The notes under the pieces are model-generated. The model did no database searches. It saw nothing but the letters and a program-made list of their open reading frames with translations, and was not told the DNA's origin. From contig CAVQFA010000001.1 of assembly GCA_963711735.1 (NCBI GenBank), forward strand, positions 1 through 47,606: a stretch of DNA of 47,606 nt, given 5' to 3'. A program made the translations under genes and the position numbers. Numbering within the stretch: position 1 is the first letter of the stretch; the number at the start of each line of letters is the position of its first letter. Shown piece by piece: positions 1 to 47,606 of this stretch. The stretch comes from Candidatus Gottesmanbacteria bacterium. GTDB lineage: Bacteria > Patescibacteriota > Microgenomatia > UBA10105 > UBA927.

Positions 1-863
1 TATTCAAGTAAGGGAGAAGATGTCGAATCAACACCAACCACAGAGACTCCCAAACAAACAACGACAACAAACAGTCTCTTCTCCCCGACGGAGTCACGGT
101 TGGGTTTGTCGGCAGGATCAAACGGTTCGGAGGACTCACCGGGAAGGGGGTACAGCCAATCCACGCGGTAATTGCCAGAAAAGGCCAGATGGTTGCCATT
201 GCCTCCGCAGACCCATCCAAGGGAACAGTCAGGGTGAACGGAGTGGAAGCAAGACGCCGGTGGAATACTTCTGTCAGCAGGTGACATAGTGGAGATCGGG
301 GATTTGACATTTGCAGTCACAGAGAAGAACGGTGCGATAGGGTTTACGGATGACGAGGGGTACCCCTGTTCGCGTGAAAGGAAATACAAATTATCAGGCA
401 GATACGGCAGAGAGAGCACCAGCGTACGCAGGCATTGCCGCAGGACTCGGGCACGTGCGATCGGCGCAGGCATGGGTGCCGCAGCAGGGGTTTGGTTAGG
501 CGGATTTCCTACTGTTATCGGCATTGTCATCGGACAACTCCCCGCAGTGTATAACCGGACATACCGTTCCTCTTATGCTCTGGCAGCAAACCCGCAATGC
601 TCCAAAACTCCGTTGTTGAGTGCTGATATATTTACAACCGAACCGACAGGTTCCATGGGGGAGAGGCAGAGACTCTTCGAGATTATAGAACCAGCAAAGG
701 CGGAAGACAGCCCATCCGAACAGAGACAGAGGCTCCGCACCAGTAGTACCCGTCAAGCCGGCGTCTGAATCTGCGGTAGCTTCTACAGTTACGACACCCC
801 TACCAAAAGATATCACTTTACGTAAAGGGATCGATTATGAATTAACAGAAAAATTATCCGGCG
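1..863 (+). pseudogene. Decayed upstream part of the left-arm kinase gene, cut by the window edge. It holds a degenerate FHA-like/TM module copy, a linker and the kinase Gly-rich loop.
   Basis: nt 30-635 align with 2443-3046, the intact module inside the 1158-aa ORF. The upstream copy carries at least six single-nt indels, mostly in short homopolymers, so the frame hops between the 20-289 ORF, the 289-768 ORF and a third frame. nt ~780-893 encode ..TPLPKDITLRKGIDYELTEKLSGGGGRDAAVFK, matching the N-terminus of the right-arm kinase ORF. One extra A in tttaaaaggg (887-896) separates this from the 864-4340 frame. Confidence 0.5.
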
Positions 864-3800
864 GTGGAGGTCGTGACGCCGCTGTATTTAAAAGGGATTT
901 ATAACGGGAAAACAGTTGCAATAAAAGTGTTTCCAAATAATAGACAATATGGTCCGGACAGGGGAATGGAATATAGTATTTTGATATCTTCAAAAGGAGT
1001 TTTATATCCACAACCGATCGCACAAATTCAAATAGTGGATCCTTTGGGAAATGAATACCCTGCGTATGTCATGGAATATATTGACGGACAAACACTCGGT
1101 TTATATAAAGGAACCCTACCTGATGCTGTTATTCAGAATGCTTTAAGTAAATTACAGAACCAAATTGACAGAGGATTGAAAAGGGGTGATATAAAAACTG
1201 ACAATATTATTGTTGTTCAAGACGCAAACGGAAAAGCAACCGGGATAAGATTAATCGATCCTTTACCAATGGCTGCTGACGCCAAAGACCCGGTAGGTAC
1301 ATTACGGGGGATATTAGAAAACTATGCAGAACCTGCAAGAACAATTCAGGAAGAACAAACTGTTAAAAAATCAACTACCAAAACAACTGAAGCTACTACT
1401 AAGACGATTACACAAGAGCCGGTGAAAACAAACGCTCGTTTAATAGCACTTCCGAAATGGATGCAGAATATAAAATCAACCCAATTGGCAAAAAGTATTC
1501 TGAATGTTTTGGACAAAGGAATAGCACTTGGCCACAAAACATGGTATTCGCGCATACTCAACGCAACTCCCATAGGATTTGACAGACCGGAAGCAGTGGG
1601 TATAGGTCAAAATATATTTGAAACTACGGCTTGGTATGTCACCCGACTTTCGCCAATTGTGCCTATATTTATTCGAATACCGCTTCTGGTCTATGATGCC
1701 GCACGGTTTGCACGTACTGCCTATATCCAGCCTGAACTTGTTACACCAATGCTCGTGAGAGGCGCTCTCGCAGGAATTATCAGTGTTGTCGGCGGAATGG
1801 TTATAGCGCCACTGATTGCCCCTGTACTTCTTCCTGCCGGAAATTTGATCAAGATGGTTCAACAATTTCTCGGACCGGGAAATGCATTTATATATAATTT
1901 AACAAATCTTTTGTTCAGCATAACGAACCCTAAAAACGTTGTAACTTTCTTAGCATTTACAACGATATTTCAGTTCCATCCGCTCGCCGGAATATCACAG
2001 GCAATCATTAACCGTCTGCCGGCTGTTATTCCCGTTACCCGTACTGCAAAACCGGAGTCCCGTCCTGTTTCAGGATCCTTACTTTCCAACGTATGGAATA
2101 ATATCTCCACCCGGTTCTCCGGACAATTTACGTCATCCGTTCAGCAACAGGTCCATGACTACTTTTTCGGCGACGAGATAGACGCGGAACTGGAGGCATG
2201 GAGAACGCAAACCGGTCGTCAGGTGCCAAAGCTGGACGGGAATGGCAATCAAATCGGTACGGAGACGGAAGATCAATTTGCATCACGGAGAAGAGAGTAT
2301 AAGGATGCAATGGACGTATGGTATGACGCACCGGACGATGTCAAAGTGAATATTGTAAAAGCTCATTTTTCCAATGTTACGGATCCAAAGTTGGATACCT
2401 ACATCCGTGAAGCGATCGAAGATCAGGATAAAGGAGAGACAACACAAACCACAACGGAACCCAAACAAACAACGACGAACAAACAGTCTCTTCTCCCCGA
2501 CGGAGTCACGGTTGAGTTTGTCGGCAGTAGCAAACGGTTCGGAGGACTTACCGGGAAGGGGATACGGCCAATCCACGCGGTAATTGCCAGAAAAGGCCAG
2601 ATGGTTGCCATTGCCTCCGCAGACCCATCCAAGGGAGCAGTCAGGGTGAACGGAGTGGAAGCAGACGCCGGTGGAATACTTCTGTCAGCAGGTGACATAG
2701 TGGAGATCGGGGATTTGACACTTGCAGTCACAGAGAAGAACGGTGCGATAGGGTTTACGGATGACGAGGGTACCCCTGTTCGCGTGAAAGGGAATACAAA
2801 TTATCAGGCAGATACGGCAGAGAGAGCAGCAGCGTACGCAGGCATTGCCGCAGGACTTCGGGCACGTGCAATCGGCGCAGGCATGGGTGCCGCAGCAGGG
2901 GTTTGGTTAGGCGGACTTCCTACTGTTATCGGCATTGTCATCGGACAACTCCCCGCAGTGTATAACCGGACATCCGTTCCTCTTATGCTCTGGCAGCAAA
3001 CCCGCAATGCTCCCAAAACTCCGTTGTTTAGTGCTGATATATTCACGGCGCCAATTGTTACCGAAGTAAATCAGTCTGCCCCGATTCCGGCAGGGAACGA
3101 AGAAACCTCAAGAAGTATATCAGAGACAAAGCAGGTTCCGAGCGACATGCAAATAGTTTCAGAGATACCTGTACAAACTGAAGCAGAACAGCAAAAGTAC
3201 TCAATTCTACAACTTATGTTCCAATCAGTTAGTGATTGGTTAACAAGTGACGATAATGTGGAAAAAGGTTTTGGAAACGGGCAGGCTTTTACGATGACAA
3301 ACATGTTCTACCGTACCTTAGCACAAAATGCCATTGATGCATTTAATAGAGCGCTGGGAAGACCTGAATATTCTCTCGATACACCTATGTCTGAATTAGG
3401 TCAGACAGCATTGACCGTATTAGAAACTCTATTTACCAAGGACGGGATTGTGTTTTTCGGTGAAAAAAACACTATAGAGTTTGATCATCCGCAAAAATTT
3501 ATAACTGATCTCTTTTCCGCACAAAAATTGTTCTACAACAGTAAGGGTGTGCGTGTTTCAGTTGAGGAATATATTCAGGATCGATATAAAAATCTGATCA
3601 ACAGAGGTATGAGTATACAACTTCAGGATTTAGATCCTGAAGTTGTTCTTGAAAAAGTTCGTAATGGAACCTCGTGGGCTGACGCAGAATTTCGAATCCG
3701 TTATCCGGACAGGTATAAGGACTTTCTAAATTCGATGAATTTAGATGAATCCACGATACAAATTCTAAAAGAACAGGGTATACAAATAAGCACCATTGTC

Positions 3801-4340
3801 ATAAAGACGGTGGAGGGAAGAGAATACTTTATCCCGATTCTCAACAACCCAATGAAATTACAGGGAGCTTATGGGGTATTTGCCCATTATGATTCACCAT
3901 CTGATGGGCTTATGGATGCCGGGTGGGTAAATATTAAAGCAAGTAGCATTTATGATCCTTCAGACGGAAAAACGAATTTCCTTGATGCCTTTTCAACCAT
4001 ATTCCACGAGATTGATCACTCAATATACCGTGCAAGCACCACATCCAGGTTCCGGCATATATTTCAGGAACGTAATTCCCAAGAACGGGAATTATCACAA
4101 TTGGTTAATGATGCACTTCAGAAATCAGATTCCATCGATATGTCAATATTATCCAGCAGATATAACGCTTTATTGCGTATACGCGATGACATTTTTGCCT
4201 TCCGACCAGATAATAGTTCTGCACAACTGGAAAATAACGCACAAGAACAAAGAAATACAGCTGAAATTATTTCTATCAGAGAGCTGATAGTCAATACTGC
4301 ATTTGGTTATCAATCAGCAGAAGCAAAAAGAATTCATTAG
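864..4340 (+). CDS. Multi-domain membrane protein: protein-kinase-like domain, polytopic hydrophobic block, FHA-like module, TM helix, and a C-terminal region with an HExxH (zincin-like) motif.
   Basis: Uninterrupted 1158-codon ORF with a GTG start in the track; the true N-terminus probably lies in 1-863. Kinase-fold motifs read directly: VAIKVF (beta3 Lys), YVMEYIDG (hinge), RGDIKTDNIIV (catalytic loop) and IRLIDP (DFG equivalent). A hydrophobic block spans nt ~1640-2020. The FHA-like stretch IRPIHAVIARKGQMVAIASADPSKGAVRVNGVEA..LSAGDIVEIGDLTLAV spans 2562-2730. A Gly/Ala-rich TM lies at ~2830-2965, and HEIDH at 4005-4019. Confidence 0.75.
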   Translation: MEVVTPLYLKGIYNGKTVAIKVFPNNRQYGPDRGMEYSILISSKGVLYPQPIAQIQIVDPLGNEYPAYVMEYIDGQTLGLYKGTLPDAVIQNALSKLQNQIDRGLKRGDIKTDNIIVVQDANGKATGIRLIDPLPMAADAKDPVGTLRGILENYAEPARTIQEEQTVKKSTTKTTEATTKTITQEPVKTNARLIALPKWMQNIKSTQLAKSILNVLDKGIALGHKTWYSRILNATPIGFDRPEAVGIGQNIFETTAWYVTRLSPIVPIFIRIPLLVYDAARFARTAYIQPELVTPMLVRGALAGIISVVGGMVIAPLIAPVLLPAGNLIKMVQQFLGPGNAFIYNLTNLLFSITNPKNVVTFLAFTTIFQFHPLAGISQAIINRLPAVIPVTRTAKPESRPVSGSLLSNVWNNISTRFSGQFTSSVQQQVHDYFFGDEIDAELEAWRTQTGRQVPKLDGNGNQIGTETEDQFASRRREYKDAMDVWYDAPDDVKVNIVKAHFSNVTDPKLDTYIREAIEDQDKGETTQTTTEPKQTTTNKQSLLPDGVTVEFVGSSKRFGGLTGKGIRPIHAVIARKGQMVAIASADPSKGAVRVNGVEADAGGILLSAGDIVEIGDLTLAVTEKNGAIGFTDDEGTPVRVKGNTNYQADTAERAAAYAGIAAGLRARAIGAGMGAAAGVWLGGLPTVIGIVIGQLPAVYNRTSVPLMLWQQTRNAPKTPLFSADIFTAPIVTEVNQSAPIPAGNEETSRSISETKQVPSDMQIVSEIPVQTEAEQQKYSILQLMFQSVSDWLTSDDNVEKGFGNGQAFTMTNMFYRTLAQNAIDAFNRALGRPEYSLDTPMSELGQTALTVLETLFTKDGIVFFGEKNTIEFDHPQKFITDLFSAQKLFYNSKGVRVSVEEYIQDRYKNLINRGMSIQLQDLDPEVVLEKVRNGTSWADAEFRIRYPDRYKDFLNSMNLDESTIQILKEQGIQISTIVIKTVEGREYFIPILNNPMKLQGAYGVFAHYDSPSDGLMDAGWVNIKASSIYDPSDGKTNFLDAFSTIFHEIDHSIYRASTTSRFRHIFQERNSQERELSQLVNDALQKSDSIDMSILSSRYNALLRIRDDIFAFRPDNSSAQLENNAQEQRNTAEIISIRELIVNTAFGYQSAEAKRIH
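2443..3046. repeat. Intact copy of a ~600-nt direct repeat (FHA-like/TM module). The degenerate copy is at 30-635.
   Basis: Base-by-base alignment of 30-635 with 2443-3046 shows long identical runs, for example ggccagatggttgccattgcctccgcagacccatccaaggga. These are interrupted by point changes and 1-nt indels. Confidence 0.85.
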
Positions 4341-4361
4341 CTTCAGATATCAACCGAACAA

Positions 4362-6128
4362 TTGTCAAATGAAATAGCATCCATAAAGTTCTATCTGCAA
4401 AATTCATTTTCAATAATTGGTGAGGGGCTTGCACGACGGGCACAACAGGCTTTTCTCACTACACAGACAGAAGGACTGGCCCGCGACGATGCGGAGAGAT
4501 CAAAAAACATCAGGTCAATCGGCACATTTCTCATTAATCATATTCTCTATATGAGAGATAATGCCAGCGAAAGTGTCACAGCCCCGGAGTATGGAATCGG
4601 TTATCTGCTCACACTCGGCGCTATGCAGGATAATTTTGCCGCAAACGACAGAGTTTATATTGACGACCGGCTGTCACAGTATTTCGAAGAAAATAAAGGA
4701 TCGCTCTTCGGCGTTGTTCAGTATTACATTAATACCGTATTTGATGTAGACCGTCTGCTGAATCCGAATGTAACAGATGATGCACGACAGATACGTGATA
4801 AAACTATTCTTCACAGACTGCTGTCGGATCCTAAAATTGCCGGGTTACTGTTTTGGAATGAACTTCATGCTCTTGAAGCACTGGTTGATGAATATTCTTT
4901 ACTTGACAGCGCGGAACAGAAATCCAGAACACAAACATTACGAGATGAACTAATTGCCGGAGGGTATGAGACTGATGTCAATAAAATAGAACTGCAAGTG
5001 AAAACGCAGACAGAATTATATGCAATTTTGTCTAATTATAAAACCTTTGTTATTCCGTTTAGAAATTATGAAAGGAAATTGCTCACAAATGCATATCAGT
5101 TTGATTTTGCTAACAACCTTTCAAAAATTGATTCTTACGTAAATCTGCAGAGAGCTCCTGAAGAAATACAAGCAGACGGGGAGAAATCTCAAACATCCGG
5201 TCTTATCGGTTCCGGACCGGCACAGTGGTTTGAGGACCTGGCAAATGCAACTGTCTACAAATGGTGGCCGGATACCCGTACCCGTGGCACACTTCCAGTA
5301 CTCTTTGATGCAGTACGAAACAGATTGATCGTATCGTGGACTGCTTGGCAAGAGACTCGCGAAATTAACAAGTTGGTAGGATTATTCAAAACTCAAGCAA
5401 AGGGTAATCTCCAGAACGGGATGGTGTTCGAAAATGCCGGAGCGTACTATAGGGTGGTAACTACACCGAATAACCAAGTGTCATTAATCCGCGTATTGCC
5501 AATGCATGTAGGTATGGCTGATTATCAGCGAACAGTAGGAACATACACTAAAAAAGATAGCCCTCAATCTATTAAATTACCAAATAATTATAAAGTACTG
5601 TTTTGGTGGAACGATGCTGAAGACACACTACTGATGAGACCGGAAAACAGTACGCAGGAGGTTGTTCTCACCGATCAGCCGGTGATATTTACCAACGGAC
5701 TTAAAATTTGGCTTGATGCGAATAAACAGATTCAAACGGATTGGTTTACTGATGATATTAAACTAGACAGAGGGCAATCATTGCGTGTTGATTTTGAAGG
5801 AAGAGTAAATTTAGTTAATCAGGCAGTGACGATAGGAAAGACAACAAGTTTACCGAAATTTCAGATTAATGGAGAATATGTTGCTGAACAGGCAATACAG
5901 AAACCGATACAAGTAGGTGATCATATTATTACGACTACAGGAAATCAATACGTTTTGGTTTCCGGTCAGGATGGGTATTATCAATTAGATCATGAGGACG
6001 GAGCCTCTGAAAGGAGACAGACGCAAACGTTTATTAAAACATATATAAACCGGTTTACTGAAGATCTCGAGAATGCGTCTGGAATTTTTACAATATGTCG
6101 TTTCATATCTAAACCTGTCGATCGGTGA
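4362..6128 (+). CDS. Hypothetical protein (588 aa), no recognisable motif.
   Basis: Long ORF with a TTG start in the track and no in-frame ATG nearby. nt 5161-5328 (EEIQADGEKSQTSGLIGSGPAQWFEDLANATVYKWWPDTRTRGTLPVLFDAVRNRL) recur inside the right-arm giant ORF at 39771-39932. Its 3' end overlaps the next ORF by 56 nt out of frame. Confidence 0.6.
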   Translation: MSNEIASIKFYLQNSFSIIGEGLARRAQQAFLTTQTEGLARDDAERSKNIRSIGTFLINHILYMRDNASESVTAPEYGIGYLLTLGAMQDNFAANDRVYIDDRLSQYFEENKGSLFGVVQYYINTVFDVDRLLNPNVTDDARQIRDKTILHRLLSDPKIAGLLFWNELHALEALVDEYSLLDSAEQKSRTQTLRDELIAGGYETDVNKIELQVKTQTELYAILSNYKTFVIPFRNYERKLLTNAYQFDFANNLSKIDSYVNLQRAPEEIQADGEKSQTSGLIGSGPAQWFEDLANATVYKWWPDTRTRGTLPVLFDAVRNRLIVSWTAWQETREINKLVGLFKTQAKGNLQNGMVFENAGAYYRVVTTPNNQVSLIRVLPMHVGMADYQRTVGTYTKKDSPQSIKLPNNYKVLFWWNDAEDTLLMRPENSTQEVVLTDQPVIFTNGLKIWLDANKQIQTDWFTDDIKLDRGQSLRVDFEGRVNLVNQAVTIGKTTSLPKFQINGEYVAEQAIQKPIQVGDHIITTTGNQYVLVSGQDGYYQLDHEDGASERRQTQTFIKTYINRFTEDLENASGIFTICRFISKPVDR

Positions 6129-9100
6129 CACTTTGCTTCAGGAAAAAAGTTCGGATAATGACGTATTTTTAACATATCTCAAGGAACTGCTTCAACTTTC
6201 CGGTAAACCATGGTTACAAGGGACGGAATCACTCAGGGTTTCTCTAAATCCTGTTGAATCCTGGTCAAAGGATACGGCTAAAATACATTTCCTCTTATTC
6301 CATTTCCTCACGGATACATATCCGGATTTTTCATCATATATGGAAAGAACATATGCATCGTATCCGGAACGTCAACTAGACAGACTCCGCTTCGGAGCAA
6401 ACGCAATCCGCTTTTTAAGTGACCATGGAGGGTTAAACGAATTAGGGGAAATCACGTATCTAAAAAATTTAGAAAAAATTATCATGCTCTATGAATCATA
6501 TACAACTATGTCTTCAGAAAAGTTTACGCAATTAGTGAGGACGACGCTTGCGGATTTTGATCCGGATTTGCAGAATGCAGTATTTGCACGTATGAAGCAA
6601 CAGGAACAATACAGTCCGTTTATAACAGATTCATACATTACCAATGGAGGATACGCAAATCCGTACAAGCCGTTTATGTATAACGGCTGGCTTTTGAACA
6701 TCTGTGAAGAAGAAATACAAGGATTCATGACCCAGCGCTTATTCCGACAGGTGACCGATGAAGCCGGAGTTGACACATTTACGAAACACAGACAGGATAT
6801 GCAGGTATTTTGGGACACCGCTTTTCAAGATACAACAATAGTACGGCCGCAATGGTTTACACCATATCTCTATGCAGAAAAAGAAAAATATGATTACACA
6901 TGGCAATATGTAACAAGTGAAAATACATTAGCAAATGCAGCGGGAATGTTCTTTTTACGACAAAGCTTATCACATGAAGTAACAGGGTTTGAGCAAGTTA
7001 TTAATCACGAAGCAGTTCATCAAACCTATTTATCTGAAAATAGTCCGAGAAAATCAAAAGGTTCCGCCTTTATCCATGAAGAGGTGTTAACCGAATTACT
7101 AGCCCAAATGATTACGGATAAATCACAGGAGATACCCCAAAAGGATCAAGGATTTTCTACATATCAGGGAGGGGTAGACGAACTAATTGATATGTCTAAT
7201 GATATTGATACAAAATTGGGTCACGGATCCGCATTTACAGCCATGGTCAGAGGGATGGCTGATTATGGGAACAATCTGATTGATCACCCATTATTATACT
7301 TCGCTCAATCTTATGAATTGACTCGCGGGAGTACGGAGACGGAATTTTATACGCGCATGTCACCGTTCACCGATGATATTTTACGAAGTGACCCCACAAA
7401 TCTTGCAGAAGATGCTTCGTTTGTTGAAGGGGGTAGAACACTTAATCAGGGAATTCCAGATCAACAGACGCAAAATTTAACCGCCCAAGTTATCTCACGT
7501 ATTCCTTCTGATTTAGCAGTGATTAAAGTAACAAATGACGGTTTGAATATCCGAAATTCCGTCCCTCTAACCATCGGAGAGGGGACATTCCAGGTAAATC
7601 TGGAAGGAGCTCTTCCTGTTTTTTCAAAATTAACGACAATAAACCAAAAAGACGGATACATCACGCGGGTAACTGTAAACGATGCAAACGATAAACGTAT
7701 CGGATATATAGATATTGAATTTACCCGTGGAAATCAGAATGTAGAAAACATAGCCAACAAGATTGGTGTAAACATGAGTAAAGTCATCTTTGTATCAGCA
7801 GATGTCCATGTAAATGACGCATATCGGCAACAAGGAATAGCGACGGCGCTCATGGAGTATTCCGAAACGCTTGCAGGTCAACTTCTTTCCGAAACGCGCA
7901 AATACCCGGATATGTATCCTTCTGACATACACATGGTACGGCTCATATTAGACGGAAATTCTACCGATGGATTTACATCAAAATACGCAGAATCTCATGG
8001 GTACCAGACGATCACGACGGGAACGCAATATGTAAAAGAAATACATCCACCGTTATCCCAATCTACCGCTAATCAACCTACAGCAAAGGTTGTATCAAAT
8101 ATCCGCAATACCATACAACAAGCCAGGGAAGGGTTGGATATAACTCAAAAAGCTGACAGGTTGGTTTTCTTCCGGAAAATTCTTACACTAAGCGGGCAAA
8201 AAATCCGAACCGCCGCAGAGCAGAACATAAGTGAAAAAGAAGTGCGTGCACTTGAGAAATCGATAGTACGAAACAATAAGAGTGTAAAAAATATCGAGAT
8301 GATTGTGCGTCCGTTTACCCAGTACCTTCTGGGATTTATCATAGAAGATAATTTTTCCTCACAAGCGGAGAGGAAGCAATGGGAAAATGAGGTTGTCGGA
8401 GAACTGATAAGTATAGACACATCCGATTCATTGGACACCCAATATTTCGAGTATTACAACTCTAACAAGCTTCGTCCTACTCCCAAAGACACCTTTATCT
8501 CAGCATTTGAGATACTCCGGGTTACATTGAAAGTTCCTTTTCCTGAAGAATTTGAAAAGCGGGCAGAGGGGATAAAATCCGTTAATGACAGGGTGAGAAG
8601 AGGGGAAGTACCCATTGAAGAACAGCTCACAAATATCGGGAAATCAAATACATTGGTTTTTGATATCCTGAATTTTCTCAGTATACATAATATTACACCG
8701 GTCAATGCCGTTTCACCAAAACAACCCCAGCAGAATCCATTTACCCGAATTATAAACACGATTACCGGATTTTTGGAAGCGGGACTCGGACAGATACAAA
8801 ACAACATAGTAGTAGAGAAACTCCTGCAGGTGCCGGCCGGCTTACGGGAAACGCCGGGGCGCCTTAACTCTGACGGTTCAATCGAACCGCCGGTGCCTGC
8901 AGAGGATGAAGAGCAGAATCTCACACTCCCAGAGGTGCCTTCGACAGACACAATCATACAGGAGACAGAGAAAGTGCTTTTGGATGAAAATCTGGTTCTC
9001 AAAGGACCTGAAGAGCTGAAACGCAGTCTCCTTATGGAGCTTGGACAACAGCAGTATAACGGCATTATGCTCAAAGTCCTTCCTGCGTTTGACGGGAAAG

Positions 9101-10818
9101 ATGCTGATATCGGGATGTATGATCAATTTACCGGTAATAAATTATCACGCACACAAATTCAGGATTTTCTCAACGGATTATACAGCAAGTATTCACGGAG
9201 CAGACTTGTTTTTGGTCCGGGAAGGTACATCATTAAACGGGCACAGAAAACCATATCCGTTGCTCTCCGTTTTGATATGCAGTACTTATCCGGTTTAAAC
9301 GGTGTAAAGACCGTAATTCCCAACCTTATGGGCGACTACGGTCTTCATGCCGTATTTGGTGCCATACAGAATGCGGTTGATGCTTTCAATGCAAAGCACC
9401 CGAAGTATCCAATTGAACTGCATCATACGACAGGAGATGAGGGACTTATCGCACTCACTTTTTCCGTAGACAACGAGACGGTGCTAACTGACGCATTACT
9501 GAATGAACTTGTTGGCAGTATGACTGACAGCGTAGAAGCAATCAAATTACCTTATTTCAGCATTGACGCGGAAGGAAAAGAACGTGTCGAAATACGTCCT
9601 GCAAAAATACATTTTGATATAGCCAACCCACTTGAGTTTTTAAACGTACAGACCATAATCGCCAATAGTCAATTAACACTAGATGACAGGATAACACTTC
9701 TGAAAAAAGTCCAGCCGGCGCTTGCAGAATATCTCGACGATACAATCCTTGCCCAGTATGACGCTATAGATCGCGCTAAATACATCAGCCTATTTGAGGA
9801 TCTTTACTACGATCCAGTCCTATTACCCACAATGCTCGACACTTTGCTTACCAGTAATGACGGGACTTCTGAATTTCTGCCTGTAGCAGTATACAGGGAC
9901 AGAAAAAATTTTGAGGCTAATGTCAGAAATAAAAACGGGAACGGTACCGTATACCTCGTGAAAGCCGATATTCCGATAATTATGAAAAGCGAAAATTACA
10001 CGTCATATGCAGCAGGAAATATATTTAAGCAGCATTTTTTTAAGCGAGTGCTCTCTGCAATACCGCCTGATATCCGACAGAAATTTATCGGTAAGGACGG
10101 TGATTTTCTTCAATTATTTACATATGTCCGTAACTCCGAAATCTATATTGCATTACCAGGTGACATATTTGACGAAAAAGATGCCGCGTCCGTTACGGAT
10201 GCATTACAAAAGATTAACGATGTATACATGTCGTCAATGAGCAAGAAAGAATATTCAATGATCGTAGGCTCCGCGTACGTTCGTATGTCGCTTGCCGAAC
10301 CCGGGTCCCTGGTTTTTGACAAAGCGTTTGAGGAGTTGGCACCGGTGGTATTTGTAAGACAGATGCAGAAAATCTATACAACACTTGCGAACAAAGAAAC
10401 ACCATTGAGTTTTATTCCGCATTATCTCCAGTATTTCAACCCCTTTGATAAGAAGGGGATTATCCATCTGCGGGCAATAGGAGCACGACCCAGAGAGATT
10501 GTGGCATTAAGAAGGATCAGTATTGATACGGGGAACGGTATAGGATTCATCGAGCCGGACAGGCAGCCGGGATTTCGCCTTGACCTGTTGGAAATTCTGA
10601 AACGGTATATCGGTAATGAAAGTAAAACACAAACCTTAGATAAAATACCAAACCGAATATCTACACGTTTCATCGAAGTTGAACCTTTTTTCCCTGAAAG
10701 AACTCACGTATTTGCGGATGGAGTAGCGACGTACGACTCTCCGGTACCGGCTGTATCTGATACTTATACTCAGGAACAGCAGGTAAACAAGTCTCTCTTA
10801 TCTTTAATATATAGATAA
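6073..10818 (+). CDS. Giant hypothetical protein (1581 aa): N-terminal HExxH region, GNAT-like segment, degenerate GGDEF/palm-like segment, and a long conserved tail.
   Basis: 4.7-kb uninterrupted ORF starting at the first ATG after an in-frame TAA at 6046-6048. HEAVH lies at 7006-7020. From nt 7462 to the stop it is mirrored by 39715-36363 in the right-arm 3092-aa ORF, by eye roughly 90% aa identity. Confidence 0.8.
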   Translation: MRLEFLQYVVSYLNLSIGDTLLQEKSSDNDVFLTYLKELLQLSGKPWLQGTESLRVSLNPVESWSKDTAKIHFLLFHFLTDTYPDFSSYMERTYASYPERQLDRLRFGANAIRFLSDHGGLNELGEITYLKNLEKIIMLYESYTTMSSEKFTQLVRTTLADFDPDLQNAVFARMKQQEQYSPFITDSYITNGGYANPYKPFMYNGWLLNICEEEIQGFMTQRLFRQVTDEAGVDTFTKHRQDMQVFWDTAFQDTTIVRPQWFTPYLYAEKEKYDYTWQYVTSENTLANAAGMFFLRQSLSHEVTGFEQVINHEAVHQTYLSENSPRKSKGSAFIHEEVLTELLAQMITDKSQEIPQKDQGFSTYQGGVDELIDMSNDIDTKLGHGSAFTAMVRGMADYGNNLIDHPLLYFAQSYELTRGSTETEFYTRMSPFTDDILRSDPTNLAEDASFVEGGRTLNQGIPDQQTQNLTAQVISRIPSDLAVIKVTNDGLNIRNSVPLTIGEGTFQVNLEGALPVFSKLTTINQKDGYITRVTVNDANDKRIGYIDIEFTRGNQNVENIANKIGVNMSKVIFVSADVHVNDAYRQQGIATALMEYSETLAGQLLSETRKYPDMYPSDIHMVRLILDGNSTDGFTSKYAESHGYQTITTGTQYVKEIHPPLSQSTANQPTAKVVSNIRNTIQQAREGLDITQKADRLVFFRKILTLSGQKIRTAAEQNISEKEVRALEKSIVRNNKSVKNIEMIVRPFTQYLLGFIIEDNFSSQAERKQWENEVVGELISIDTSDSLDTQYFEYYNSNKLRPTPKDTFISAFEILRVTLKVPFPEEFEKRAEGIKSVNDRVRRGEVPIEEQLTNIGKSNTLVFDILNFLSIHNITPVNAVSPKQPQQNPFTRIINTITGFLEAGLGQIQNNIVVEKLLQVPAGLRETPGRLNSDGSIEPPVPAEDEEQNLTLPEVPSTDTIIQETEKVLLDENLVLKGPEELKRSLLMELGQQQYNGIMLKVLPAFDGKDADIGMYDQFTGNKLSRTQIQDFLNGLYSKYSRSRLVFGPGRYIIKRAQKTISVALRFDMQYLSGLNGVKTVIPNLMGDYGLHAVFGAIQNAVDAFNAKHPKYPIELHHTTGDEGLIALTFSVDNETVLTDALLNELVGSMTDSVEAIKLPYFSIDAEGKERVEIRPAKIHFDIANPLEFLNVQTIIANSQLTLDDRITLLKKVQPALAEYLDDTILAQYDAIDRAKYISLFEDLYYDPVLLPTMLDTLLTSNDGTSEFLPVAVYRDRKNFEANVRNKNGNGTVYLVKADIPIIMKSENYTSYAAGNIFKQHFFKRVLSAIPPDIRQKFIGKDGDFLQLFTYVRNSEIYIALPGDIFDEKDAASVTDALQKINDVYMSSMSKKEYSMIVGSAYVRMSLAEPGSLVFDKAFEELAPVVFVRQMQKIYTTLANKETPLSFIPHYLQYFNPFDKKGIIHLRAIGARPREIVALRRISIDTGNGIGFIEPDRQPGFRLDLLEILKRYIGNESKTQTLDKIPNRISTRFIEVEPFFPERTHVFADGVATYDSPVPAVSDTYTQEQQVNKSLLSLIYR
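7660..8012 (+). other. GNAT (acetyltransferase)-like segment within the 1581-aa ORF. The mirror copy is at ~39165-39520 (-).
   Basis: VIFVSADVHVNDAYRQQGIATALMEYSE resembles GNAT motif A (beta4-alpha3, R/Q-x-x-G-x-A/G). The downstream VRLILDGNSTDGFTSKYAESHGYQ resembles the motif B region. Both were read by eye only. Confidence 0.45.
9222..9560 (+). other. Degenerate GGDEF/palm nucleotide-cyclase-like segment within the 1581-aa ORF. The mirror copy is at ~37620-37960 (-).
   Basis: The order and spacing of VALRFDMQYLSGLNG .. MGDYGLHAVFGAIQNAV .. IELHHTTGDEGLIALTF resemble the GGDEF-domain pattern D-x-D-x-F-K-x-x-N-D .. G-D-x-x-L .. R-x-GGDEF-x-i. The signature motif here is TGDEG. Confidence 0.3.
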
Positions 10819-11034
10819 AATTATCTCCCAAAGGTATATTGATATTAGAAAGAAAAAATATCATTATATCCGACTAGAATTACATTACTGAGTATAAAAA
10901 ATCCTCGGGAAATACCACTTATTTTTTGCAGAGCGGAATAATGTTTTATTCGCGACAGTACACCTTTATTACAATAATTTAAAAATGAAAGAAGATTATA
11001 AAGAATTATTGTACTATTAAACACCGAAGCGAGT

Positions 11035-13599
11035 TTACTTTTTGCGGAGAGCGCGAAGAATATGTGGTGTAACGGGGATGGCAAGAGCAGTAAGGAGAGC
11101 TATGACGATGAGGATGGTTTTTGCGGTCATCGGTTGGTACCAGACCGTTACCTCCGCAACCCCGGGGTGTTCAAGCGGTATACCGATGAAAAACGGGAAC
11201 ATAATGATCGGTTTCACGCTAATTCCGTTAACCGTTGCCTTCCAGTTGGGATGAAAAGATTGTTTAAGAACAAGAAAACACTCCTTGCAGCCTTCATCCA
11301 CTTTGACAGTTGTTGTAAATATCTGGTCCGCATCTACTTTCTCAGGACCCAAAAGGGTCACTTTCGGTGCATCCCCGCCATAGAGCGGGTTTATCTCCCA
11401 GATATTCTGTCTTTCATGCGACGCAGTTAAATATGTCACTTCATCCGTCATCGTGATAGTCGGAACGCGGTACTTTTCTATCGGATCAGGCTGGGAGAAG
11501 CGTATTTCCGGGAAGAGACGAAGCTTGGTAAGGTCTGACTGGATCCATCTGCGGACGATATTGATGAGGTCCGTTTTATCAGAGACGATCCGCATAGTGC
11601 GTGTTGCCGGCACGAAGTACCCGCTCGTCGGTACTTCATAAAGAACCCAGTTTGCTGAGCGTTCTTTTTCCTCCCAGAACGGCTGCGGAGTGACATCAGG
11701 CGGGCTCGCCACATAGTGCAGATTAAACAAATCGTAATCTTTCGCAAGATCTTCGGAGAAATACTGTTCCGTATCGGAGTTCGGGGACCATGTTTCCGGG
11801 AGCCAGAGAGCTGTATTGAGTCCGTATGTTGATATATACATGAACATCTCGGTTTCCGCTATCCGGAAATTTTTACCCCATCCGCCGCCCCGTCCGACAA
11901 ACACCCGTGCGGGCGGGAGTGACTTTAAACGGGTGACGAGCTTATCAATATCAGGAGCCTGTTTATTATAATTGTCATTTCCCTGCAGGATTAAACGATT
12001 ATTCAATTCGTTGTAATATACGGTTTGTCTGTAAATGGGCGGAGTAATGATAAGGAGTACGGATGCGGTAAACGCAATAAGGGCAATTCTGCGCGCGTTA
12101 CCGTCTCCTAATTTTTTCAGAGACGTAAAACGGATACTCAGGTATGTTATAACCCATTCCGATACATACCAGATGCCGATAGGCGTGAGGATGAGTCCGG
12201 CAACATGCACACCGACGAGAAACCTGGACAAATGGAATTCCGTCATGCCGGGAATGAGATCAACAAGACCTTTCCATGTGGTGCGTCCGAAATAAAGGAG
12301 CATCCAGAAGGCAAAGAGGAAAGAAAACGCGAAGTATGACGTGCCATGTATACCTGACGGACCGGTAATTTCTACAGAATTTTTATTATTTTTTCCGTTC
12401 ATCCGGGATTGTATGTTGTTTATGAATGATATAAACGGTGCGGTGAAAAAACCAAAAAGAATAAGGAGTGTCATCACCGGAAAGCGGTTAAAGTCAAACA
12501 GTTCGCCATTTAAGAATTTGATGACGACTTCCTTCCAGCCGTAGGAGTCGAATTTCCAAACAGGATCCCAGTAGGATATGTTGTGGTAGTTATTGCCGAG
12601 AAGTACGGGAATAATCCAGTAGGAAAGGAAAAATACAACTGCAATGCCGATACAGGCAAGGCGGATAATGGACAGGAGAAAAACATTCCATATGTCCACC
12701 AAATGTTCCTGGGATAAAGCCATATAGACAGCCGGAGCAAGAGCAATTGCACCGATAGAAAGAAGCGTCATGATACCAAATCCCAGATGACCCATTGTTG
12801 CGGCAATCGTAAAGATAACCGCAAGATAAAAGTCATGCATCTGCACGGAATCAATATGATTATTTCCTTTTTTCGCTGCGTCCGCATCCTCTGAACGTTT
12901 AAAATTCCGTAAAAACGGTAAACAAATCTTTAACTCTTCAAGAATTTGAACACCTAAACCGCCGGTTGATGTAACAATATTGGTAGTTAGATACCTCCAT
13001 GAGTATGCTATAGCAGGCGGCATCCAGATCATGGCAAAAAGTTGGCTTGAAAGGCCCCACCCGCGCCACAGAAACGAGGGAGGATCGAGTCCGTATAGTC
13101 CGTCTGTAGATATATGCGCTGCAAGAATTGCTCCGGCACCTGCGATAATCCATGGGGCGCGGATAACACGGATTGCGATAAAAACGGATAAAGGAAACAG
13201 GCATAAGAGAAAATAAATGACCCAATGGTAATATTGGAATAACGTGAGGTGTAACCCGAGAGCGTGCAATATACGGTATGAACCCACAATGACTATCTGC
13301 GGGATATGGGAGTAATAGTAGGGAAGGTTATACCCCTGAGCCCAGTTCGGGACCCAATGGTCGACCATGTATGATATGTGGCAGAGAGGTCTGGCAACAA
13401 GAACCTGTTTTGTACACTGGCGGGATGCGAAATCCCAAACGGTGTTTGCCCGGTCAACGAGCGCGTACTGAAACGTATTGTCATTGGGATCCACTTTCGA
13501 CAACGGTTCAAGGCGGTATAAATCCATGTTAAACCACGTCGCATACAATAAAATGCCGATAGCTATTATTTTTTCGATGTGTTTGAAACCAAATTTCAT
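11035..13599 (-). CDS. YfhO-like polytopic membrane protein (putative GT-C glycosyltransferase).
   Basis: Long ORF with many hydrophobic segments in the N-terminal two-thirds and a soluble C-terminal region. It ends FHPNWKATVNGISVKP..GIPLEHPGVAEVTVWYQP followed by a terminal TM, a layout typical of the YfhO family. I placed the start at the ATG at 13599 (MKFGFKHIEK) because the mirror copy starts MKFGIRHIEK at 33582. The track ORF extends to 13641. Confidence 0.75.
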   Translation of the reverse strand: MKFGFKHIEKIIAIGILLYATWFNMDLYRLEPLSKVDPNDNTFQYALVDRANTVWDFASRQCTKQVLVARPLCHISYMVDHWVPNWAQGYNLPYYYSHIPQIVIVGSYRILHALGLHLTLFQYYHWVIYFLLCLFPLSVFIAIRVIRAPWIIAGAGAILAAHISTDGLYGLDPPSFLWRGWGLSSQLFAMIWMPPAIAYSWRYLTTNIVTSTGGLGVQILEELKICLPFLRNFKRSEDADAAKKGNNHIDSVQMHDFYLAVIFTIAATMGHLGFGIMTLLSIGAIALAPAVYMALSQEHLVDIWNVFLLSIIRLACIGIAVVFFLSYWIIPVLLGNNYHNISYWDPVWKFDSYGWKEVVIKFLNGELFDFNRFPVMTLLILFGFFTAPFISFINNIQSRMNGKNNKNSVEITGPSGIHGTSYFAFSFLFAFWMLLYFGRTTWKGLVDLIPGMTEFHLSRFLVGVHVAGLILTPIGIWYVSEWVITYLSIRFTSLKKLGDGNARRIALIAFTASVLLIITPPIYRQTVYYNELNNRLILQGNDNYNKQAPDIDKLVTRLKSLPPARVFVGRGGGWGKNFRIAETEMFMYISTYGLNTALWLPETWSPNSDTEQYFSEDLAKDYDLFNLHYVASPPDVTPQPFWEEKERSANWVLYEVPTSGYFVPATRTMRIVSDKTDLINIVRRWIQSDLTKLRLFPEIRFSQPDPIEKYRVPTITMTDEVTYLTASHERQNIWEINPLYGGDAPKVTLLGPEKVDADQIFTTTVKVDEGCKECFLVLKQSFHPNWKATVNGISVKPIIMFPFFIGIPLEHPGVAEVTVWYQPMTAKTILIVIALLTALAIPVTPHILRALRKK

Positions 13600-13687
13600 A
13601 AGACTTGCGGAGGTTCGGTAACGAATTTTGAAATGACGCAAAGTTATTCTTTCAGAACTGTTAATCGCTATACTGTACTTCGCTCAA

Positions 13688-13744
13688 TGCAGATTCGCAT
13701 ATATATACAGATTAATTCGTTAGTTTCAACAGAGCGAATCTGCA
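13688..13744. other. Stem-loop with an 11-bp stem in the spacer between the 644-aa gene and the YfhO-like gene. The mirror copy is at ~33436-33492.
   Basis: tgcagattcgc (13688-13698) and gcgaatctgca (13734-13744) are perfect inverse complements around a 35-nt AT-rich loop. No U-run follows on the transcribed strand, so it does not look like a classical intrinsic terminator. Confidence 0.3.
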
Positions 13745-13822
13745 GTGCATTTCAAAATTATTACCTTCACCTCCTTGTATTCTTTTTTTATTATTCTTCT
13801 AATAGCTAAACTTCTATGTATC

Positions 13823-15757
13823 TTATGGCCATAACATAGCATTGAGCCAATCCGTATGGTCATCGTTGATCCCGTCTCCCGCATCGTTGGTCACAAGTCC
13901 GAGCATTTTTACTCCCGTCACATCGACCTCTATGTGTTTGGGTAAATCGAATCGTTTGATGGGTTTGGATACAAAGAGCGGTTTATCATCACCGTAAATT
14001 TCAAATGTCGCGGAACCGTTTGGTCCTGCTTCCGTGTCGATACCGTAATCCGTTGTAAATTTTTTAAATAACCCGTTAATGTTGAATTGCTGGTAGCTTT
14101 TGGCGTGTGTGCCGTACCCATGGCGATAAAACGCATACTGGACACTGAGCCGGGACCATGTTTTGGAATTATTTTCAAGTGCAACAGGCATATCTACACG
14201 CCTCACTCCGTAATTCTGCTGGCTTATGATCGGAAAAAACTTCGTGATATACACCGGAGATTTCGTGATAAGCGGCAGATTGGAAACAAGCATAAGTGCG
14301 GCAAATGCAGATACCGGAATAATATAAAAGAAACCGGGGACGTGCCGGGTAACGGCAAAAAGGAATACTCCGAAGAGAATCATCTGGAGGTATGCAGTTG
14401 TGAGGGTAAATACCGGCAGATTCATGTCACGAAGCAGCGGCAATCCGTTTTGCGGGTAGTTGTCGACAAGCGCATTGTGGAGATTAAAAAAGTACACGAT
14501 CGTAAAGATTATAAATGCAGCAGCACTTATTTTAAACAACTTCGTGGTAAAAATAGACAACCGTTCTTTTTTTGACGACCCGGTCCACAGGAAAAAGAGG
14601 AGCCAGACAGGCAGATACACAATGATGGGAAATGCATACCGGTCATGCGATTCTGTCTGGAACAGGAAAAATGCACCGGCAACAACGATCATGGCAGTGA
14701 AAAACCGGTATAGGATATTCTGTATTTCCATCTCTGTCGGCGGTTCTATAGTACGCTTCACCATGCGGAGAACAGTCTCTTTTACCATTATGATGCACGC
14801 GTAAAGGTATGAGGACGCAAAAAGATAAAGCCCCGTAGTTTTGGCGTTCGTCATACCGACAACGGAAAACTTGTCAAGCATATGCATGCCGTTTGCTTTT
14901 GCCACAATCCACCAGAGGTTGTAGGCATTGAGGGACATGAAGGGGAAATAATCGTAGTTGACGGTGAGCTGATCAAACACAAGCTTCATTTCTTTGGCGA
15001 TGAAAAATTCCCAGTTAAGCCCGATAAAGGCAGTTGCGGCACCGGCAACGCCACGGATGAGCCCGGAAAAACCCGTTAACTGCCAGAGAAAGATGAAAAA
15101 TACAGGGCCATAGACCATATTCTGAAGTTTGGTCATCATGGATGCCATGTATATAAAACCGGCCAGATACGGTCTTTTTTTAAGCGCGAGTAAAACAGCG
15201 ATGAGAAAAACAAATACACCGAGGCTATCTACCTGTCCCCACCACGCTCCGTCTATGACGGTGATCGGATTGAGAAGAATGGATGCAGCAGCAAGGATAT
15301 AGACGACAGAGGAAAATTGGGGAAACCCGAGCACAGCGGCATATTTACCGAAATACAGGATGATGGCAAATATCCCAAAATCAGCAAACACTGCAGGGAG
15401 CTTGGAGATGGTGAGGAACAATGAATTGGTATTGGACCAATACTGCTGGAAATTATGCGGATCGGCAAAAAAACTGTACGTTTTGGTCATAAGCCCGAGG
15501 ACATACGCAAATGCCGTCGGGTAATTGTTGTTGGTGTTTTTTATCCCCCAGACAATCCCGTGGTCGTATACCGCAAGTCCCCAGGATTTCCAGAACGAGA
15601 TGTCCGCTTCAAATCCGCGGTTGGGAAGAAATACGAGGCGGATAATAAAACCTGCTGCAAAAACAACCGGAATCCAGAGGGTGGGATACTTTCGGAATAT
15701 ACGGACAATCCGTCGGTATATATTTTGGGCAGATGTCATTCCATCCATGACACTCAT
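13823..15757 (-). CDS. Polytopic GT-C-type membrane glycosyltransferase-like protein with a C-terminal NPCBM/NEW2-like carbohydrate-binding module.
   Basis: 644-codon ORF with an ATG start. The first loop contains RGFEADISFWKSWG (acidic motif), followed by more than 10 hydrophobic segments. The C-terminal ~125 aa (nt ~13826-14200), GYGTHAKSYQQFNINGLFKKFTTDYGIDTEAGPNGSATFEIYGDDKPLF..VTNDAGDGINDDHTDWLNAMLWP, match the NPCBM pattern (G-x-H-A-x-S .. F .. GiD .. F-x-v-x-gD .. D-H-x-D-W). Confidence 0.85.
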   Translation of the reverse strand: MSVMDGMTSAQNIYRRIVRIFRKYPTLWIPVVFAAGFIIRLVFLPNRGFEADISFWKSWGLAVYDHGIVWGIKNTNNNYPTAFAYVLGLMTKTYSFFADPHNFQQYWSNTNSLFLTISKLPAVFADFGIFAIILYFGKYAAVLGFPQFSSVVYILAAASILLNPITVIDGAWWGQVDSLGVFVFLIAVLLALKKRPYLAGFIYMASMMTKLQNMVYGPVFFIFLWQLTGFSGLIRGVAGAATAFIGLNWEFFIAKEMKLVFDQLTVNYDYFPFMSLNAYNLWWIVAKANGMHMLDKFSVVGMTNAKTTGLYLFASSYLYACIIMVKETVLRMVKRTIEPPTEMEIQNILYRFFTAMIVVAGAFFLFQTESHDRYAFPIIVYLPVWLLFFLWTGSSKKERLSIFTTKLFKISAAAFIIFTIVYFFNLHNALVDNYPQNGLPLLRDMNLPVFTLTTAYLQMILFGVFLFAVTRHVPGFFYIIPVSAFAALMLVSNLPLITKSPVYITKFFPIISQQNYGVRRVDMPVALENNSKTWSRLSVQYAFYRHGYGTHAKSYQQFNINGLFKKFTTDYGIDTEAGPNGSATFEIYGDDKPLFVSKPIKRFDLPKHIEVDVTGVKMLGLVTNDAGDGINDDHTDWLNAMLWP

Positions 15758-15802
15758 TGTGACAAAAAGAAGGTCGGGAGTAAAGAGAGAACATGTATAG
15801 AG

Positions 15803-15817
15803 ATTTACGATTTACGA
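15803..15817 (-). promoter_or_regulatory. Two overlapping TCGTAAAT motifs (read on the minus strand), ending 45 nt upstream of the 644-aa gene start.
   Basis: The plus strand reads atttacgatttacga. The same octamer sits 45 nt upstream of the mirror gene (31372-31379, ATG 31425) and 47 nt upstream of both 251-aa gene copies. Confidence 0.35.
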
Positions 15818-15959
15818 GATACGACCCGCCTGCAACGCTTTCGCATAGCGATGGCGGGCAGGTTTACGATTGAGTAAAATGCGGACATGGAATACGAGAT
15901 GCGATGTACGATTCAAGAATATCAAATATTAAACCTTAAATCTTAAATCGATTCCGGCA

Positions 15960-17600
15960 ATGTTGTATGATACAGGCATGCAGAAAGTTGTGAAAAGCGA
16001 GATTCTATGGATAACGCTTATCGCTTTGACCATGCTCGCACTCTCCATAGCTCCGCTTCTCATCCAGTGGAAAAATACCCCAAACAATGCGTACTTCATA
16101 CCGATTCATAACAGTATCAGCGATTATCCGTATTATGTAAGCATCATACGCGAGGGTATTGACGGGAGTCTGAAGGTATACGGACAGTATACAACCGAGG
16201 CGCAAAGCGGCGGATATGTTCATCTTTTTTATCTCATGCTTGGCTGGTTCGGCAAAGGTGTAGGGATTCACGACGCGCATGCCGTATATCTCAGTGCGCG
16301 CATCTTTTTCGGTATTTTGTGGGCACTCGTTATCTACCTGTTTGTGAGGATATTTACAGAGAAAAAGATAAACCGGATCATTACTTTTCTCATCGCACTT
16401 ACCTCGGCAAGCTTCCCTAACTTCACTTGGGTAAACGGAGGAGTTGATGTCCAATGGTACATGACATGGTGGTCTGAGTTAAATCCCATCATACGCTTCA
16501 CCTTTCTTCCGCATTACCTTTTGGGGCATATCCTTCTCACTCTCTCTGTCATATCCGTGTGGCAATTTGACCGGACAAAAAAAATATTCTGGTGGTTTCT
16601 GCTTGCATTATTGGGGTGGATTGCGGGATTTGTCCATCCGCCGAGTCTTATTATCCTGATTCCCGTAGTCCCTCTCTGGGCACTTCTTTGCCGGCGTTTC
16701 AGAACACTTCTCTGGAGCTCAGTTGCTCTCGGACTTGCATCTACTTCACTTCTTCTTCTCAAAGGAATGATTTCCCGGTTTCCGTGGAATCTGGCTTTAC
16801 CATATGAACAAACGATATGGTATGCACCAACCCCGGAATATCTTCTGGCACTTGGCCCTGTTTTTGTTCTTGCAATTATGGGTCTTATCGCGGGATGGAA
16901 AAAAAGGGAAACGATACTTCTTGCTCTTTGGGCAGGAATATCAATTATGCTTCTGGACCGGATAGGGATGCTTAAATACAGTCCAAACGCACTCCTGAGG
17001 GAACTGTCTGTTTCCAATATCAGATTTTTACAGATGGCTCCGTGGATACCGATGTCGATACTCGCATCGAAATTCATCGCATATTTAAGCACAATCCGGT
17101 TCGGGCGCATCATTTCCGCAGCGTTCATCGGCGCATATCTGATAATTACATTTATCGGATACCCGTCATCCCTCAAAGAGCAAGTTGCGAATGTATTTAT
17201 GGATGAGCGCTTTGTATACCCGTCCCGCGGATGGATAAGTGCAATACAAGCACTGGACGGAATAACGAAACCAGGCGAGAACATACTCGCATTGCCTCTT
17301 GCCGGCCGGATGATTCCGACGTATACGAACAGGCGCGTGTACGTAAACAGTATTCATTCGTATACGAAAGATCTGGATAGAAAGCTTTCCCTGGTATGGA
17401 ATTTTTATCATGGCACGCTTCCTGTCTGTGACGGATATCATCTCGTAAAAGATAACGGAATAACTGCAGTGTTTGAAGGATACGATGAAAAGGATCAGGG
17501 GAACGCCGCTATCGGGTATCCGTTCCTCGCGCTTGTGCGGTCATTTGACACAACGAATGTGTACCGCTTCACGGATGTGAAACCGGCAGGGTGTAAGTAG
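15960..17600 (+). CDS. Polytopic integral membrane protein (546 aa), possibly a GT-C-like glycosyltransferase.
   Basis: ATG-initiated ORF, strongly hydrophobic throughout, with a soluble C-terminal ~120 aa. An intact mirror paralogue lies at 29697-31337, and the substitutions between them are mostly conservative (I/V, K/R). Confidence 0.8.
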   Translation: MLYDTGMQKVVKSEILWITLIALTMLALSIAPLLIQWKNTPNNAYFIPIHNSISDYPYYVSIIREGIDGSLKVYGQYTTEAQSGGYVHLFYLMLGWFGKGVGIHDAHAVYLSARIFFGILWALVIYLFVRIFTEKKINRIITFLIALTSASFPNFTWVNGGVDVQWYMTWWSELNPIIRFTFLPHYLLGHILLTLSVISVWQFDRTKKIFWWFLLALLGWIAGFVHPPSLIILIPVVPLWALLCRRFRTLLWSSVALGLASTSLLLLKGMISRFPWNLALPYEQTIWYAPTPEYLLALGPVFVLAIMGLIAGWKKRETILLALWAGISIMLLDRIGMLKYSPNALLRELSVSNIRFLQMAPWIPMSILASKFIAYLSTIRFGRIISAAFIGAYLIITFIGYPSSLKEQVANVFMDERFVYPSRGWISAIQALDGITKPGENILALPLAGRMIPTYTNRRVYVNSIHSYTKDLDRKLSLVWNFYHGTLPVCDGYHLVKDNGITAVFEGYDEKDQGNAAIGYPFLALVRSFDTTNVYRFTDVKPAGCK

Positions 17601-17685
17601 AAGATGTGAGCGGTCGGTTATTACGTTGTACGCTGTAGGTTGTGTGTTGTAGCGAAATGGGAAGGTGGTTATGTTGTGAGAATAA

Positions 17686-18441
17686 TTACTGTGCAGGGGA
17701 GGATACTATAGTCGGAACAATGGGATTTGTCGATTTGCCCCATGCAAATGAGTCGATGATCCGTGAAAATACATCTGCGTCTATGGGACCGTTTCCGAAA
17801 CGTACCATCAGTTCAGGACGACCCGGTATTTCGAAAAAGACATCATCGTTTGGCGTCTGGTTGGCGTGATTGAGATATTTTGCTTTATATCCTTTCATAC
17901 CCTTAGCGTTAACAAACTCCTCTACGGATTTGACACCTTTGAGTCCTCCTGTATACTGCGTCCACCAATTTTTCACGTATTCGATTTTTGGCTTCTCTAT
18001 GTATTGGGCCATGGAAGGCTCGATTTTGTTTATATCCGACACGCGGAAAATGATGATATTTTGCGGTGGAATTCCGTTAAAGCCAAATCCTATGGAGTCT
18101 GTCTGGTCACCGGGAAACAGCGTAAGTTTCATGGTTTCCGGATAAGAAAACGTGAAGGGGTACACTTTGCCTTTATGTTCTACCCAGGGTGTTGTCGGCG
18201 AAACGGTGAACGTTTTGGAAATGGTAACAGGTGCCTGCGTAGGTTGTGGGGACAGGGAAGGACCGAGGTAGGTAGTCCCGCCGGGAAGCACGATTGCCGT
18301 TGCGCGCTTTTTAGAATACTGGTACGCGCCGATTGTGATTGCAGAAAGAAGAATCACAGCTACGGACACGGCAATCACTATTTTCGGAAGATTTTTTTCA
18401 TCCGGGATAAGCGGTTCCAGAATATCATCTGTTTCACTCAT
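17686..18441 (-). CDS. N-terminally membrane-anchored (type II-like) protein of unknown function (251 aa).
   Basis: ATG start. One TM (KIVIAVSVAVILLSAITIGAY) follows a short acidic N-terminus, then a Pro/Thr-rich linker and a ~180-aa soluble domain. The mirror copy at 28854-29610 is frameshifted inside the TM. Confidence 0.75.
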   Translation of the reverse strand: MSETDDILEPLIPDEKNLPKIVIAVSVAVILLSAITIGAYQYSKKRATAIVLPGGTTYLGPSLSPQPTQAPVTISKTFTVSPTTPWVEHKGKVYPFTFSYPETMKLTLFPGDQTDSIGFGFNGIPPQNIIIFRVSDINKIEPSMAQYIEKPKIEYVKNWWTQYTGGLKGVKSVEEFVNAKGMKGYKAKYLNHANQTPNDDVFFEIPGRPELMVRFGNGPIDADVFSRIIDSFAWGKSTNPIVPTIVSSPAQ

Positions 18442-18488
18442 GGCAATAGACTAGCAAAAAGCGGGGAAAGTGTAAAGCATTAGGATCG

Positions 18489-18510
18489 ATTTACGAGATT
18501 CTATTTACGA
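18489..18510 (-). promoter_or_regulatory. Pair of TCGTAAAT motifs (minus strand) 14 nt apart. The proximal one ends 47 nt upstream of the 251-aa gene ATG.
   Basis: atttacga occurs at 18489-18496 and 18503-18510. The mirror pair lies at 28785-28792 (tcgtaaat) and 28799-28806 (tcgcaaat), 47 nt from the ATG at 28854. Confidence 0.35.
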
Positions 18511-18547
18511 ATTAAGAAAAAAACAATAAAAGAAAGAAGAAAGTTAC

Positions 18548-20257
18548 TTAGCGGACGAGTTTGAGGGTGAATTCCGAAATGGTGTCAGGAATAGTAAAAG
18601 AATAGGTTCCCGCGGAGAGCGGAACTTTTTGGGAATACATCTTCCCGTCAATTGTGACGGAATTGCCCTCGGGAACAGTTGCCAGGGTAAATGTTTCTCC
18701 TATCGGGATTGTCAGTGTTGCGGTTGCATCACCGAGCACCCTGTTGTCGGCGTCTGCCTGGAAGCATGATCCGTTATAACACAGGAATTTAACTCCGAGC
18801 GGATAGATTTTCCAGTTTTTGGCAGAAGGCAGATAGTTTTTTTTCAAAAAATCGAGGTCAGCAACTCTCGGTTGCCAGAGGGACATACCGGTCCTGTCAA
18901 GTATTATAAATTTCGTTTTTGTGGCTATAAGCGATTCGCGGAGCGTCGGAACTTTTCTGGAAAGATTATCGACAAATTCCTGGTACGGATGGCAGCAGAT
19001 GAAATACCCGTCGGGACGGAATACGTAGGAACCGACCATATCATAAACAGACTCACCACTTCGTATCATGGGCAAATCCGCAATGACACTCATCTGCTCG
19101 GTATTTGCCATCCCCGGAGATACGCGGAGTAGGTACTGTTGGGTAAACGATGTACCCAAAAGGAGAGCAAGTACTCCGTAACTTAGGATCATGATTCCAA
19201 TACCGAACTTCGGAACATGGAGTGTACCCGCAAGACGTATCAATGCGCGGATACAGTATATGTATAAATATGCGGAAAGAAATGCAGCAAACACGGAAAG
19301 CGGAAAGAAATACTGCAGATACGGAGCAGGAAAAAGAAAGAGAAATAGGATACCGGCTGCGAAGTATAGGAGGAAAAAAACACCGAATGCGGGTTTTTTT
19401 ATAAAGTAGAGGATTAAACCGGCAAGAGCGGTTATCCATATGCCGGTATTTACATACCACGGCAGGCTTGGTCCTCCCTCAGCCATATAAACAAGAGGCC
19501 ACGGGGAGAGTGCTTTCCACGGGGAAAACGGTGATTTTCCGGCATTCACCGCAACGGAATCACGTGTGATTGCAAGAAATGCATCCTGTAAAATACCATG
19601 AGAGACAAGATACACCATAAGGATGATGGCGGGTATGAGAGCGCCTAACAGAAACAGAACGATATTTTTCGGCCGCAGTATCTGTTTTGTCAGCATAAAA
19701 AGGTACAACAGTGCAGGGATCGCAAAAAGAATTTTCGGTAACATGAGAAATCCAAGTGATATGCTTGCTCCTCCCAACACAAGAAGAAGCGGTGTGAGGG
19801 GTTTGCTGTTTATGGCTATATATACAGGGATGAGGTAGAGAAGCATCATGAGGGTATCCGGCCGGATGTCTATGGTTTTATCAAATGTCATAGGGAAGGT
19901 GAGGAAAATTACGGCAGCAAGTATGGCGGTTGTTTTATCCGCAAATTTCCTGGAAAGCATGTAGATGAGAAATGTAACAGCAAGGTATGTGACAAGCTGG
20001 GACAAACGGGCGATAAGGAGTACATACCCTCCCGGCGGAAGGAGAAAAATGGGAATTTGTATCCACTGGAAAAACGGAGTTATGTAGAAAAAAAAGTCGC
20101 GGTACGGAATTTTCCCACTCGCCATAAGCCATACCCAGTGCATGTGGGAAAATTCGTCATTATCAAAATACCGGATGAGTGCGGTGTGGATTCTGGCTGC
20201 AATAATAAGGACTATGGCAACTTTTGTAAATATATTTCCGTTTACGATCCGCTTCAT
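18548..20257 (-). CDS. ArnT/PMT-like (GT39/GT83-type, GT-C fold) membrane glycosyltransferase-like protein.
   Basis: Long ORF. The first loop, RYFDNDEFSHMHWVWLMASGKIPYRDFFFYITP, resembles the acidic DE motif and G-x-x-P-Y-x-D of the ArnT/PMT_2 family. About 12 hydrophobic segments follow, then a soluble C-terminal ~170 aa. I placed the start at the ATG at 20257 (MKRIVNG); the track uses the TTG at 20290. Confidence 0.75.
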   Translation of the reverse strand: MKRIVNGNIFTKVAIVLIIAARIHTALIRYFDNDEFSHMHWVWLMASGKIPYRDFFFYITPFFQWIQIPIFLLPPGGYVLLIARLSQLVTYLAVTFLIYMLSRKFADKTTAILAAVIFLTFPMTFDKTIDIRPDTLMMLLYLIPVYIAINSKPLTPLLLVLGGASISLGFLMLPKILFAIPALLYLFMLTKQILRPKNIVLFLLGALIPAIILMVYLVSHGILQDAFLAITRDSVAVNAGKSPFSPWKALSPWPLVYMAEGGPSLPWYVNTGIWITALAGLILYFIKKPAFGVFFLLYFAAGILFLFLFPAPYLQYFFPLSVFAAFLSAYLYIYCIRALIRLAGTLHVPKFGIGIMILSYGVLALLLGTSFTQQYLLRVSPGMANTEQMSVIADLPMIRSGESVYDMVGSYVFRPDGYFICCHPYQEFVDNLSRKVPTLRESLIATKTKFIILDRTGMSLWQPRVADLDFLKKNYLPSAKNWKIYPLGVKFLCYNGSCFQADADNRVLGDATATLTIPIGETFTLATVPEGNSVTIDGKMYSQKVPLSAGTYSFTIPDTISEFTLKLVR

Positions 20258-20413
20258 ACACCCGTATGCTAGGGGATTTGTACCGCGCAATCAAGGGGAA
20301 CCACATACAACACCAAAACACACCTACTCCCGATTACCTGCCGGTTGGCGGATGCAAAGTGGTGCAGGAATGATATACTCATTGTGCACTGAAGTGCAAC
20401 TTCGTTGAATGAG

Positions 20414-20480
20414 TATAGACCCATCTAATCAGATTTTTCGCTTATGAAAGCTGCAAATCTGAGTAAGATGGGTATATATA
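20414..20480. repeat. Hairpin element, family member A. The arms resemble those of the palindrome-axis element.
   Basis: Sequence: tatagacccatctaatcagattt-loop-aaatctgagtaagatgggtatatata. It is the mirror of copy C (26808-26874). It lies in the divergent spacer between the 580-aa gene and the 534-aa homologue, next to a second hairpin (atactcatt 20375-20383 / aatgagtat 20408-20416). Confidence 0.7.
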
Positions 20481-20490
20481 CTTGGGATAT

Positions 20491-22090
20491 ATGAAATTAA
20501 ATAAAGACTTTATCATTGTTTTTTGCGTATCTTTCGTTGTAACCGTTGCCAGTCTTTACCAGACACTTTTATATATAAAAGTTACCCCCGAAGGTTTCGT
20601 GTATCCTTTAGTCCACAACTTCGAAGCAGACTACTACTGGTATTTGTCCCTTATAAGACAGGGGTGGGAGGGAAATATTCTTCTTACTTCCCGTTATACT
20701 CCGGAAATATTTTCACCCCAGTTTGTTAACACATTTTTTTCCGTGGCCGGAATGCTTGCACATACGCCCGGATTTTCTCTTCCACTTATATATACAATAC
20801 TTCGGGTTTTCGGGGGGGTAGCGGTATTTCTCATAACATATACGCTCCTTCAAATCCTTAAATTATCCCTCCGGCAGAGAATGTGTGCGTTTGCGCTTGT
20901 CATTCTCTCAACACCGTTTTGGTTTCTCACAAACGGCATTTTTCGTCAGGCGGGGAATTCTGGACGGGATTTGATCCGATACTCCGGATCACGTGGCTTC
21001 CTCATCATACATTTGCGCTTGCATCCGCAATCGGGAGTATTATAGTTTTCTCCCTGGGTTTTGCCCGGCAAAACTACCGGCATTTGATCTTCGCGGGACT
21101 CGTTATGGCTCTTACCGTATGGGTAAATCCGGCAAGCGCAATCATATTTCTTGCCGCGACAGTACTCGGAATGACCATAACCTTTATTCAAAAAATTAAT
21201 TTCGTAAGGAAACACGTAATGAAACTATTAACCGGAGCACTTGTATTTTTGGCAATTTCCGGTGTCCCGTTTCTTCTTCTATACACTGTCCAGAACAGTA
21301 CATTTCCGTGGACCGCTTTCAGGGATTGGGAGCAATTCCAGCAGTTATCCAATTGACGCGCTTGGGTATCTGAAGGTTCGTCGGAATAACGGGAACATTC
21401 TTGCAATTCCGGCATTTGGTTTGCCGCTAGGAAAAAAGAATTATTGTGGAATATCATCAGCCGGATGGTATGCAGTTCCGTTTATCGGACTTGCAATACT
21501 CTCAAAAGTATTGCCCCTATCCAACGGCAGATATCTGCAGGGAGGAGGATACATTCCCGCAGCAATTCTTACCACGCTTACCATATGGGAAATAGGATAC
21601 TATCTGCAAAAACGTTTACGCAAACAGGTATTCATACTGATTAGTATGTGCAACACTCGCGGCTTTTTCGTTTCCCTCGTTTGTTGCAAGTGTCGCCAGG
21701 CAGAATGTGTACGTGAGAAAAAATATGACCAACTCCCTTATTATGATTCCCCGGGATACCATGGACAGCATACAGTACCTGAGTGGCGTTTGCAGGGCAA
21801 ACGACGTGGTAATTGCTCCGATGGATGTTTCTACAATGATTCCTGCTTTCACATCATGTAAAACATTAGCCGGTCATCCGACGTTCACGTATAACAGTCC
21901 GCAAAAAGCAAAAGATATGGGCTTGTTCTACTGGACCGGGGATTTACGGGTGCGGAAACAGATCCTGGAAAAATACGGCGTACGGTTTGTCATTATACCT
22001 TCGTGGATGACACGGGCAGAGGAGTTGAAAGAGATGGGATACATAATCCGGAAGGTGAATGGAACTATGCGTATAGCAATGAGGAAGTAA
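20491..22090 (+). pseudogene. Multi-frameshift pseudogene of the 534-aa polytopic membrane protein, which is intact at 25202-26797.
   Basis: Homology to the intact copy runs through four overlapping ORFs in different frames: 20482-21045, 20883-21356, 21241-21861 and 21707-22090. Shifts fall near 20950, 21345 and 21640, and a scrambled stretch at 21375-21470 reads LKVRRNNGNILAIPAFGLPLGKKNYCGISSAGWY against LKVLGIAGILAIPGIWFAIRKKELLWNIIAGWY. Confidence 0.75.
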
Positions 22091-22099
22091 GATTTGCGT

Positions 22100-22936
22100 T
22101 TAATGAATTTTGAATTTGATCGATTTAATCAATGCATAGAGTGTCCAGACTGAAACGGAAATAATAACCGGCATAACCGGCGCTGACAGCCGAGCAAAAT
22201 CCTCATACCCCAGAAGCAGAGAGGTGAATAGCAGAAGAAAGGAAGATGTAAAAAGTATTCCTTCGTATATTGATATGTTATACGGCATCCCTTTATGTTT
22301 AATATACGAAGTGAGCAGGGTTATACCTCCCGATATTATACGGACTGCCGTTAACAGAAAGAGAATCATAATAATTCCCTGTATGGTGCGGGAAACGGTC
22401 TGCCCAACTTTAAGAAAAGTTGCAAACGGACGGTTTTTCTCCGACGGCTGGGTAATTTCCGGAGACAGAGACAAAAATGCATTGGGATAGTCTTTCAGTG
22501 TGCTGATCGCGTACGGTACAGGTTCTTTTCTCATGATGGTTTGCACAAATCCCTGAAGTTCTACAAGGTGGGCAGAATCCATATGAATCAACGGATCTAT
22601 TTCCTTAATAAATTTAAAGGGGTTCATTTCCTTATCAACACGTTTAAACTCCGTTAAACCGTTATAGAAAAACGGATACATCTGACCTCCTTCAATGGGA
22701 ATGTTGTCTTTCATAATACGACCCAATATACCTATGTCTCTCTGTATCTGGAATGCACGGATACCATGCAGGCGTCCGTTTCCGTAAGTCCATATAAAAA
22801 CCGGACTAAGGGAAATAACCAGGAACAGAAACCCTCCGAGAATTCGGAGATATTTCTTCTTCACCGTACTTACAATAATGAGAATTGTTGTAAGGAACGG
22901 ACCAATAGGGGAAAGGGACGGACGCATCAAAGGCAT
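22100..22936 (-). CDS. C-terminal half (278 aa) of the split left-arm homologue of the 470-aa membrane protein.
   Basis: It starts MPLMRPSLSPIG, aligning with APLIRPSLSPIG in the middle of the intact 470-aa paralogue. Its ATG overlaps the stop of the upstream half within ATGCCTTTGA (22927-22936). Confidence 0.55.
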   Translation of the reverse strand: MPLMRPSLSPIGPFLTTILIIVSTVKKKYLRILGGFLFLVISLSPVFIWTYGNGRLHGIRAFQIQRDIGILGRIMKDNIPIEGGQMYPFFYNGLTEFKRVDKEMNPFKFIKEIDPLIHMDSAHLVELQGFVQTIMRKEPVPYAISTLKDYPNAFLSLSPEITQPSEKNRPFATFLKVGQTVSRTIQGIIMILFLLTAVRIISGGITLLTSYIKHKGMPYNISIYEGILFTSSFLLLFTSLLLGYEDFARLSAPVMPVIISVSVWTLYALIKSIKFKIH

Positions 22937-23502
22937 GAGAAAGAGAAGGAGGAAAAGATGAAATAAGTAAAAAATGAAGAGGGAGAAAGGATATGGGATG
23001 AAAGAAAATATTTGTATATCCGGAAGAACGTGAGAGTCAGAAGAAGAACGGTAAATCCTGCAATACTTTCAGTCAGAAGCGTCCGTTCCCATGGAATTGT
23101 CATGAGGTTCGTGCCTGTCAGAAACGTACTTATCCAGATGACCAGGCGCGGTGCATTAACGATCTCGAGTATCCGGTACAGGAATATAACAGAAATGACA
23201 CCTGCCTGGAGAAACATGAGGAAATCCGCACCTCTCCCGAAGGCGGGAGAGGCAATCGGCGAATTGAAAGCGCCACTGAGGGCCATACTGGTATTTACGA
23301 TAATCGGGTATATCGGGGTGCGGTACGGGTTGATAATAGATGCAAGCGACGGATTCAGACCAATCGAAATTCCGTTTTGGTAGTATTCGTAACCATCCTG
23401 CGGAAGCTTGATGTAAGGCTGGTTTACAGATAAAGCGTACCGGATGAAAACGGATGCAATCAGTATTGCGATAAGCGGCAGAATGTGTCGCAAGGATTTC
23501 AT
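22927..23502 (-). CDS. N-terminal half of the split left-arm homologue of the 470-aa membrane protein.
   Basis: MKSLRHILPLIAILIASVFIRYAL.. aligns with MKYLRHLLPLITILIAAVFIRYAL.. of the 23780-25192 protein. The frame is lost in a low-complexity Ser/Phe/Leu linker. I placed the start at the ATG at 23502, which mirrors 23780; the track ORF extends to 23541. Confidence 0.55.
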   Translation of the reverse strand: MKSLRHILPLIAILIASVFIRYALSVNQPYIKLPQDGYEYYQNGISIGLNPSLASIINPYRTPIYPIIVNTSMALSGAFNSPIASPAFGRGADFLMFLQAGVISVIFLYRILEIVNAPRLVIWISTFLTGTNLMTIPWERTLLTESIAGFTVLLLTLTFFRIYKYFLSSHILSPSSFFTYFIFSSFSFSCL

Positions 23503-23539
23503 AAAGATACAAAGTTGATCTATTTTATGATTGACCTGC

Positions 23540-23742
23540 ATTATTTACAATCCTTCAGAAGACTGATATGAATGCCGAAAAACTACCCGTATGATAGTTT
23601 TCCGGTATATACCGATCTTACTTGGATTTGCCTCCGCCTGAAAAGGCGGAGAAAAATCTAATTAGATCGGTATATACCGGAAAACTATCATACGGGTAGT
23701 TTTTCGGCATTCATATCAGTCTTCTGAAGGATTGTAAATAAT
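23540..23742. repeat. Palindrome axis: perfect 79-nt inverted arms (23540-23618 and 23664-23742), a 45-nt spacer, and a nested hairpin CTCCGCC-tgaaaa-GGCGGAG (23632-23651).
   Basis: Direct reading shows attatttacaatccttcagaagactgatatgaatgccgaaaaactacccgtatgatagttttccggtatataccgatct and its exact reverse complement. The symmetry centre is 23641/23642. Confidence 0.95.
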
Positions 23743-23779
23743 CGAGGTCAATCATAAAATAGATCAACTTTGTCTCTTT

Positions 23780-25192
23780 ATGAAATACTTGCGACATCTT
23801 CTGCCGCTTATCACGATACTCATCGCGGCCGTTTTCATCCGGTATGCTTTATGGGTAAACCAGCCGTACATCAAGCTTCCGCAGGACGGGTACGAGTACT
23901 ATCAAAATGGAATTTCGATGGTTCTGCATCCGATTGTTGACACAATAATCAATCCGTACCGCACACCCATTTATCCGCTTATAGTGAGCGCAAGCATGGC
24001 CCTTAGTGGCGCTTTCAATTCGCCGATTGCCTCACCCGCCTTCGGGAGAGGTGCGGATTTCCTCATGTTTCTTCAGGCAATATGCGGTGTCATTTCGGTT
24101 ATATTCCTGTACCGAATACTCGAGATCGTTAATGCTCCGCGTATTGTTATCTGGATAAGTACGTTTCTTGCAGGCACGAACCTCATGACAATTCCGTGGG
24201 AACGGACGCTTCTGACTGAAAGTATTGCAGGACTCATCCTTCTTAGCCTCATACTCCTTTTCTTTCAGATACTACACGCATATTCCCATTACTCTAATTT
24301 TAAATTTCTAAGCGCTAAATTTCTTAGTCTCTCCCTTTCTTCATTACTCTTTGCACTTCTTCTTTTCCTCGCACCTTTGATCCGTCCGTCTCTTTCCCCT
24401 ATCGGTCCCGTGCTTGCAGCCATTCTCGTCTTTGTGGGTGCCGTAAAGAAAAAGCGTACCCTTACCTTCAAAGGACTGTTGTTCCTTGTCATTTCTGTCA
24501 GTCCTGTTTTTTTATGGATAAACGGCAACACACGTATCCACAAAATACACGCATTTCAGGTTCAGGGAGATATAAATATTTTAGGGCGCATCATGAAGGA
24601 TCGTATTTCCATAGAGGGAGCTAAATCGTATGCATTCTTCTATGATGGGCTCACACATTTCAGGATTGTCGATACGGAAATGAATCCGTATAAATTTACA
24701 AAAGACATTGATCCTCTCATACACACACATCCATCCCGCCTTACCGAGCTTCAGGGATTTGTGCGGACCGTTATGAGAAAAGAAGTCCTGCCGTATACAA
24801 TGGGTGCACTGAAGGACTATCCCAATACATTTTTATCTCTGTCTCCGGAAATTACCCTGCCGTCGGAGAAAAACCGCCCGTATGCGAAGCTTCTTAGCAT
24901 CGGGCAAACAATTTCCCGCGTTATGCTTGTGTGTGTAATGGTGCTTTTTGTCGTATCGGTTATGAGGATGTTCTGGTTATTTTTGTATACAGTAAAAAAA
25001 AGATGCTCTTCACAGGTTTCTCTGTATGAGGTATCGCTTATTGCTGTAGCGTCCGTATCGCTGTTGTTTAACCTGTTTTTCGGATATGAAGATTTTGCCC
25101 GGCTGTCAGCGCCGATTATGCCTGTTATTATTTCCGTTTCAGTCTGGACACTCAATGCATTGATGAAGTCGATTAAATTCAATATTCATTAA
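23780..25192 (+). CDS. Polytopic membrane protein (470 aa), intact copy.
   Basis: ATG-initiated ORF with hydrophobic N- and C-terminal blocks flanking a ~170-aa soluble middle. It is the paralogue of the split pair at 22100-23502. Confidence 0.8.
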   Translation: MKYLRHLLPLITILIAAVFIRYALWVNQPYIKLPQDGYEYYQNGISMVLHPIVDTIINPYRTPIYPLIVSASMALSGAFNSPIASPAFGRGADFLMFLQAICGVISVIFLYRILEIVNAPRIVIWISTFLAGTNLMTIPWERTLLTESIAGLILLSLILLFFQILHAYSHYSNFKFLSAKFLSLSLSSLLFALLLFLAPLIRPSLSPIGPVLAAILVFVGAVKKKRTLTFKGLLFLVISVSPVFLWINGNTRIHKIHAFQVQGDINILGRIMKDRISIEGAKSYAFFYDGLTHFRIVDTEMNPYKFTKDIDPLIHTHPSRLTELQGFVRTVMRKEVLPYTMGALKDYPNTFLSLSPEITLPSEKNRPYAKLLSIGQTISRVMLVCVMVLFVVSVMRMFWLFLYTVKKRCSSQVSLYEVSLIAVASVSLLFNLFFGYEDFARLSAPIMPVIISVSVWTLNALMKSIKFNIH

Positions 25193-25201
25193 ACACAAAT
25201 C

Positions 25202-26797
25202 TTATTTCCTCATTGCCACACGCATAGTTCCATTCACCTTCCGGGTTATGTATCCCATCTCTCCCAACTCATTTGCCCTTGTCATCCACGATGGTATAAC
25301 AACAAACCGTACATTGTATTTATCAAGTATCTTTTTGCGTACTTGTACATCCTGTGTCCAGTAGAACAGGTCCATATCTTTTGCTTTTTGCGGACTATTA
25401 TACGTGAATGTCGGATGACCGGCTAATGTTTTACATGATGTGAAAGCAGGAATCATCGTAGAAACATCCATCGGAGCAATTACCATGTCGTTTACTCTGC
25501 AAACGCCACTCAGGTACTGTATGCTGTCCATGGTATCCCGGGGAACCAGGATAAGAGGGTTGGTCATATTTTTTCTCACATACACATTCTGCCTGGCGAC
25601 ACTTGCAACAAACGAGGGAAGCGAAAAAGCCGCGAGTGTTGCACATGCTAATAGTATGAATACCTGTTTGCGCATGCTTTTTTGCAGATAAGATCCGGTT
25701 TCCCACAAGGCAAGTGTGGTAAGAATTGCCGCAGGGATATATCCTCCTCCCTGCAGATATCTGCCGTTGGAAAGGGGCAATACTTTTGTAAGTATTGCAA
25801 GTCCGATAAACGGAACTGCATACCATCCGGCTATGATATTCCACAATAATTCTTTTTTCCTGATGGCAAACCAAATACCGGGAATTGCAAGTATTCCCGC
25901 TATTCCGAGAACTTTCAAATACCCAAGTGCATCAATCGGATACTGTTGAAATTGTTCCCAATCCCTGAAAGCGGTCCATGGAAATATGCTGTTCTGTACG
26001 GCGTAAAGGAGAATAAACGGGACACCGGAAATTGCCAAAAATACAATTACTCCGATTAATAGTTTCACTACATGTTTCCTTACGAAGTTAATTTTTTGAA
26101 TGAAGGTTATGGTCATTCCGAGTACCGTCGCGGCAAGAAATATGATTGCGGATGCCGGATTTACCCATACGGTGACAGCCATAATAAGTCCCGCGAAGAT
26201 CAAATACCGGTAGTTTTGCCGAACCAAACCCAGAGAGAAAACTATAATACTCCCGATTGCGGATGCCAGTGCAAATGTATGATGCGGAAGCCACGTGATC
26301 CTGAGTATCGGATCAAATCCCGTCCAGAATTCCCCCGCCTGACTTAAAATGCCGTTTGTGAGAAACCAAAACGGTGTTGAGAGAATGACAAGCGCAAACG
26401 CACATATTCTCTGCCGTAGGGATAATGTAAGGATTTGAAGGAGCATATATGTTATGAGAAATACCGCTACCCCACCGAAAACCCGGAGAATTGTAAACGT
26501 CAGAGGAAGAGAAAATCCGGGTGTGTGTGCAAGCATTCCGGCTACGGAAAAAAATGTGTTAACAAACTGGGGTGAAAAAATTTCCGGAGTGTAGCGGGAA
26601 GTAAGAAGAATATTTCCCTCCCACCCCTGTCTCATAAGGGACAAATACCAGTAGTAGTCTGCTTCGAAGTTATGGACTAAAGGATACACGAAACCAACGG
26701 GTGTAACTTTTATATATAAGAGTGTCTGGTAAAGGCTGGCAACAGATACGACGAGAGATACGCAAAAAACAATTATAAAGTCTTTATTTAATTTCAT
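25202..26797 (-). CDS. Polytopic membrane protein (about 531 aa from the ATG), intact copy; possibly GT-C-like.
   Basis: Uninterrupted ORF with the ATG at 26797 (MKLNKDFIIVF); the track uses the TTG at 26806. About 12 hydrophobic segments are followed by a soluble C-terminal ~130 aa. The left-arm counterpart is a pseudogene. Confidence 0.8.
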   Translation of the reverse strand: MKLNKDFIIVFCVSLVVSVASLYQTLLYIKVTPVGFVYPLVHNFEADYYWYLSLMRQGWEGNILLTSRYTPEIFSPQFVNTFFSVAGMLAHTPGFSLPLTFTILRVFGGVAVFLITYMLLQILTLSLRQRICAFALVILSTPFWFLTNGILSQAGEFWTGFDPILRITWLPHHTFALASAIGSIIVFSLGLVRQNYRYLIFAGLIMAVTVWVNPASAIIFLAATVLGMTITFIQKINFVRKHVVKLLIGVIVFLAISGVPFILLYAVQNSIFPWTAFRDWEQFQQYPIDALGYLKVLGIAGILAIPGIWFAIRKKELLWNIIAGWYAVPFIGLAILTKVLPLSNGRYLQGGGYIPAAILTTLALWETGSYLQKSMRKQVFILLACATLAAFSLPSFVASVARQNVYVRKNMTNPLILVPRDTMDSIQYLSGVCRVNDMVIAPMDVSTMIPAFTSCKTLAGHPTFTYNSPQKAKDMDLFYWTQDVQVRKKILDKYNVRFVVIPSWMTRANELGEMGYITRKVNGTMRVAMRK

Positions 26798-26807
26798 ATA
26801 TCCCAAG

Positions 26808-26874
26808 TATATATACCCATCTTACTCAGATTTGCAGCTTTCATAAGCGAAAAATCTGATTAGATGGGTCTATA
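26808..26874. repeat. Hairpin element, family member C (mirror of A).
   Basis: Sequence: tatatatacccatcttactcagattt-loop-aaatctgattagatgggtctata. The 5' arm matches the axis element at 21 of 24 positions and the 3' arm at 20 of 23. Confidence 0.7.
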
Positions 26875-27030
26875 CTCATTAGAGCGATGTTGCACTTCAG
26901 TGCACAATGAGTATATCATTCCCGCACCACTTTGCATCCGCCAACCGGCAGAAGATCGGGGGAGGTGTGTTTTGGTGTTGTATGTAGTTCCTCTTGATTG
27001 CGCGGTACAAATCCCCTAGCATACGGGTGT

Positions 27031-28742
27031 ATGAAGCGGATCGTAAACGGAAATATTTTTGCGAAAGTTGCCATAGTCCTTATTGTTGCAGCGAGAATCC
27101 ATACCGCGCTCATCCGGTATTTTGATAATGACGAGTTTTCCCATATGCACTGGGTATGGCTTATGGCGAATGGGAAAATTCCGTACCGCGACTTTTTTTT
27201 CTACATAACTCCGTTTTTCCAGTGGATACAAATTCCCATTTTTCTCCTTCCGCCGGGAGGGTATGTACTCCTTATCGCCCGTTTGTCCCAGCTTGTCACA
27301 TACCTTGCCGTTACATTTCTCATCTACATGCTTTCCAAAAAATTTGCAGACAAAACAACCGCCATACTTGCTGCCGTAATTTTTCTCACCTTCCCTATGA
27401 CATTTGACAAAACCATAGACATTCGACCGGATACCCTCATGATGCTCCTCTACCTCATTCCTGTATATTTAGCCATAAACAGCAAACCCCTCACACCGTT
27501 TCTTCTCGTGCTGGGAGGAGCAAGCATATCGCTTGGGTTTCTCATGTTACCGAAAATTCTTTTTGCGATCCCTGCACTTTTATACCTTTTTATGCTGACA
27601 AAACAGATACTGCGGCCGAAAAATATCGCTCTGTTTCTGTTAGGCGCTCTCATACCCGCTATCATTCTGATTGTGTATCTTGTCTCTCATGGTATTATGC
27701 AGGATGCATTCTATGCAATTACACGCGATTCCGTTGCGGTGAATGCCGGAAAATCACCGTTTTCTCCGTGGAAAGCACTCTCCCCGTGGCCTCTTGTTTA
27801 TATGGCCGGGGGTGGTCCGAGCCTGCCGTGGTATGTAAATACCGGCATATGGATAACCGCTCTTGCCGGTTTAATTCTCTACTTTATAAAAAAACCCGCA
27901 TACGGTGTGTTTCTTCCTCCTTTATTTCGCAGCCGGTATCCTATTTCTCTTTCTTTTCCCTGCTCCGTATCTGCAGTATTTCTTTCCGCTTTCCGTGTTT
28001 GCCTCATTTCTTTCCGCATACTTATATATATACTGTATCCGCGCATTGGTACGTCTCGCGGGTTCACTCCATGTTCCGAAGCTCGGAAAAGTGATCGTTG
28101 TCCTGTGTTACGGAGTACTTGCTCTCCTTTTGGGTACATCGTTTACCCAACAGTACCTACTCCGGTATCTCCGGGAATGGCAAATACCGAACAGATGAGT
28201 GTCATTTCGGATTTGCCCATGATACGAAGTGATGAGCCTGTTTATGATATGGTCGGTTCCTACGTATTCCGTCCCGACGGGTATTTCATCTGCTGCCATC
28301 CGTACCAGGAATTTGTCGATCATCTTTCCAAAAAAGTTCCGACGCTCCGCGAATCACTTGTTGCTACAAAAACGAAATTCATCAATACTTGACAGGACCG
28401 GTATGTCCCTCTGGCAACCGACGTCAGGCAGACCTCGATTTTTTGAAAAAAAACTACCTGCCTTCTGCTAAAAACTGGAAAATCTATCCGCTCGGGGTTA
28501 AATTCCTGTGTTACAACGGGTCATGCTTCCGGGCAGACGCCGACAACAGGGTACTCGGTGATACAACCGCAACACTGACAATCCCGATAGGAGAAACATT
28601 TACCCTGGTAACTGTTCCGCAGGGCAACACTGTCACTATTGACGGGAAGATGTATTCCCAAAAAGTTCCGCTCTCCGCGGGAACCTATTCTTTTACTGTT
28701 CCTCACACCATTTCGGAATTCACCCTCAAACTAATCCGCTAA
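27031..28742 (+). pseudogene. Frameshifted copy of the 580-aa ArnT/PMT-like GT-C gene.
   Basis: Homology to 18548-20257 leaves the main frame at ~27905 (the correct residues FFLLYFAAGILFLFLFPAPYLQYFF.. appear in ORF 27905-28198) and returns at ~28165. It is lost again at ~28385 (TKFINT-stop against TKFIILDRTGMSLWQP) and resumes in ORF 28389-28742. Confidence 0.7.
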
Positions 28743-28853
28743 GGGACCTATTCTTTCTGTTTAATTGTTTTTTTCACAATCAATTCGTAAATCGAATCTC
28801 GCAAATCGATCCTAATGCTTTACACTTTCCCCTCTTTTTGCTAGTCTATTGCC

Positions 28854-29610
28854 ATGAGTGAAACAGATGATATTCTGGAACCGCTTATTCCGGATGAAAA
28901 AAATCTTCCGAAAATAGTGATTGCCGTGTCAGTAGCTGTGATTCTCTCTTTCTGCAATCACAATCGGCGCGTACCAGTATTCTAAAAAACGCGCAACGGC
29001 AATCGTGCTTCCCGGCGGGACTACATACCTCGGTCCTTCACTGTCCCCCCAACCTACGCAGGCACCTGTTACCATTTCCAAAACGTTCACCGTTTCGCCG
29101 ACAACCCCCTGGGTAGAACATAAAGGCAAGGTGTACCCCTTCACGTTTTCCTATCCGGAAACCATGAAACTTACGCTGTTTCCCGGTGACCAAACAGACT
29201 CCATAGGATTTGGCTTTAACGGAATTCCTCCGCAAAATATCATCATTTTCCGCGTGTCGGATATAAATAAAATCGAGCCTTCCATGACTCAGTATATAAA
29301 CAAGCCGAAAATCGATTACGTGAAAAATTGGTGGACGCAGTATACAGGAGGACTCAAAGGTGTCAAATCCGTAGAGGAATTTGTTAACGCTAAGGGTATG
29401 AAAGGATATAAAGCAAAATATCTCAATCACGCAAACCAGACACCAAACGACGATGTCTTTTTCGAAATACCGGGTCGTCCTGAACTGATGGTACGCTTCG
29501 GAAACGGTCCTATCGATGCAGAAGTATTTTCCCGTATCATCGATTCATTTGCATGGGGTAAATCATCAAATCCGCTTCCTCCGACTGCCGCTCCCACACC
29601 CGCACAATAA
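28854..29610 (+). pseudogene. Frameshifted copy of the 251-aa membrane-anchored protein gene.
   Basis: The ATG at 28854 gives MSETDDILEPLIPDEKNLPKIVIAVSVAVIL. One extra nt (gtgattctctctttctgc against gtgattcttctttctgc in the left arm) then shifts the frame to a stop near 28982. The remaining ORF, 29005-29610, lacks the TM anchor. Confidence 0.65.
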
Positions 29611-29696
29611 TTATTCTCACAATATAATTATCTTCCCATTTCGCTACAACACACAGCCTACGACGTACAACATAATAACCGACCGCTCACAACCTA

Positions 29697-31337
29697 CTAC
29701 TCACATCCTGCCGGCTTTACGTCCGTGAAACGGTACACACTCGTTGTATCAAATGACCGTGCACGCATGAGGAACGGGTAACCGGTTACGGCACTCCCCT
29801 GATCTTGTTCATCATATCCGTCAAACACGGCGGTTATGTTGTTATCTTTCAGCAAATGGTATCCGTCGCAGACAGGAAGTGTGCCGTGGTAAAAATTCCA
29901 TGCCAGGGAAAGCTTTCTATCCAGATCTTTCGTATACGAATGAATGCTGTTTACATACACACGCCTGTTTGTATACGTCGGTATTATCCGCGCAGCAAGA
30001 GGCAACGCAAGAATGTTCTCGCCCGGTTTTGTTATTCCGTCCAGTGCTTGTATTGCACTTATCCATCCGCGGGACGGGTATACAAAGCGCTCGTCCATAA
30101 ATACATTCCCAATTTGCTCTTTGAGGGATGACGGGTATCCGATAAATGTAATTATTAGATATGCACCGATGAACATCGTGGAAATGATGCGCCTAAATCG
30201 GATAGAGCTTAGATATGCGATGAATTTCGATGCGAGTATCGACATCGGTATCCATGGAGCCATCTGTAAAAATCTGATATTGGAAACGGACAGTTCCCTC
30301 AGAAGTGCGTTTGGACTGTATTTGAGCATTCCTATCCGGTCCAAAAGCATAATTGATAAACCTGCCCAAAGAGCAAGAAGTATTGTTTCCTTTTTTTTCC
30401 ATCCCGTGATAAGACCCATGATGGCAAGAATAAAAACAGGGCCAAGTGCCAGAAGATATTCCGGGGTTGGTGCATACCATATCGTTTGTTCATACGGCAA
30501 AGCCAGATTCCACGGAAACCGGGAGATCATTCCTTTGAGAAGGAGAAGTGAAGTTGAAGCAAATCCGAGAGCAACGACGCTGTACAAAAGTGCCCTGAAA
30601 CGCCGACAAAGCAGTGCCCACAGAGAAACAGTGGGGAAAAGTATGAGGAGACTTGGCGGATGGATAAATCCCGCAATCCACCCGAATATAGCGAGCATTA
30701 ACCACCATAGTATCTTTTTCGTCCGGTCAAATTGCCACACGGACAAAATACTGAGCGTAAGAAGTATATGTCCAAGAAGGTAATGCGGAAGAAAGGTGAA
30801 GCGTATGATGGGATTTAACTCAGACCACCAAGTCATGTACCATTGGATATCAACTCTTCCGTTTACCCAAGTGAAGTACGGGAAGCTTGCTGAGGTCAAT
30901 GCAAAGAAAAACGCAATGATCCGATTAATCTTTTTCTCAATAAATACCCTCACAAACAGGTAAATAATGAGAACCCACAAAATACCGAAAAAGATACGCG
31001 CAGTGAGATAAACGACATGCGCGTCGTGAATCCCCACTCCCCTTCCAAACCAGCCAAGCATGAGATAAAATAGATGAACATATCCGCCGTTTTGCGCTTC
31101 GGTTGTAAACTGTCCGTACACCCTCTGGCTTCCGTCAATGCCCTCACGTACGATGCTTACATAATACGGATAATCGCTGACACTGTTATGAATCGGTATG
31201 AAGTACGCATTGTTTGGGGTATTTCTCCATTGAATGAGAAGCGGAGCTATGGAGAGTGCGAGCATAGTCAAAGCGATAAGCGTTATCCATAGAATCTCGC
31301 TTTTCAAAACTTTCTGCATGCCTGTATCATACAACAT
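29697..31337 (-). CDS. Polytopic integral membrane protein (546 aa), paralogue of 15960-17600.
   Basis: Same length and same start peptide (MLYDTGMQKV) as its paralogue. The two differ by scattered, mostly conservative substitutions. Confidence 0.8.
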   Translation of the reverse strand: MLYDTGMQKVLKSEILWITLIALTMLALSIAPLLIQWRNTPNNAYFIPIHNSVSDYPYYVSIVREGIDGSQRVYGQFTTEAQNGGYVHLFYLMLGWFGRGVGIHDAHVVYLTARIFFGILWVLIIYLFVRVFIEKKINRIIAFFFALTSASFPYFTWVNGRVDIQWYMTWWSELNPIIRFTFLPHYLLGHILLTLSILSVWQFDRTKKILWWLMLAIFGWIAGFIHPPSLLILFPTVSLWALLCRRFRALLYSVVALGFASTSLLLLKGMISRFPWNLALPYEQTIWYAPTPEYLLALGPVFILAIMGLITGWKKKETILLALWAGLSIMLLDRIGMLKYSPNALLRELSVSNIRFLQMAPWIPMSILASKFIAYLSSIRFRRIISTMFIGAYLIITFIGYPSSLKEQIGNVFMDERFVYPSRGWISAIQALDGITKPGENILALPLAARIIPTYTNRRVYVNSIHSYTKDLDRKLSLAWNFYHGTLPVCDGYHLLKDNNITAVFDGYDEQDQGSAVTGYPFLMRARSFDTTSVYRFTDVKPAGCE

Positions 31338-31424
31338 TGCCGGAATCGATTTACAATTTAAGGTTTAATAATCGTAAATCATTACATATGTTCTCTCTTT
31401 ACTCCCGACCTTCTTTTTGTCACA

Positions 31425-33359
31425 ATGAGTGTCATGGATGGAATGACATCTGCCCAAAATATATACCGCCGGATTGTCCGTATATTCCGAAAGTATCCCA
31501 CCCTCTGGATTCCGGTTGTTTTTGCAGCAGGTTTTATTATCCGCCTCGTATTTCTTCCCAACCGCGGATTTGAAGCGGACATCTCGTTCTGGAAATCCTG
31601 GGGACTTGCGGTTTACGACCACGGGATCGTCTGGGGGATAAAAAACACCAACAACAATTACCCGACTGCGTTTGCGTATGTCCTCGGGCTTATGACCAAA
31701 ACGTATAGTTTTTTTGCCGACCCGCATAATTTCCAACAGTATTGGTCCAATACCAATTCATTGTTCCTCACCATTTCCAAGCTCCCGGCAGTATTTGCTG
31801 ATTTTGGAATATTTGCCATCATTCTGTATTTCGGTAAATATGCCGCGGTGCTCGGTTTTCCGCAATTTTCCTCAGTCGTTTATATCCTTGCTGCTGCATC
31901 CATTCTTCTCAATCCGATCACGGTTATAGACGGAGCGTGGTGGGGACAGGTAGACAGCCTCGGTGTATTTGTTTTTCTCATCGCTGTACTTCTTGCTCTG
32001 AAAAAAAGACCGTATCTGGCCGGATTTATATACATGGCATCCATGATGACCAAACTTCAGAATATGGTCTACGGCCCTGTATTTTTCATCTTTCTCTGGC
32101 AGTTAACGGGTTTTTCCGGGCTCATCCGTGGTGTTGCTGGTGCCGCAACTGCCTTTATCGGGCTTAACTGGGAATTTTTCATCGCCAAAGAAATGAAGCT
32201 TGTGTTTGATCAGCTCACCGTCAACTACGATTATTTCCCCTTCATGTCCCTCAATGCCTACAACCTCTGGTGGATTGTGGCAAAAGCAAACGGCATGCAT
32301 ATGCTTGACAAGTTTTCTGTTGTCGGCATGACAAACGCCAAAACCACGGGACTTTTCCTTTTCGCGTCATCATACCTCTACGCATGCATCATAATGGTAA
32401 AAGAAACCGTACTCCGCATGGCGAAGCGTACCATAGAACCGCCTTCGGATTTGGAAATACAGAATATCCTCTACAGGTTTTTCACTGCCATGATCGTTGT
32501 TGCCGGTGCATTTTTCCTGTTCCAGACAGAATCGCACGACCGGTATGCATTTCCCATCATTGTGTATCTGCCAATCTGGCTTTTTTTTTTCCTGTGGACC
32601 GGGTCGTCAAAAAAAGAACGGTTATCACTTTTTACAACGCGGCTGTTTAAAATAAGTGCCGCCGCATTTGTAGTCTTTACGATCGTGTACTTTTTTAATC
32701 TCCACAACGCACTTGTCGACAACTATCCGCAAAACGGTTTGCCGATACTTCGTGATATGAACATCCCACTATTTACACTCATAACAGCATACCTCCAAAT
32801 GATCCTCTTCGGAGTATTCCTTTTTGCAGTTACCCGGCACGTCCCCGGTTTTTTCTATATCATTCCGGTATCTGCATTTGCCGCACTCATGCTCGTTTCC
32901 AATTTGCCGCTTATCACGAAATCGCCGGTTTATATTACGAAGTTTTTTCCGATTATAAGCCAGCAGAATTACGGAGTCAGGCGCGTTAATATGCCTGTTG
33001 CACTTGAGAATAATTCCAAAACATGGTCCCGGCTCAGCGTCCAGTATGCATTTTATCGGAACGGGTACGGCACGCACGCCAAAAGCTACCAGCAATTCAA
33101 CATTAACGGGTTATTTAAAAAATTTACAACGGATTACGGTATCGACACGGAAGCAGGACCAAACGGTTCCGCGACATTTGAAATTTACGGTGATGATAAA
33201 CCGCTCTTTGTATCCAAACCCATCAAACGATTCGATTTACCCAAACACATAGAGGTCGATGTGACGGGAGTAAAAATGCTCGGACTTGTGACCAACGATG
33301 CGGGAGACGGGATCAACGATGACCATACGGATTGGCTCAATGCTATGTTATGGCCATAA
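31425..33359 (+). CDS. GT-C-type membrane protein with a C-terminal NPCBM-like module, paralogue of 13823-15757.
   Basis: 644 codons with 17 aa differences from the left copy by my count. None of them fall in the first ~310 residues. Confidence 0.85.
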   Translation: MSVMDGMTSAQNIYRRIVRIFRKYPTLWIPVVFAAGFIIRLVFLPNRGFEADISFWKSWGLAVYDHGIVWGIKNTNNNYPTAFAYVLGLMTKTYSFFADPHNFQQYWSNTNSLFLTISKLPAVFADFGIFAIILYFGKYAAVLGFPQFSSVVYILAAASILLNPITVIDGAWWGQVDSLGVFVFLIAVLLALKKRPYLAGFIYMASMMTKLQNMVYGPVFFIFLWQLTGFSGLIRGVAGAATAFIGLNWEFFIAKEMKLVFDQLTVNYDYFPFMSLNAYNLWWIVAKANGMHMLDKFSVVGMTNAKTTGLFLFASSYLYACIIMVKETVLRMAKRTIEPPSDLEIQNILYRFFTAMIVVAGAFFLFQTESHDRYAFPIIVYLPIWLFFFLWTGSSKKERLSLFTTRLFKISAAAFVVFTIVYFFNLHNALVDNYPQNGLPILRDMNIPLFTLITAYLQMILFGVFLFAVTRHVPGFFYIIPVSAFAALMLVSNLPLITKSPVYITKFFPIISQQNYGVRRVNMPVALENNSKTWSRLSVQYAFYRNGYGTHAKSYQQFNINGLFKKFTTDYGIDTEAGPNGSATFEIYGDDKPLFVSKPIKRFDLPKHIEVDVTGVKMLGLVTNDAGDGINDDHTDWLNAMLWP

Positions 33360-33581
33360 GATACATAGAAGTTTAGCTATTAGAAGAATAATAAAAAAGA
33401 ATACAAGGAGGTGAAGGTAATAATTTTGAAATGCACTGCAGATTCGCTCTGTTGAAACTAACGAATTAATCTGTATATATATGCGAATCTGCATTGAGCA
33501 AAGTATGGTATAGCGATTAACAGTTCTGAAAGAATAACTTTACGTCATTTTAAAATTCGTTACTGAACCTCCGCAAGTCTT

Positions 33582-36146
33582 ATGAAATTTGGTATCAGAC
33601 ATATCGAAAAAATAATAGCTATCGGTATTTTATTGTATGCGACGTGGTTTAACATGGATTTATACCGCCTTGAACCGTTGTCGAAAGTGGATCCTAATGA
33701 CAATACGTTTCAGTATGCGCTCGTTGACCGGGCAAACACCGTTTGGGATTTCGCATCACGTCAGTGCGCGAAACAGGTCCTCATCGCAAGACCTCTCTGC
33801 CACATATCATACATGGTCGACCATTGGGTACCGAACTGGGCGCAGGGGTATAACCTTCCCTACTATTACTCCCATATCCCGCAGATAGTCATCGTCGGTT
33901 CATACCGGATATTGCATGCTCTCGGGTTACACCTCACGTTATTCCAGTACTATCACTGGGTTATTTATTTTCTCTTATGTCTGTTTCCTTTATCCGTTTT
34001 TATAGCAATCCGAGTTATCCGCGCGCCGTGGATTATTGCAGGTGCCGGAGCAATTCTTGCAGCACATATATCTACAGACGGGCTTTACGGACTCGACCCT
34101 CCCTCGTTTCTGTGGCGCGGATGGGGTCTTTCGAGCCAGCTGTTTGCCATGATCTGGATGCCGCCTGCAATAGCATACGCATGGAGATATATAACTTCCA
34201 ATATTGTTACATCAACCGGCGGTTTAGGTGTTCAAATTCTTGAAGAGTTAAAGATTTGTTTACCGTTTTTACGGAATTTTAAACGTTCAGAGGATGCGGA
34301 CGCAGCGAAAAACGGAAATAATCATATTGATTCCGTGCAAACGCGTGATTTTTATCTGGCGGTTATCTTTACGATTGCCGCAACGATGGGTCATTTGGGA
34401 TTCGGTATCATGACGCTTCTTTCTATCGGTGCAATTGCTCTTGCGCCTGCCGTCTCTATGGCATTATCCCAGGAACATTTAACGGACATCTGGAATGTCT
34501 TTCTTCTGTCCATGATCCGTCTTGCCTGTATCGGTGTTACAGTTGTATTTTTCCTCTCCTACTGGATAATCCCTGTACTTCTTGGAAACAACTACCACAA
34601 CATATCCTACTGGGATCCTGTTTGGAAATTCGACTCCTACGGCTGGAAGGAAGTCGTCATAAAATTCTTAAACGGTGAACTGTTTGACTTTAACCGCTTC
34701 CCTGTTATGACACTGCTTATCCTTTTTGGGTTTTTTACCGCACCGTTTATAACCCTGATAAACGGCGTACGGTCTCATGTCAACGGAAAAAATAGTAAAA
34801 ATACTCCGGATACAACCGGTTCGTCAACCGTCCGTCAGTCTCCATACTTCGCATTTTCCTTCCTGTTTGCTTTCTGGATGCTCCTTTATTTCGGACGCAC
34901 CACATGGAAAGGTCTTGTTGATCTCATTCCCGGCATGACGGAATTCCATTTGTCCAGGTTTCTCGTCGGTGTGCATGTTGCCGGACTCATCCTCATGCCT
35001 ATCGGCATCTGGTATGTATCGGAATGGGTTATAACATACCTGAGTATCCGTTTTACATCTCTTAAAAAATTAGGAGACGGTAACGCGCGCAGAATTGCCC
35101 TTATTGCGTTTACCGCATCCGTACTCCTTATCATTACTCCACCCATTTACAGACAAACCGTATATTACAACGAATTGAATAATCGTTTAATCCTACAGGG
35201 AAATGACAATTATAATAAACAGGCTCCTGATATTGATAAGCTCGTCACCCGTTTAAAGTCACTCCCGCCCGCACGGGTGTTTGTCGGACGGGGCGGCGGA
35301 TGGGGTAAAAATTTCCGGATAGCGGAAACCGAGATGTTCATGTATATATCAACATACGGACTCAATACAGCTCTCTGGCTCCCGGAAACATGGTCCCCGA
35401 ACTCCGATACGGAACAGTATTTCTCCGAAGATCTTGCGAAAGATTATGATTTGTTTAATCTACACTATGTGGCAAGCCCGCCTGATGTCACTCCGCAACC
35501 GTTCTGGGAGGAAAAAGAACGCTCAGCAAGCTGGGTTCTCTATGAAGTTCCGACGAGCGGATACTTTGTGCCGGCAACACGCACCATGCGGATCGTCTCT
35601 GATAAAACGAACCTCATAAATATCGTCCGCAGATGGATCCAGTCAGATCTCACCAAACTTCGTCTCTTCCCGGAAATACGCTTCTCCCAGCCTGATCCGA
35701 TAGAAAAGTACCGCGTTCCGACTATCACGATGACGGATGAAGTGACATATTTAACTGCGTCGCATGAAAGACAGAATATCTGGGAGATAAACCCGCTCTA
35801 TGGCGGGGATGCACCGAAAGTGACTCTTTTGGGTCCTGAGAAAGTAGATGCGGACCAGATATTTACGACAACTGTCAAAGTGGATGAAGGCTGCAAGGAG
35901 TGTTTTCTTGTTCTTAAACAGTCTTTTCATCCCAACTGGAAGGCAACTGTTAACGGAATTAGCGTGAAACCGATCATTATGTTTCCTTTTTTCATCGGCA
36001 TACCGCTTGAACACCCCGGGGTTGCGGAGGTAACCGTCTGGTACCAACCGATGACCGCAAAAACCATCCTCATCGTCATAGCTCTCCTTACTGCTCTTGC
36101 CATACCCGTTACACCACATATTCTTCGCGCTCTCCGCAAAAAGTAA
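33582..36146 (+). CDS. YfhO-like polytopic membrane protein, paralogue of 11035-13599.
   Basis: 854-codon ORF starting MKFGIRHIEK, with the same C-terminal FHPNWKATVNG..VWYQP and terminal TM. Confidence 0.8.
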   Translation: MKFGIRHIEKIIAIGILLYATWFNMDLYRLEPLSKVDPNDNTFQYALVDRANTVWDFASRQCAKQVLIARPLCHISYMVDHWVPNWAQGYNLPYYYSHIPQIVIVGSYRILHALGLHLTLFQYYHWVIYFLLCLFPLSVFIAIRVIRAPWIIAGAGAILAAHISTDGLYGLDPPSFLWRGWGLSSQLFAMIWMPPAIAYAWRYITSNIVTSTGGLGVQILEELKICLPFLRNFKRSEDADAAKNGNNHIDSVQTRDFYLAVIFTIAATMGHLGFGIMTLLSIGAIALAPAVSMALSQEHLTDIWNVFLLSMIRLACIGVTVVFFLSYWIIPVLLGNNYHNISYWDPVWKFDSYGWKEVVIKFLNGELFDFNRFPVMTLLILFGFFTAPFITLINGVRSHVNGKNSKNTPDTTGSSTVRQSPYFAFSFLFAFWMLLYFGRTTWKGLVDLIPGMTEFHLSRFLVGVHVAGLILMPIGIWYVSEWVITYLSIRFTSLKKLGDGNARRIALIAFTASVLLIITPPIYRQTVYYNELNNRLILQGNDNYNKQAPDIDKLVTRLKSLPPARVFVGRGGGWGKNFRIAETEMFMYISTYGLNTALWLPETWSPNSDTEQYFSEDLAKDYDLFNLHYVASPPDVTPQPFWEEKERSASWVLYEVPTSGYFVPATRTMRIVSDKTNLINIVRRWIQSDLTKLRLFPEIRFSQPDPIEKYRVPTITMTDEVTYLTASHERQNIWEINPLYGGDAPKVTLLGPEKVDADQIFTTTVKVDEGCKECFLVLKQSFHPNWKATVNGISVKPIIMFPFFIGIPLEHPGVAEVTVWYQPMTAKTILIVIALLTALAIPVTPHILRALRKK

Positions 36147-36362
36147 ACTCGTTTCGGGGTTTAATAGTACAATAATTCTTTATAATCCTCTTTCAATATT
36201 AAATTATTGTCATAAAGGCGTACTGTCGCGAATAAAACATTATTCCGCTCTGCAAAAAAACAAGTGGTATTTCCCGAGGATTTTTTATACTCAGTAATGT
36301 AATTTTAGTCGGATATAATGATATTTTTTTTTCTAATATAAATATACCTTTGGGAGATAATC

Positions 36363-39300
36363 TTATATATATATTAAAGATAAGTGAGACGTGTTTACCG
36401 GCTGTTCCTGAGTATACGTATCAGATACAATCGGCACTGAAGGATCGTAAGTCGTTGCTTCATCCGCAAATATGTGAGTTCTTTCAGGGAAAAAAGGTTC
36501 AACTTCGATGAAACGTGTAGATATTCGGGTTTGTATTTTATCTAAGGTTTGTGTTTTACTTTCATTACCGATATACCGTTTCAGAATTTCCAACAGGTCA
36601 AGGCGAAATCCCGGCTGCCTATCCGGCTCGATAAATCCTATACCGTTCCCCGTATCAATACTGATCTTCCTTAAACTCACTATCTCCTTGGGTCGTGCTC
36701 CTATTGCCCGCAGATGGATAATCCCCTTTTTATCATAGGGATTGAAATACTGGAGATAGTGCGGAATAAAACTCAATGGTGTTTCTTTGTTCGCAAGTGT
36801 TGTATAGATTTTCTGCATCTGTCTTAAAAATACCACCGGTGCTAACTCCTCAAACGCTTTGTCAAAAACCAGGGAATCGGATTCGGCAAGCGACATCCGC
36901 ACATACGCGGAACCTACGATCATTGAATATTCTTTCTCGCTCATTGACGACAGGTATACATCGTTAATTCTTTGTAGTGCATCCGTAACGGACGCGGCAT
37001 CTTTTTCGTCAAATATGTCACCTGGTAATGCTATATAGATTTCAGAGTTGCGGACATATGTAAATAATTGAAGAAAATCACCGTCCTTACCGATAAATTT
37101 CTGTCGGATATGAGGCGGTATTGCTGAGAGTATCCGCTTAAAAAAATGCTGCTTAAATATATTTCCTGCTGCATATGACGTGTAATTTTCGCTTTTCATA
37201 ATTATCGGAATATCGGCTTTCACGAGGTACACAGTACCATTACCGTTTTTATTTCTGACATTAGCCTCAAAATTTTTTCTGTCCCTGTATACTGCTACAG
37301 GCAGAAATCCGGTAGTCTCGTCGTTGTTAGGAAGGAGAGTTTCAAGCATTGCGGGTAATAGCACAGGATCGTAATAAAGATCCTCAAAAAGGCTGATGTA
37401 CTTTGCACGATCCTCATCGTTATACTGGTCTAGGATTGTAACGTCGAGATATTCTGCAAGCGCAGGTTGGACTTTTTTCAGAAATGTTATCCTGTCATCT
37501 AGTGTTAATTGACTATTGGCGATTATGGTCTGTACGTTTAAAAACTCAAGTGGGTTGGCTATATCAAAATGTATTTTTGCAGGACGTATTTCGACACGTT
37601 CTTTTCCTTCCGCGTCAATGCTGAAATAAGGTAATTTGATTGCTTCCACGCTGTCAGTCATACTGCCAACAAGTTCATTCAGTAATGCGTCAGTTAGCAC
37701 CGTCTCGTTGTCTACGGAAAATGTGAGTGCTATAAGCCCCTCATCTCCTGTCGTATGATGCAGTTCAATCGGATACTTCGGGTGCTTTGCATTGAAAGCA
37801 TCAACCGCATTCTGTATGGCACCAAATACGGCATGAAGACCGTAGTCGCCCATAAGGTTGGGAATTACGGTCTTTACACCGTTTAAACCGGATAAGTACT
37901 GCATATCAAAACGGAGAGCAACGGATATAGTTTTCTGTGCCCGTTTGATGATGTACCTTCCCGGACCAAAAACAAGCCTGCTTCGTGAATACTTGCTGTA
38001 TAATCCGTTGAGAAAATCCTGAACTTGCGAGCGTGATAATTTATTGCCGGTAAATTGATCGTACATCCCGATATCGGCGTCTCTCCCGTCAAACGCAGGA
38101 AGGACTTTGACCATAATACCGTTATACTGCTGTTGTCCAAGCTCCATAAGGAGACTGCGTTTCAGCTCTTCAGGTCCTTTGAGAACCAGGTTTTCATCTA
38201 AAAGCACTTTCTCTGTCTCCTGAATGATTGTGTCAATCGAAGGCATCTCAGGGAGTGTGAGATTCTGCACTTCATCCTCAGCAGGCGCCGGCGGTTCGGT
38301 TGAACCGTCAGAGTTAAGGCGCCCCGGCGTTTCCCGTGAGCCGGCCGGCACCTGCAGGAGTGTCTCTACTGCTATGTTGTTTCGTATCTGTCCGAGTCCC
38401 GCTTCGAAAAATCCGGTAATCATGTTTATAATTCGGATAAATAGATTCTGTTGAGGTTGAGCTGGTGAAACGGCATTAACCGGTGTAATTTTATATATAC
38501 TGAGAAAATTCAGGATATCAAAAACCAGTGCGTTTGATTTTTCGATATTTACGAGCTGTTCCTCAATGGATACTTCCCCTCTTCTCACCCCGTCATTAAC
38601 GGCTTTTATTTCCTGTGCCCGCTTCTCAAATTCTTCAGGGAAAGGAACTTTCAGTGTAACCCTTAGTATCTCAAATGCTGAAATAAAGGTGTCTTTGGGA
38701 GTAGGACGAAGTTTGTTGGAGTTGTAAAACTCAAAATATTGGGTTTCCAGTGTGCCGGTCGTGTCTATGCTTCTCAGCTCTCCGACAACCGCATCTTCCC
38801 ATTGTTTCCTTTCCGCTTGGGTGGAAAAGGTATCTTCTATGATAAATCCCAATAGGTACTGGATAAACGGACGCACAATCATCTCGATATTATTTACACT
38901 CTTATTGTTTCGTACTATCGATTTCTCAAGCGCACGTACATCTTTTTCACTTATGTTCTGCTCTGCGGTGGTTCGGATTCTTTGCCCGCTTAACGTAAGA
39001 ATTTTCCGGAAGAAAACCATTCTGTCAGCTTCTTTTGTAATATCCAAACCTTCTTTTGCTTGTTGCATGGTATTGCGGACATTTGATACAACCTCTGCTG
39101 TAGGTTGATTAGCGGTAGATTGGGATAACGGTGGAAGTATTTCCTTTACATATTGCGTTCCCGTCGTGATCGTCTGGTACCCATGAGATTCTGCATATTT
39201 TGACGTAAATCCACCGGTAGAATTCCCGTCAAGTATAAGCCGTAACATGCGTATATCAGAAGGATACATATCCGGGTATTTGCGCGTTTCGGCAAGAAGT

Positions 39301-42300
39301 TGACTTGCAAGCGTTTCGGAATACTCCATGAGCGCCGTTGCTATTCCTTGTTCCCTATATGCATCAACCCGGACATCTGCTGATACAAAAATGACTGTAT
39401 CTATGTCTGCACCAATCCGGTTGGCTATGTTTTCTACATTCTGATTTCCGCGGGTAAATTCAATATCAATATATCCGATACGTTTATCGTTTGCGTCGTT
39501 TACAGTTACCCGCGTGATGTATCCGTCTTTTTGGTTGATTGTTGTTAATTTTGAAAAAACAGGAAGAGCTCCTTCCAGATTTACCTGGAATGTCCCCTCT
39601 CCGATGGTTAGAGGGACGGAATTTCGGATATTCAAACCGTCATTTGTTTGTTCAAACACAGTTAAATCAGAGGGAATACGTGAAGTAATTTGGGCGGGTA
39701 AATTTTTCGTCTGTTGATTTTGTTGAGACTGTTGTGGACGAAATGCCGGAACTAATCCACTCAATCTATTTCGTACTGCATCAAACAGTACTGGAAGTGT
39801 CCCACGGGTACGGGTGTCCGCCCACCACTTGTAAACAGTTGCGTTTGCCAGGTCCTCAAACCACTGTGCCGGTCCGGAACCGATAAGACCGGATGTTTGA
39901 GATTTCTTCCCGTCTGTTTGTATTTCCTGAGGATTAAAAAATATTGAAGAATTTATCTTCCCGGTTGATCGGATGAAAAATTTTATAAAACCTGATACCT
40001 GATTGGGTATCGGAGTACCTTTCAGCTGTTGCCTCTCTTTAACATAATTAACCCTTATCGTCTCTATGGAACCAGCCAATCGTTGAAGAAGCGGTGTTAC
40101 GGATACAGGCTGTTCTTCAGCAACTGTAGTTTTTTTAAATCCGGTTATAAATTGGCGGACAAGTCTGGATAATCTGTTATTTTTTAACGCTTCATACACA
40201 AATCCGAGTCCCCCGAATCCCGTGAAGAAAGATGTGTCTGTGCGTCTTGAAATATCTCCGGATGTCCTTATAGTTGGTACAAAAACGTATTGTTGGCGGT
40301 TCACAAAATACCGTATCCGTGAACCGGGATTTGCATCCAATCCGTAATGAAATCCAAACCATGCGCTTTGCCCGGCAAATGTCGATCGGCCTGCCTGCGC
40401 TATAGCCGGATAATAGACACCGTCCCTCGTCTCTCCTTCACCGGGAATCACCATTGCAATATGTCCCGGTACTCCGGTAAATCTGGCGGATGCAACGACA
40501 GGTAAACCTTGGTTTGCGAGGTTTTGCGCTTCCTCCGGAGTTATCTCTGTCCATCCGACATCAGCACCCCGTCCTGCAACCCACCCGGATTGCTCCATCC
40601 CCTCACCGCTTAACCAATCCGCTATCCAGTTTGCATTTGTTTTTGATACTTCATAATTTCCTCTATCCGTGTTATACATTGGCGCATATCGGGGTATCTC
40701 TACCCTCAAAGCCTGTGTCACGTCCCAGACAAATACATTACAGTACGTTTGATCAATAATGGTATTTCCGTACGCGTCCGTCGTGGTAATCGGTTGATAC
40801 CGCTCTGACTGGGTTACATTAAAGTACTGTATTGTTGATAAATAATTATCAGCAGTCCTTACATATCCTGTTGCCGGTAATACTGCAGGATCCACAGGCA
40901 ACCACTCGTCATGAGAAGTAAGAACAATACCCCCATCCCTTGATATTTCGTACTGTGCAAACCCGTCGTACGGGCTTGCAACATCCATAGTGTATGCAAT
41001 GGTTGTCGTTGATGATTGGGTTTCAGGTTGTAAAGTCTCTGCGTTTGCCTGTATTGTGGTCCCGGAACCGGGATTTGAAGGACTTATCCCTAACTCCCGG
41101 AGGCGTGCTTCGACTCTCCCGCGGAAATACGTCATGAATTCCGTACCGGGATCCGGTTTGCCTCTGTCTACCGTCTGTCCGCTTTCGTTTACATATGTAT
41201 CACGTTCATTATGCCCGTAAATTTGGTCGACCGGTATATTGTATTGCACCATCGTGCTTATTACCCCGTCTACGGCTAATGCTACCTCTGTCTCCGGTAC
41301 GTTCGTGGTGTCATTTGCGGCAGTAAAATCACTTCCGGCAAGTTCATAATTTATTGCTCCGGGTTGGCCGAACGCGCCGTAAGATTCGGCTACCTGGGTT
41401 TCGTACATCGGAAGAAATTGCACTATACCGTCGGGTCCTACACCAAAATGCGCATTTGTTGATCGCGTCTCTAACACTATATTTCCATCCGGCTGAAGTG
41501 TTTCACGCTCCGCAACACCCGATAAACCGTTATATGTGGTATTTGAATTCCATCCGGACGGATCTCCGCTCTGACCGTCCCAATGTATGATTATCTCTGT
41601 CGGAGTTACCCGGGTACCCTCATTCGGAAGTTCCCTGTATCTCGGAGCAAAAAGGAGTGTGTCACCGGTCTGAGCCGGCTGCATTTGTTCAGGTAAACCG
41701 GTGACATGCTGCACTGATATATTTTCTTCTGCGTTTCCCGCCGGAGGTATAACATCATTCTCCAAATCCTGTTCCTGGACGGCTGGTGGCAGTGTTTGTA
41801 CGATTTCATCTTCCTGTTGGTTTTGGATATCTTCCCCGAATGTATATTCCTCAGGTACTTGTTCAAAATTTCTCTCAAAGAATTCCTCGGGTGTCTCCGT
41901 CGTAAGAACCTGTGCAATCGGAGCAATATCCCGGGGAGGAAGGTTCAGAATTGGTACAAAAAACGTATTGTATGCAAATATTCCGATCGCAAAGAGAGAG
42001 GCTACTCCGGCGCCGCTTAATATCGCCAATGGTTTTGATATACGTTGTCTTCCCTGCTTATTTGTCTCTACAGGTTTTTGTGCTTCTTTAACGGGATATA
42101 ATTCCGCTCTCCAGCTTGTTCTGCCATCACCGTAGGAAAATTCCAATAAATATATCGGGTTTTTGTCATCTGTTTTCACTGCCCGGACATAGAGGTTCGT
42201 CTCATTCTGTCTTGTTTTCGGAAGGGCGCCTTTTGGCACAACCGTACCATCACTTTTCACCATATACCAACCGGTATTTCCGCTCTTGGGTCGGACACCA

Positions 42301-45300
42301 CCGTCTGCAGAAATGCCCTTCACCGTATCAAGAGTGTACTGATTCCCTCCGATTTGAACCGTAACCTTCCCGATTGCAGTTTTAACTATCTGAGGAACAT
42401 CCGATGCTGCAAGGTGTGCAAAATTGAGAATGTCCGTTATAACTCCCGGATTATGTATTGTTCCTGATACGACATTGCCCAGTCGTGTAATTGCCTCATC
42501 GAGTAAATAGAGAGACCAGTCTGTCTCCGGTTTGCGCACGCGTGATGACATGGATGTGCGGTATGACGAAAGGGTCTTTATGTACTCCTGTGCGGAAATC
42601 GTTTGAAGAAGGGCGTTACGGACGTTGGTGAGGAAGCTAGAAGAAAAAATACCACGCTTGGAAACAATGGACGGATCCATAAGCTCTTTTACTCTCCCCC
42701 ACGTATCCCATCCCCGGTTTTCATCCGCTGCTTTTATATGTGCCTGAATGATGGCATCAACAACACCGATTCGTCCCTGCGTTTTATCTCCTGCGATCCA
42801 TGTGTGGATTTCCCTCTGAATTTGTATTGCCTGTGTTGCGGCGTACTCCCGAACTACTCTGCCTGCTTCTGAATCGGATTGTATTTGTATGGAACTCTGG
42901 CTATTTAACTGATTAAGCATAGCCTCTGCAATAATCCGGGTAAATGTATCGGTGAAATCAGCAGAGCTTGCAGGATCGGCACTCTTAAATGACGCAAGCA
43001 TATCGGCGACACCCGCATCCATCCTGAGTGATATGATATTTTGTGTTTGAGTAAAAAGTGTATCCAACTCCTGTGGATTCGGTCCGCGCTGAGGGAGGAC
43101 CTGGTTTTCCTGTGTTTTAGACGGTGAAGAAAGGAATATATGAAGCTGGCCCTGATCTGAAAGGTCTTTTGTGCTGTCCGGCGGGGATTCAACATGAATG
43201 ACAACTCCGTTGCTCGTAATATCAACGCTGATATCACCGATATACGGTGTGTCACCTTTATCCGGTATTTCCTGTGTCCTTGATCCTTCTTTAACCTGAA
43301 TGGGTTTGCCGGTTTTATTCACGAGATGCCACCCGCGGTTTCGTTCATAATACCACTCGATATCTCCAAGCAGCCGTGTATGAACGAGCGTCTTTCCGTA
43401 TCGGTCTGTGCCGGAAGACCCTATGATAACCGGACTTTCGTTTCTCTCCGGATGAGTTTCAAGAGTATACCGGTTACGCGTTCCGCGCGTCCTGTAGGTC
43501 CTTCCCTCACCCATCACGATCCCGCGGGTTGTCGGATAGAGGTTTCGTTCGTTTGTTGTTTCGTATGCAGTTATCTCGGGATTCGGATTAAATCCCGGAG
43601 GGAATGGTGATGTCACTTGTCTTGAAAGAATTCCGTCCAATGTTTCCGGAATTGTCAGAAGATGTATATTCGTACCAATTTCAAATGTCCCCGGTTTATC
43701 CGTATCACTCCGGATGAATGCTCCGCCGTTTAACCTGCGTACGATGCTGAAAATGAAAACCGGATTGGTCCTGAGTGTTTCTTTAAGCGCATCTGCTGTG
43801 GATTTGGGAAGTGCAAATGCCGTGTAATATACGCCTGTTCGTTGTTCTAATTGTCCGTACATCCGAACCGCTACGAGAACATCTCCTCCGGTGTTAATAC
43901 CCATGGTGTTTCTTTCAGCTGAACTGAGGGGTATAAATGAAACCGATGTATGGTCATTTCCCTCTTTATCCATTCCTGTCTTCCCTTCGATGTTTCTTTT
44001 CCCGCCAAGGAATTGATCATTAATTCTTATGTTTCCGCTGAACGTATACCCTCTGTTATTTCTGCTTGTAACCATGTACCCATTGTTCGGAATCTTCTCC
44101 ACCCATGGGTCAGTCTCTGTTTCATTTACCCATAAAACACCTGATTCAGGCGTTCCTTTGTTGGTAGTTGGAATATTTCCGGATACATTTTCACTTCCTT
44201 CCGGTATAACAGGTTTTACATTCGGAGCTTCCGCAGGATATTGAACTGCCTGTCCCAGAAGGTCATCTGTCACGGCATCGATGAGCACCTCCCATTCATC
44301 ATCAGAAAGGAAGATTTCTTCTTTCGTCTTGGTATTGGTAAACGTTATGTTTTCGGTGATTGCAGCATCTACTTTGTCCCGTATGATCTGCCGCACGTCA
44401 GCATCAGTTTTTCCTTCCTGTGCTGCCTTTACCCCCTCAGAGAGAATTGCCGGAAGGAGAGGCTGTATCTGTGTATCAAACTGCTTCCGGATACCACCGC
44501 TTTGAAGAGAGGCTAACCGGATGCCCTCAGAAAACAGCTGATCACCACGCATCATTCTGACGATCTGAGGCGTGATAAACCTGTCATACGACACATAGGA
44601 CAGAAAAGAAGTAAACGCGCCTCCGAACACAGGTGTGGTATTGAGTGTGAAACCTCCCAATATTGTCCCCAGAACCAAGGGTGTCGGAATGATGACCTTT
44701 TTCAATTTTGTCATCCAGTACAGAGTTGCAATTTGACTCTTTGTTGATGTCTGGAGCGTGTCATCACCATGGAATGGTTGTGCTTCTATGACATCTTTTC
44801 CGTTTTGTTTCGTCTGTACGGGGTATGTCAGGACGAGTACTCTGGCCTGCATTCTCTGCACTGTGAGGGGGATATTTTGTTTGCTCCCGATGATAACGGT
44901 ATCTCCCTCAGAGAGGGCTGTGTGTGTAGAGAGAAGCACGGGGTTTGTGGTTCCTGATTTTACGAGGTATACCGGCGCGGTCTTTCCCCGTGCAGGTGCA
45001 ATTCCGACGATGTCACCGGATGCGGCATCGTACGCGACAATGGCATGGACAACATCAAGACCACTCAGATCTACGGTTGATTTGCGTGAATTTCCGACGA
45101 GCTCGTAGCGTAACATGTCTGTGGCAGCTTCATTTGCTGGTTTTTGGACAGGCGTTTTTGCTTCCTCCTCTGTTGCTGCCGGCTTTTGGGAAGCATCATT
45201 GAGTGCGGGACCTGTTAATGATTCTGCCGGACGGGTAATGGTGATGCGGGCCGGCAGACGGTTAATGATTGCCTGTGATATTCCGGCAAGCGGATGGAAC

Positions 45301-45641
45301 TGAAATATCGTGGTAAATGCTAAGAAAGTTACAACGTTTTTAGGGTTCGTTATGCTGAATAAAAGATTTGTTAATTTATATATAAATGCATTTCCCGATC
45401 CGAGGAATTGTTGAACCATCTTTATCAAATTTCCGGCAGGAAGAAGTACAGGGGCAATCAGTGGCGCTATAACCATTCCGCCGACAACACTGATAATACC
45501 TGCGAGAGCGCCTCTCACGAGCATTGGTGCAACAAGTTCAGGCTGGATATAGGCAGTACGTGCAAACCGTGCGGCATCATAGACCAGAAGCGGTATTCGA
45601 ATAAATATTGGTACAATTGGCGAAGTCGGGTGACATACCAA
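36363..45641 (-). CDS. Giant multi-domain membrane protein (3092 codons as drawn). N to C: hydrophobic block, FHA-like module, TM, long unassigned region, TM, Amidase_2-like domain, papain-like Cys/His domain, GNAT-like segment, degenerate GGDEF-like segment, conserved tail.
   Basis: 9.3-kb uninterrupted ORF. The first residues after the nominal start (SPIVPIFIRIPLLVYDAARFA..) are internal residues of the left-arm 1158-aa protein. The real 5' end is therefore probably the kinase ORF 45515-46510, separated by a 1-nt T-run difference at ~45623. The FHA-like stretch MLRYELVGNSRKSTVDLSGLDVVHAIVAY..LSEGDTVIIG lies at ~44847-45116. A TM (ILSGAGVASLFAIGIFAY) lies at ~41930-42040. Confidence 0.8.
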   Translation of the reverse strand: MVCHPTSPIVPIFIRIPLLVYDAARFARTAYIQPELVAPMLVRGALAGIISVVGGMVIAPLIAPVLLPAGNLIKMVQQFLGSGNAFIYKLTNLLFSITNPKNVVTFLAFTTIFQFHPLAGISQAIINRLPARITITRPAESLTGPALNDASQKPAATEEEAKTPVQKPANEAATDMLRYELVGNSRKSTVDLSGLDVVHAIVAYDAASGDIVGIAPARGKTAPVYLVKSGTTNPVLLSTHTALSEGDTVIIGSKQNIPLTVQRMQARVLVLTYPVQTKQNGKDVIEAQPFHGDDTLQTSTKSQIATLYWMTKLKKVIIPTPLVLGTILGGFTLNTTPVFGGAFTSFLSYVSYDRFITPQIVRMMRGDQLFSEGIRLASLQSGGIRKQFDTQIQPLLPAILSEGVKAAQEGKTDADVRQIIRDKVDAAITENITFTNTKTKEEIFLSDDEWEVLIDAVTDDLLGQAVQYPAEAPNVKPVIPEGSENVSGNIPTTNKGTPESGVLWVNETETDPWVEKIPNNGYMVTSRNNRGYTFSGNIRINDQFLGGKRNIEGKTGMDKEGNDHTSVSFIPLSSAERNTMGINTGGDVLVAVRMYGQLEQRTGVYYTAFALPKSTADALKETLRTNPVFIFSIVRRLNGGAFIRSDTDKPGTFEIGTNIHLLTIPETLDGILSRQVTSPFPPGFNPNPEITAYETTNERNLYPTTRGIVMGEGRTYRTRGTRNRYTLETHPERNESPVIIGSSGTDRYGKTLVHTRLLGDIEWYYERNRGWHLVNKTGKPIQVKEGSRTQEIPDKGDTPYIGDISVDITSNGVVIHVESPPDSTKDLSDQGQLHIFLSSPSKTQENQVLPQRGPNPQELDTLFTQTQNIISLRMDAGVADMLASFKSADPASSADFTDTFTRIIAEAMLNQLNSQSSIQIQSDSEAGRVVREYAATQAIQIQREIHTWIAGDKTQGRIGVVDAIIQAHIKAADENRGWDTWGRVKELMDPSIVSKRGIFSSSFLTNVRNALLQTISAQEYIKTLSSYRTSMSSRVRKPETDWSLYLLDEAITRLGNVVSGTIHNPGVITDILNFAHLAASDVPQIVKTAIGKVTVQIGGNQYTLDTVKGISADGGVRPKSGNTGWYMVKSDGTVVPKGALPKTRQNETNLYVRAVKTDDKNPIYLLEFSYGDGRTSWRAELYPVKEAQKPVETNKQGRQRISKPLAILSGAGVASLFAIGIFAYNTFFVPILNLPPRDIAPIAQVLTTETPEEFFERNFEQVPEEYTFGEDIQNQQEDEIVQTLPPAVQEQDLENDVIPPAGNAEENISVQHVTGLPEQMQPAQTGDTLLFAPRYRELPNEGTRVTPTEIIIHWDGQSGDPSGWNSNTTYNGLSGVAERETLQPDGNIVLETRSTNAHFGVGPDGIVQFLPMYETQVAESYGAFGQPGAINYELAGSDFTAANDTTNVPETEVALAVDGVISTMVQYNIPVDQIYGHNERDTYVNESGQTVDRGKPDPGTEFMTYFRGRVEARLRELGISPSNPGSGTTIQANAETLQPETQSSTTTIAYTMDVASPYDGFAQYEISRDGGIVLTSHDEWLPVDPAVLPATGYVRTADNYLSTIQYFNVTQSERYQPITTTDAYGNTIIDQTYCNVFVWDVTQALRVEIPRYAPMYNTDRGNYEVSKTNANWIADWLSGEGMEQSGWVAGRGADVGWTEITPEEAQNLANQGLPVVASARFTGVPGHIAMVIPGEGETRDGVYYPAIAQAGRSTFAGQSAWFGFHYGLDANPGSRIRYFVNRQQYVFVPTIRTSGDISRRTDTSFFTGFGGLGFVYEALKNNRLSRLVRQFITGFKKTTVAEEQPVSVTPLLQRLAGSIETIRVNYVKERQQLKGTPIPNQVSGFIKFFIRSTGKINSSIFFNPQEIQTDGKKSQTSGLIGSGPAQWFEDLANATVYKWWADTRTRGTLPVLFDAVRNRLSGLVPAFRPQQSQQNQQTKNLPAQITSRIPSDLTVFEQTNDGLNIRNSVPLTIGEGTFQVNLEGALPVFSKLTTINQKDGYITRVTVNDANDKRIGYIDIEFTRGNQNVENIANRIGADIDTVIFVSADVRVDAYREQGIATALMEYSETLASQLLAETRKYPDMYPSDIRMLRLILDGNSTGGFTSKYAESHGYQTITTGTQYVKEILPPLSQSTANQPTAEVVSNVRNTMQQAKEGLDITKEADRMVFFRKILTLSGQRIRTTAEQNISEKDVRALEKSIVRNNKSVNNIEMIVRPFIQYLLGFIIEDTFSTQAERKQWEDAVVGELRSIDTTGTLETQYFEFYNSNKLRPTPKDTFISAFEILRVTLKVPFPEEFEKRAQEIKAVNDGVRRGEVSIEEQLVNIEKSNALVFDILNFLSIYKITPVNAVSPAQPQQNLFIRIINMITGFFEAGLGQIRNNIAVETLLQVPAGSRETPGRLNSDGSTEPPAPAEDEVQNLTLPEMPSIDTIIQETEKVLLDENLVLKGPEELKRSLLMELGQQQYNGIMVKVLPAFDGRDADIGMYDQFTGNKLSRSQVQDFLNGLYSKYSRSRLVFGPGRYIIKRAQKTISVALRFDMQYLSGLNGVKTVIPNLMGDYGLHAVFGAIQNAVDAFNAKHPKYPIELHHTTGDEGLIALTFSVDNETVLTDALLNELVGSMTDSVEAIKLPYFSIDAEGKERVEIRPAKIHFDIANPLEFLNVQTIIANSQLTLDDRITFLKKVQPALAEYLDVTILDQYNDEDRAKYISLFEDLYYDPVLLPAMLETLLPNNDETTGFLPVAVYRDRKNFEANVRNKNGNGTVYLVKADIPIIMKSENYTSYAAGNIFKQHFFKRILSAIPPHIRQKFIGKDGDFLQLFTYVRNSEIYIALPGDIFDEKDAASVTDALQRINDVYLSSMSEKEYSMIVGSAYVRMSLAESDSLVFDKAFEELAPVVFLRQMQKIYTTLANKETPLSFIPHYLQYFNPYDKKGIIHLRAIGARPKEIVSLRKISIDTGNGIGFIEPDRQPGFRLDLLEILKRYIGNESKTQTLDKIQTRISTRFIEVEPFFPERTHIFADEATTYDPSVPIVSDTYTQEQPVNTSHLSLIYI
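40330..40790 (-). other. Papain-like Cys/His hydrolase domain (NlpC/P60- or CHAP-type) within the giant ORF.
   Basis: QTYCNVFVWDV carries the candidate nucleophile Cys (codon at 40740-40742). FTGVPGHIAMVIPGEG carries the candidate His (~40463-40465). The Cys-then-His order and the ~90-residue spacing fit this fold. Confidence 0.45.
41125..41605 (-). other. N-acetylmuramoyl-L-alanine amidase (Amidase_2/PGRP-type)-like domain within the giant ORF.
   Basis: The motifs occur in family order: TEIIIHWDG (first His), NAHFGVGPDGIVQF, GAINYELAG, VDQIYGHNERD (second His) and DRGKPDPGTEF (K-x-DPG). Confidence 0.6.
44241..45196. repeat. Intact copy of a ~955-nt direct repeat (right-arm FHA-like/TM module). 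The degenerate copy is at 46652-47606.
   Basis: Both copies start ttgaactgcctgtcccaga.. and run collinearly to ..gctgccggcttttgggaa at 45196 and at the window end. They differ by point changes and small indels. Confidence 0.85.
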
Positions 45642-46510
45642 GCCGTAGTTTCAAATATATTTTGACCTATACTCACTGCTTCCGGCCTGTCAAATCCTAT
45701 GGGAGTTGCGTTGAGGATGCGTGAATACCATGTTTTGTGGCCAAGTGCAATTCCTTTGTCCAAAACATTCAGAATACTTTTTGTCAATTGGGTCGCTGCA
45801 ATATTCTGCATCCACTTAGGAAGTGTAATTGTACGGGTGCTTGTTTTCCCTGTCTCCCCTGCTGTCGTCTGAGTAGTAGTTTTAACAGGTTGAGTAGTTG
45901 ATTTTTCAGTCACTTGTTTCACCGGAGCTGTCTTTGCAGCTTCTGCGTAGTTTTCTAATATACCCCGCAACGTGCCTACCGGATCTTTGGCGTCAGCAGC
46001 CATTGGTAATGGATCAATTAATCTTATCCCTGTTGCTTTTCCGTATGCGTCTTGAACAACAATAATATTGTCAGTTTTTATATCACCCCTTTTCAATCCT
46101 CTGTCAATTTGGTTCTGTAATTTACTTAAAGCATCCTGAATAACAGCATCAGGTAGGGTTCCTTTATATAAACCGAGTGTTTGTCCGTCAATATATTCCA
46201 TGACATATGCAGGGTATTCATTTCCCAAAGGATCCACTATTTGAATTTGTGCGATCGGTTGTGGATATAAAACTCCTTTTGAAGATATCAAAATACTATA
46301 TTCCATTCCTCTGTCCGGACCATATTGTCTATTATTGGGAAACACTTTTATTGCAACTGTCTTTCCTTGGTATATTCCTTTAAATACCGCAGCATTTCTA
46401 CCTCCGCCTCCGGATAGTTTCGCTGTTAATTCGTAATCAATCCCTTTATGTAGTGGGATATCTTTTGGCAGAGGTGTCGTAACAGTAGATGCTACCGGAG
46501 ATTCAGACAC
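45515..46510 (-). CDS. Protein-kinase-like domain ORF (331 codons as drawn), probably the 5' part of the giant gene.
   Basis: It carries SGGGGRNAAVFKG (Gly-rich loop), VAIKVF, YVMEYIDG, RGDIKTDNIIV and IRLIDP. It is collinear with left-arm 864-1650 up to ..ETTAWYVTRL and then leaves frame: cccgacttcgcc here against cccgactttcgcc in the left arm. The GTG start is nominal, because the frame stays open upstream into the decayed module copy. Confidence 0.65.
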   Translation of the reverse strand: MSESPVASTVTTPLPKDIPLHKGIDYELTAKLSGGGGRNAAVFKGIYQGKTVAIKVFPNNRQYGPDRGMEYSILISSKGVLYPQPIAQIQIVDPLGNEYPAYVMEYIDGQTLGLYKGTLPDAVIQDALSKLQNQIDRGLKRGDIKTDNIIVVQDAYGKATGIRLIDPLPMAADAKDPVGTLRGILENYAEAAKTAPVKQVTEKSTTQPVKTTTQTTAGETGKTSTRTITLPKWMQNIAATQLTKSILNVLDKGIALGHKTWYSRILNATPIGFDRPEAVSIGQNIFETTAWYVTRLRQLYQYLFEYRFWSMMPHGLHVLPISSLNLLHQCS

Positions 46511-46651
46511 CGGCTTGGTAGGTACTTCTGGTGCAGCTTCTGTTTCTGTTTGGATGCGTTCGTTTTCTGCCTTTGTTACATCTGTGGTTTGTAGAGTCTC
46601 CGCCTCCGATGAAGTCGTTGGCTTTGTTTCTTCTGTTGTTGCTGCAGCGGG

Positions 46652-47606
46652 TTGAACTGCCTGTCCCAGAGGTCATCTGTCACGGCATCGATGAGCACCT
46701 CCCATTCATCATCAGAAAGGAACATTCTTCTTTCGTCTTGGTATTGGTAAACGTTATGTTTTCGGTGATTGCAGCATCTACTTTGTCCCGTATGATCTGC
46801 CGCACGTCAGCATCAGTTTTTCCTTCCTGTGCTGCCTTTACCCCCTCAGAGAGAATTGCCGGAAGGAGAGGCTGTATCTGTGTATCAAACTGCTTCCGGA
46901 TACCACCGCTTTGAAGAGAGGCTAACCGGATGCCCTCAGAAAACAGCTGATCACCACGCATCATTCTGACGATCTGAGGCGTGATAAACCTGTCATACGA
47001 CACATAGGACAGAAAAGAAGTAAACGCGCCTCCGAACACAAAGTGTGTGGTATCTAAGTGTGAAACCTCCCAATATTGTCCCCAGAACCAAGGGTGTCGG
47101 AATGATGACCTTTTTCAATTTTGTCATCCAGTACAGAGTTGCAATTTGACTCTTTGTTGATGTCTGGAGCGTGTCATCACCATGGAATGGTTGTGCTTCT
47201 ATGACATCTTTTCCGTTTTGTTTCGTCTGTACGGGGTATGTCAGGACGAGTACTCCGCCCGTATTTCTCTGCACTGTGAGGGGGATATTTTGTTTGCTCC
47301 CGATGATAACGGTATCTCCCTCAGAGAGGGCTGTGTGTGTAGAGAGAAGCACGGGGTTTGTGGTTCCTGATTTTACGAGGTATACCGGCGTGGTCTTTCC
47401 CCGTGCAGGTGCAATTCCGACGATGTCACCGGATGCGGCATCGTACGCGACAATGGCATGGACAACATCAAGACCACTCAGATCTACGGTTGATTTGCGT
47501 GAATTTCCGACGAGCTCGTAGCGTAACATGTCTGTGGCAGCTTCATTTGCTGGTTTTTGGACAGGCGTTTTTGCTTCCTCCTCTGTTGCTGCCGGCTTTT
47601 GGGAAA
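46652..47606 (-). pseudogene. Decayed second copy of the right-arm FHA-like/TM module, upstream of the kinase domain and cut by the window edge.
   Basis: ORFs 46993-47529 and 46680-47039 encode residues almost identical to aa ~176-450 of the 3092-aa ORF, but in two frames with further 1-nt indels near 46670 and 46715. If those indels are ignored, the frame runs ..LGQAVQPAAATTEETKP..EAAPEVPTKPVSESPVAST straight into the kinase ORF. Confidence 0.5.

Follow-up and report, generated by a model that had tools for sequence, protein, structure and literature searches.

Does a contig that mirrors itself about its midpoint record a natural inverted duplication, or did an assembler place two related genomes head to head? 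The window, i.e., the whole stretch of DNA that was analysed, is an entire contig of 47.6 kb from an uncultivated, Gottesmanbacteria-like organism; the host is a CPR bacterium near Ca. Gottesmanbacteria.

Mirrored arms and their genes

An imperfect palindrome spans the window. Its axis lies between positions 23641 and 23642, 49.7% of the way along, and separates two arms of ~23.6 kb. Using blastn against its own reverse complement, the window matched itself at 695–2023 and 46575–45250 (90.8% identity), at 7460–15812 and 39718–31370 (93.5%), and at 15927–22219 and 31370–25073 (91.3%). The segment 22388–24919 matched itself inverted at 78% identity. All matches had E = 0, and the sums of the mirrored coordinates were constant at 47178–47307. 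The arms were 91–93.5% identical over ~16 kb, i.e., ~8% diverged. Arm sequence is 95% coding and 5% non-coding. The mirror palindrome that an earlier note had proposed for the whole window was thus confirmed, as were its mirrored intergenic spacers and the positions of all nine gene pairs it listed. Its implication that the paired copies are intact did not hold, since several are broken reading frames.

No unique flank was visible on either side of the window, and the mirror structure reaches both contig ends. We give an even chance to a natural head-to-head fold-back inverted duplication in a Gottesmanbacteria-like CPR chromosome, of the kind found at the L. bulgaricus terminus. That the palindrome takes up the entire contig and shows no unique flank counts against it. 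The same symmetry, with the axis at the midpoint, favors a head-to-head assembly misjoin of two co-occurring Gottesmanbacteria populations, ~92% identical and carrying the cluster once each, which we hold to be possible rather than probable.

The genes between the giant gene and the axis are as follows:

11035–13641 (−): large membrane protein A; mirrored at 33582–36146; dN/dS 0.10, dS 0.22
13823–15757 (−): 644-aa membrane glycosyltransferase-like protein A with a C-terminal NPCBM domain; mirrored at 31425–33359
15812–15926: 115-bp segment present in the left arm only
15960–17600 (+): 546-aa membrane protein A; mirrored at 29697–31337; both copies intact; dN/dS 0.17, dS 0.375
17686–18441 (−): 251-aa protein A, intact; right copy at 28854–29610 with a 1-bp indel; dN/dS 0.11
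18548–20290 (−): 580-aa GT-C (PMT_2) glycosyltransferase A, intact; dN/dS 0.17
20482–22090 (+): 534-aa membrane protein A, disrupted by 7 indels; right copy at 25202–26806 intact
22100–23502 (−): 470-aa membrane protein A, one frameshift near 22930; right copy at 23780–25192 intact
23780–36146: right-arm block with the 470-aa (+), 534-aa (−), 580-aa (+, broken), 251-aa (+, broken), 546-aa (−), 644-aa (+) and large membrane protein (+) genes

By its sequence, each arm carries a GT-C-type membrane glycosyltransferase cluster. The 644-aa protein contains NPCBM (E = 7.9e-30), and its copies differ at a dN/dS of 0.054; its homologues bear the name 'Gpi18-like mannosyltransferase', and PF09594 is present in some of them. 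The 580-aa protein scored 27.1 bits against PMT_2 (cut-off 26.1), and its right copy (26998–28742) is broken by 4 one-base indels. The large membrane protein gene adjoins the 644-aa gene in all relatives examined; the label 'YfhO-like', given to it previously, found no Pfam or NCBIfam support. The 470-aa protein had no homologue among 5.8 billion proteins, apart from its own paralogue. Its N-terminal part is ~90% identical between arms (dS 0.47). Its C-terminal part, from 600 bp outward of the axis, is a replaced cassette with a dS of 1.12 and ~62–70% raw column identity. Non-intact reading frames are those of the 470-aa, 534-aa and giant genes on the left, and of the 580-aa gene, the 251-aa gene and the kinase/giant junction on the right.

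The outer part of each arm is occupied by a giant gene:

1–632 (+): left contig end, an incomplete and noisy copy of giant gene A's FHA-like module 1; direct repeat of 2440–3043
695–2023 (+): kinase-like and transmembrane block of giant gene A; mirrored at 45250–46575
2024–7459 (+): variable cassette of giant gene A, including FHA-like module 2 at 2440–3043
7460–10818 (+): conserved C-terminal tail of giant gene A; mirrored at 36363–39718 with 93.5% nucleotide identity
36363–46672 (−): giant gene B, with tail (36363–39718), cassette (39719–45249) and kinase-like plus transmembrane block (45250–46575)
46652–47605 (−): right contig end, an incomplete and noisy copy of giant gene B's FHA-like module 1; direct repeat of 44241–45192

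The tails share 90% amino-acid identity over 1115 residues and include a GNAT-like stretch (Acetyltransf_7, E = 6.5e-4). The cassettes at 2024–7459 and 39719–45249 showed no similarity, even as protein, except for a 173-bp island (5156–5328 in the left arm). Frameshifts break the cassette of gene A at ~4340–4362 and ~6073–6128; in gene B, module 2 (44241–45192) lies inside the cassette. The kinase-like block gave weak Pkinase and PrkT matches. It had been listed as a 'kinase/TM head', but it is internal to a gene of ~4,700 aa, and the frame of gene B is open upstream as far as 46672.

The outermost 0.6–1 kb of the window is unmirrored. Each end is instead a direct copy of sequence lying 2411 bp inward on its own arm, with 1.5–4% indel-rich noise. 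On the left, 1–632 and 2440–3043 share 95.9% identity with 8 gaps, the differences being mostly 1-bp indels; on the right, 46652–47605 and 44241–45192 share 98.5% with 7 gaps. The contig may stop on both sides because each giant gene holds two near-identical FHA-like modules 2.4 kb apart. An error-free version of left-end module 1 was found in residues 1064–1280 of P0124, a protein on a 567-kb contig. The left end matched P0124 at 411 of 412 residues, in the kinase-like and transmembrane block, which makes the left arm part of a real genome. For the right end, the deposited data yielded no protein of an overlapping contig, in searches that also missed the right-arm reading frames of the window. 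This counts weakly against the natural duplication, and it favors a misjoin of two populations.

Divergence between the arms

The arm differences concentrate on third codon positions (17, 4 and 89 across the three positions of the 644-aa gene). All nine alignable comparisons, which included the frameshifted genes and left out the replaced cassettes, gave dN/dS values of 0.05–0.24. The copies differ at a dS of 0.18–0.38 (typically ~0.25), with a ~fivefold dS range overall, and transitions outnumber transversions ~2:1. Both arms are under purifying selection. The third-position bias, together with the dN/dS values, indicates that the arm differences are biological rather than sequencing noise, and rules out artefacts that duplicate one molecule. 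The divergence through substitutions, indels and cassette replacement noted earlier was borne out, and it is old and shaped by selection. The broken genes are long-read indel errors. Old pseudogenes were rejected as their source; for the 534-aa pair, a dN/dS of 0.21 implies that the breaks are recent or errors.

That one molecule was read twice is barely credible. Such a contig would come from an unsplit nanopore template-plus-complement read, a missed PacBio adapter, a snap-back amplification product or a closed hairpin telomere, and the arm differences would be noise. Symmetry about the midpoint and noisy contig ends fit this account. The differences, however, respect codon positions, with selection-like dN/dS and an excess of transitions, and sequence that is unrelated or much more diverged takes the place of 5.4 kb (giant gene) and 0.8 kb (470-aa gene). 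At the axis, none of the SMRTbell, ONT, Nextera or TruSeq adapter sequences compared matched above background. The longest intact reading frames reach 3092 aa, which marks the contig as a consensus rather than a raw read. The codon-respecting differences and unrelated cassettes led us to reject a simple fold-back read or a missed adapter. A hairpin telomere or replicated telomere junction was rejected as well, given the 8% divergence, the non-homologous cassettes and the lack of a resolvase-like reading frame in the window.

Divergence along the arms is highly uneven (chi-square p = 2e-39), and identical tracts reach 425 bp, against a shuffle maximum of 172. Both features suggest that the arms exchanged sequence after diverging, which would be easy for copies sharing one cell. 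These conversion-like tracts could be reconciled with the missing unique flank if both arms belonged to one genome at separate loci, e.g., on opposite replichores, and their adjacency were a false product of the assembler. This arrangement, which would also explain why the GC skew is 'correct' for its orientation in both arms, is improbable. The assembler would still have to connect exactly homologous bases over a hairpin of 8 bp, a junction that no overlap can create. A duplicated cluster was also absent from the relatives, with one locus in each of 45 genomes.

Other features of the divergence count against the natural duplication. Redundant paralogues are expected to show relaxed selection in one copy, whereas here both copies of every gene are constrained like orthologues. 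Non-homologous cassettes and a fivefold dS range are typical of co-occurring strains in one species complex. Swapped cassettes, a mosaic like that between strains, and dN/dS values resembling those of orthologues in every gene favor two populations joined by mistake. Substitutions between the arms form a symmetric matrix, and GC skew has equal strength in both, as in two genomes of the same orientation, in a test of low power; the matrix likewise favors the misjoin.

The hairpin at the axis

The center of the window has three parts:

23540–23617: left perfect arm, 78 bp, the region upstream of 470-A, with a promoter-like TTGTAA-17-TAAAAT
23618–23664: center, 47 nt, an imperfect palindrome with an 8-bp stem (23632–39 and 23644–51) and a GAAA loop (23640–43)
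23665–23742: right perfect arm, 78 bp, the region upstream of 470-B

The two 78-bp segments form a perfect inverted repeat with zero differing positions, and the center continues the palindrome imperfectly (4 substitutions and 1 indel). The reported '45-nt spacer' is therefore not a neutral spacer. The 22 nt linking the 78-bp arms to the stem differ by ~20% between the sides, the level expected for unconstrained sites at a dS of 0.2–0.4. The axis is intergenic, a promoter-like site is kept on both sides, and the predicted fold has an energy of −112.7 kcal/mol (z = −30.9). The axis sequence looks well supported, with its 78-bp arms free of differences as compared with the noisy contig ends.

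The natural duplication would have proceeded by fold-back priming. A DNA end would have formed directly upstream of the 470-aa gene; its 3' strand would then have snapped back on the inverted repeat CTCCGCCT-GAAA-AGGCGGAG and primed synthesis along its own arm. The product would be a palindrome with a 4-nt loop, in which each 470-aa copy retains its own promoter. The duplicated unit would be at least 24 kb, comprising a cell-envelope glycosylation cluster and the ~4,700-aa surface or giant protein gene. Two cassettes were later swapped for alleles that are unrelated or much more diverged: ~1,800 aa in the center of the giant protein and the C-terminal portion of the 470-aa protein. The patchy divergence would reflect occasional arm-to-arm conversion and imported foreign alleles, and the arms would today encode two variants of a single surface system. 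The ragged contig ends, like the broken genes, are long-read consensus errors. Base-exact symmetry on an intergenic hairpin is what fold-back priming predicts; a random chimera does not.

The misjoin of two populations can be routed through the same hairpin. Fold-back molecules arising upstream of the 470-aa gene, from library preparation or whole-genome amplification, would connect the locus with its reverse complement. Because the assembler uses every read or graph edge just once, it would lay the return path through the other population, or polish it to that population, so that arm B, reverse-complemented, would follow arm A. The long-read indel errors indicate a technology prone to fold-back reads. 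Fold-backs make up about 0.6% of genomic long reads, and their halves often meet without an adapter (PMC12870357), and amplified DNA is rich in palindromic chimeras (10.1101/173872; PMC13265396).

Several features of the axis stand against this route. Fold-backs link A to the reverse complement of A, not of B, and the arms are ~20% different already in the first 26 nt from the loop. For the 470-aa gene, the C-terminal part (dS 1.1) is too diverged for conversion by polishing, and an 8-bp stem cannot turn an assembly graph. The fold point falls in the 5% of non-coding sequence and exactly on a hairpin, unlike random fragment-end fold-backs, and the consensus beside the axis is clean. Since the assembler built 567 kb, many true reads should cover the axis and hinder a false join at that point; at that depth, reads running from the 470-aa gene to its true upstream neighbor should outvote rare chimeras. 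By reasoning, we could identify no way for an assembler to connect A with the reverse complement of B at the 8-bp stem unless a physical palindromic molecule existed. The earlier proposal of an old natural inverted duplication is supported in part: the copies are truly diverged, and both arms may share one DNA molecule, as that reading requires.

Relatives and known inverted duplications

We compared the locus with 47 relatives (45 GTDB genomes and 2 metagenome contigs). The cluster was single-copy with synteny kept in all 47, with one locus in each of the 45 genomes, and its gene order and orientation equal those of the right arm. No mirror copy was found within 10 kb of the cluster in any of the 47, so the mirrored architecture that the earlier note proposed to look for in related genomes was seen in none. 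CPR genomes are ~1 Mb and streamlined; this, and the single-copy state of the cluster, count against the natural duplication, and the single-copy state also favors two populations with one cluster each.

The left arm has positive and the right arm negative GC skew, and the cumulative skew peaks at the axis. This polarity is the one expected of a replication terminus at the axis, although any palindrome yields a peak or trough. No skew switch was found within 10 kb of the cluster in the relatives.

The closest comparison for the natural duplication, and a precedent in its favor, is L. delbrueckii ssp. bulgaricus, in which inverted repeats of 38–76 kb lie at the replication terminus, one of 47.5 kb consisting of two 23-kb repeats (PMC5345009). 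The account given for them is fold-back priming on a short inverted repeat beside a break, and the ancestral spacer was inferred to measure 8 bp (PMC5345009). The present repeats are likewise head-to-head, of similar total size and absent from relatives: inverted repeats of >8 kb lying <10 kb apart (here, ~23.6-kb arms around a 47-nt center), in a region that is single-copy in sister lineages. The skew polarity is also compatible with a terminus, with the same proviso. The arms, in contrast, are 91–93.5% identical, whereas those of L. bulgaricus reach ≥98%, the level used for screening there (PMC5345009). L. bulgaricus arms are eroding into pseudogenes, whereas both arms here are constrained. 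The centers there are 1–8.8 kb of unique, acquired sequence, and the present one is symmetric down to a 4-nt loop. L. bulgaricus repeats contain dif sites; no dif-like site was found in the window.

We know of no documented precedent for a symmetric, spacer-less palindrome lasting to a dS of ~0.25, and this too counts against the natural duplication. Tandem inversion duplications were reportedly treated by Kugelberg and Roth in 2010. In E. coli and Salmonella, palindromes or quasi-palindromes induce inverted duplications, e.g., an interrupted palindrome in an sbcCD recA background (PMC3315005). These share with our locus the snap-back at a short inverted repeat and a symmetric initial junction. 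They are, however, lab-selected, unstable and young, with junctions soon remodelled by deletion, while the junction here is still symmetric. Plastid inverted repeats and human Y palindromes are inverted over tens of kb and exchange sequence between arms, remaining near-identical through frequent conversion around kilobase-scale spacers. The present locus resembles them in size and in its signs of arm exchange, but its arms have diverged and convert only occasionally.

Midpoint symmetry, a lack of adapter and long-read errors are shared with fold-back or palindromic chimeric reads and the contigs they seed (PMC12870357; Pacasus, 10.1101/173872; PMC13265396). The arms of such artefacts come from one molecule and differ by random error only. 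Those of the window, in contrast, represent two haplotypes under selection that carry different cassettes, and they fold at a specific hairpin between genes. The contig represents either a giant inverted duplication of natural origin, which would be rare, or two related strains misjoined head to head.

Extent and centre of the palindrome

The earlier note described the window as one imperfect palindrome, and this observation was confirmed. Alignment of the window with its own reverse complement yielded four mirror blocks with constant coordinate sums, and all nine of the mirrored gene pairs listed in that note were found.

Mirror blocks in the window aligned to its own reverse complement
695-2023 against 46575-45250: mirror block, 90.8% identical
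7460-15812 against 39718-31370: mirror block, 93.5% identical
15927-22219 against 31370-25073: mirror block, 91.3% identical
22388-24919: self-palindromic mirror block, 78% identical

In a global alignment of the arms, identity per 500 bp was 84-99% outside two exceptional regions. The first, 2024-7459 against 39719-45249, was unalignable; the second, the C-terminal part of the gene for the 470-aa protein (470), showed a raw column identity of ~62-70%. A 115-bp segment (15812-15926) occurs in the left arm only, between the 644-aa and 546-aa genes. It has TTTACGAT on either side and a CCCGCC...GGCGGG hairpin inside, and could represent either a miniature mobile element or a small insertion.

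The proposed 45-nt spacer was not borne out, as the centre itself is palindromic. A perfect 78-bp inverted repeat (23540-23617 / 23665-23742) is separated by 47 nt, which continue the palindrome imperfectly with four substitutions and one indel. The innermost part is an 8-bp stem (23632-39 / 23644-51) with a GAAA loop, placing the axis at 23641/23642. Each arm carries a promoter-like TTGTAA-17-TAAAAT ~20 nt upstream of the 470 start codon; therefore, the axis lies in an upstream region that serves both directions. Non-coding sequence makes up only ~5% of an arm. Near the axis the consensus is clean, and the 22 unconstrained nt beside the stem are ~20% diverged, in step with dS. No dif site, tRNA gene or Rfam element was found at or near the axis. 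Adapter remnants were rejected, because no adapter-like sequence was found at the axis in a comparison with SMRTbell, ONT, Nextera and TruSeq adapters.

The base-exact symmetry centred on a natural hairpin within the scarce non-coding sequence, the preservation of both promoters, and the clean axis consensus combined with the diverged 22 nt all favor a real inverted duplication, which we consider evenly balanced between true and false. The duplication would have arisen by fold-back priming on the 8-bp hairpin. We could conceive of no assembler route from the left arm to the reverse complement of the right arm across an 8-bp stem, which also favors a natural origin. The window is the complete contig (longest contig 47606), no unique flank is visible, and the palindrome spans it from end to end with the axis at its midpoint. 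These features speak for a palindromic misjoin of two co-occurring relatives, a possibility that we rate clearly below even. Fold-back reads make up ~0.6% of genomic reads in long-read data, often with no adapter (PMC12870357), and amplified DNA is rich in palindromes (10.1101/173872, PMC13265396); both facts support a misjoin. However, a fold-back molecule joins a sequence to its own complement, whereas the arms here differ outward from the loop, and within 600 bp they become too dissimilar for polishing to interconvert them.

Divergence of the arms and errors in the consensus

The arms are truly diverged, as the earlier note had proposed, with substitutions, indels and cassette replacement; this was borne out by the dN/dS values and by a stretch of ~1,800 aa in which the two giant proteins (products of the outer long gene of each arm) are unrelated even at the protein level. 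The arm differences are evolutionary rather than technical. For the intact pairs, dN/dS was 0.054 (644 aa), 0.10 (YfhO-like) and 0.17 (546 aa), with dS values of 0.22-0.38 and most differences at third codon positions. The codon-position pattern and the unrelated cassettes rule out sequencing noise as the origin of the differences. One molecule read twice (an unsplit nanopore read, a missed adapter, amplification snap-back or a hairpin telomere) is excluded by the evolutionary nature of the differences, and it appears very improbable to us that the arms are real paralogues made falsely adjacent; a small part of the probability was assigned to none of these readings.

Several copies are broken by frameshifts. 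With the frame of the intact copy imposed, these genes gave dN/dS values of 0.21 (534 aa), 0.17 (580 aa), 0.11 (251 aa) and 0.24 (kinase block of the giant gene), like the intact genes, and we rejected the idea that they are old pseudogenes. Seven frameshifts in one gene are incompatible with such constraint, and we therefore read the frameshifts as errors of the consensus. The one-base indels are clustered, many lie outside homopolymers, and they disrupt genes otherwise under purifying selection. Cross-mapping of reads between the similar arms at polishing may have worsened these errors.

Clusters of one-base indels in the window
4340-4362: cluster
6073-6128: cluster
20951-21639: cluster in the left 534 gene
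~22930: cluster
27909-28946: cluster in the right 580 and 251 genes
45515-45641: cluster

Each contig end is a direct copy of sequence lying 2411 bp inward, and the differences between copies are chiefly clustered 1-bp indels (indel-to-substitution ratio of 1:1 to 1:2). This indel-type noise indicates that the contig is the product of an error-prone long-read assembly.

The divergence is strongly patchy: 300-bp intervals contain between 0 and 57 differences (chi-square p = 2e-39). The arms share identical tracts of up to 425 bp, as compared with at most 172 bp in shuffles, and such conversion-like tracts favor a real duplication. In the C-terminal two-thirds of the 470 gene (22210-23030 against 24290-25192), dS rises to 1.1, against 0.2-0.5 in the neighboring sequence. 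This suggests that recombination replaced the allele, as happens at polysaccharide polymerase or ligase genes. The selection-shaped, patchy differences and the diverged cassettes suggest that the arms are two haplotypes that exchanged sequence by recombination, both mutually and with alleles from outside. The strain-like cassettes and mosaic, together with the orthologue-like constraint in every gene, are also what a misjoin of two relatives would give. The substitution matrix between the arms showed no asymmetry (Bowker p = 0.44), and skew was of equal strength in the two arms; this has low power for telling whether one arm is inverted with respect to replication, and it counts toward the misjoin to that extent.

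In the middle of the variable cassettes of the giant genes, a 173-bp island (5156-5328 against 39933-39761) is 93% identical between the arms, with 77% protein identity over 74 aa. It lies ~2.2 kb out of mirror register amid unrelated surroundings, and may serve as an anchor for recombination or represent a conserved motif.

The giant gene, its overlap with a longer contig, and related loci

A search with the left-arm ORF 864-4340 returned P0124, a 1788-aa protein of an NCBI/ENA record, encoded on a contig of 567,027 bp. Over residues 1357-1768, it agrees with the kinase and TM block of the left arm at 411 of 412 positions; residues 1064-1305 are the clean counterpart of the noisy left end of the window, and the final 20 correspond to window ~2124-2190 read with a frameshift. 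Most likely, this contig, overlapping the left 2.2 kb of the window, comes from the same assembly. The overlap makes the left arm part of a substantial genome, and this linkage favors a real duplication. A depth sufficient to assemble 567 kb also speaks against a misjoin, since true reads should then prevail.

The overlap also bears on the "kinase heads" of the earlier note: the mirrored block exists, but it is internal to the gene and not its start. The giant gene begins at least 1,356 aa further upstream, giving a total of ~4,700 aa. The right arm is organised in the same way, its frame remaining open to 46672. Direct repeats with a period of exactly 2411 bp (1-632 against 2440-3043; 46652-47605 against 44241-45192) correspond to a pair of FHA-like modules in the giant gene, flanking the kinase and TM block, and they explain why the assembly breaks at the equivalent place on both sides. 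A 2411-bp unit duplicated in tandem at each end was rejected as an explanation, because P0124 shows two partly homogenised modules in one gene. The modules are near-identical within an arm and unrelated between the arms, which implies arm-specific intragenic homogenisation of the distal module parts. No protein from a right-end partner contig was found, the representative search giving only the window's own 119-aa ORF; this weighs little, since the same searches failed to recover ORFs from the right arm of the window itself.

The giant protein gave weak kinase, FHA-fold and GNAT signals. The 580-aa protein matched PMT_2, and the 644-aa protein contains an NPCBM domain, its homologues being named "Gpi18-like mannosyltransferase". 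The "YfhO-like" label found no family support. In one relative, a 197-aa stretch (L010:16709-17296) encoded ~3 kb downstream of the YfhO-like gene, in the same relative orientation, shares 56-58% identity with the GNAT-like segment of the giant protein's tail. There are hints that the giant gene was derived by growth from a smaller resident gene.

The 644-aa protein was found at 45 loci in GTDB genomes, with an identity of at most 65%. The named lineages were Ca. Gottesmanbacteria, Woesebacteria or Patescibacteria group. About 18 ENA third-party MAG records with a 644 locus are titled "uncultured Gammaproteobacteria", which we take as a mislabel because the remaining hits to this conserved cluster carry the names Gottesmanbacteria, Woesebacteria or Patescibacteria. 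Among 5.8 billion proteins, the nearest 644-aa homologue was 68% identical, which marks the lineage as otherwise unsampled, and between the two arms the copies share 97% identity. The 470-aa protein had no detectable homologue in the same set except its paralogue. No same-species sequence was found, and the axis pattern was absent from JGI, IMG/VR and GTDB contigs.

The same architecture was looked for in related genomes, but the cluster genes were single-copy wherever detectable, ordered and oriented as in one arm: 470-like (+), 534 (-), 580 (+), 251 (+), 546, 644 (+), YfhO-like (+), with variable insertions and extra paralogues. No mirror copy was found within 10 kb. This single-copy state is a further point for a misjoin. 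The strand of the 644 gene was C-rich in all relatives, and no GC-skew switch was found within 10 kb of the cluster. In all relatives with a 20-kb locus (644 on +), the strand carrying the 644 and YfhO-like genes had negative GC skew over the full 22 kb. This uniformity indicates that the clade has conserved how the cluster is oriented with respect to skew and, presumably, to replication. In the window, the skew polarity is what a terminus at the axis would give, a further point for a real duplication, although any palindrome of a skewed region gives a peak or trough.

Precedent and implications

The terminus of L. bulgaricus carries inverted repeats of 38-76 kb, one of which, at 47.5 kb, consists of two 23-kb repeats; they were ascribed to fold-back priming, with an inferred ancestral spacer of 8 bp (PMC5345009). 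This natural precedent favors a real duplication in the window. Compared with these giant repeats, the window, if real, is diverged, has two functional arms and no spacer, and belongs to a CPR genome. That a streamlined CPR cell stably keeps a spacer-less chromosomal palindrome of at least 48 kb, with dS ~0.25 and both arms functional, cassette-diversified and possibly terminus-centred, falls in our estimate just short of an even chance.

Under either reading, the deposited contig is unfit as evidence of gene duplication pending a read check. An artefact would represent an unusual failure mode, a palindromic contig with arms from different strains, which escapes simple "arms identical" filters and inflates duplication and contamination estimates for MAGs. 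If real, the window would be only the second natural case of such a very large repeat, head to head and inverted, in a bacterial chromosome, the first beyond Lactobacillus, and the first case of arm divergence under selection rather than erosion. Stable maintenance would make it the first long-lived, diverged giant palindrome of a bacterial chromosome, and would imply that the lineage tolerates long palindromes or lacks the nucleases against them. A real palindrome would bear on palindrome survival without SbcCD-type cleavage and on fold-back chromosome rescue. A single cell would hold a surface-glycosylation cluster and a ~4,700-aa giant protein in two variants each, and the finding would bear on the diversification of surface structures in tiny-genome episymbionts.

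Follow-up and report, generated by a model that had tools for sequence, protein, structure and literature searches.

The window analysed here is an entire 47.6-kb contig from an uncultured bacterium and is, over its whole length, a diverged inverted duplication (palindrome) with a loop of just 6 nt (blastn, repeat finder). Its arms are 6-12% diverged overall, and the divergence persists to within ~7 bp of the centre at 23641. Each outer end carries one copy of a giant membrane-protein gene transcribed towards the centre, with a gene for an 854/868-aa membrane protein downstream of it on the opposite strand. Both contig ends are rich in errors and overlap another contig. The locus is carried by one contig only. 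We compared the left half with the reverse complement of the right half by blastn and ran a repeat finder, obtaining the following alignable blocks:

Head, 663-2051 = 46606-45222, 89.6% identity
Island, 5156-5328 = 39933-39761, 93%, E 5e-70
Tail onward, 7460-15812 = 39718-31370, 93.5%, 6 gaps
Remaining palindrome, 15927-23639 = 31370-23644, 88%

Beyond the island, neither method found further DNA alignment between 2051-7460 and 39718-45222. The initial annotation had described arms that share a head and a tail and differ in the middle, and this holds, as only the head, the island and the sequence from the tail onward align as DNA. Aligning the arms to define breakpoints, as it had proposed, yielded sharp steps and refined the head and island to the limits above. 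Identity falls from ~93% to chance level over a few bases at ~2024-2051/45222, 5156/39933, 5328/39761 and 7460/39718, and the junctions all lie in Pro/Thr/Gln-rich linkers with the frame kept. The middles are alike in length (5409 bp left, 5504 bp right), and the gap from island to tail is 43 bp in the right arm versus 2131 bp in the left. As protein, the island spans 58-74 aa (77% match over 74 aa, E 1e-30, blastp of the middles). The mosaic is thus read directly from the alignments: the same gene lies in both arms, with non-homologous central segments fused in frame to shared blocks, as previously suggested. The left-arm gene comprises:

29..635, forward strand: outer X_L copy (FHA-like plus hydrophobic segment), a direct repeat of 2440-3046 (95.7%, 6 gaps)
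663..2051, forward: head, with an acidic/Thr-rich linker, a minimal protein-kinase-like domain (core 909-1268) and a multi-TM region (1650-2018, TM scan)
2052-2439, forward: left-specific segment 'a'
2440-3046, forward: inner X_L copy (FHA-like 2502-2738; hydrophobic 2826-2963)
3047..4340, forward: left-specific region with HExxH motif 1 (HEIDH, 4005-4019), ending in an in-frame TAG (4338-4340)
4362..6128, forward: 588-aa ORF in the preceding ORF's frame, enclosing the island
5329..7459, forward: left-only 2.13-kb segment from island to tail, with a frame change (6049-6128) and HExxH motif 2 (HEAVH, 7006-7020)
7460..10818, forward: tail, 1119 aa (GNAT-like 7495-8295; helical region; GGDEF-like 9742-10512)

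The left gene is disrupted by the TAG at 4338 and the frame change at 6049-6128, leaving open frames of 3.5, 1.8 and 4.7 kb. Its middle had been described as spread over three ORFs, which is what is seen, but it is really one frame cut by the TAG, which shares its frame with the 588-aa ORF, plus one frame change. The outer X_L copy has frame breaks in translation and is intact in P0001, a protein of 1788 aa from a 567-kb contig that continues the left gene where it runs off this contig. P0001 is identical to the left head over 411/411 aa and extends it by 1357 aa, among them a true FHA domain; with the adjoining contig counted, the left protein has ~4.7k aa. For the kinase-like domain, the NCBIfam PrkT match (E 2.8e-5) and the Pfam Pkinase match (E 0.09) each fall short of the cut-off. 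X_L matches Pfam Yop-YscD_cpl (E 0.04) and, at E 0.005, the true FHA domain in P0001, and the tail GNAT-like module matches Pfam Acetyltransf_7 (E 0.002, below cut-off). Both HExxH motifs of the left middle lie where they had been placed, the second with a Glu 20 residues downstream, and make up two-thirds of those in the left protein, which has 3 versus 0.04 expected; the right protein has 0. Region 3047..4340 had no match in Pfam, PHROG or PDB and its AF2 single-sequence model was unusable (pLDDT 42), a homology search with the 588-aa ORF found just itself, and no homologues of 5329..7459 were found. Neither profile nor fold support was found for the HExxH modules; the motifs suggest a zincin-like left core that would be proteolytic if active.

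The right-arm gene is arranged as follows:

36363..39718, reverse strand: tail, C-terminal part of the 3092-aa ORF
39761..39933, reverse: island
40281..40850, reverse: candidate Tae1/Tse1-like papain-fold (NlpC/P60-type) amidase domain, Cys1634 and His1727 conserved
41145..41603, reverse: Amidase_2 (N-acetylmuramoyl-L-alanine amidase) domain, Pfam PF01510
41973..42029, reverse: strong TM helix ahead of both hydrolase domains (hydropathy scan, score 2.15)
42030..44240, reverse: right-specific beta-rich and helical region of no recognisable family
44241..45192, reverse: inner X_R copy (FHA-like 44856-45116; hydrophobic 44586-44696; helical part), a direct repeat of 46652-47605 (98.3%)
45222..46606, reverse: head (kinase core 46004-46363)
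46652..47605, reverse: outer X_R copy, reaching the contig end, with 6 indels versus the inner copy

The right middle lies within one ORF, as annotated: a 9.3-kb open frame of 3092 aa (36363-45641). The right protein has at least 3.4k aa, and the loss of one base (TTT to TT) at ~45624 splits its head. Both giant genes are therefore interrupted and may be decaying, which counts against our main reading below. The tails share 90% aa identity. The two hydrolase-like domains claimed for the right arm were recovered. Amidase_2 scores above the Pfam cut-off (E 3.3e-7, 31.1 bits versus 26) over profile positions 5-130 of 131 and also matches PHROG endolysin families (E 1.5e-5 and 1e-3). The other domain is 36% identical to a region of P0002 adjoining GH108 and PG_binding_3 domains; when these two sequences were combined into a profile and compared with PDB, Tse1 made up the top 7 matches (E 0.3-0.5), and Foldseek of a low-confidence AF2 model (pLDDT 55, pTM 0.61) returned Tse1/Tae1 as all of the top 17 (E 7e-4 to 8e-3). 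These results give moderate support to a Tae1/Tse1-like Cys-His amidase. The initial description of both middles as enzymatic is thus backed by profile and fold matches on the right, but comes down to HExxH motifs on the left. Region 42030..44240 had no match in Pfam, NCBIfam, PHROG or PDB. The hydropathy scan found no TM helix between the peptidoglycan hydrolases and the GNAT/GGDEF-like tail, an odd topology; activity and topology of the domains are predictions.

Comparison of the middles by blastp found only the island plus a marginal FHA-like match (24%, E 0.5), and hhalign of each left part against each right part gave a probability of at most 1.8% in all 16 comparisons, in agreement with the earlier view that the middles are not homologous throughout. 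The single island of similarity also stands, but the middles are not wholly unrelated: X_L and X_R share 25% identity (E 0.02-0.07), and the FHA-like modules beside the head are probably distant homologues, that stretch being divergent. Direct repeats, specific to each arm, flank the head on both sides with a period of 2411 bp in both arms. The head had been taken for a constant end of the locus; arm-specific repeats lie outside it and the ORF runs off the contig, so the arrangement is instead an alternating mosaic. Simple cassette replacement does not explain the equal 2411-bp period, given that the X modules are not collinear.

Shared blocks have dS 0.10-0.25 and dN/dS 0.11-0.29 (head kinase part, 0.24 and 0.29; head TM part, 0.10 and 0.11; island, 0.25 and 0.19; tail, 0.19 and 0.26), and neighbouring genes dS 0.19-0.37 and dN/dS 0.05-0.17. 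As the shared blocks do not differ in age from the remainder of the palindrome, replacement fits the middles better than fast divergence does. Even neutral drift at these dS values would leave the cores easily alignable. Therefore, fast drift cannot account for the unalignable middles, which recombination exchanged or rebuilt. The arms also exchange sequence by patchy gene conversion, which is directly apparent in 8 stretches of perfect identity, each 120 bp or longer and the longest 324 bp, versus 0.03 expected, and in a 644-aa gene with 0-21 differences per 150 bp between arms. Primate Y-chromosome palindromes and plastid inverted repeats are maintained by arm-to-arm conversion and are >99.9% identical. 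The present locus resembles them in its inverted arms and in perfect-identity patches beside diverged ones, but its arms are far from identical and include a heterologous segment.

The explanation we favour, which we judge to have an even chance of being right, is that the two giant-gene copies are paralogues still trading sequence by gene conversion, in which in-frame exchanges at inter-domain linkers would have brought in non-homologous or only anciently related segments. Each copy runs from an arm-specific FHA-like/TM module through the shared kinase-like/TM block to the same arm-specific module again, followed by an arm-specific core, the shared island, a 2.1-kb segment on the left only, and the shared 1119-aa tail. 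Besides the interrupted genes, this explanation has against it that a single contig bears the locus, the equal 2411-bp period, the odd topology of the right protein, the lack of profile or fold matches for the left zincin-like modules, the low-confidence Tae1-like model and the missing donor cassette.

That the middles are homologous throughout and just fast-evolving is already largely refuted, and we give it hardly any credence. The weak FHA-like alignment and similar lengths speak for it, but the hhalign results, the abrupt identity steps and the contrast of Amidase_2 and Tae1-like domains with HExxH modules do not, and flanks at dS ~0.2 leave no time for saturation. It is quite unlikely that nothing was replaced, with the copies being ancient paralogues whose 5' two-thirds always differed and whose head, island and tail are derived, either captured when the inverted duplication formed or homogenised by arm-to-arm conversion, heterologous cores halting the tracts to leave sharp edges. 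Such conversion is demonstrable, the X modules resemble old homologues, the 2411-bp unit in both arms suggests an old common architecture, and total middle lengths are similar. However, dS of the head, island and tail is in line with the remainder of the arms instead of being lower or scattered, the cores contain different domains and are not collinear, and conversion would hardly make a 173-bp island amid kilobases of heterology without flanking homology. There is little chance that the genes are a decaying pseudogene pair whose middles, stop and frameshifts reflect lost constraint and random indels, with no cassette logic. Each copy has one or two disruptions, other palindrome genes are visibly decaying and most of the sequence lacks homologues; against this, the open frames are far longer than decay leaves, dN/dS in shared blocks is 0.1-0.3, the Amidase_2 match is nearly full length, the Tae1-like Cys/His pair is conserved and every junction is in frame.

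An assembly chimera, in which fold-back or chimeric reads linked the same chromosomal region of two co-existing strains or species, ~8% diverged, head to head, seems unlikely but must be reckoned with; the cassette difference would then be ordinary between-strain polymorphism at one hypervariable giant surface-protein gene. The contig is palindromic throughout with that tiny loop, its error-rich, overlapping ends are typical of noisy long-read assemblies, purifying selection on both arms is orthologue-like, and the sequence clusters contain solely the two arm copies. On the other hand, a join at the identical homologous base in two strains needs a real inverted repeat anyway, divergence reaches almost to the centre, and the patchy pattern (0%/14%) fits intragenomic conversion, although inter-strain recombination could mimic it. 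Decay near the centre is reciprocal, the 534- and 470-aa genes being broken in the left arm only and the 580-aa gene in the right only, and coding indels of any given gene are confined to one arm. Such gene-specific decay fits redundant paralogues sharing one genome, and we infer that both arms reside in one.

An exhaustive HMMER search of 1.84 billion representatives gave 6 matches, all partial, so that the gene family is essentially an orphan. The GNAT-like module of the tail also occurs in P0011/12/13, and the distal tail region matches the GGDEF protein P0014. These GNAT-like relatives pair the module with other hydrolases (Peptidase_M48 in P0011, VanY in P0012), and shuffling around it therefore recurs. 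The further alleles sharing head or tail that the initial annotation anticipated were not found in any public collection searched, where the lineage is clearly under-sampled; the annotation had itself named such an absence as refuting its reading. Nor was a donor cassette found.

Among known systems, the closest analogy is provided by MARTX toxins, very large polypeptides with conserved flanks and a swapped catalytic centre; as summarised in PMC4468845 (citing Kwak et al. 2011), the content of their central array of enzymatic effector domains (Vibrio vulnificus RtxA1 being one example) varies among alleles via in-frame recombination. Pfam/NCBIfam searches detected neither RtxA glycine-rich repeats nor a cysteine protease autoprocessing domain, nor any type I secretion genes. 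Unlike MARTX, the scaffold here crosses the membrane several times and combines kinase-like with FHA-like modules, and its two alleles share one inverted duplication. Polymorphic toxins (CdiA, Rhs, LXG, MafB) vary at the C-terminal tip and have an adjacent cognate immunity gene and trafficking domains, often with spare cassettes downstream (Zhang et al. 2012, PMC3482391). What they have in common with the present locus is that recombination replaces an enzymatic module while the scaffold stays constant, and that the Tae1-like amidase belongs to a fold used by antibacterial effectors. However, the C-terminal 1119 aa are constant here, and no spare cassette, trafficking domain or immunity gene was found at the locus; the hallmarks of the polymorphic effector loci to which it had been likened are missing. 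A canonical polymorphic-toxin locus is ruled out by the constant C-terminus and lack of immunity gene and trafficking domain. The right core combines domain types known from Tae1/Tse1 type VI effectors and from phage/autolysin Amidase_2 proteins, with catalytic Cys/His conserved (22-26% identity to Tse1, low-confidence model), but here they are embedded in a giant protein behind a TM helix, and the contig has no type VI genes. Giant proteins of Omnitrophota (bioRxiv 10.1101/2023.11.21.568195) and Vampirococcus (PMC8080830) have TM-separated domains, including GGDEF-type and other 'cytoplasmic' ones, and are proposed to act on neighbours' walls. They too are membrane proteins of several thousand residues with many domains, from bacteria that have small genomes or are predatory; no sequence relationship to them was detected, and paired mosaic alleles are absent from both reports.

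If the two copies are indeed converting paralogues with swapped segments, the organism would carry one scaffold in two isoforms that differ in their hydrolytic payload. The right isoform, with Amidase_2 and a Tae1-like amidase behind a TM helix, is predicted to cut peptidoglycan, either of its own wall or of a neighbour or host cell, and the left, with its zincin-like modules, may act on proteins. Modules would then have been swapped in frame within a gene family that is otherwise an orphan.

The window is an entire NCBI/ENA contig of 47,606 bp. When the left half of the contig was aligned by blastn with the reverse complement of the right half, four collinear blocks were returned, and the palindrome proved to be near-complete across the window, with its centre at 23641. 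In the interval between the head and the tail of the giant genes at the two outer ends, only an island of 173 bp could be aligned between the arms. The blocks, the direct repeats around the head and the reading frames are as follows.

663-2051, forward, paired with 46606-45222, reverse: head, 89.6% identity
5156-5328, forward, paired with 39933-39761, reverse: island, 93% identity
7460-15812, forward, paired with 39718-31370, reverse: tail onward, 93.5% identity, 6 gaps only
15927-23639, forward, paired with 31370-23644, reverse: inner block, 88% identity
29-635 and 2440-3046, forward: direct repeat around the left head, 95.7% identity
46652-47605 and 44241-45192, reverse: direct repeat around the right head, 98.3% identity
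864-4340, 4362-6128 and 6073-10818, forward: ORFs of the left giant gene
36363-45641, reverse: 3092-aa ORF of the right giant gene

The initial annotation had described a shared head and tail with different middles, and the arm-to-arm alignment confirms this with small changes of coordinates. Displayed base by base, the arms go from about 93% identity to chance level over only a few bases at all four edges. The junctions all lie in Pro/Thr/Gln-rich linkers and keep the frame, as is expected if only functional chimeras survive. The mosaic is thus real, and it is the interpretation placed on it, a polymorphic effector locus with constant ends and an enzymatic middle, that holds only in part.

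Neither giant gene reads as one continuous frame. On the left, ORFs 864-4340 and 4362-6128 share a frame, with one TAG (4338-4340) between them, and ORF 6073-10818 is in a different frame, both frames being open over 6049-6128. On the right there is a single break, a TTT to TT deletion that falls within the head near 45624. Recoding of TAG can be ruled out, since the 546-aa genes end with TAG in both arms and it is therefore a genuine stop here. The simplest account is that each arm once had a single frame, which has since been broken at two points on the left and at one on the right. As none of the gene starts in the window is preceded by a Shine-Dalgarno-like motif, the breaks may be either true gene boundaries or lesions. 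TAA predominates among the stop codons of the window, in which neither tRNA genes nor Rfam families above threshold were found.

The head had been taken for the start of the gene and one of its constant ends, a view that the sequences around it contradict. In each arm the head is bracketed by direct repeats of an arm-specific module, X_L on the left and X_R on the right, consisting of an FHA-like part and a hydrophobic segment, to which the right module adds a helical part. X_L and X_R are not collinear and have only about 25% protein identity, yet the repeats are spaced 2411-2413 bp from start to start in both arms. Furthermore, a protein of 1788 aa from a 567,027-bp NCBI/ENA contig (P0001) is identical to the left head over 411 of 411 residues and extends the left gene upstream, where it has the outer module in intact form, a diverged version of the post-head segment, a coiled coil, an FHA domain and a HExxH motif. 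We infer that this contig abuts the left end of the window contig and that the left gene encodes approximately 4.7k aa. Between the first ~860 bases of the window and the final residues of P0001 there are 1-base indels. Both contig ends (1-860 and 46652-47605) carry about 6 indels each relative to the inner repeat copies, and the left outer copy is intact in P0001. This pattern suggests contig ends of low consensus quality and an overlap of about 2.1 kb with the 567-kb contig.

The minimal kinase-like domain of the head gave partial matches to PrkT (E 3e-5), MADS6 kinase (6e-5), PknB (0.03) and Pfam Pkinase (0.09), in every case well short of the curated cut-offs; motifs resembling VAIK, the hinge, the catalytic loop and DFG can be seen by inspection, and several TM helices follow. 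The FHA domain of P0001 is a true one (Pfam E 2e-17). X_L matches Yop-YscD_cpl at E 0.04 only and the P0001 FHA domain at E 0.005 by blastp, and X_R gives a match to X_L only (E 0.02-0.07). The tail opens with a GNAT-like module (Acetyltransf_7, E 0.002), whose only relatives in an exhaustive HMMER search over 1.84 billion representatives were three large proteins (P0011, P0012 and P0013) matching tail residues 13-279. The module is joined to Peptidase_M48 in P0011 and to a VanY/M15 peptidase in P0012, while P0013 has TM segments and an FHA-like C-terminus with no recognised partner domain; the module appears to travel with envelope hydrolases. In the same scan, the distal region of the tail matched a GGDEF protein (P0014).

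Predicted peptidoglycan hydrolases lie in the right core, behind a strong TM helix at residues 1205-1223. In the right ORF, residues 1347-1499 form an Amidase_2 domain (PF01510), with E 3.3e-7 and 31.1 bits where the cut-off is 26, spanning positions 5-130 of the 131 in the profile; it also matches PHROG endolysin families. It was found with a domain-sized query; whole-protein Pfam scans of the giant ORFs gave no match. By inspection, IIIHWDG, YGHNERD and GKPDPG stand where the zinc ligands (His, His, Asp/Cys) would be expected and are candidates for them. A second domain, at residues 1598-1787, has 36% identity to part of a JGI protein (P0002) that also carries GH108 and PG_binding_3 domains. 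With a profile of these two sequences, Tse1 accounted for the top 7 matches in the PDB at E 0.3-0.5, which is not significant alone. An AF2 model of residues 1598-1787, itself of low confidence (pLDDT 55, pTM 0.61), gave Foldseek matches of which the top 17 were all Tse1/Tae1 (E 7e-4 to 8e-3), and Cys1634 and His1727 are invariant between the right core and P0002, as candidates for the catalytic pair of a papain-fold peptidoglycan amidase, whose Cys starts a helix and whose His lies on a beta strand. A PDB sequence search with the right beta-rich region returned nothing usable.

The left middle had likewise been called enzymatic, and this claim is not borne out beyond its HExxH motifs. The coordinates given initially for HEIDH and HEAVH, both in the left core, are exact. 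Together with HEYTH in P0001 they bring the left protein to three such motifs, compared with 0.04 expected by composition and none in the right protein, and by inspection HEAVH has a Glu 20 residues downstream. No peptidase match to the left core was found in Pfam, PHROG or NCBIfam. The sole PDB hint for the HExxH regions was Wss1 at E 1.2, and PDB sequence searches of the 588-aa ORF of the left middle, the tail and two HExxH regions returned nothing usable. A single-sequence AF2 model of the HEIDH region reached pLDDT 42, and Foldseek on it gave noise. The four HExxH regions available, three from the left protein and one from P0011, could not be aligned with one another.

Could the two middles be homologous throughout and merely fast-evolving? 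The shared blocks have dS and dN/dS values like those of the neighbouring genes, and are thus as old as the palindrome and under purifying selection.

Synonymous divergence and selection in the shared blocks and neighbouring genes
Region; dS; dN/dS
Head, kinase part; 0.24; 0.29
Head, TM part; 0.10; 0.11
Island; 0.25; 0.19
Tail; 0.19; 0.26
Neighbouring 868-aa gene; 0.22; 0.10
Neighbouring 644-aa gene; 0.24; 0.05
Neighbouring 546-aa gene; 0.37; 0.17

At a dS of about 0.2, even unconstrained sequence would remain roughly 80% identical. No similarity between the cores was detected by blastp, and 16 core-versus-core comparisons with hhalign gave probabilities of 1.8% or less. Since the cores are dissimilar and hold different domains, homology throughout fails for them. 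It holds in part within the first kilobase, where X_R and X_L align over their full length (25% identity, E 0.02-0.07); these FHA-like modules look like old homologues and not unrelated sequence. The GC3 of the left core (0.33-0.35) is like that of the head and the GC3 of the right core (0.40-0.42) is like that of the tail, so composition is uninformative on a foreign origin.

The palindrome itself might be an artefact. However, the arms differ chiefly by substitutions, at 6-12% (74-99.7% identity per 300-bp window), and indels within 7460-17600 occur in intergenic DNA only. Artefacts of raw reads or of fold-back, in which the arms would be identical, are thereby ruled out. With this level of substitution and dN/dS well below 1, an origin with identical arms from a hairpin telomere, a replicative dimer or a fold-back read is excluded. 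No relatives that would indicate a phage origin were found in IMG/VR. The main rival is an assembly chimera of two strains, in which case the cassette difference would still be real, as an inter-strain polymorphism. Towards the centre the coding indels divide by gene: the 580-aa gene has all of its indels in the right arm, and the 534- and 470-aa genes have all of theirs in the left. Reciprocal, gene-specific decay of this kind is what classically befalls redundant duplicates within a single genome. The arms are perfectly identical over eight runs of 120 bp or more, the longest being 324 bp, compared with 0.03 such runs expected in shuffles. Such runs (e.g. 13784-14107 and 11735-11985) adjoin stretches of 12-14% difference with almost only synonymous changes, and the 644-aa gene ranges from 0 to 21 differences per 150 bp, nearly all synonymous. 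These patterns indicate recent gene-conversion tracts and recent exchange between the copies. We consider it probable, on balance, that both arms reside in one genome.

Within the zones of decay (18350-23541 and 25202-28742), the left copies of the 534-aa gene (20482-22090) and the 470-aa gene (22100-23541) are fragmented and their right partners intact, and the 580-aa PMT_2 glycosyltransferase-like gene has its fragmented copy on the right (26998-28742) and its intact partner on the left. At the exact centre (23641-23643), where the two 470-aa gene copies have their divergent promoter region, lies a small perfect hairpin, CTCCGCC-TGAAAA-GGCGGAG. A 115-bp insertion found only in the left arm (15812-15926), between the divergently transcribed 644-aa and 546-aa genes, contains a GC-rich stem (CCCGCC...GGCGGG) and may be a small mobile or regulatory element. 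Large polytopic membrane proteins occupy 11035-20290 and the mirror region 26998-36146, one with PMT_2 (E 6e-6) and one with a C-terminal NPCBM domain (E 8e-30), and the rest match no family. The annotation of these remaining arm genes points to a cell-envelope glycosylation neighbourhood.

We also searched for further alleles with the same ends, on which the initial annotation had made its reading depend. No other carrier of the head or the tail was found in a 5.8-billion protein index, 1.84-billion representatives, GTDB genomes, JGI metagenomes or IMG/VR. Queried with the left tail ORF and with the left core, the word index gave back nothing but the window's own proteins, and the right ORF returned P0001 and a partial Tae1-like match only. 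The index search with the 3092-aa right ORF missed the 90%-identical left tail, long queries being incompletely handled, and the result therefore rests on the left tail, the left core and the exhaustive search with the tail. That search returned 6 proteins, each covering at most a quarter of the tail. In GTDB, JGI and IMG/VR there was nothing beyond a kinase stretch of ~57 aa (36-38% identity; two matches, L001 and L002). No other alleles thus turned up in the public data searched, a weak negative for a poorly sampled lineage. The whole neighbourhood is equally orphan, its 90%-identity clusters containing just the two arm copies, and the missing alleles therefore speak mainly to under-sampling.

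Polymorphic toxin systems are characterized by C-terminal toxin diversity, recombination with stand-alone cassettes, and immunity genes (PMC3482391). None of the four defining features that we tested is present at this locus, and the likeness to a polymorphic effector locus is not upheld. Toxin variability in those systems is at the C-terminus, whereas here the C-terminal 1119 aa are constant (the largest shared block, 90% aa identity) and the variable parts are internal. No immunity gene follows: the stops at 10818 and 36363 lead into 216-bp gaps and then into the opposite-strand 868/854-aa membrane-protein genes. No small ORFs occur within or after the variable parts, and no trafficking or pre-toxin domain (TPS/FHA repeats, RHS, LXG, PT-TG) was matched by Pfam or NCBIfam in any segment or in P0001. 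Nor did the searches above turn up the many alleles or orphan cassettes that related genomes carry in such systems. On present evidence, the locus does not define a new toxin-immunity system. MARTX toxins gain and lose effector domains in frame at their centre while the flanks stay conserved (PMC4468845), and the non-homologous cores between shared blocks, with in-frame junctions, resemble that arrangement in organisation only. RtxA repeat regions, a cysteine protease domain (by Pfam and NCBIfam) and type I secretion genes are lacking here. By analogy, then, the locus would work most like MARTX in its organisation, and it is not a member of that family. Tae1/Tse1 enzymes are delivered by type VI secretion and have adjacent Tai immunity genes, whereas neither is present in the window and the domain sits inside a giant membrane protein. 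Giant multi-TM, multi-domain proteins have been implicated in cell-wall attack in Omnitrophota (bioRxiv 10.1101/2023.11.21.568195) and in a CPR predator (PMC8080830), but no homology to this locus was detected and paired mosaic alleles are not described in those papers.

Our preferred explanation, to which we give about an even chance, is that two paralogous copies of one giant envelope-protein gene became different as recombination exchanged internal modules in frame. In that case the organism would have two isoforms that share a kinase/TM block and a GNAT/GGDEF-like tail, one carrying a predicted peptidoglycan-cleaving payload (MurNAc-L-Ala amidase and Tae1-type endopeptidase) behind a TM helix and the other carrying putative zincin-like modules. 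Two features fit no simple history: the 2411-bp period in both arms despite non-collinear modules, and the lack of a TM helix between the hydrolases and the "cytoplasmic-type" tail. The locus would be a case of modular exchange in a giant multi-domain protein, here within a diverged palindrome and an orphan family. The mosaic is real, solid and curious, but it comes from one contig with interrupted frames, and no second allele was found.

A more speculative and improbable proposal is that the palindrome is a recombination device. The inverted repeats of head, island and tail would recombine and flip the intervening DNA, re-pairing the upstream part (promoter and N-terminal 1.3k aa) with the payload of the other arm, and the X-head-X repeats would gain or lose the kinase unit. 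If so, the assembly break exactly at the head would be explained, and a clonal population could alternate between the hydrolytic payloads carried by a single giant envelope protein, or combine them, a shufflon-like phase variation operating through general recombination.

The locus gives testable domains (Amidase_2 and Tae1-like) in a usually uninterpretable class of giant proteins, and its breakpoints form a defined set for studying how giant genes are rebuilt. If a single genome contains both arms, the locus is a clean natural case of modules exchanged in frame within a giant, orphan, membrane-embedded protein, with peptidoglycan-cleaving and protease-like isoforms kept side by side in a large palindrome in which gene conversion continues.

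Follow-up and report, generated by a model that had tools for sequence, protein, structure and literature searches.

We believe, with a probability of about one half, that a contig from an uncultivated Gottesmanbacteria-like (CPR / Patescibacteria) bacterium represents two diverged inverted copies of a cell-envelope glycosylation module, between which genes have really been lost in a complementary manner. The four gene pairs nearest the symmetry axis each retain exactly one uninterrupted copy; the frameshifted copies lie in the left arm for two pairs and in the right arm for the other two, and the three distal pairs are uninterrupted in both arms. Neither arm alone holds the complete module known from related bacteria, but both arms together do.

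Results

Geometry of the contig

The window, i.e., the whole stretch of 47,606 nt that was analysed, is the entire contig, and over its full length it forms a giant imperfect palindrome centred at 23641/42. Its arms align continuously at 90% identity and differ by 1429 substitutions and 28 indels; additional arm-to-arm homology is found at 663-2051 / 46606-45222 and 5156-5328 / 39933-39761. The reverse-complementary arms are collinear and have the same gene order, as in an inverted segmental duplication. At the axis, perfect 76-nt inverted blocks (23542-23617 and 23665-23740) stand on either side of an imperfect centre. Its core is a hairpin with a stem of 8 bp (23632-23639 / 23644-23651) and a loop (23640-23643) that reads GAAA or TTTC, depending on the arm. 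Self-complementary sequence common to both sides of the junction amounts to only about 20 nt, which in our judgement is too short for an accidental k-mer or overlap join by an assembler.

The contig consists of the palindrome only, with no unique flank to anchor it in a chromosome, and both arms stop at equivalent places at the contig ends. The repeats at these ends are specific to each arm (on the left, 66-607 is matched by the cassette at 2478-3017, which only that arm has, and the right end matches its own arm); hence the arms are not mirror copies of one another. A tRNA scan and an Rfam scan of the whole window gave no matches, and an NCBIfam search with eight of the proteins gave none either. 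The features considered below are as follows.

7460..39718, no strand: continuously alignable arms (7460-23639 versus 39718-23644)
17686..18441, minus strand: left 251-aa gene, intact (membrane helix at aa 15-45, linker, alpha/beta ectodomain)
18548..20257, minus strand: left gene of the predicted GT-C glycosyltransferase, intact (569 aa from ATG 20257; the ORF reaches TTG 20290)
20482..22090, plus strand: left copy of the 534-aa multi-pass membrane protein gene, broken (four overlapping ORFs)
22100..23541, minus strand: left copy of the 470-aa ORFan membrane protein gene, broken (two ORFs, 204 and 278 aa)
23542..23740, no strand: palindrome axis, an imperfect centre between perfect inverted blocks
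23780..25192, plus strand: right 470-aa ORFan gene, intact (eight hydrophobic segments)
25202..26806, minus strand: right 534-aa multi-pass membrane protein gene, intact (homologue comparison)
27031..28742, plus strand: right copy of the predicted GT-C gene (PMT_2 / GT39-like), frameshifted (tblastn, arm alignment, frame map)
28854..29610, plus strand: right copy of the 251-aa membrane-anchored partner, frameshifted (tblastn, arm alignment, translation)

Lesions of the right-arm GT-C and 251-aa copies

The product of the 580-aa gene is probably a GT-C fold glycosyltransferase of the PMT_2 / GT39-like kind, as judged from homology. The left protein matches Pfam PF13231 (PMT_2) marginally, with 27.1 bits at a cut-off of 26.1 (E 5.6e-6, aa 72-221), and many of its homologues carry a precomputed PF13231 assignment or the name “glycosyltransferase family 39”. 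Its weak PDB match is GPI mannosyltransferase 1 (E 0.014), and a hydropathy scan gives at least six hydrophobic stretches within aa 3-372, a multi-pass N-terminal topology. The left gene had been described as intact, and it is: the reading frame is uninterrupted and the length fits 90 aligned homologues.

The arm-to-arm nucleotide alignment shows four 1-nt indels in the right copy, three of them insertions (C at 27909/10, G at 28383/4 and one base at 28428/9) and one a deletion (G at 28165). The ancestral frame (mod 3) is accordingly 1 from 27031, 2 from 27910, 1 from 28165, 2 from 28384 and 0 from 28429. The original prediction placed an out-of-frame segment of about 260 nt at 27905-28165 and further shifts at about 28385-28425; the segment measures 256 nt (27910-28165), and the further shifts are the two extra bases at 28383/4 and 28428/9. 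In tblastn, aa 1-451 of the left protein correspond to 27031-28383 and aa 464-569 to 28422-28739 in a different frame. Read literally, the right copy is a 453-aa ORF (27031-28392) followed by a C-terminal remnant (28422-28739) in another frame. The 453-aa ORF includes 85 out-of-frame codons without a stop, which substitute three predicted membrane segments (aa 293-378). We rejected this open stretch as evidence of selection holding the shifted frame: the intact left copy is also stop-free in that alternative frame (ORF 19053-19460), so the absence of stops is older than the shift and does not require selection.

The 580-aa and 251-aa genes are in tandem, 112 nt apart, and are probably co-transcribed, hence possibly lost together. 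The right 251-aa copy has a single lesion, an extra G in AGAGAG at 28946/7 (codon 31/32). In tblastn against the left protein, aa 1-31 correspond to 28854-28946 at 100% identity and, in another frame, the remaining 220 codons (aa 32-251) correspond to 28948-29607 with 95% identity; the copy translates 43 aa and then stops. A 1-nt insertion within the membrane anchor had been expected at about 28940, and the extra G indeed falls within the predicted helix, aa 15-45. The left partner, likewise predicted to be intact, is uninterrupted and its length fits 98 aligned homologues. The AF2 model of the 251-aa protein has a mean pLDDT of 85.6. The best Foldseek match of its ectodomain is 2lnj (CyanoP), a weak one (E 3.5e-4, 11% identity; TM 0.52 target-normalised and 0.38 query-normalised). 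DcrB, LpqN and MTC28 stand lower in the same list, and the resemblance to PsbP / DcrB / LpqN-like proteins is a weak match.

The other inner pairs, the distal pairs and the giant gene

The left 534-aa copy has seven small indels (20951, 21345, 21380, 21398, 21408, 21458 and 21639), and a compensated pair among them reaches a stop at 21045. The 534-aa protein is distantly paralogous to those of the 546-aa genes, and its identity to the product of the gene divergent from the GT-C gene in relatives is 44-46%. The left 470-aa copy has a net frameshift near 22930-22980 and also larger indels of 3-15 nt; this pair is highly diverged (dS 0.80, dN 0.22). Since no homologues of the 470-aa protein were found outside the contig, the calls “intact” and “broken” for this pair come solely from comparing one arm with the other.

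The three distal pairs, encoding proteins of 546 aa, 644 aa (NPCBM) and 868/854 aa (YfhO-like), are uninterrupted in both arms and under purifying selection (dN/dS 0.05-0.17), as had been claimed for them. It had also been argued that long ORFs of 9.3 kb and 4.7 kb in the same stretch are unbroken. The ORFs themselves are uninterrupted; yet they are fragments of a giant outer gene that is itself broken in both arms. The central cassettes of the giant gene are non-homologous between the arms.

Divergence, selection and exchange between the arms

Substitutions between the arms fall mainly at third codon positions (17/4/89 by codon position in the 644-aa pair, 8/3/38 in the 251-aa pair), dS is about 0.2 (0.19-0.25) and dN/dS across the gene pairs is 0.05-0.27. 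The arms thus represent two coding sequences that evolved separately. A plain fold-back artefact, in which the arms would be identical apart from random read errors, is out: there are 1429 substitutions distributed with regard to coding, substitutions dominate the differences, and some cassettes are non-homologous.

The original prediction attributed the broken copies to relaxed selection, which is invisible in the substitutions. After removal of the indels, dN/dS of the broken pairs is 0.11 (251), 0.17 (580), 0.21 (534) and 0.27 (470), which is inside the range of the intact pairs (0.05-0.26) except for the marginally higher 470-aa pair. No stop codons were found in the ancestral frame of the broken copies. 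Derived residues are not in excess either: with two outgroups, the counts for broken versus intact copies are 8 vs 6 (580), 3 vs 1 (251) and 10 vs 9 (third pair), and with the larger alignments they are 2 vs 3 (580, 90 homologues) and 0 vs 1 (251, 98 homologues). The right 580-aa and 251-aa copies thus have the disrupted frames of pseudogenes but not their relaxed constraint. It follows that the frameshifts are either young relative to the divergence of the arms or artefacts. Unrelaxed substitutions are also exactly what indel errors of assembly or consensus would give.

Identity along the arms is mosaic. Third-position divergence varies from 0 to 34% per 50 codons, and 13 difference-free gaps of at least 100 nt between the arms are observed against 0.08 expected, the longest exact run being 324 nt. 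These tracts indicate a conversion-like exchange of sequence between the arms.

Distribution and nature of the indels

The approximately 13 indels that shift the frame are confined to the four inner pairs (5.5 kb). The aligned outer coding sequence, 9.5 kb long, has none, and the indels of the outer 10 kb are all either intergenic or frame-preserving. By our estimate, the probability of such clustering at a uniform rate is about (5.5/15)^13, or roughly 2e-6. Random sequencing error, considered unlikely in the original prediction, is ruled out by this clustering in its uniform form. Indel density in the broken genes is 1.3-4.4 per kb against about 9 per kb in intergenic sequence of the same arms; it does not exceed the intergenic density, which fits a limited neutral period.

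No inner pair is frameshifted in both copies: as expected, one copy, and only one, is intact in every one of the four pairs nearest the axis. The lesions are spread over both arms, with the left 470-aa and 534-aa copies and the right 580-aa and 251-aa copies broken. The intact copies had been said to alternate between the arms, which they do not: the broken copies run left, left, right, right, i.e., in two blocks. The switch between the blocks lies at left 19379-20951; identity between the arms is 94-95% there, and two runs, of 138 nt (19980-20117) and 106 nt (20408-20513), match exactly. Judging from this arrangement, one crossover between the arms or one phase switch by the assembler could produce the pattern just as well as independent losses.

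The lesions of the 580, 251 and 534 copies are all 1-2-nt indels, and nonsense substitutions are absent from all the lesions. Several indels are a gain or loss of an adjacent base or dinucleotide (AGAG, ACAC, G4/G5, C2/C3), a signature of replication slippage. About 3 of 12 small indels lie in runs of at least three identical bases, with no common motif; an error signature linked to homopolymers or motifs was not found among the indels. Insertions and deletions in the broken copies number about 9 and 3; bacterial pseudogenes are usually deletion-biased.

The module in relatives

In relatives, the genes form a conserved single-copy module in which the 534-aa gene is divergent from the 580, 251, 644 and 868 genes. 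All five occur together in 5 related loci, and the 251-644(-868) core is present in most others (19 loci in all). Inverted self-similarity of at least 300 nt was found in none of the 17 testable loci among these 19. The nearest GT-C homologue is 52% identical, and no close relative of either arm was found. Genome, metagenome and viral collections contained no match to a 50-nt block near the axis, exact look-ups of the contig's proteins gave no hits, and no other contigs bearing the proteins of either arm were found in a collection of 5.8 billion proteins. A literature search for inverted duplications in CPR returned no paper.

Discussion

Proposed course of events

The module would comprise the 470, 534, GT-C 580, 251, 546, 644-NPCBM and 868 YfhO-like genes together with the giant gene, its functional assignments being putative and at the level of homology. 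We presume that two copies of it were joined head to head at the short hairpin, possibly through fold-back or template switching at the 8-bp inverted repeat, and that both now reside in one genome, for which the complementary lesions and the conversion-like tracts of identity speak indirectly. The arms would then have diverged to dS of about 0.2, with most genes kept under purifying selection in both copies and with occasional gene conversion. More recently, small indels of the slippage type, which we take to be real mutations, would have disabled the right-arm GT-C-251 transcription unit, a loss that may have been tolerated because the left-arm copies provide the function. The 534 and 470 genes would have been disabled complementarily in the left arm, so that the arms jointly make up one complete module with spare copies of 546, 644 and 868. 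Complementary retention makes biological sense, since the module is conserved as a single-copy unit in relatives.

This course of events has its own difficulties. It supposes selection on both copies up to dS of about 0.2 and then four nearly simultaneous losses, unlike the usual quick loss of a redundant copy. Furthermore, with a loop of 4 nt and inner arms that match perfectly over 76 nt, so long a palindrome would be unstable in model bacteria. The preponderance of insertions, the lack of a unique flank and the failure to find a close relative or an inverted duplication in related loci also weigh against it.

Other explanations

The frameshifted copies are indistinguishable from assembly error on the basis of the sequence alone. 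That the frameshifts are errors of assembly, consensus or polishing, all copies being intact and functional without any decay, is a possibility to be taken seriously, although we doubt it. Once the indels are removed, the broken copies are preserved like the intact ones (dN/dS 0.11-0.27, no in-frame stops, symmetric counts of derived residues); the lesions are small indels, predominantly insertions, with no nonsense substitution; some cancel pairwise (27909/28165, 20951/21345, 21380+21398 and 21408/21458); and arms that share exact runs of up to 324 nt are hard to assemble and polish. Yet such errors would have had to concentrate in four adjacent genes, at 1-4 per kb, and to leave about 36 kb of further coding sequence untouched, with different genes affected in each arm; errors that depend on context should recur at the same sites in both near-identical arms, and they do not. 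The lack of homopolymer or motif context is also unlike known long-read errors, and in short-read assemblies indel errors are rare. We consider it unlikely that the arms stem instead from two related populations (approximately 90-94% nucleotide identity) joined chimerically, so that the pairs are orthologues. Third-position divergence, purifying selection and symmetric change are what strain orthologues would show, the module is single copy in relatives, and the contig is purely a palindrome that ends at equivalent positions of the arms. CPR genomes are small, and a duplication of 2 x 23 kb or larger is unusual in them. Whole-genome amplification is known to yield palindromic chimeric reads (PMC13265396); but fold-back chimeras copy one molecule, and their arms should be identical. 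Each population would also have to lack part of a conserved module, the losses being exactly complementary by coincidence; the join is a hairpin of 20 nt with the loop GAAA/TTTC, an overlap insufficient for an assembler; and the proteins of neither arm are found on another contig of the 5.8-billion-protein collection.

Two further explanations accept the lesions as real. One arm may have lost the whole 470-534-580-251 block, with a later crossover (or phase switch) redistributing the lesions, so that the loss was not reciprocal. The broken genes do fall into two neighbouring blocks that meet at a single switch point (left 19379 to 20951), in an interval of 94-95% identity with exact runs of 138 and 106 nt, the conversion-like tracts indicate that the arms recombine, and recombination between inverted repeats flips the intervening segment with nothing lost. 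Such an event left no record in the sequence, however, and by our count independent random losses produce single-switch patterns in 6 of 16 outcomes; the pattern is thus not improbable without a crossover, and the tandem position of the 580 and 251 genes, 112 nt apart, already accounts for their joint loss. On balance, we find this explanation improbable. That the right copies are used as a split or truncated 453-aa GT-C and an anchorless 201-aa protein (from GTG 29005) with a diverged function is barely credible. It would draw on the +1/-1 shifts at 27909/28165, which restore the frame across 85 stop-free codons, and on the 91-95% identity that the downstream parts still have with the intact copies. 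But the open alternative frame is shared with the intact left copy (19053-19460), the shift costs the protein three predicted membrane segments (aa 293-378), the comparable compensated pair in the left 534 copy runs into the stop at 21045, and the 251-aa ectodomain without its membrane helix has no export signal.

Significance

If the structure is real, a CPR bacterium with a reduced genome can maintain a very large diverged inverted duplication of a cell-surface glycosylation locus, and the contig would be a clean natural bacterial example of complementary gene loss combined with arm-to-arm conversion. In practice, the genes of the contig should be counted only after read-level validation. 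An automated annotation would list two truncated GT-C or 251-aa proteins and overlook the palindrome.

A bolder reading, to which we give little credence, is that of a true long-lived CPR palindrome of at least 47 kb, with conversion between the arms, a symmetric junction surviving to dS of about 0.2 and two working copies of several envelope glycosyltransferases. The two giant surface-protein genes with unrelated central cassettes may then be part of the same arrangement, with complementary loss as a by-product. By analogy, it would perhaps be a bacterial counterpart of the Y palindromes considered below, holding and shuffling genes of surface variation.

Comparison with known systems

Fold-back reads from whole-genome amplification or missed hairpin adapters (PMC13265396) resemble this contig in being all palindrome with almost no unique centre; unlike them, its arms differ by 1429 mostly synonymous substitutions and have their own cassettes and their own end repeats. 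The papers we found on palindromes made by assemblers deal with exact ones only, which leaves diverged arms unexplained.

According to the model of the Roth laboratory, tandem inverted duplications in enteric bacteria reportedly arise by snap-back or template switching at short quasi-palindromes. The axis of our contig is exactly on such a short inverted repeat, with an 8-bp stem and a 4-nt loop. Duplications of that kind are young and nearly identical, and deletions soon reshape them and do away with the symmetry of the junction; in the present case, symmetry persists although dS has reached about 0.2, and the distal junction is off the contig.

The palindromes of the primate Y chromosome, for which arm-to-arm gene conversion was reportedly described by Rozen et al. 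in 2003, likewise have inverted arms, gene pairs and patches of identity amid diverged sequence. The arms here are only about 90% identical (above 99.9% on the Y), the spacer is effectively 4 nt (kilobases on the Y), and conversion left the frameshifts unrepaired.

Complementary (reciprocal) loss after segmental or whole-genome duplication is an ordinary, textbook fate of duplicates. In primates, silencing of a duplicate is known from the 29-kb tandem inverted GSTT2 duplication (PMC3375281). The present case differs from such systems in its host, a bacterium with a presumably very small genome, in having small indels only with unrelaxed constraint, and in that we infer the residence of both copies in one genome. 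It agrees with them in that a multi-gene block is present twice, with one copy disabled in some pairs and both copies under purifying selection in others.

Results

The window is one complete contig of 47,606 nt and forms a giant imperfect palindrome. Arm-to-arm alignment of 7460-23639 with the reverse complement of 39718-23644 gives 90% identity; additional homologous stretches are 663-2051 / 46606-45222 and 5156-5328 / 39933-39761. The centre is organized as follows:

between 23641 and 23642: palindrome axis
23632-23639 / 23644-23651: 8-bp stem of the axis hairpin, with the loop GAAA
23542-23617 and 23665-23740: perfect 76-nt inverted blocks

On either side, about 14 imperfect bases separate the hairpin from the blocks. 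The blocks are perfect, although their adjoining non-coding DNA differs by 5-12%; they carry promoter-like mirror sites TTGTAA-17-TAAAAT, 23732-23760 (+) and 23550-23522 (-). Either constraint on a promoter region or recent conversion could explain the blocks.

Genes are referred to by protein length, each occurring once per arm. The original prediction placed lesions in the right-arm copies of the 580-aa GT-C glycosyltransferase gene and of the gene for its small membrane-anchored 251-aa partner, and the arm alignment and frame map bear these positions out. The right GT-C copy has the same start ATG (27031) as its left partner and the following indels:

27909/10: extra C
28165: missing G
28383/4: extra G
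28428/9: extra base

By the frame map, a 256-nt segment is out of frame, and the frame is lost for good from 28384. The gene as written encodes 453 aa with a stop at 28392; its final 106 codons persist at 28422-28739 in a different frame with 92% identity to the left copy. The lack of stops in the shifted stretch is no evidence of selection, because the identical alternative frame is also open in the intact left copy. In the right 251-aa copy, the first 31 codons are identical to those of the left partner; an additional G in an AGAG context (28946/7) lies within the membrane helix (aa 15-45), the product ends after 43 aa, and the other 220 codons retain 95% identity to the left copy in a different frame. 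The left partners (18548-20257 and 17686-18441) are intact, as had been stated, with no interruption and with lengths equal to those of 90 and 98 homologues, respectively.

In the left arm, the 534-aa homologue carries seven small indels (20951-21639) and the 470-aa homologue a net frameshift near 22930-22980. Broken copies thus run left, left, right, right, and the arm changes once, at a point between 19379 and 20951 on the left. The proposed reciprocal, alternating decay therefore holds as far as losses are complementary over the four inner pairs (470, 534, 580, 251), but there is one switch rather than alternation. Joint loss of the 580- and 251-aa genes is unsurprising, as they follow one another in tandem on one strand with 112 nt between them. 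One crossover between the inverted arms, flipping the centre without loss, would convert one intact and one decayed arm into the observed pattern; an assembler phase switch would do the same. Within the switch interval (left 19379-20951), two stretches, of 138 and 106 nt, match exactly between the arms.

The rule of one intact copy per pair holds for the four inner pairs but does not reach the giant gene of some 3,300 codons that occupies each arm's outer end (1-10818 and 36363-47606), since it is interrupted in both arms. On the right, TTT has become TT at about 45625, and this 1-nt deletion parts a 331-aa N-terminal ORF from a 3092-aa ORF; on the left, an in-frame TAG stands at 4338-4340, with the ORF picking up again at 4362 without a change of frame, and the region 6046-6126 contains a frameshift. 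Amino acid identity between the arms is 87-91% at the N-terminus (about 400 aa) and 90% over the C-terminal 1,115 aa, while the central 1,500-1,800 aa are unrelated save for a 74-aa patch and look like a swapped or hypervariable cassette. Pieces of the gene had no Pfam or NCBIfam matches. Direct repeats lie at both contig ends (66-607 / 2478-3017 and 44260-44943 / 46670-47356), spaced by about 2,410 nt, 96-100% identical, with exact matches of at least 300 nt; each belongs to the private cassette of its own arm. Their presence explains why the assembly stops there, and suggests tandem giant-gene paralogues past the contig ends.

Aligned over 16.2 kb, the arms show 28 indels against 1429 substitutions. 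All indels of the outer 10 kb are intergenic, save one 3-nt in-frame indel. An intergenic indel of 115 nt (15812-15926), located between the genes for the 644- and 546-aa proteins, is present on the left and missing on the right. Frameshifting indels occur in the four innermost pairs alone, and in no pair do they affect both copies. A uniform random error process is ruled out by this clustering (probability about 2e-6 under uniform error, by our own estimate), and in that sense the claim that random sequencing error is unlikely stands.

Substitutions show a strong third-codon-position bias in every pair (positions 1/2/3: 8/3/38 for 251, 25/14/69 for 580). By the Nei-Gojobori method, dS is 0.19-0.25 for most pairs and 0.375 for the 546-aa pair, and dN/dS ranges from 0.05 to 0.27. 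Together with the unrelated giant-gene centres and the arm-private end repeats, these values indicate two separately evolved loci and not a single molecule read twice; an ordinary fold-back artefact is thereby ruled out. Arm identity is mosaic: there are 13 difference-free gaps of at least 100 nt against 0.08 expected, the longest exact run common to both arms is 324 nt, and third-position divergence per 50 codons swings between 0 and 34%. This is the pattern of gene conversion or recombination between the arms. Candidate gene-conversion tracts are 13784-14107 (324 nt), 11735-11985 (251 nt) and 9260-9660 (about 400 nt, near-exact), in genes whose third positions elsewhere differ by 20-30%.

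With indels removed, dN/dS is 0.11 (251), 0.17 (580), 0.21 (534) and 0.27 (470), and the broken copies contain no ancestral-frame stop codons. Derived amino acid changes polarised with two outgroups number 8 v 6, 3 v 1 and 10 v 9 in broken and intact copies; measured against the majority residue of the family, 580 departs at 2 v 3 sites (90 homologues) and 251 at 0 v 1 (98 homologues). Indel-corrected broken copies thus appear as constrained as intact ones, which implies purifying selection on both during almost the whole period of divergence. This gives no support to the original prediction of relaxed selection on redundant duplicates; the frameshifts are recent, or not real.

The 580-aa protein is, by homology, a GT-C-type membrane glycosyltransferase (Pfam PMT_2 barely over threshold, a weak PDB match to GPI mannosyltransferase 1). 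About 100 members make up the uncharacterised family of the 251-aa protein, from CPR bacteria wherever the source names the organism; a confident model of this protein (pLDDT 85.6) shows a membrane helix connected by a linker to an alpha/beta ectodomain, the latter predicted to bear a weak likeness to PsbP, DcrB and LpqN-type proteins. The 644-aa protein has an NPCBM domain at its C-terminal end, and the 470-, 534- and 546-aa proteins are multi-pass membrane proteins. Pfam had no matches for these three or for the 868-aa protein, whose relatives show weak YfhO matches. Distant paralogy links the 534- and 546-aa proteins (15960-17600, 25202-26806, 29697-31337), which are 23-24% identical along about 475 aa. 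Relatives have additional copies upstream of the module, so that these multi-pass membrane proteins form a family for which Pfam has no model. The 470-aa protein adjoining the axis (23780-25192; left copy 22100-23541) is an ORFan: among 5.8 billion proteins its sole match is its own left-arm fragment. Divergence of this pair (dS 0.80, dN 0.22) is far above that of all others.

The gene order 534 <- -> 580, 251, (variable), 644, 868 recurs in five related loci, and the 251-644(-868) core or more in most of fourteen metagenome contigs. The module is present once per related locus; because of this conserved order and single copy, it looks like one functional unit, serving extracytoplasmic glycosylation. 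Either arm alone is an incomplete module, and both combined contain exactly one complete set.

Discussion

The observation of the lesions is confirmed and its interpretation partly supported. We give a probability of about 0.5 to a genuine inverted duplication within a single genome whose complementary frameshift pseudogenes are young; this and our weighting of the rivals are judgements, not computed values. In its favour, the arms have diverged, the lesions are complementary within a module that relatives keep as a unit, conversion-like tracts are present, and the junction is on a short natural hairpin, as snap-back and template-switch models expect. Against it, the contig has no unique flanks, and a near-perfect palindrome centre would be unstable in model bacteria. 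No relative shows the duplication: inverted self-similarity of at least 300 nt is absent from all 17 related loci whose length allowed the test. By its protein homologues, the organism falls with Candidatus Gottesmanbacteria and other Patescibacteria; genome and protein collections yielded no close relative of the contig, and the top outside match of the GT-C protein is only 52% identical. That the arms come from two populations seems to us quite improbable: with only about 20 nt of self-complementary overlap at the junction and a loop that reads differently from each arm, an assembler is unlikely to have joined two strains there.

That the frameshifts are assembly errors is somewhat unlikely, though less so. 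Every substitution-level statistic would come out equally from intact genes bearing consensus indel errors, and the excess of insertions over deletions in the broken copies (about 9 to 3), with several indels cancelling pairwise, is slightly odd for natural decay; a uniform error, however, cannot yield indels clustered in the four inner pairs. Broken genes have 1.3-4.4 indels per kb; this does not exceed the inter-arm density in intergenic DNA, which is about 9 per kb, alongside 59 substitutions in 1.08 kb. A modest neutral period could thus account for the frameshifts, and there are too few substitutions to exclude it. The phenomenon is of a known kind, both as complementary loss in duplicated blocks and as a palindrome with arm-to-arm conversion.

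Follow-up and report, generated by a model that had tools for sequence, protein, structure and literature searches.

At each of its two ends, the contig studied here carries what would be the 5' portion of a gene for a giant membrane protein, and one module of this gene recurs, approximately 2.41 kb upstream, as a second and young copy. The upstream copies, termed A' in the left arm and B' in the right arm of a diverged palindrome, appear to be real paralogous DNA and putative non-functional relics, situated directly before a Thr/Glu-rich linker and a kinase-like domain. We propose that A' and B' are the relics of a young duplication or conversion in each arm and are genuinely decaying, a proposal that we consider about evenly balanced between being right and wrong. 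Such relics would probably be ordinary duplication relics in an unusual orphan gene, and the event itself would be of a known kind.

The window, namely the whole stretch of DNA analyzed (47,606 nt), is the entire contig. A diverged palindrome spans it from 1 to 47606 with an arm identity of 88-97% (Table 1). Its centre, at approximately 23632-23651, is a tight hairpin (CTCCGCCT-GAAA-AGGCGGAG; 8-bp stem and 4-nt loop), and the homology between the arms reaches directly to the hairpin stem. A fold-back assembly chimera of two strains was considered as the origin of the palindrome and judged unlikely, because the arm homology continues up to the stem and loop. The eight inter-arm gene pairs yielded dS of 0.17-0.37 and dN/dS of 0.05-0.29, and the transition/transversion ratio between the arms ranged from 1.6 to 2.3; the two arms have truly evolved apart. 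In Gottesmanbacteria-like MAGs (the relatives L005 and L038), the order of genes from one arm was present only once, and the order in common comprises a PMT_2-type membrane glycosyltransferase, other large membrane proteins, and an NPCBM protein. The source is therefore a CPR bacterium of the Gottesmanbacteria-like group. The outermost parts of the contig, beyond the block shared between the arms, are arm-specific.

Several features of the contig interior were recorded on their own account. Duplicated genes decay in a complementary fashion between the arms, and the breaks are mostly dense 1-nt indels (see p580, p534, and p470 in Table 1). Apart from one island of 173 nt, the versions of the giant gene in the two arms differ completely over its central 5.4 kb. 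By eye, the right version of this region bears amidase-like and NlpC/CHAP-like motifs and the left version an HEIDH motif. In the left giant "gene", an in-frame stop interrupts the reading at 4338-4340, and the frame changes near 6073-6128. A 115-nt indel separates the arms at 15795-15927 (left) and 31370-31387 (right), in the intergenic region between divergent genes for 644-aa and 546-aa proteins. A related MAG (L013, 14768-21823, minus strand) possesses another giant ORF (2351+ aa) at the syntenic site, after a homologue of the 854-aa protein. The L013 ORF and the giant proteins of the window have only a 197-aa GNAT-like segment in common (58% identity), and the giant genes at this site therefore appear to be highly mosaic. 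Neither tRNA genes nor Rfam families at the gathering score were found across the whole window.

Table 1. Coordinates of the repeats, the blocks around them, and the paired features of the two palindrome arms
Feature	Position	Strand	Remarks
A', left upstream copy (beta-domain + TM-helix module)	29..635	+	frame-broken
Left junction of A' and Thr/Glu-rich linker	636..662	+	frame 0 (A') to frame 2 (linker)
Left shared block	663..2051	+	Thr/Glu-rich linker, kinase-like domain, Thr-rich linker, hydrophobic TM block
Left arm-specific acidic spacer, TM block to module A	2052..2439	+	outside repeat
A, left downstream copy	2440..3046	+	intact within ORF 864-4340
B, right downstream copy	44241..45196	-	intact within ORF 36363-45641 (3092 aa)
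Right shared linker/kinase-like/TM block	45222..46606	-	
B', right upstream copy	46652..47606	-	frame-broken, three net frame changes
A+C-rich tract, Thr/Gln/Lys/Asn linker	22..86, twin 2428-2493	+	5' edge of left repeat
A+C-rich linker tract	46617..46654	-	exactly at junction after B'
A+C-rich linker tract	39689-39738		inner edge of arm-specific region, boundary 39718
Inter-arm shared block	663-2051 paired with 46606-45222		1.39 kb, 89.6% identity
Arm-specific stretches	2051-7460 vs 39718-45222		differ between arms
Inter-arm island	5156-5328 paired with 39933-39761		173 nt, 93% identity
Main arm pairing	7460-23639 vs 39718-23644		88-93.5% identity
580-aa PMT_2-like protein (p580)	18548-20290 vs 26998-28742		intact left, broken right
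534-aa membrane protein (p534)	25202-26806 vs 20482-22090		intact right, broken left
470-aa membrane protein (p470)	23780-25192 vs 22100-23541		intact right, broken left

An earlier note on this DNA had described one repeat per arm, and both were confirmed. In the right arm, 46652-47606 repeats 44241-45196; the local alignment of 46652-47605 with 44241-45192 contained 943 identical positions, 6 substitutions, and 8 gap columns (approximately five events), and the repeat extends to the final base of the contig. The frame of B' is shifted by a complex change of +4 at 47040-47056, restored by a -1 at 46725, and shifted again by a -1 at 46670; after the last shift, the final 18 nt of the homology (encoding GQAVQ) enter the frame of the linker and the kinase-like domain. 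A multi-nucleotide replacement at 47256-47264 is in frame (MQAR to NTGG). The left repeat, which had been placed at 30-635 and 2443-3046, was recovered as 29-635 and 2440-3046, with 584 of the 607 positions identical, 20 substitutions, and six 1-nt indels. Six of the 20 substitutions are crowded at 35-48, and positions 1-28 bear no clear homology to 2412-2439. The indels of A' (66 -1, 251 +1, 357 +1, 447 -1, 563 +1, and 602 -1) form three compensating pairs, after which the copy is out of frame with the linker at 636-662. Additional frameshifts were detected past the end of the repeat, at 679/709, 735-736, and 890 (A3 to A4) of the left shared block, where they affect the linker and the N-lobe of the kinase-like domain. 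The earlier note had read both upstream copies in frame into the kinase once the indels were ignored. This reading stands without further assumptions for the right arm only; in the left arm, the junction shift at 636-662 and the three further sites outside the repeat have to be ignored as well.

The same architectural order, namely module, kinase-like block, TM block, and module, was found in both arms as had been claimed, and so was the contrast between indel-rich upstream and intact downstream copies: A' and B' switch frame repeatedly, whereas A and B sit inside long ORFs. Runs of 300 nt that are exact or near-exact rule out chance as the source of the repeats. The two copies are spaced by 2411 nt in the left and right arms alike, and the periods after frameshift correction are 804 codons in the right arm and approximately 802-803 in the left. 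The homology between the copies stops 28-46 nt before the linker shared between the arms starts. A' and B' each meet a unique junction, with no k-mer-length sequence in common with the downstream flank of A or B. At either limit, no more than 28 nt of the contig remain beyond the outer edge of A' or B'; we ascribe the stops at both ends to assemblers breaking in such repeats.

The two repeat families had been regarded as unrelated to each other. At the DNA level this is correct, as no DNA similarity was found between the A and B families, and the arm-against-arm comparison gave no BLASTP match between them. The protein cores of the two modules, on the other hand, align weakly but colinearly (27% identity over 81 aa, E 0.12) and bear a TM motif at the same offset (PTVIGIVIG in A and PLVLGTILG in B). 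Thus, the A and B cassettes are probably remote homologues despite their unrelated DNA. Common ancestry of the architecture, to which this alignment points weakly, is the sole lead for the identical spacing of 2411 nt. Homology of the left spacer (2052-2439) to the C-terminal part of module B, which would yield equal spacing by permutation, was unsupported (E 0.64).

Both labels given to the domains fall below the profile thresholds. Pkinase (PF00069) matched the kinase-like domain at 14.3 bits against a gathering cut-off of 31.7 (E 0.026), and nearly all of its phmmer matches in PDB were kinase or pseudokinase chains at E values of 0.32 or above. The motifs GGGGRNAAVF, TVAIKVF, and RGDIKTDNII can be read in the right ORF 45515-46510, while the equivalent of DFG is LIDP and the C-lobe is not evident. 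Thus, the label "kinase" agrees with the reading of motifs (GGGGR, VAIK, and DIKTDN) but not with the profile score. Module A comprises a beta-rich domain and one predicted TM helix. It matched FHA (PF00498) at 12.6 bits against a cut-off of 20.7 (E 0.19) and Yop-YscD_cpl (PF16697) at 15.6 bits against a cut-off of 33.2 (E 0.02), and module B had no Pfam match even at E values up to 10; the label "FHA-like" thus has a sub-threshold profile match in module A and none in module B. The phosphothreonine-binding residues of FHA domains are Gly-Arg, Ser-x-x-His, and Asn-Gly. By eye, PIHAVI, VRVNG, and LSAGDIVEIGD of module A resemble FHA motifs, and the Gly-Arg and the Ser before His were not seen. 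The single-sequence AlphaFold2 model of module A contained beta strands (mean pLDDT 46.7) and was too weak for a fold search; that of the kinase-like domain (pLDDT 40.8) was unusable.

The age of the copies was assessed from synonymous divergence, as the earlier note had suggested. The dS value between the copies was 0.023 for A/A' and 0.004 for B/B', far below the values between the arms, and on this comparison the intra-arm copies are 10-50 times younger than the split of the arms. It follows that the making of the copies, or their last homogenisation, took place in the two arms independently and later than the divergence of the cassettes. This agrees with the two options offered before, independent duplication after the divergence of the cassettes or concerted evolution. 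As is expected of segmental or tandem duplication, each arm has two direct copies whose identity exceeds chance (584/607 and 943/952-954 identical), and, as is expected of concerted evolution, the copies within an arm are far more alike than anything between the arms, the cassettes being unalignable across them. The dN/dS ratios between the copies were 1.56 and 1.62, and on these small counts omega = 0.25 was rejected (p = 2e-4) but omega = 1 was not; the differences between the copies look neutral, without purifying selection. Outside the cluster at 35-48, the substitutions between A and A' are 10 transitions and 4 transversions, resembling the ratio between the arms. Indels and substitutions number approximately 6 to 14-20 in A' and approximately 4 to 3-7 in B'. 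The disruption of the frame relative to an intact paralogue (six sites in A' and three in B') together with relaxed selection would be the pattern of pseudogenes, provided that the disruptions are carried by the DNA molecules themselves.

We next consider how the upstream copies relate to the frames that follow them. In the right arm, the kinase-like frame stays open between 46668 and 45625, and one frameshift at 45624 (TTT to TT) alone parts the right kinase-like ORF from the 3092-aa ORF. The latter (9.3 kb) contains no interruption at all, yet a start codon belonging to it is not evident downstream of B'. Reading toward the right kinase-like domain, the first in-frame start is the GTG at 46510, which is not a conserved start because the left arm reads GCG. 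In both arms, the stretch leading from the upstream copy to the kinase-like domain was found to hold neither a conserved start codon nor a promoter-like site, and this absence is compatible with an ORF that would formerly have been longer. If translation comes from upstream, a dead upstream region is hard to square with an intact ORF of 9.3 kb, unless the inactivation happened very recently or the indels are errors. The well-defined genes of the contig, with starts at 31425, 15757, 31337, 15960, 23780, and 18441, all lack a Shine-Dalgarno-like motif in the preceding 25 nt, and we therefore rejected the absence of such a motif as evidence on starts. Recoding of stop codons that would rescue the shifted frames was also rejected, as TAA, TAG, and TGA are all present in them.

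Alternatively, A' and B' may each be the 3' portion of a separate paralogous neighbour gene, most of which would lie off the end of the contig. The main frames of A' (frame 0) and B' (frame 2) differ from the linker/kinase-like frame that follows, even when compensating pairs are allowed for, and the main frame of B' runs into a stop at 46578. Nevertheless, neither A' nor B' is an intact reading frame, the homology ends short of the shared linker, the last 18 nt of the right copy (GQAVQ) are already in the kinase frame, and the start of the kinase-like ORF is not conserved between the arms. Altogether, we hold separate genes to be very improbable.

The most serious rival is error in sequencing or in the consensus at the contig ends. 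In this reading, the repeats themselves exist, whereas poor coverage of the ends would have introduced most of the indels, and perhaps many of the substitutions, as mistakes in the consensus; the upstream module would be intact and in frame, and a longer ORF would run through module, linker, kinase-like domain, TM block, and module. Frameshifts are approximately 50 times denser in the terminal 900 nt or so of both ends than in the rest of the giant genes, being packed in the first 890 nt on the left and the last 936 nt on the right (p = 8e-10 and 2e-4), and the left zone ignores the boundary of the repeat and runs on into the linker and the kinase N-lobe. The high share of indels and of complex, clustered changes, especially in B', points in the same direction, as do the isolated homopolymer frameshifts at 45624 (T3 to T2) and 890 (A3 to A4), which break otherwise conserved and open kinase-like/TM coding sequence, and the lack of a conserved start in the stretch that leads from the upstream copy to the kinase-like domain. 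Against error, approximately 38 kb of long ORFs in the contig are free of any frameshift, and the overall accuracy of the contig is thus high. The substitutions between the copies also lack the purifying selection expected of a functional in-frame repeat, and the broken genes of the interior behave as real redundant duplicates with an intact partner in the other arm.

A third copy of module A bears directly on this rival. Using phmmer, we compared 1.84 billion representative proteins with a 727-aa query that spans the kinase-like domain, TM block, spacer, and module A, and only the two ORFs of the window itself and one further protein, P0003 (85 aa), matched. P0003 is a third variant of module A in this exhaustive search, frameshifted differently from the others, and is encoded not in the window but on a separate contig of 567,027 nt (NCBI/ENA). 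P0003 and A' have in common the +A frameshift at 563 (NRT-YRSS) and G at 618, and P0003 has the state of A at 419, 505, and 602. The +A at 563 is absent from A despite an identical sequence context, and is therefore an inherited mutation and not a random or context-driven error. The relationship of the three copies is tree-like, ((A', P0003), A), and at least part of the decay of A' is therefore genuine inherited mutation; among the data at hand, P0003 is the best evidence that A' is truly degenerate. The remaining frameshifts of A' are private, without a counterpart in P0003. P0003 in turn has a private pair of compensating frameshifts, one member of which falls at 447/2857, where A' has a -1, so that the two copies were hit in opposite directions at the same site. 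The private indels of both copies and the opposite changes at 447/2857 agree with error, whereas the +A at 563, common to A' and the independent P0003 but not to A, speaks against it. On balance, we rate error as the source of most indels as possible but doubtful.

Other searches returned little. Exact-protein look-ups for four proteins of the window or related to it gave no record, and the pattern back-translated from the P0003 core had no match in genome_contigs. The kinase-like ORF matched only fragments of kinases from unrelated bacteria (25-37% identity) in genome_contigs, metagenome_contigs, and viral_contigs. The word-indexed homologue searches returned only the left ORF of the window or nothing and, as they missed self-hits, these are weak negatives. 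The giant protein family thus appears to be an orphan in the data searched.

Another possibility is that A' and B' arose in assembly, by the misattachment of strain variants of module A or B, or of reads from the internal copies, before the kinase-like block; the order of module, kinase, TM block, and module would then be absent from any single molecule. Both copies are at the termini of a contig that is already structurally odd as a diverged palindrome of 47.6 kb, their offset of 2411 nt is equal in the two arms as if set by a ruler, and another variant of module A exists on a separate contig. On the other hand, the sequences of A' and B' differ from those of A and B, each upstream copy is joined to a unique junction, a symmetric misjoin would be needed in both arms with unrelated sequences, and the arms show genuine evolutionary divergence. 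We therefore regard a misassembly as improbable.

Returning to the proposal that A' and B' are decaying relics, we suggest the following course of events. The upstream copies would have arisen, or would last have been made alike by gene conversion, in each arm separately and at a time when the arms had long been divergent. Unequal or homeologous recombination, or gene conversion, probably acted at the A+C-rich, low-complexity DNA encoding the Thr/Gln/Lys/Glu linkers that bound the modules; such tracts lie at the edges of the blocks (Table 1), and we therefore infer that the linkers are the recombination substrates for shuffling and duplication of modules. All of the indels would be genuine, and the upstream copy would formerly have been part of the same ORF. 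The redundant duplicates of the interior, p580, p534, and p470, show a similar decay by dense 1-nt indels, and one partner is always intact. The identical spacing of 2411 nt and the pairing of compensating indels are not explained by this course of events.

The above findings can be compared with known systems. Diversity-generating retroelements were rejected, since the substitutions have no adenine bias and are of all types, mostly transitions; no reverse transcriptase domain was found in the large ORFs scanned. Loci that vary by silent cassettes are known in Neisseria (pilE/pilS), Borrelia (vlsE), and Mycoplasma genitalium (MgPar). By analogy, the upstream copies and the third copy might be silent donor cassettes from which gene conversion varies a giant surface protein. 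Like such loci, at least three copies of module A exist, of which one lies in an open gene and the others are startless and partial, and comparison of the arms, and of genomes, shows the giant gene to be strongly mosaic. Unlike them, the copies here are barely diverged, differing at only 1-3% of sites and thus having little diversity to donate; they are frameshifted, and the frameshifts would be transferred along with any diversity; and the upstream copy runs on into the linker and kinase-like domain of its own gene, which is the behaviour of a relic of duplication. We consider donor cassettes extremely improbable. In a broader version, to which we likewise attach very little probability, the relics and the copy on the 567-kb contig would form a silent cassette bank in a CPR bacterium, recombining with whichever module of its giant envelope protein is expressed, and the spacing of 2411 nt would reflect a conserved, recombination-prone unit of module, kinase, TM, and module kept alike in each gene by ongoing conversion. 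If true, such a bank would be a variation system in an episymbiotic lineage without a known example.

The arrangement also resembles the error-rich or over-extended ends of metagenome contigs in that both features lie in the last 900 nt or so with approximately 50 times the usual density of frameshifts, but differs from them in that one frameshift and one substitution are corroborated by P0003 and in that the substitutions are biased to transitions. If the indels were errors, the gene would be longer than annotated, with an internal repeat flanking the kinase-like domain, and frameshift-rich contig ends should not be taken for pseudogenes. As regards the domains, membrane modules combining Ser/Thr kinases with FHA domains are known, as is the YscD-type FHA-like domain followed by a TM helix. 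The gene studied here is similar to the former in its G-rich loop, VAIK, DIKTDN, and Thr-rich linkers, and module A is similar to the latter, as its best, weak matches are Yop-YscD_cpl and FHA and a TM helix follows; in contrast to both, all Pfam matches here are below threshold and module B has none.

Concerted evolution of intragenic repeats by conversion or unequal crossing-over is known in repeat-containing surface proteins of bacteria. The present repeats are alike in their dS of 0.004-0.023 within the arms against approximately 0.2 between them and in the low-complexity linkers at the edges; conversion should have erased the indels as well, yet the upstream copies are rich in them. The closest likeness is to partial (segmental) gene duplication, with direct copies 2.4 kb apart at 97-99% identity and one of them intact, and to decaying paralogous fragments, the other copy being frameshifted with a neutral pattern of substitutions. 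Unlike an ordinary segmental duplication, the same layout recurs in both arms of a palindrome, in cassettes unrelated at the DNA level and with an equal spacing of 2411 nt, and the contig ends before the outer junction of the duplication is reached. Should the decay prove genuine, the two ends of this contig would represent recent and parallel duplication or conversion of a module in an orphan giant gene of a CPR bacterium, of which two diverged copies are present, with the breakpoints at low-complexity DNA encoding linkers, and thus a small example of how giant mosaic genes are rebuilt.
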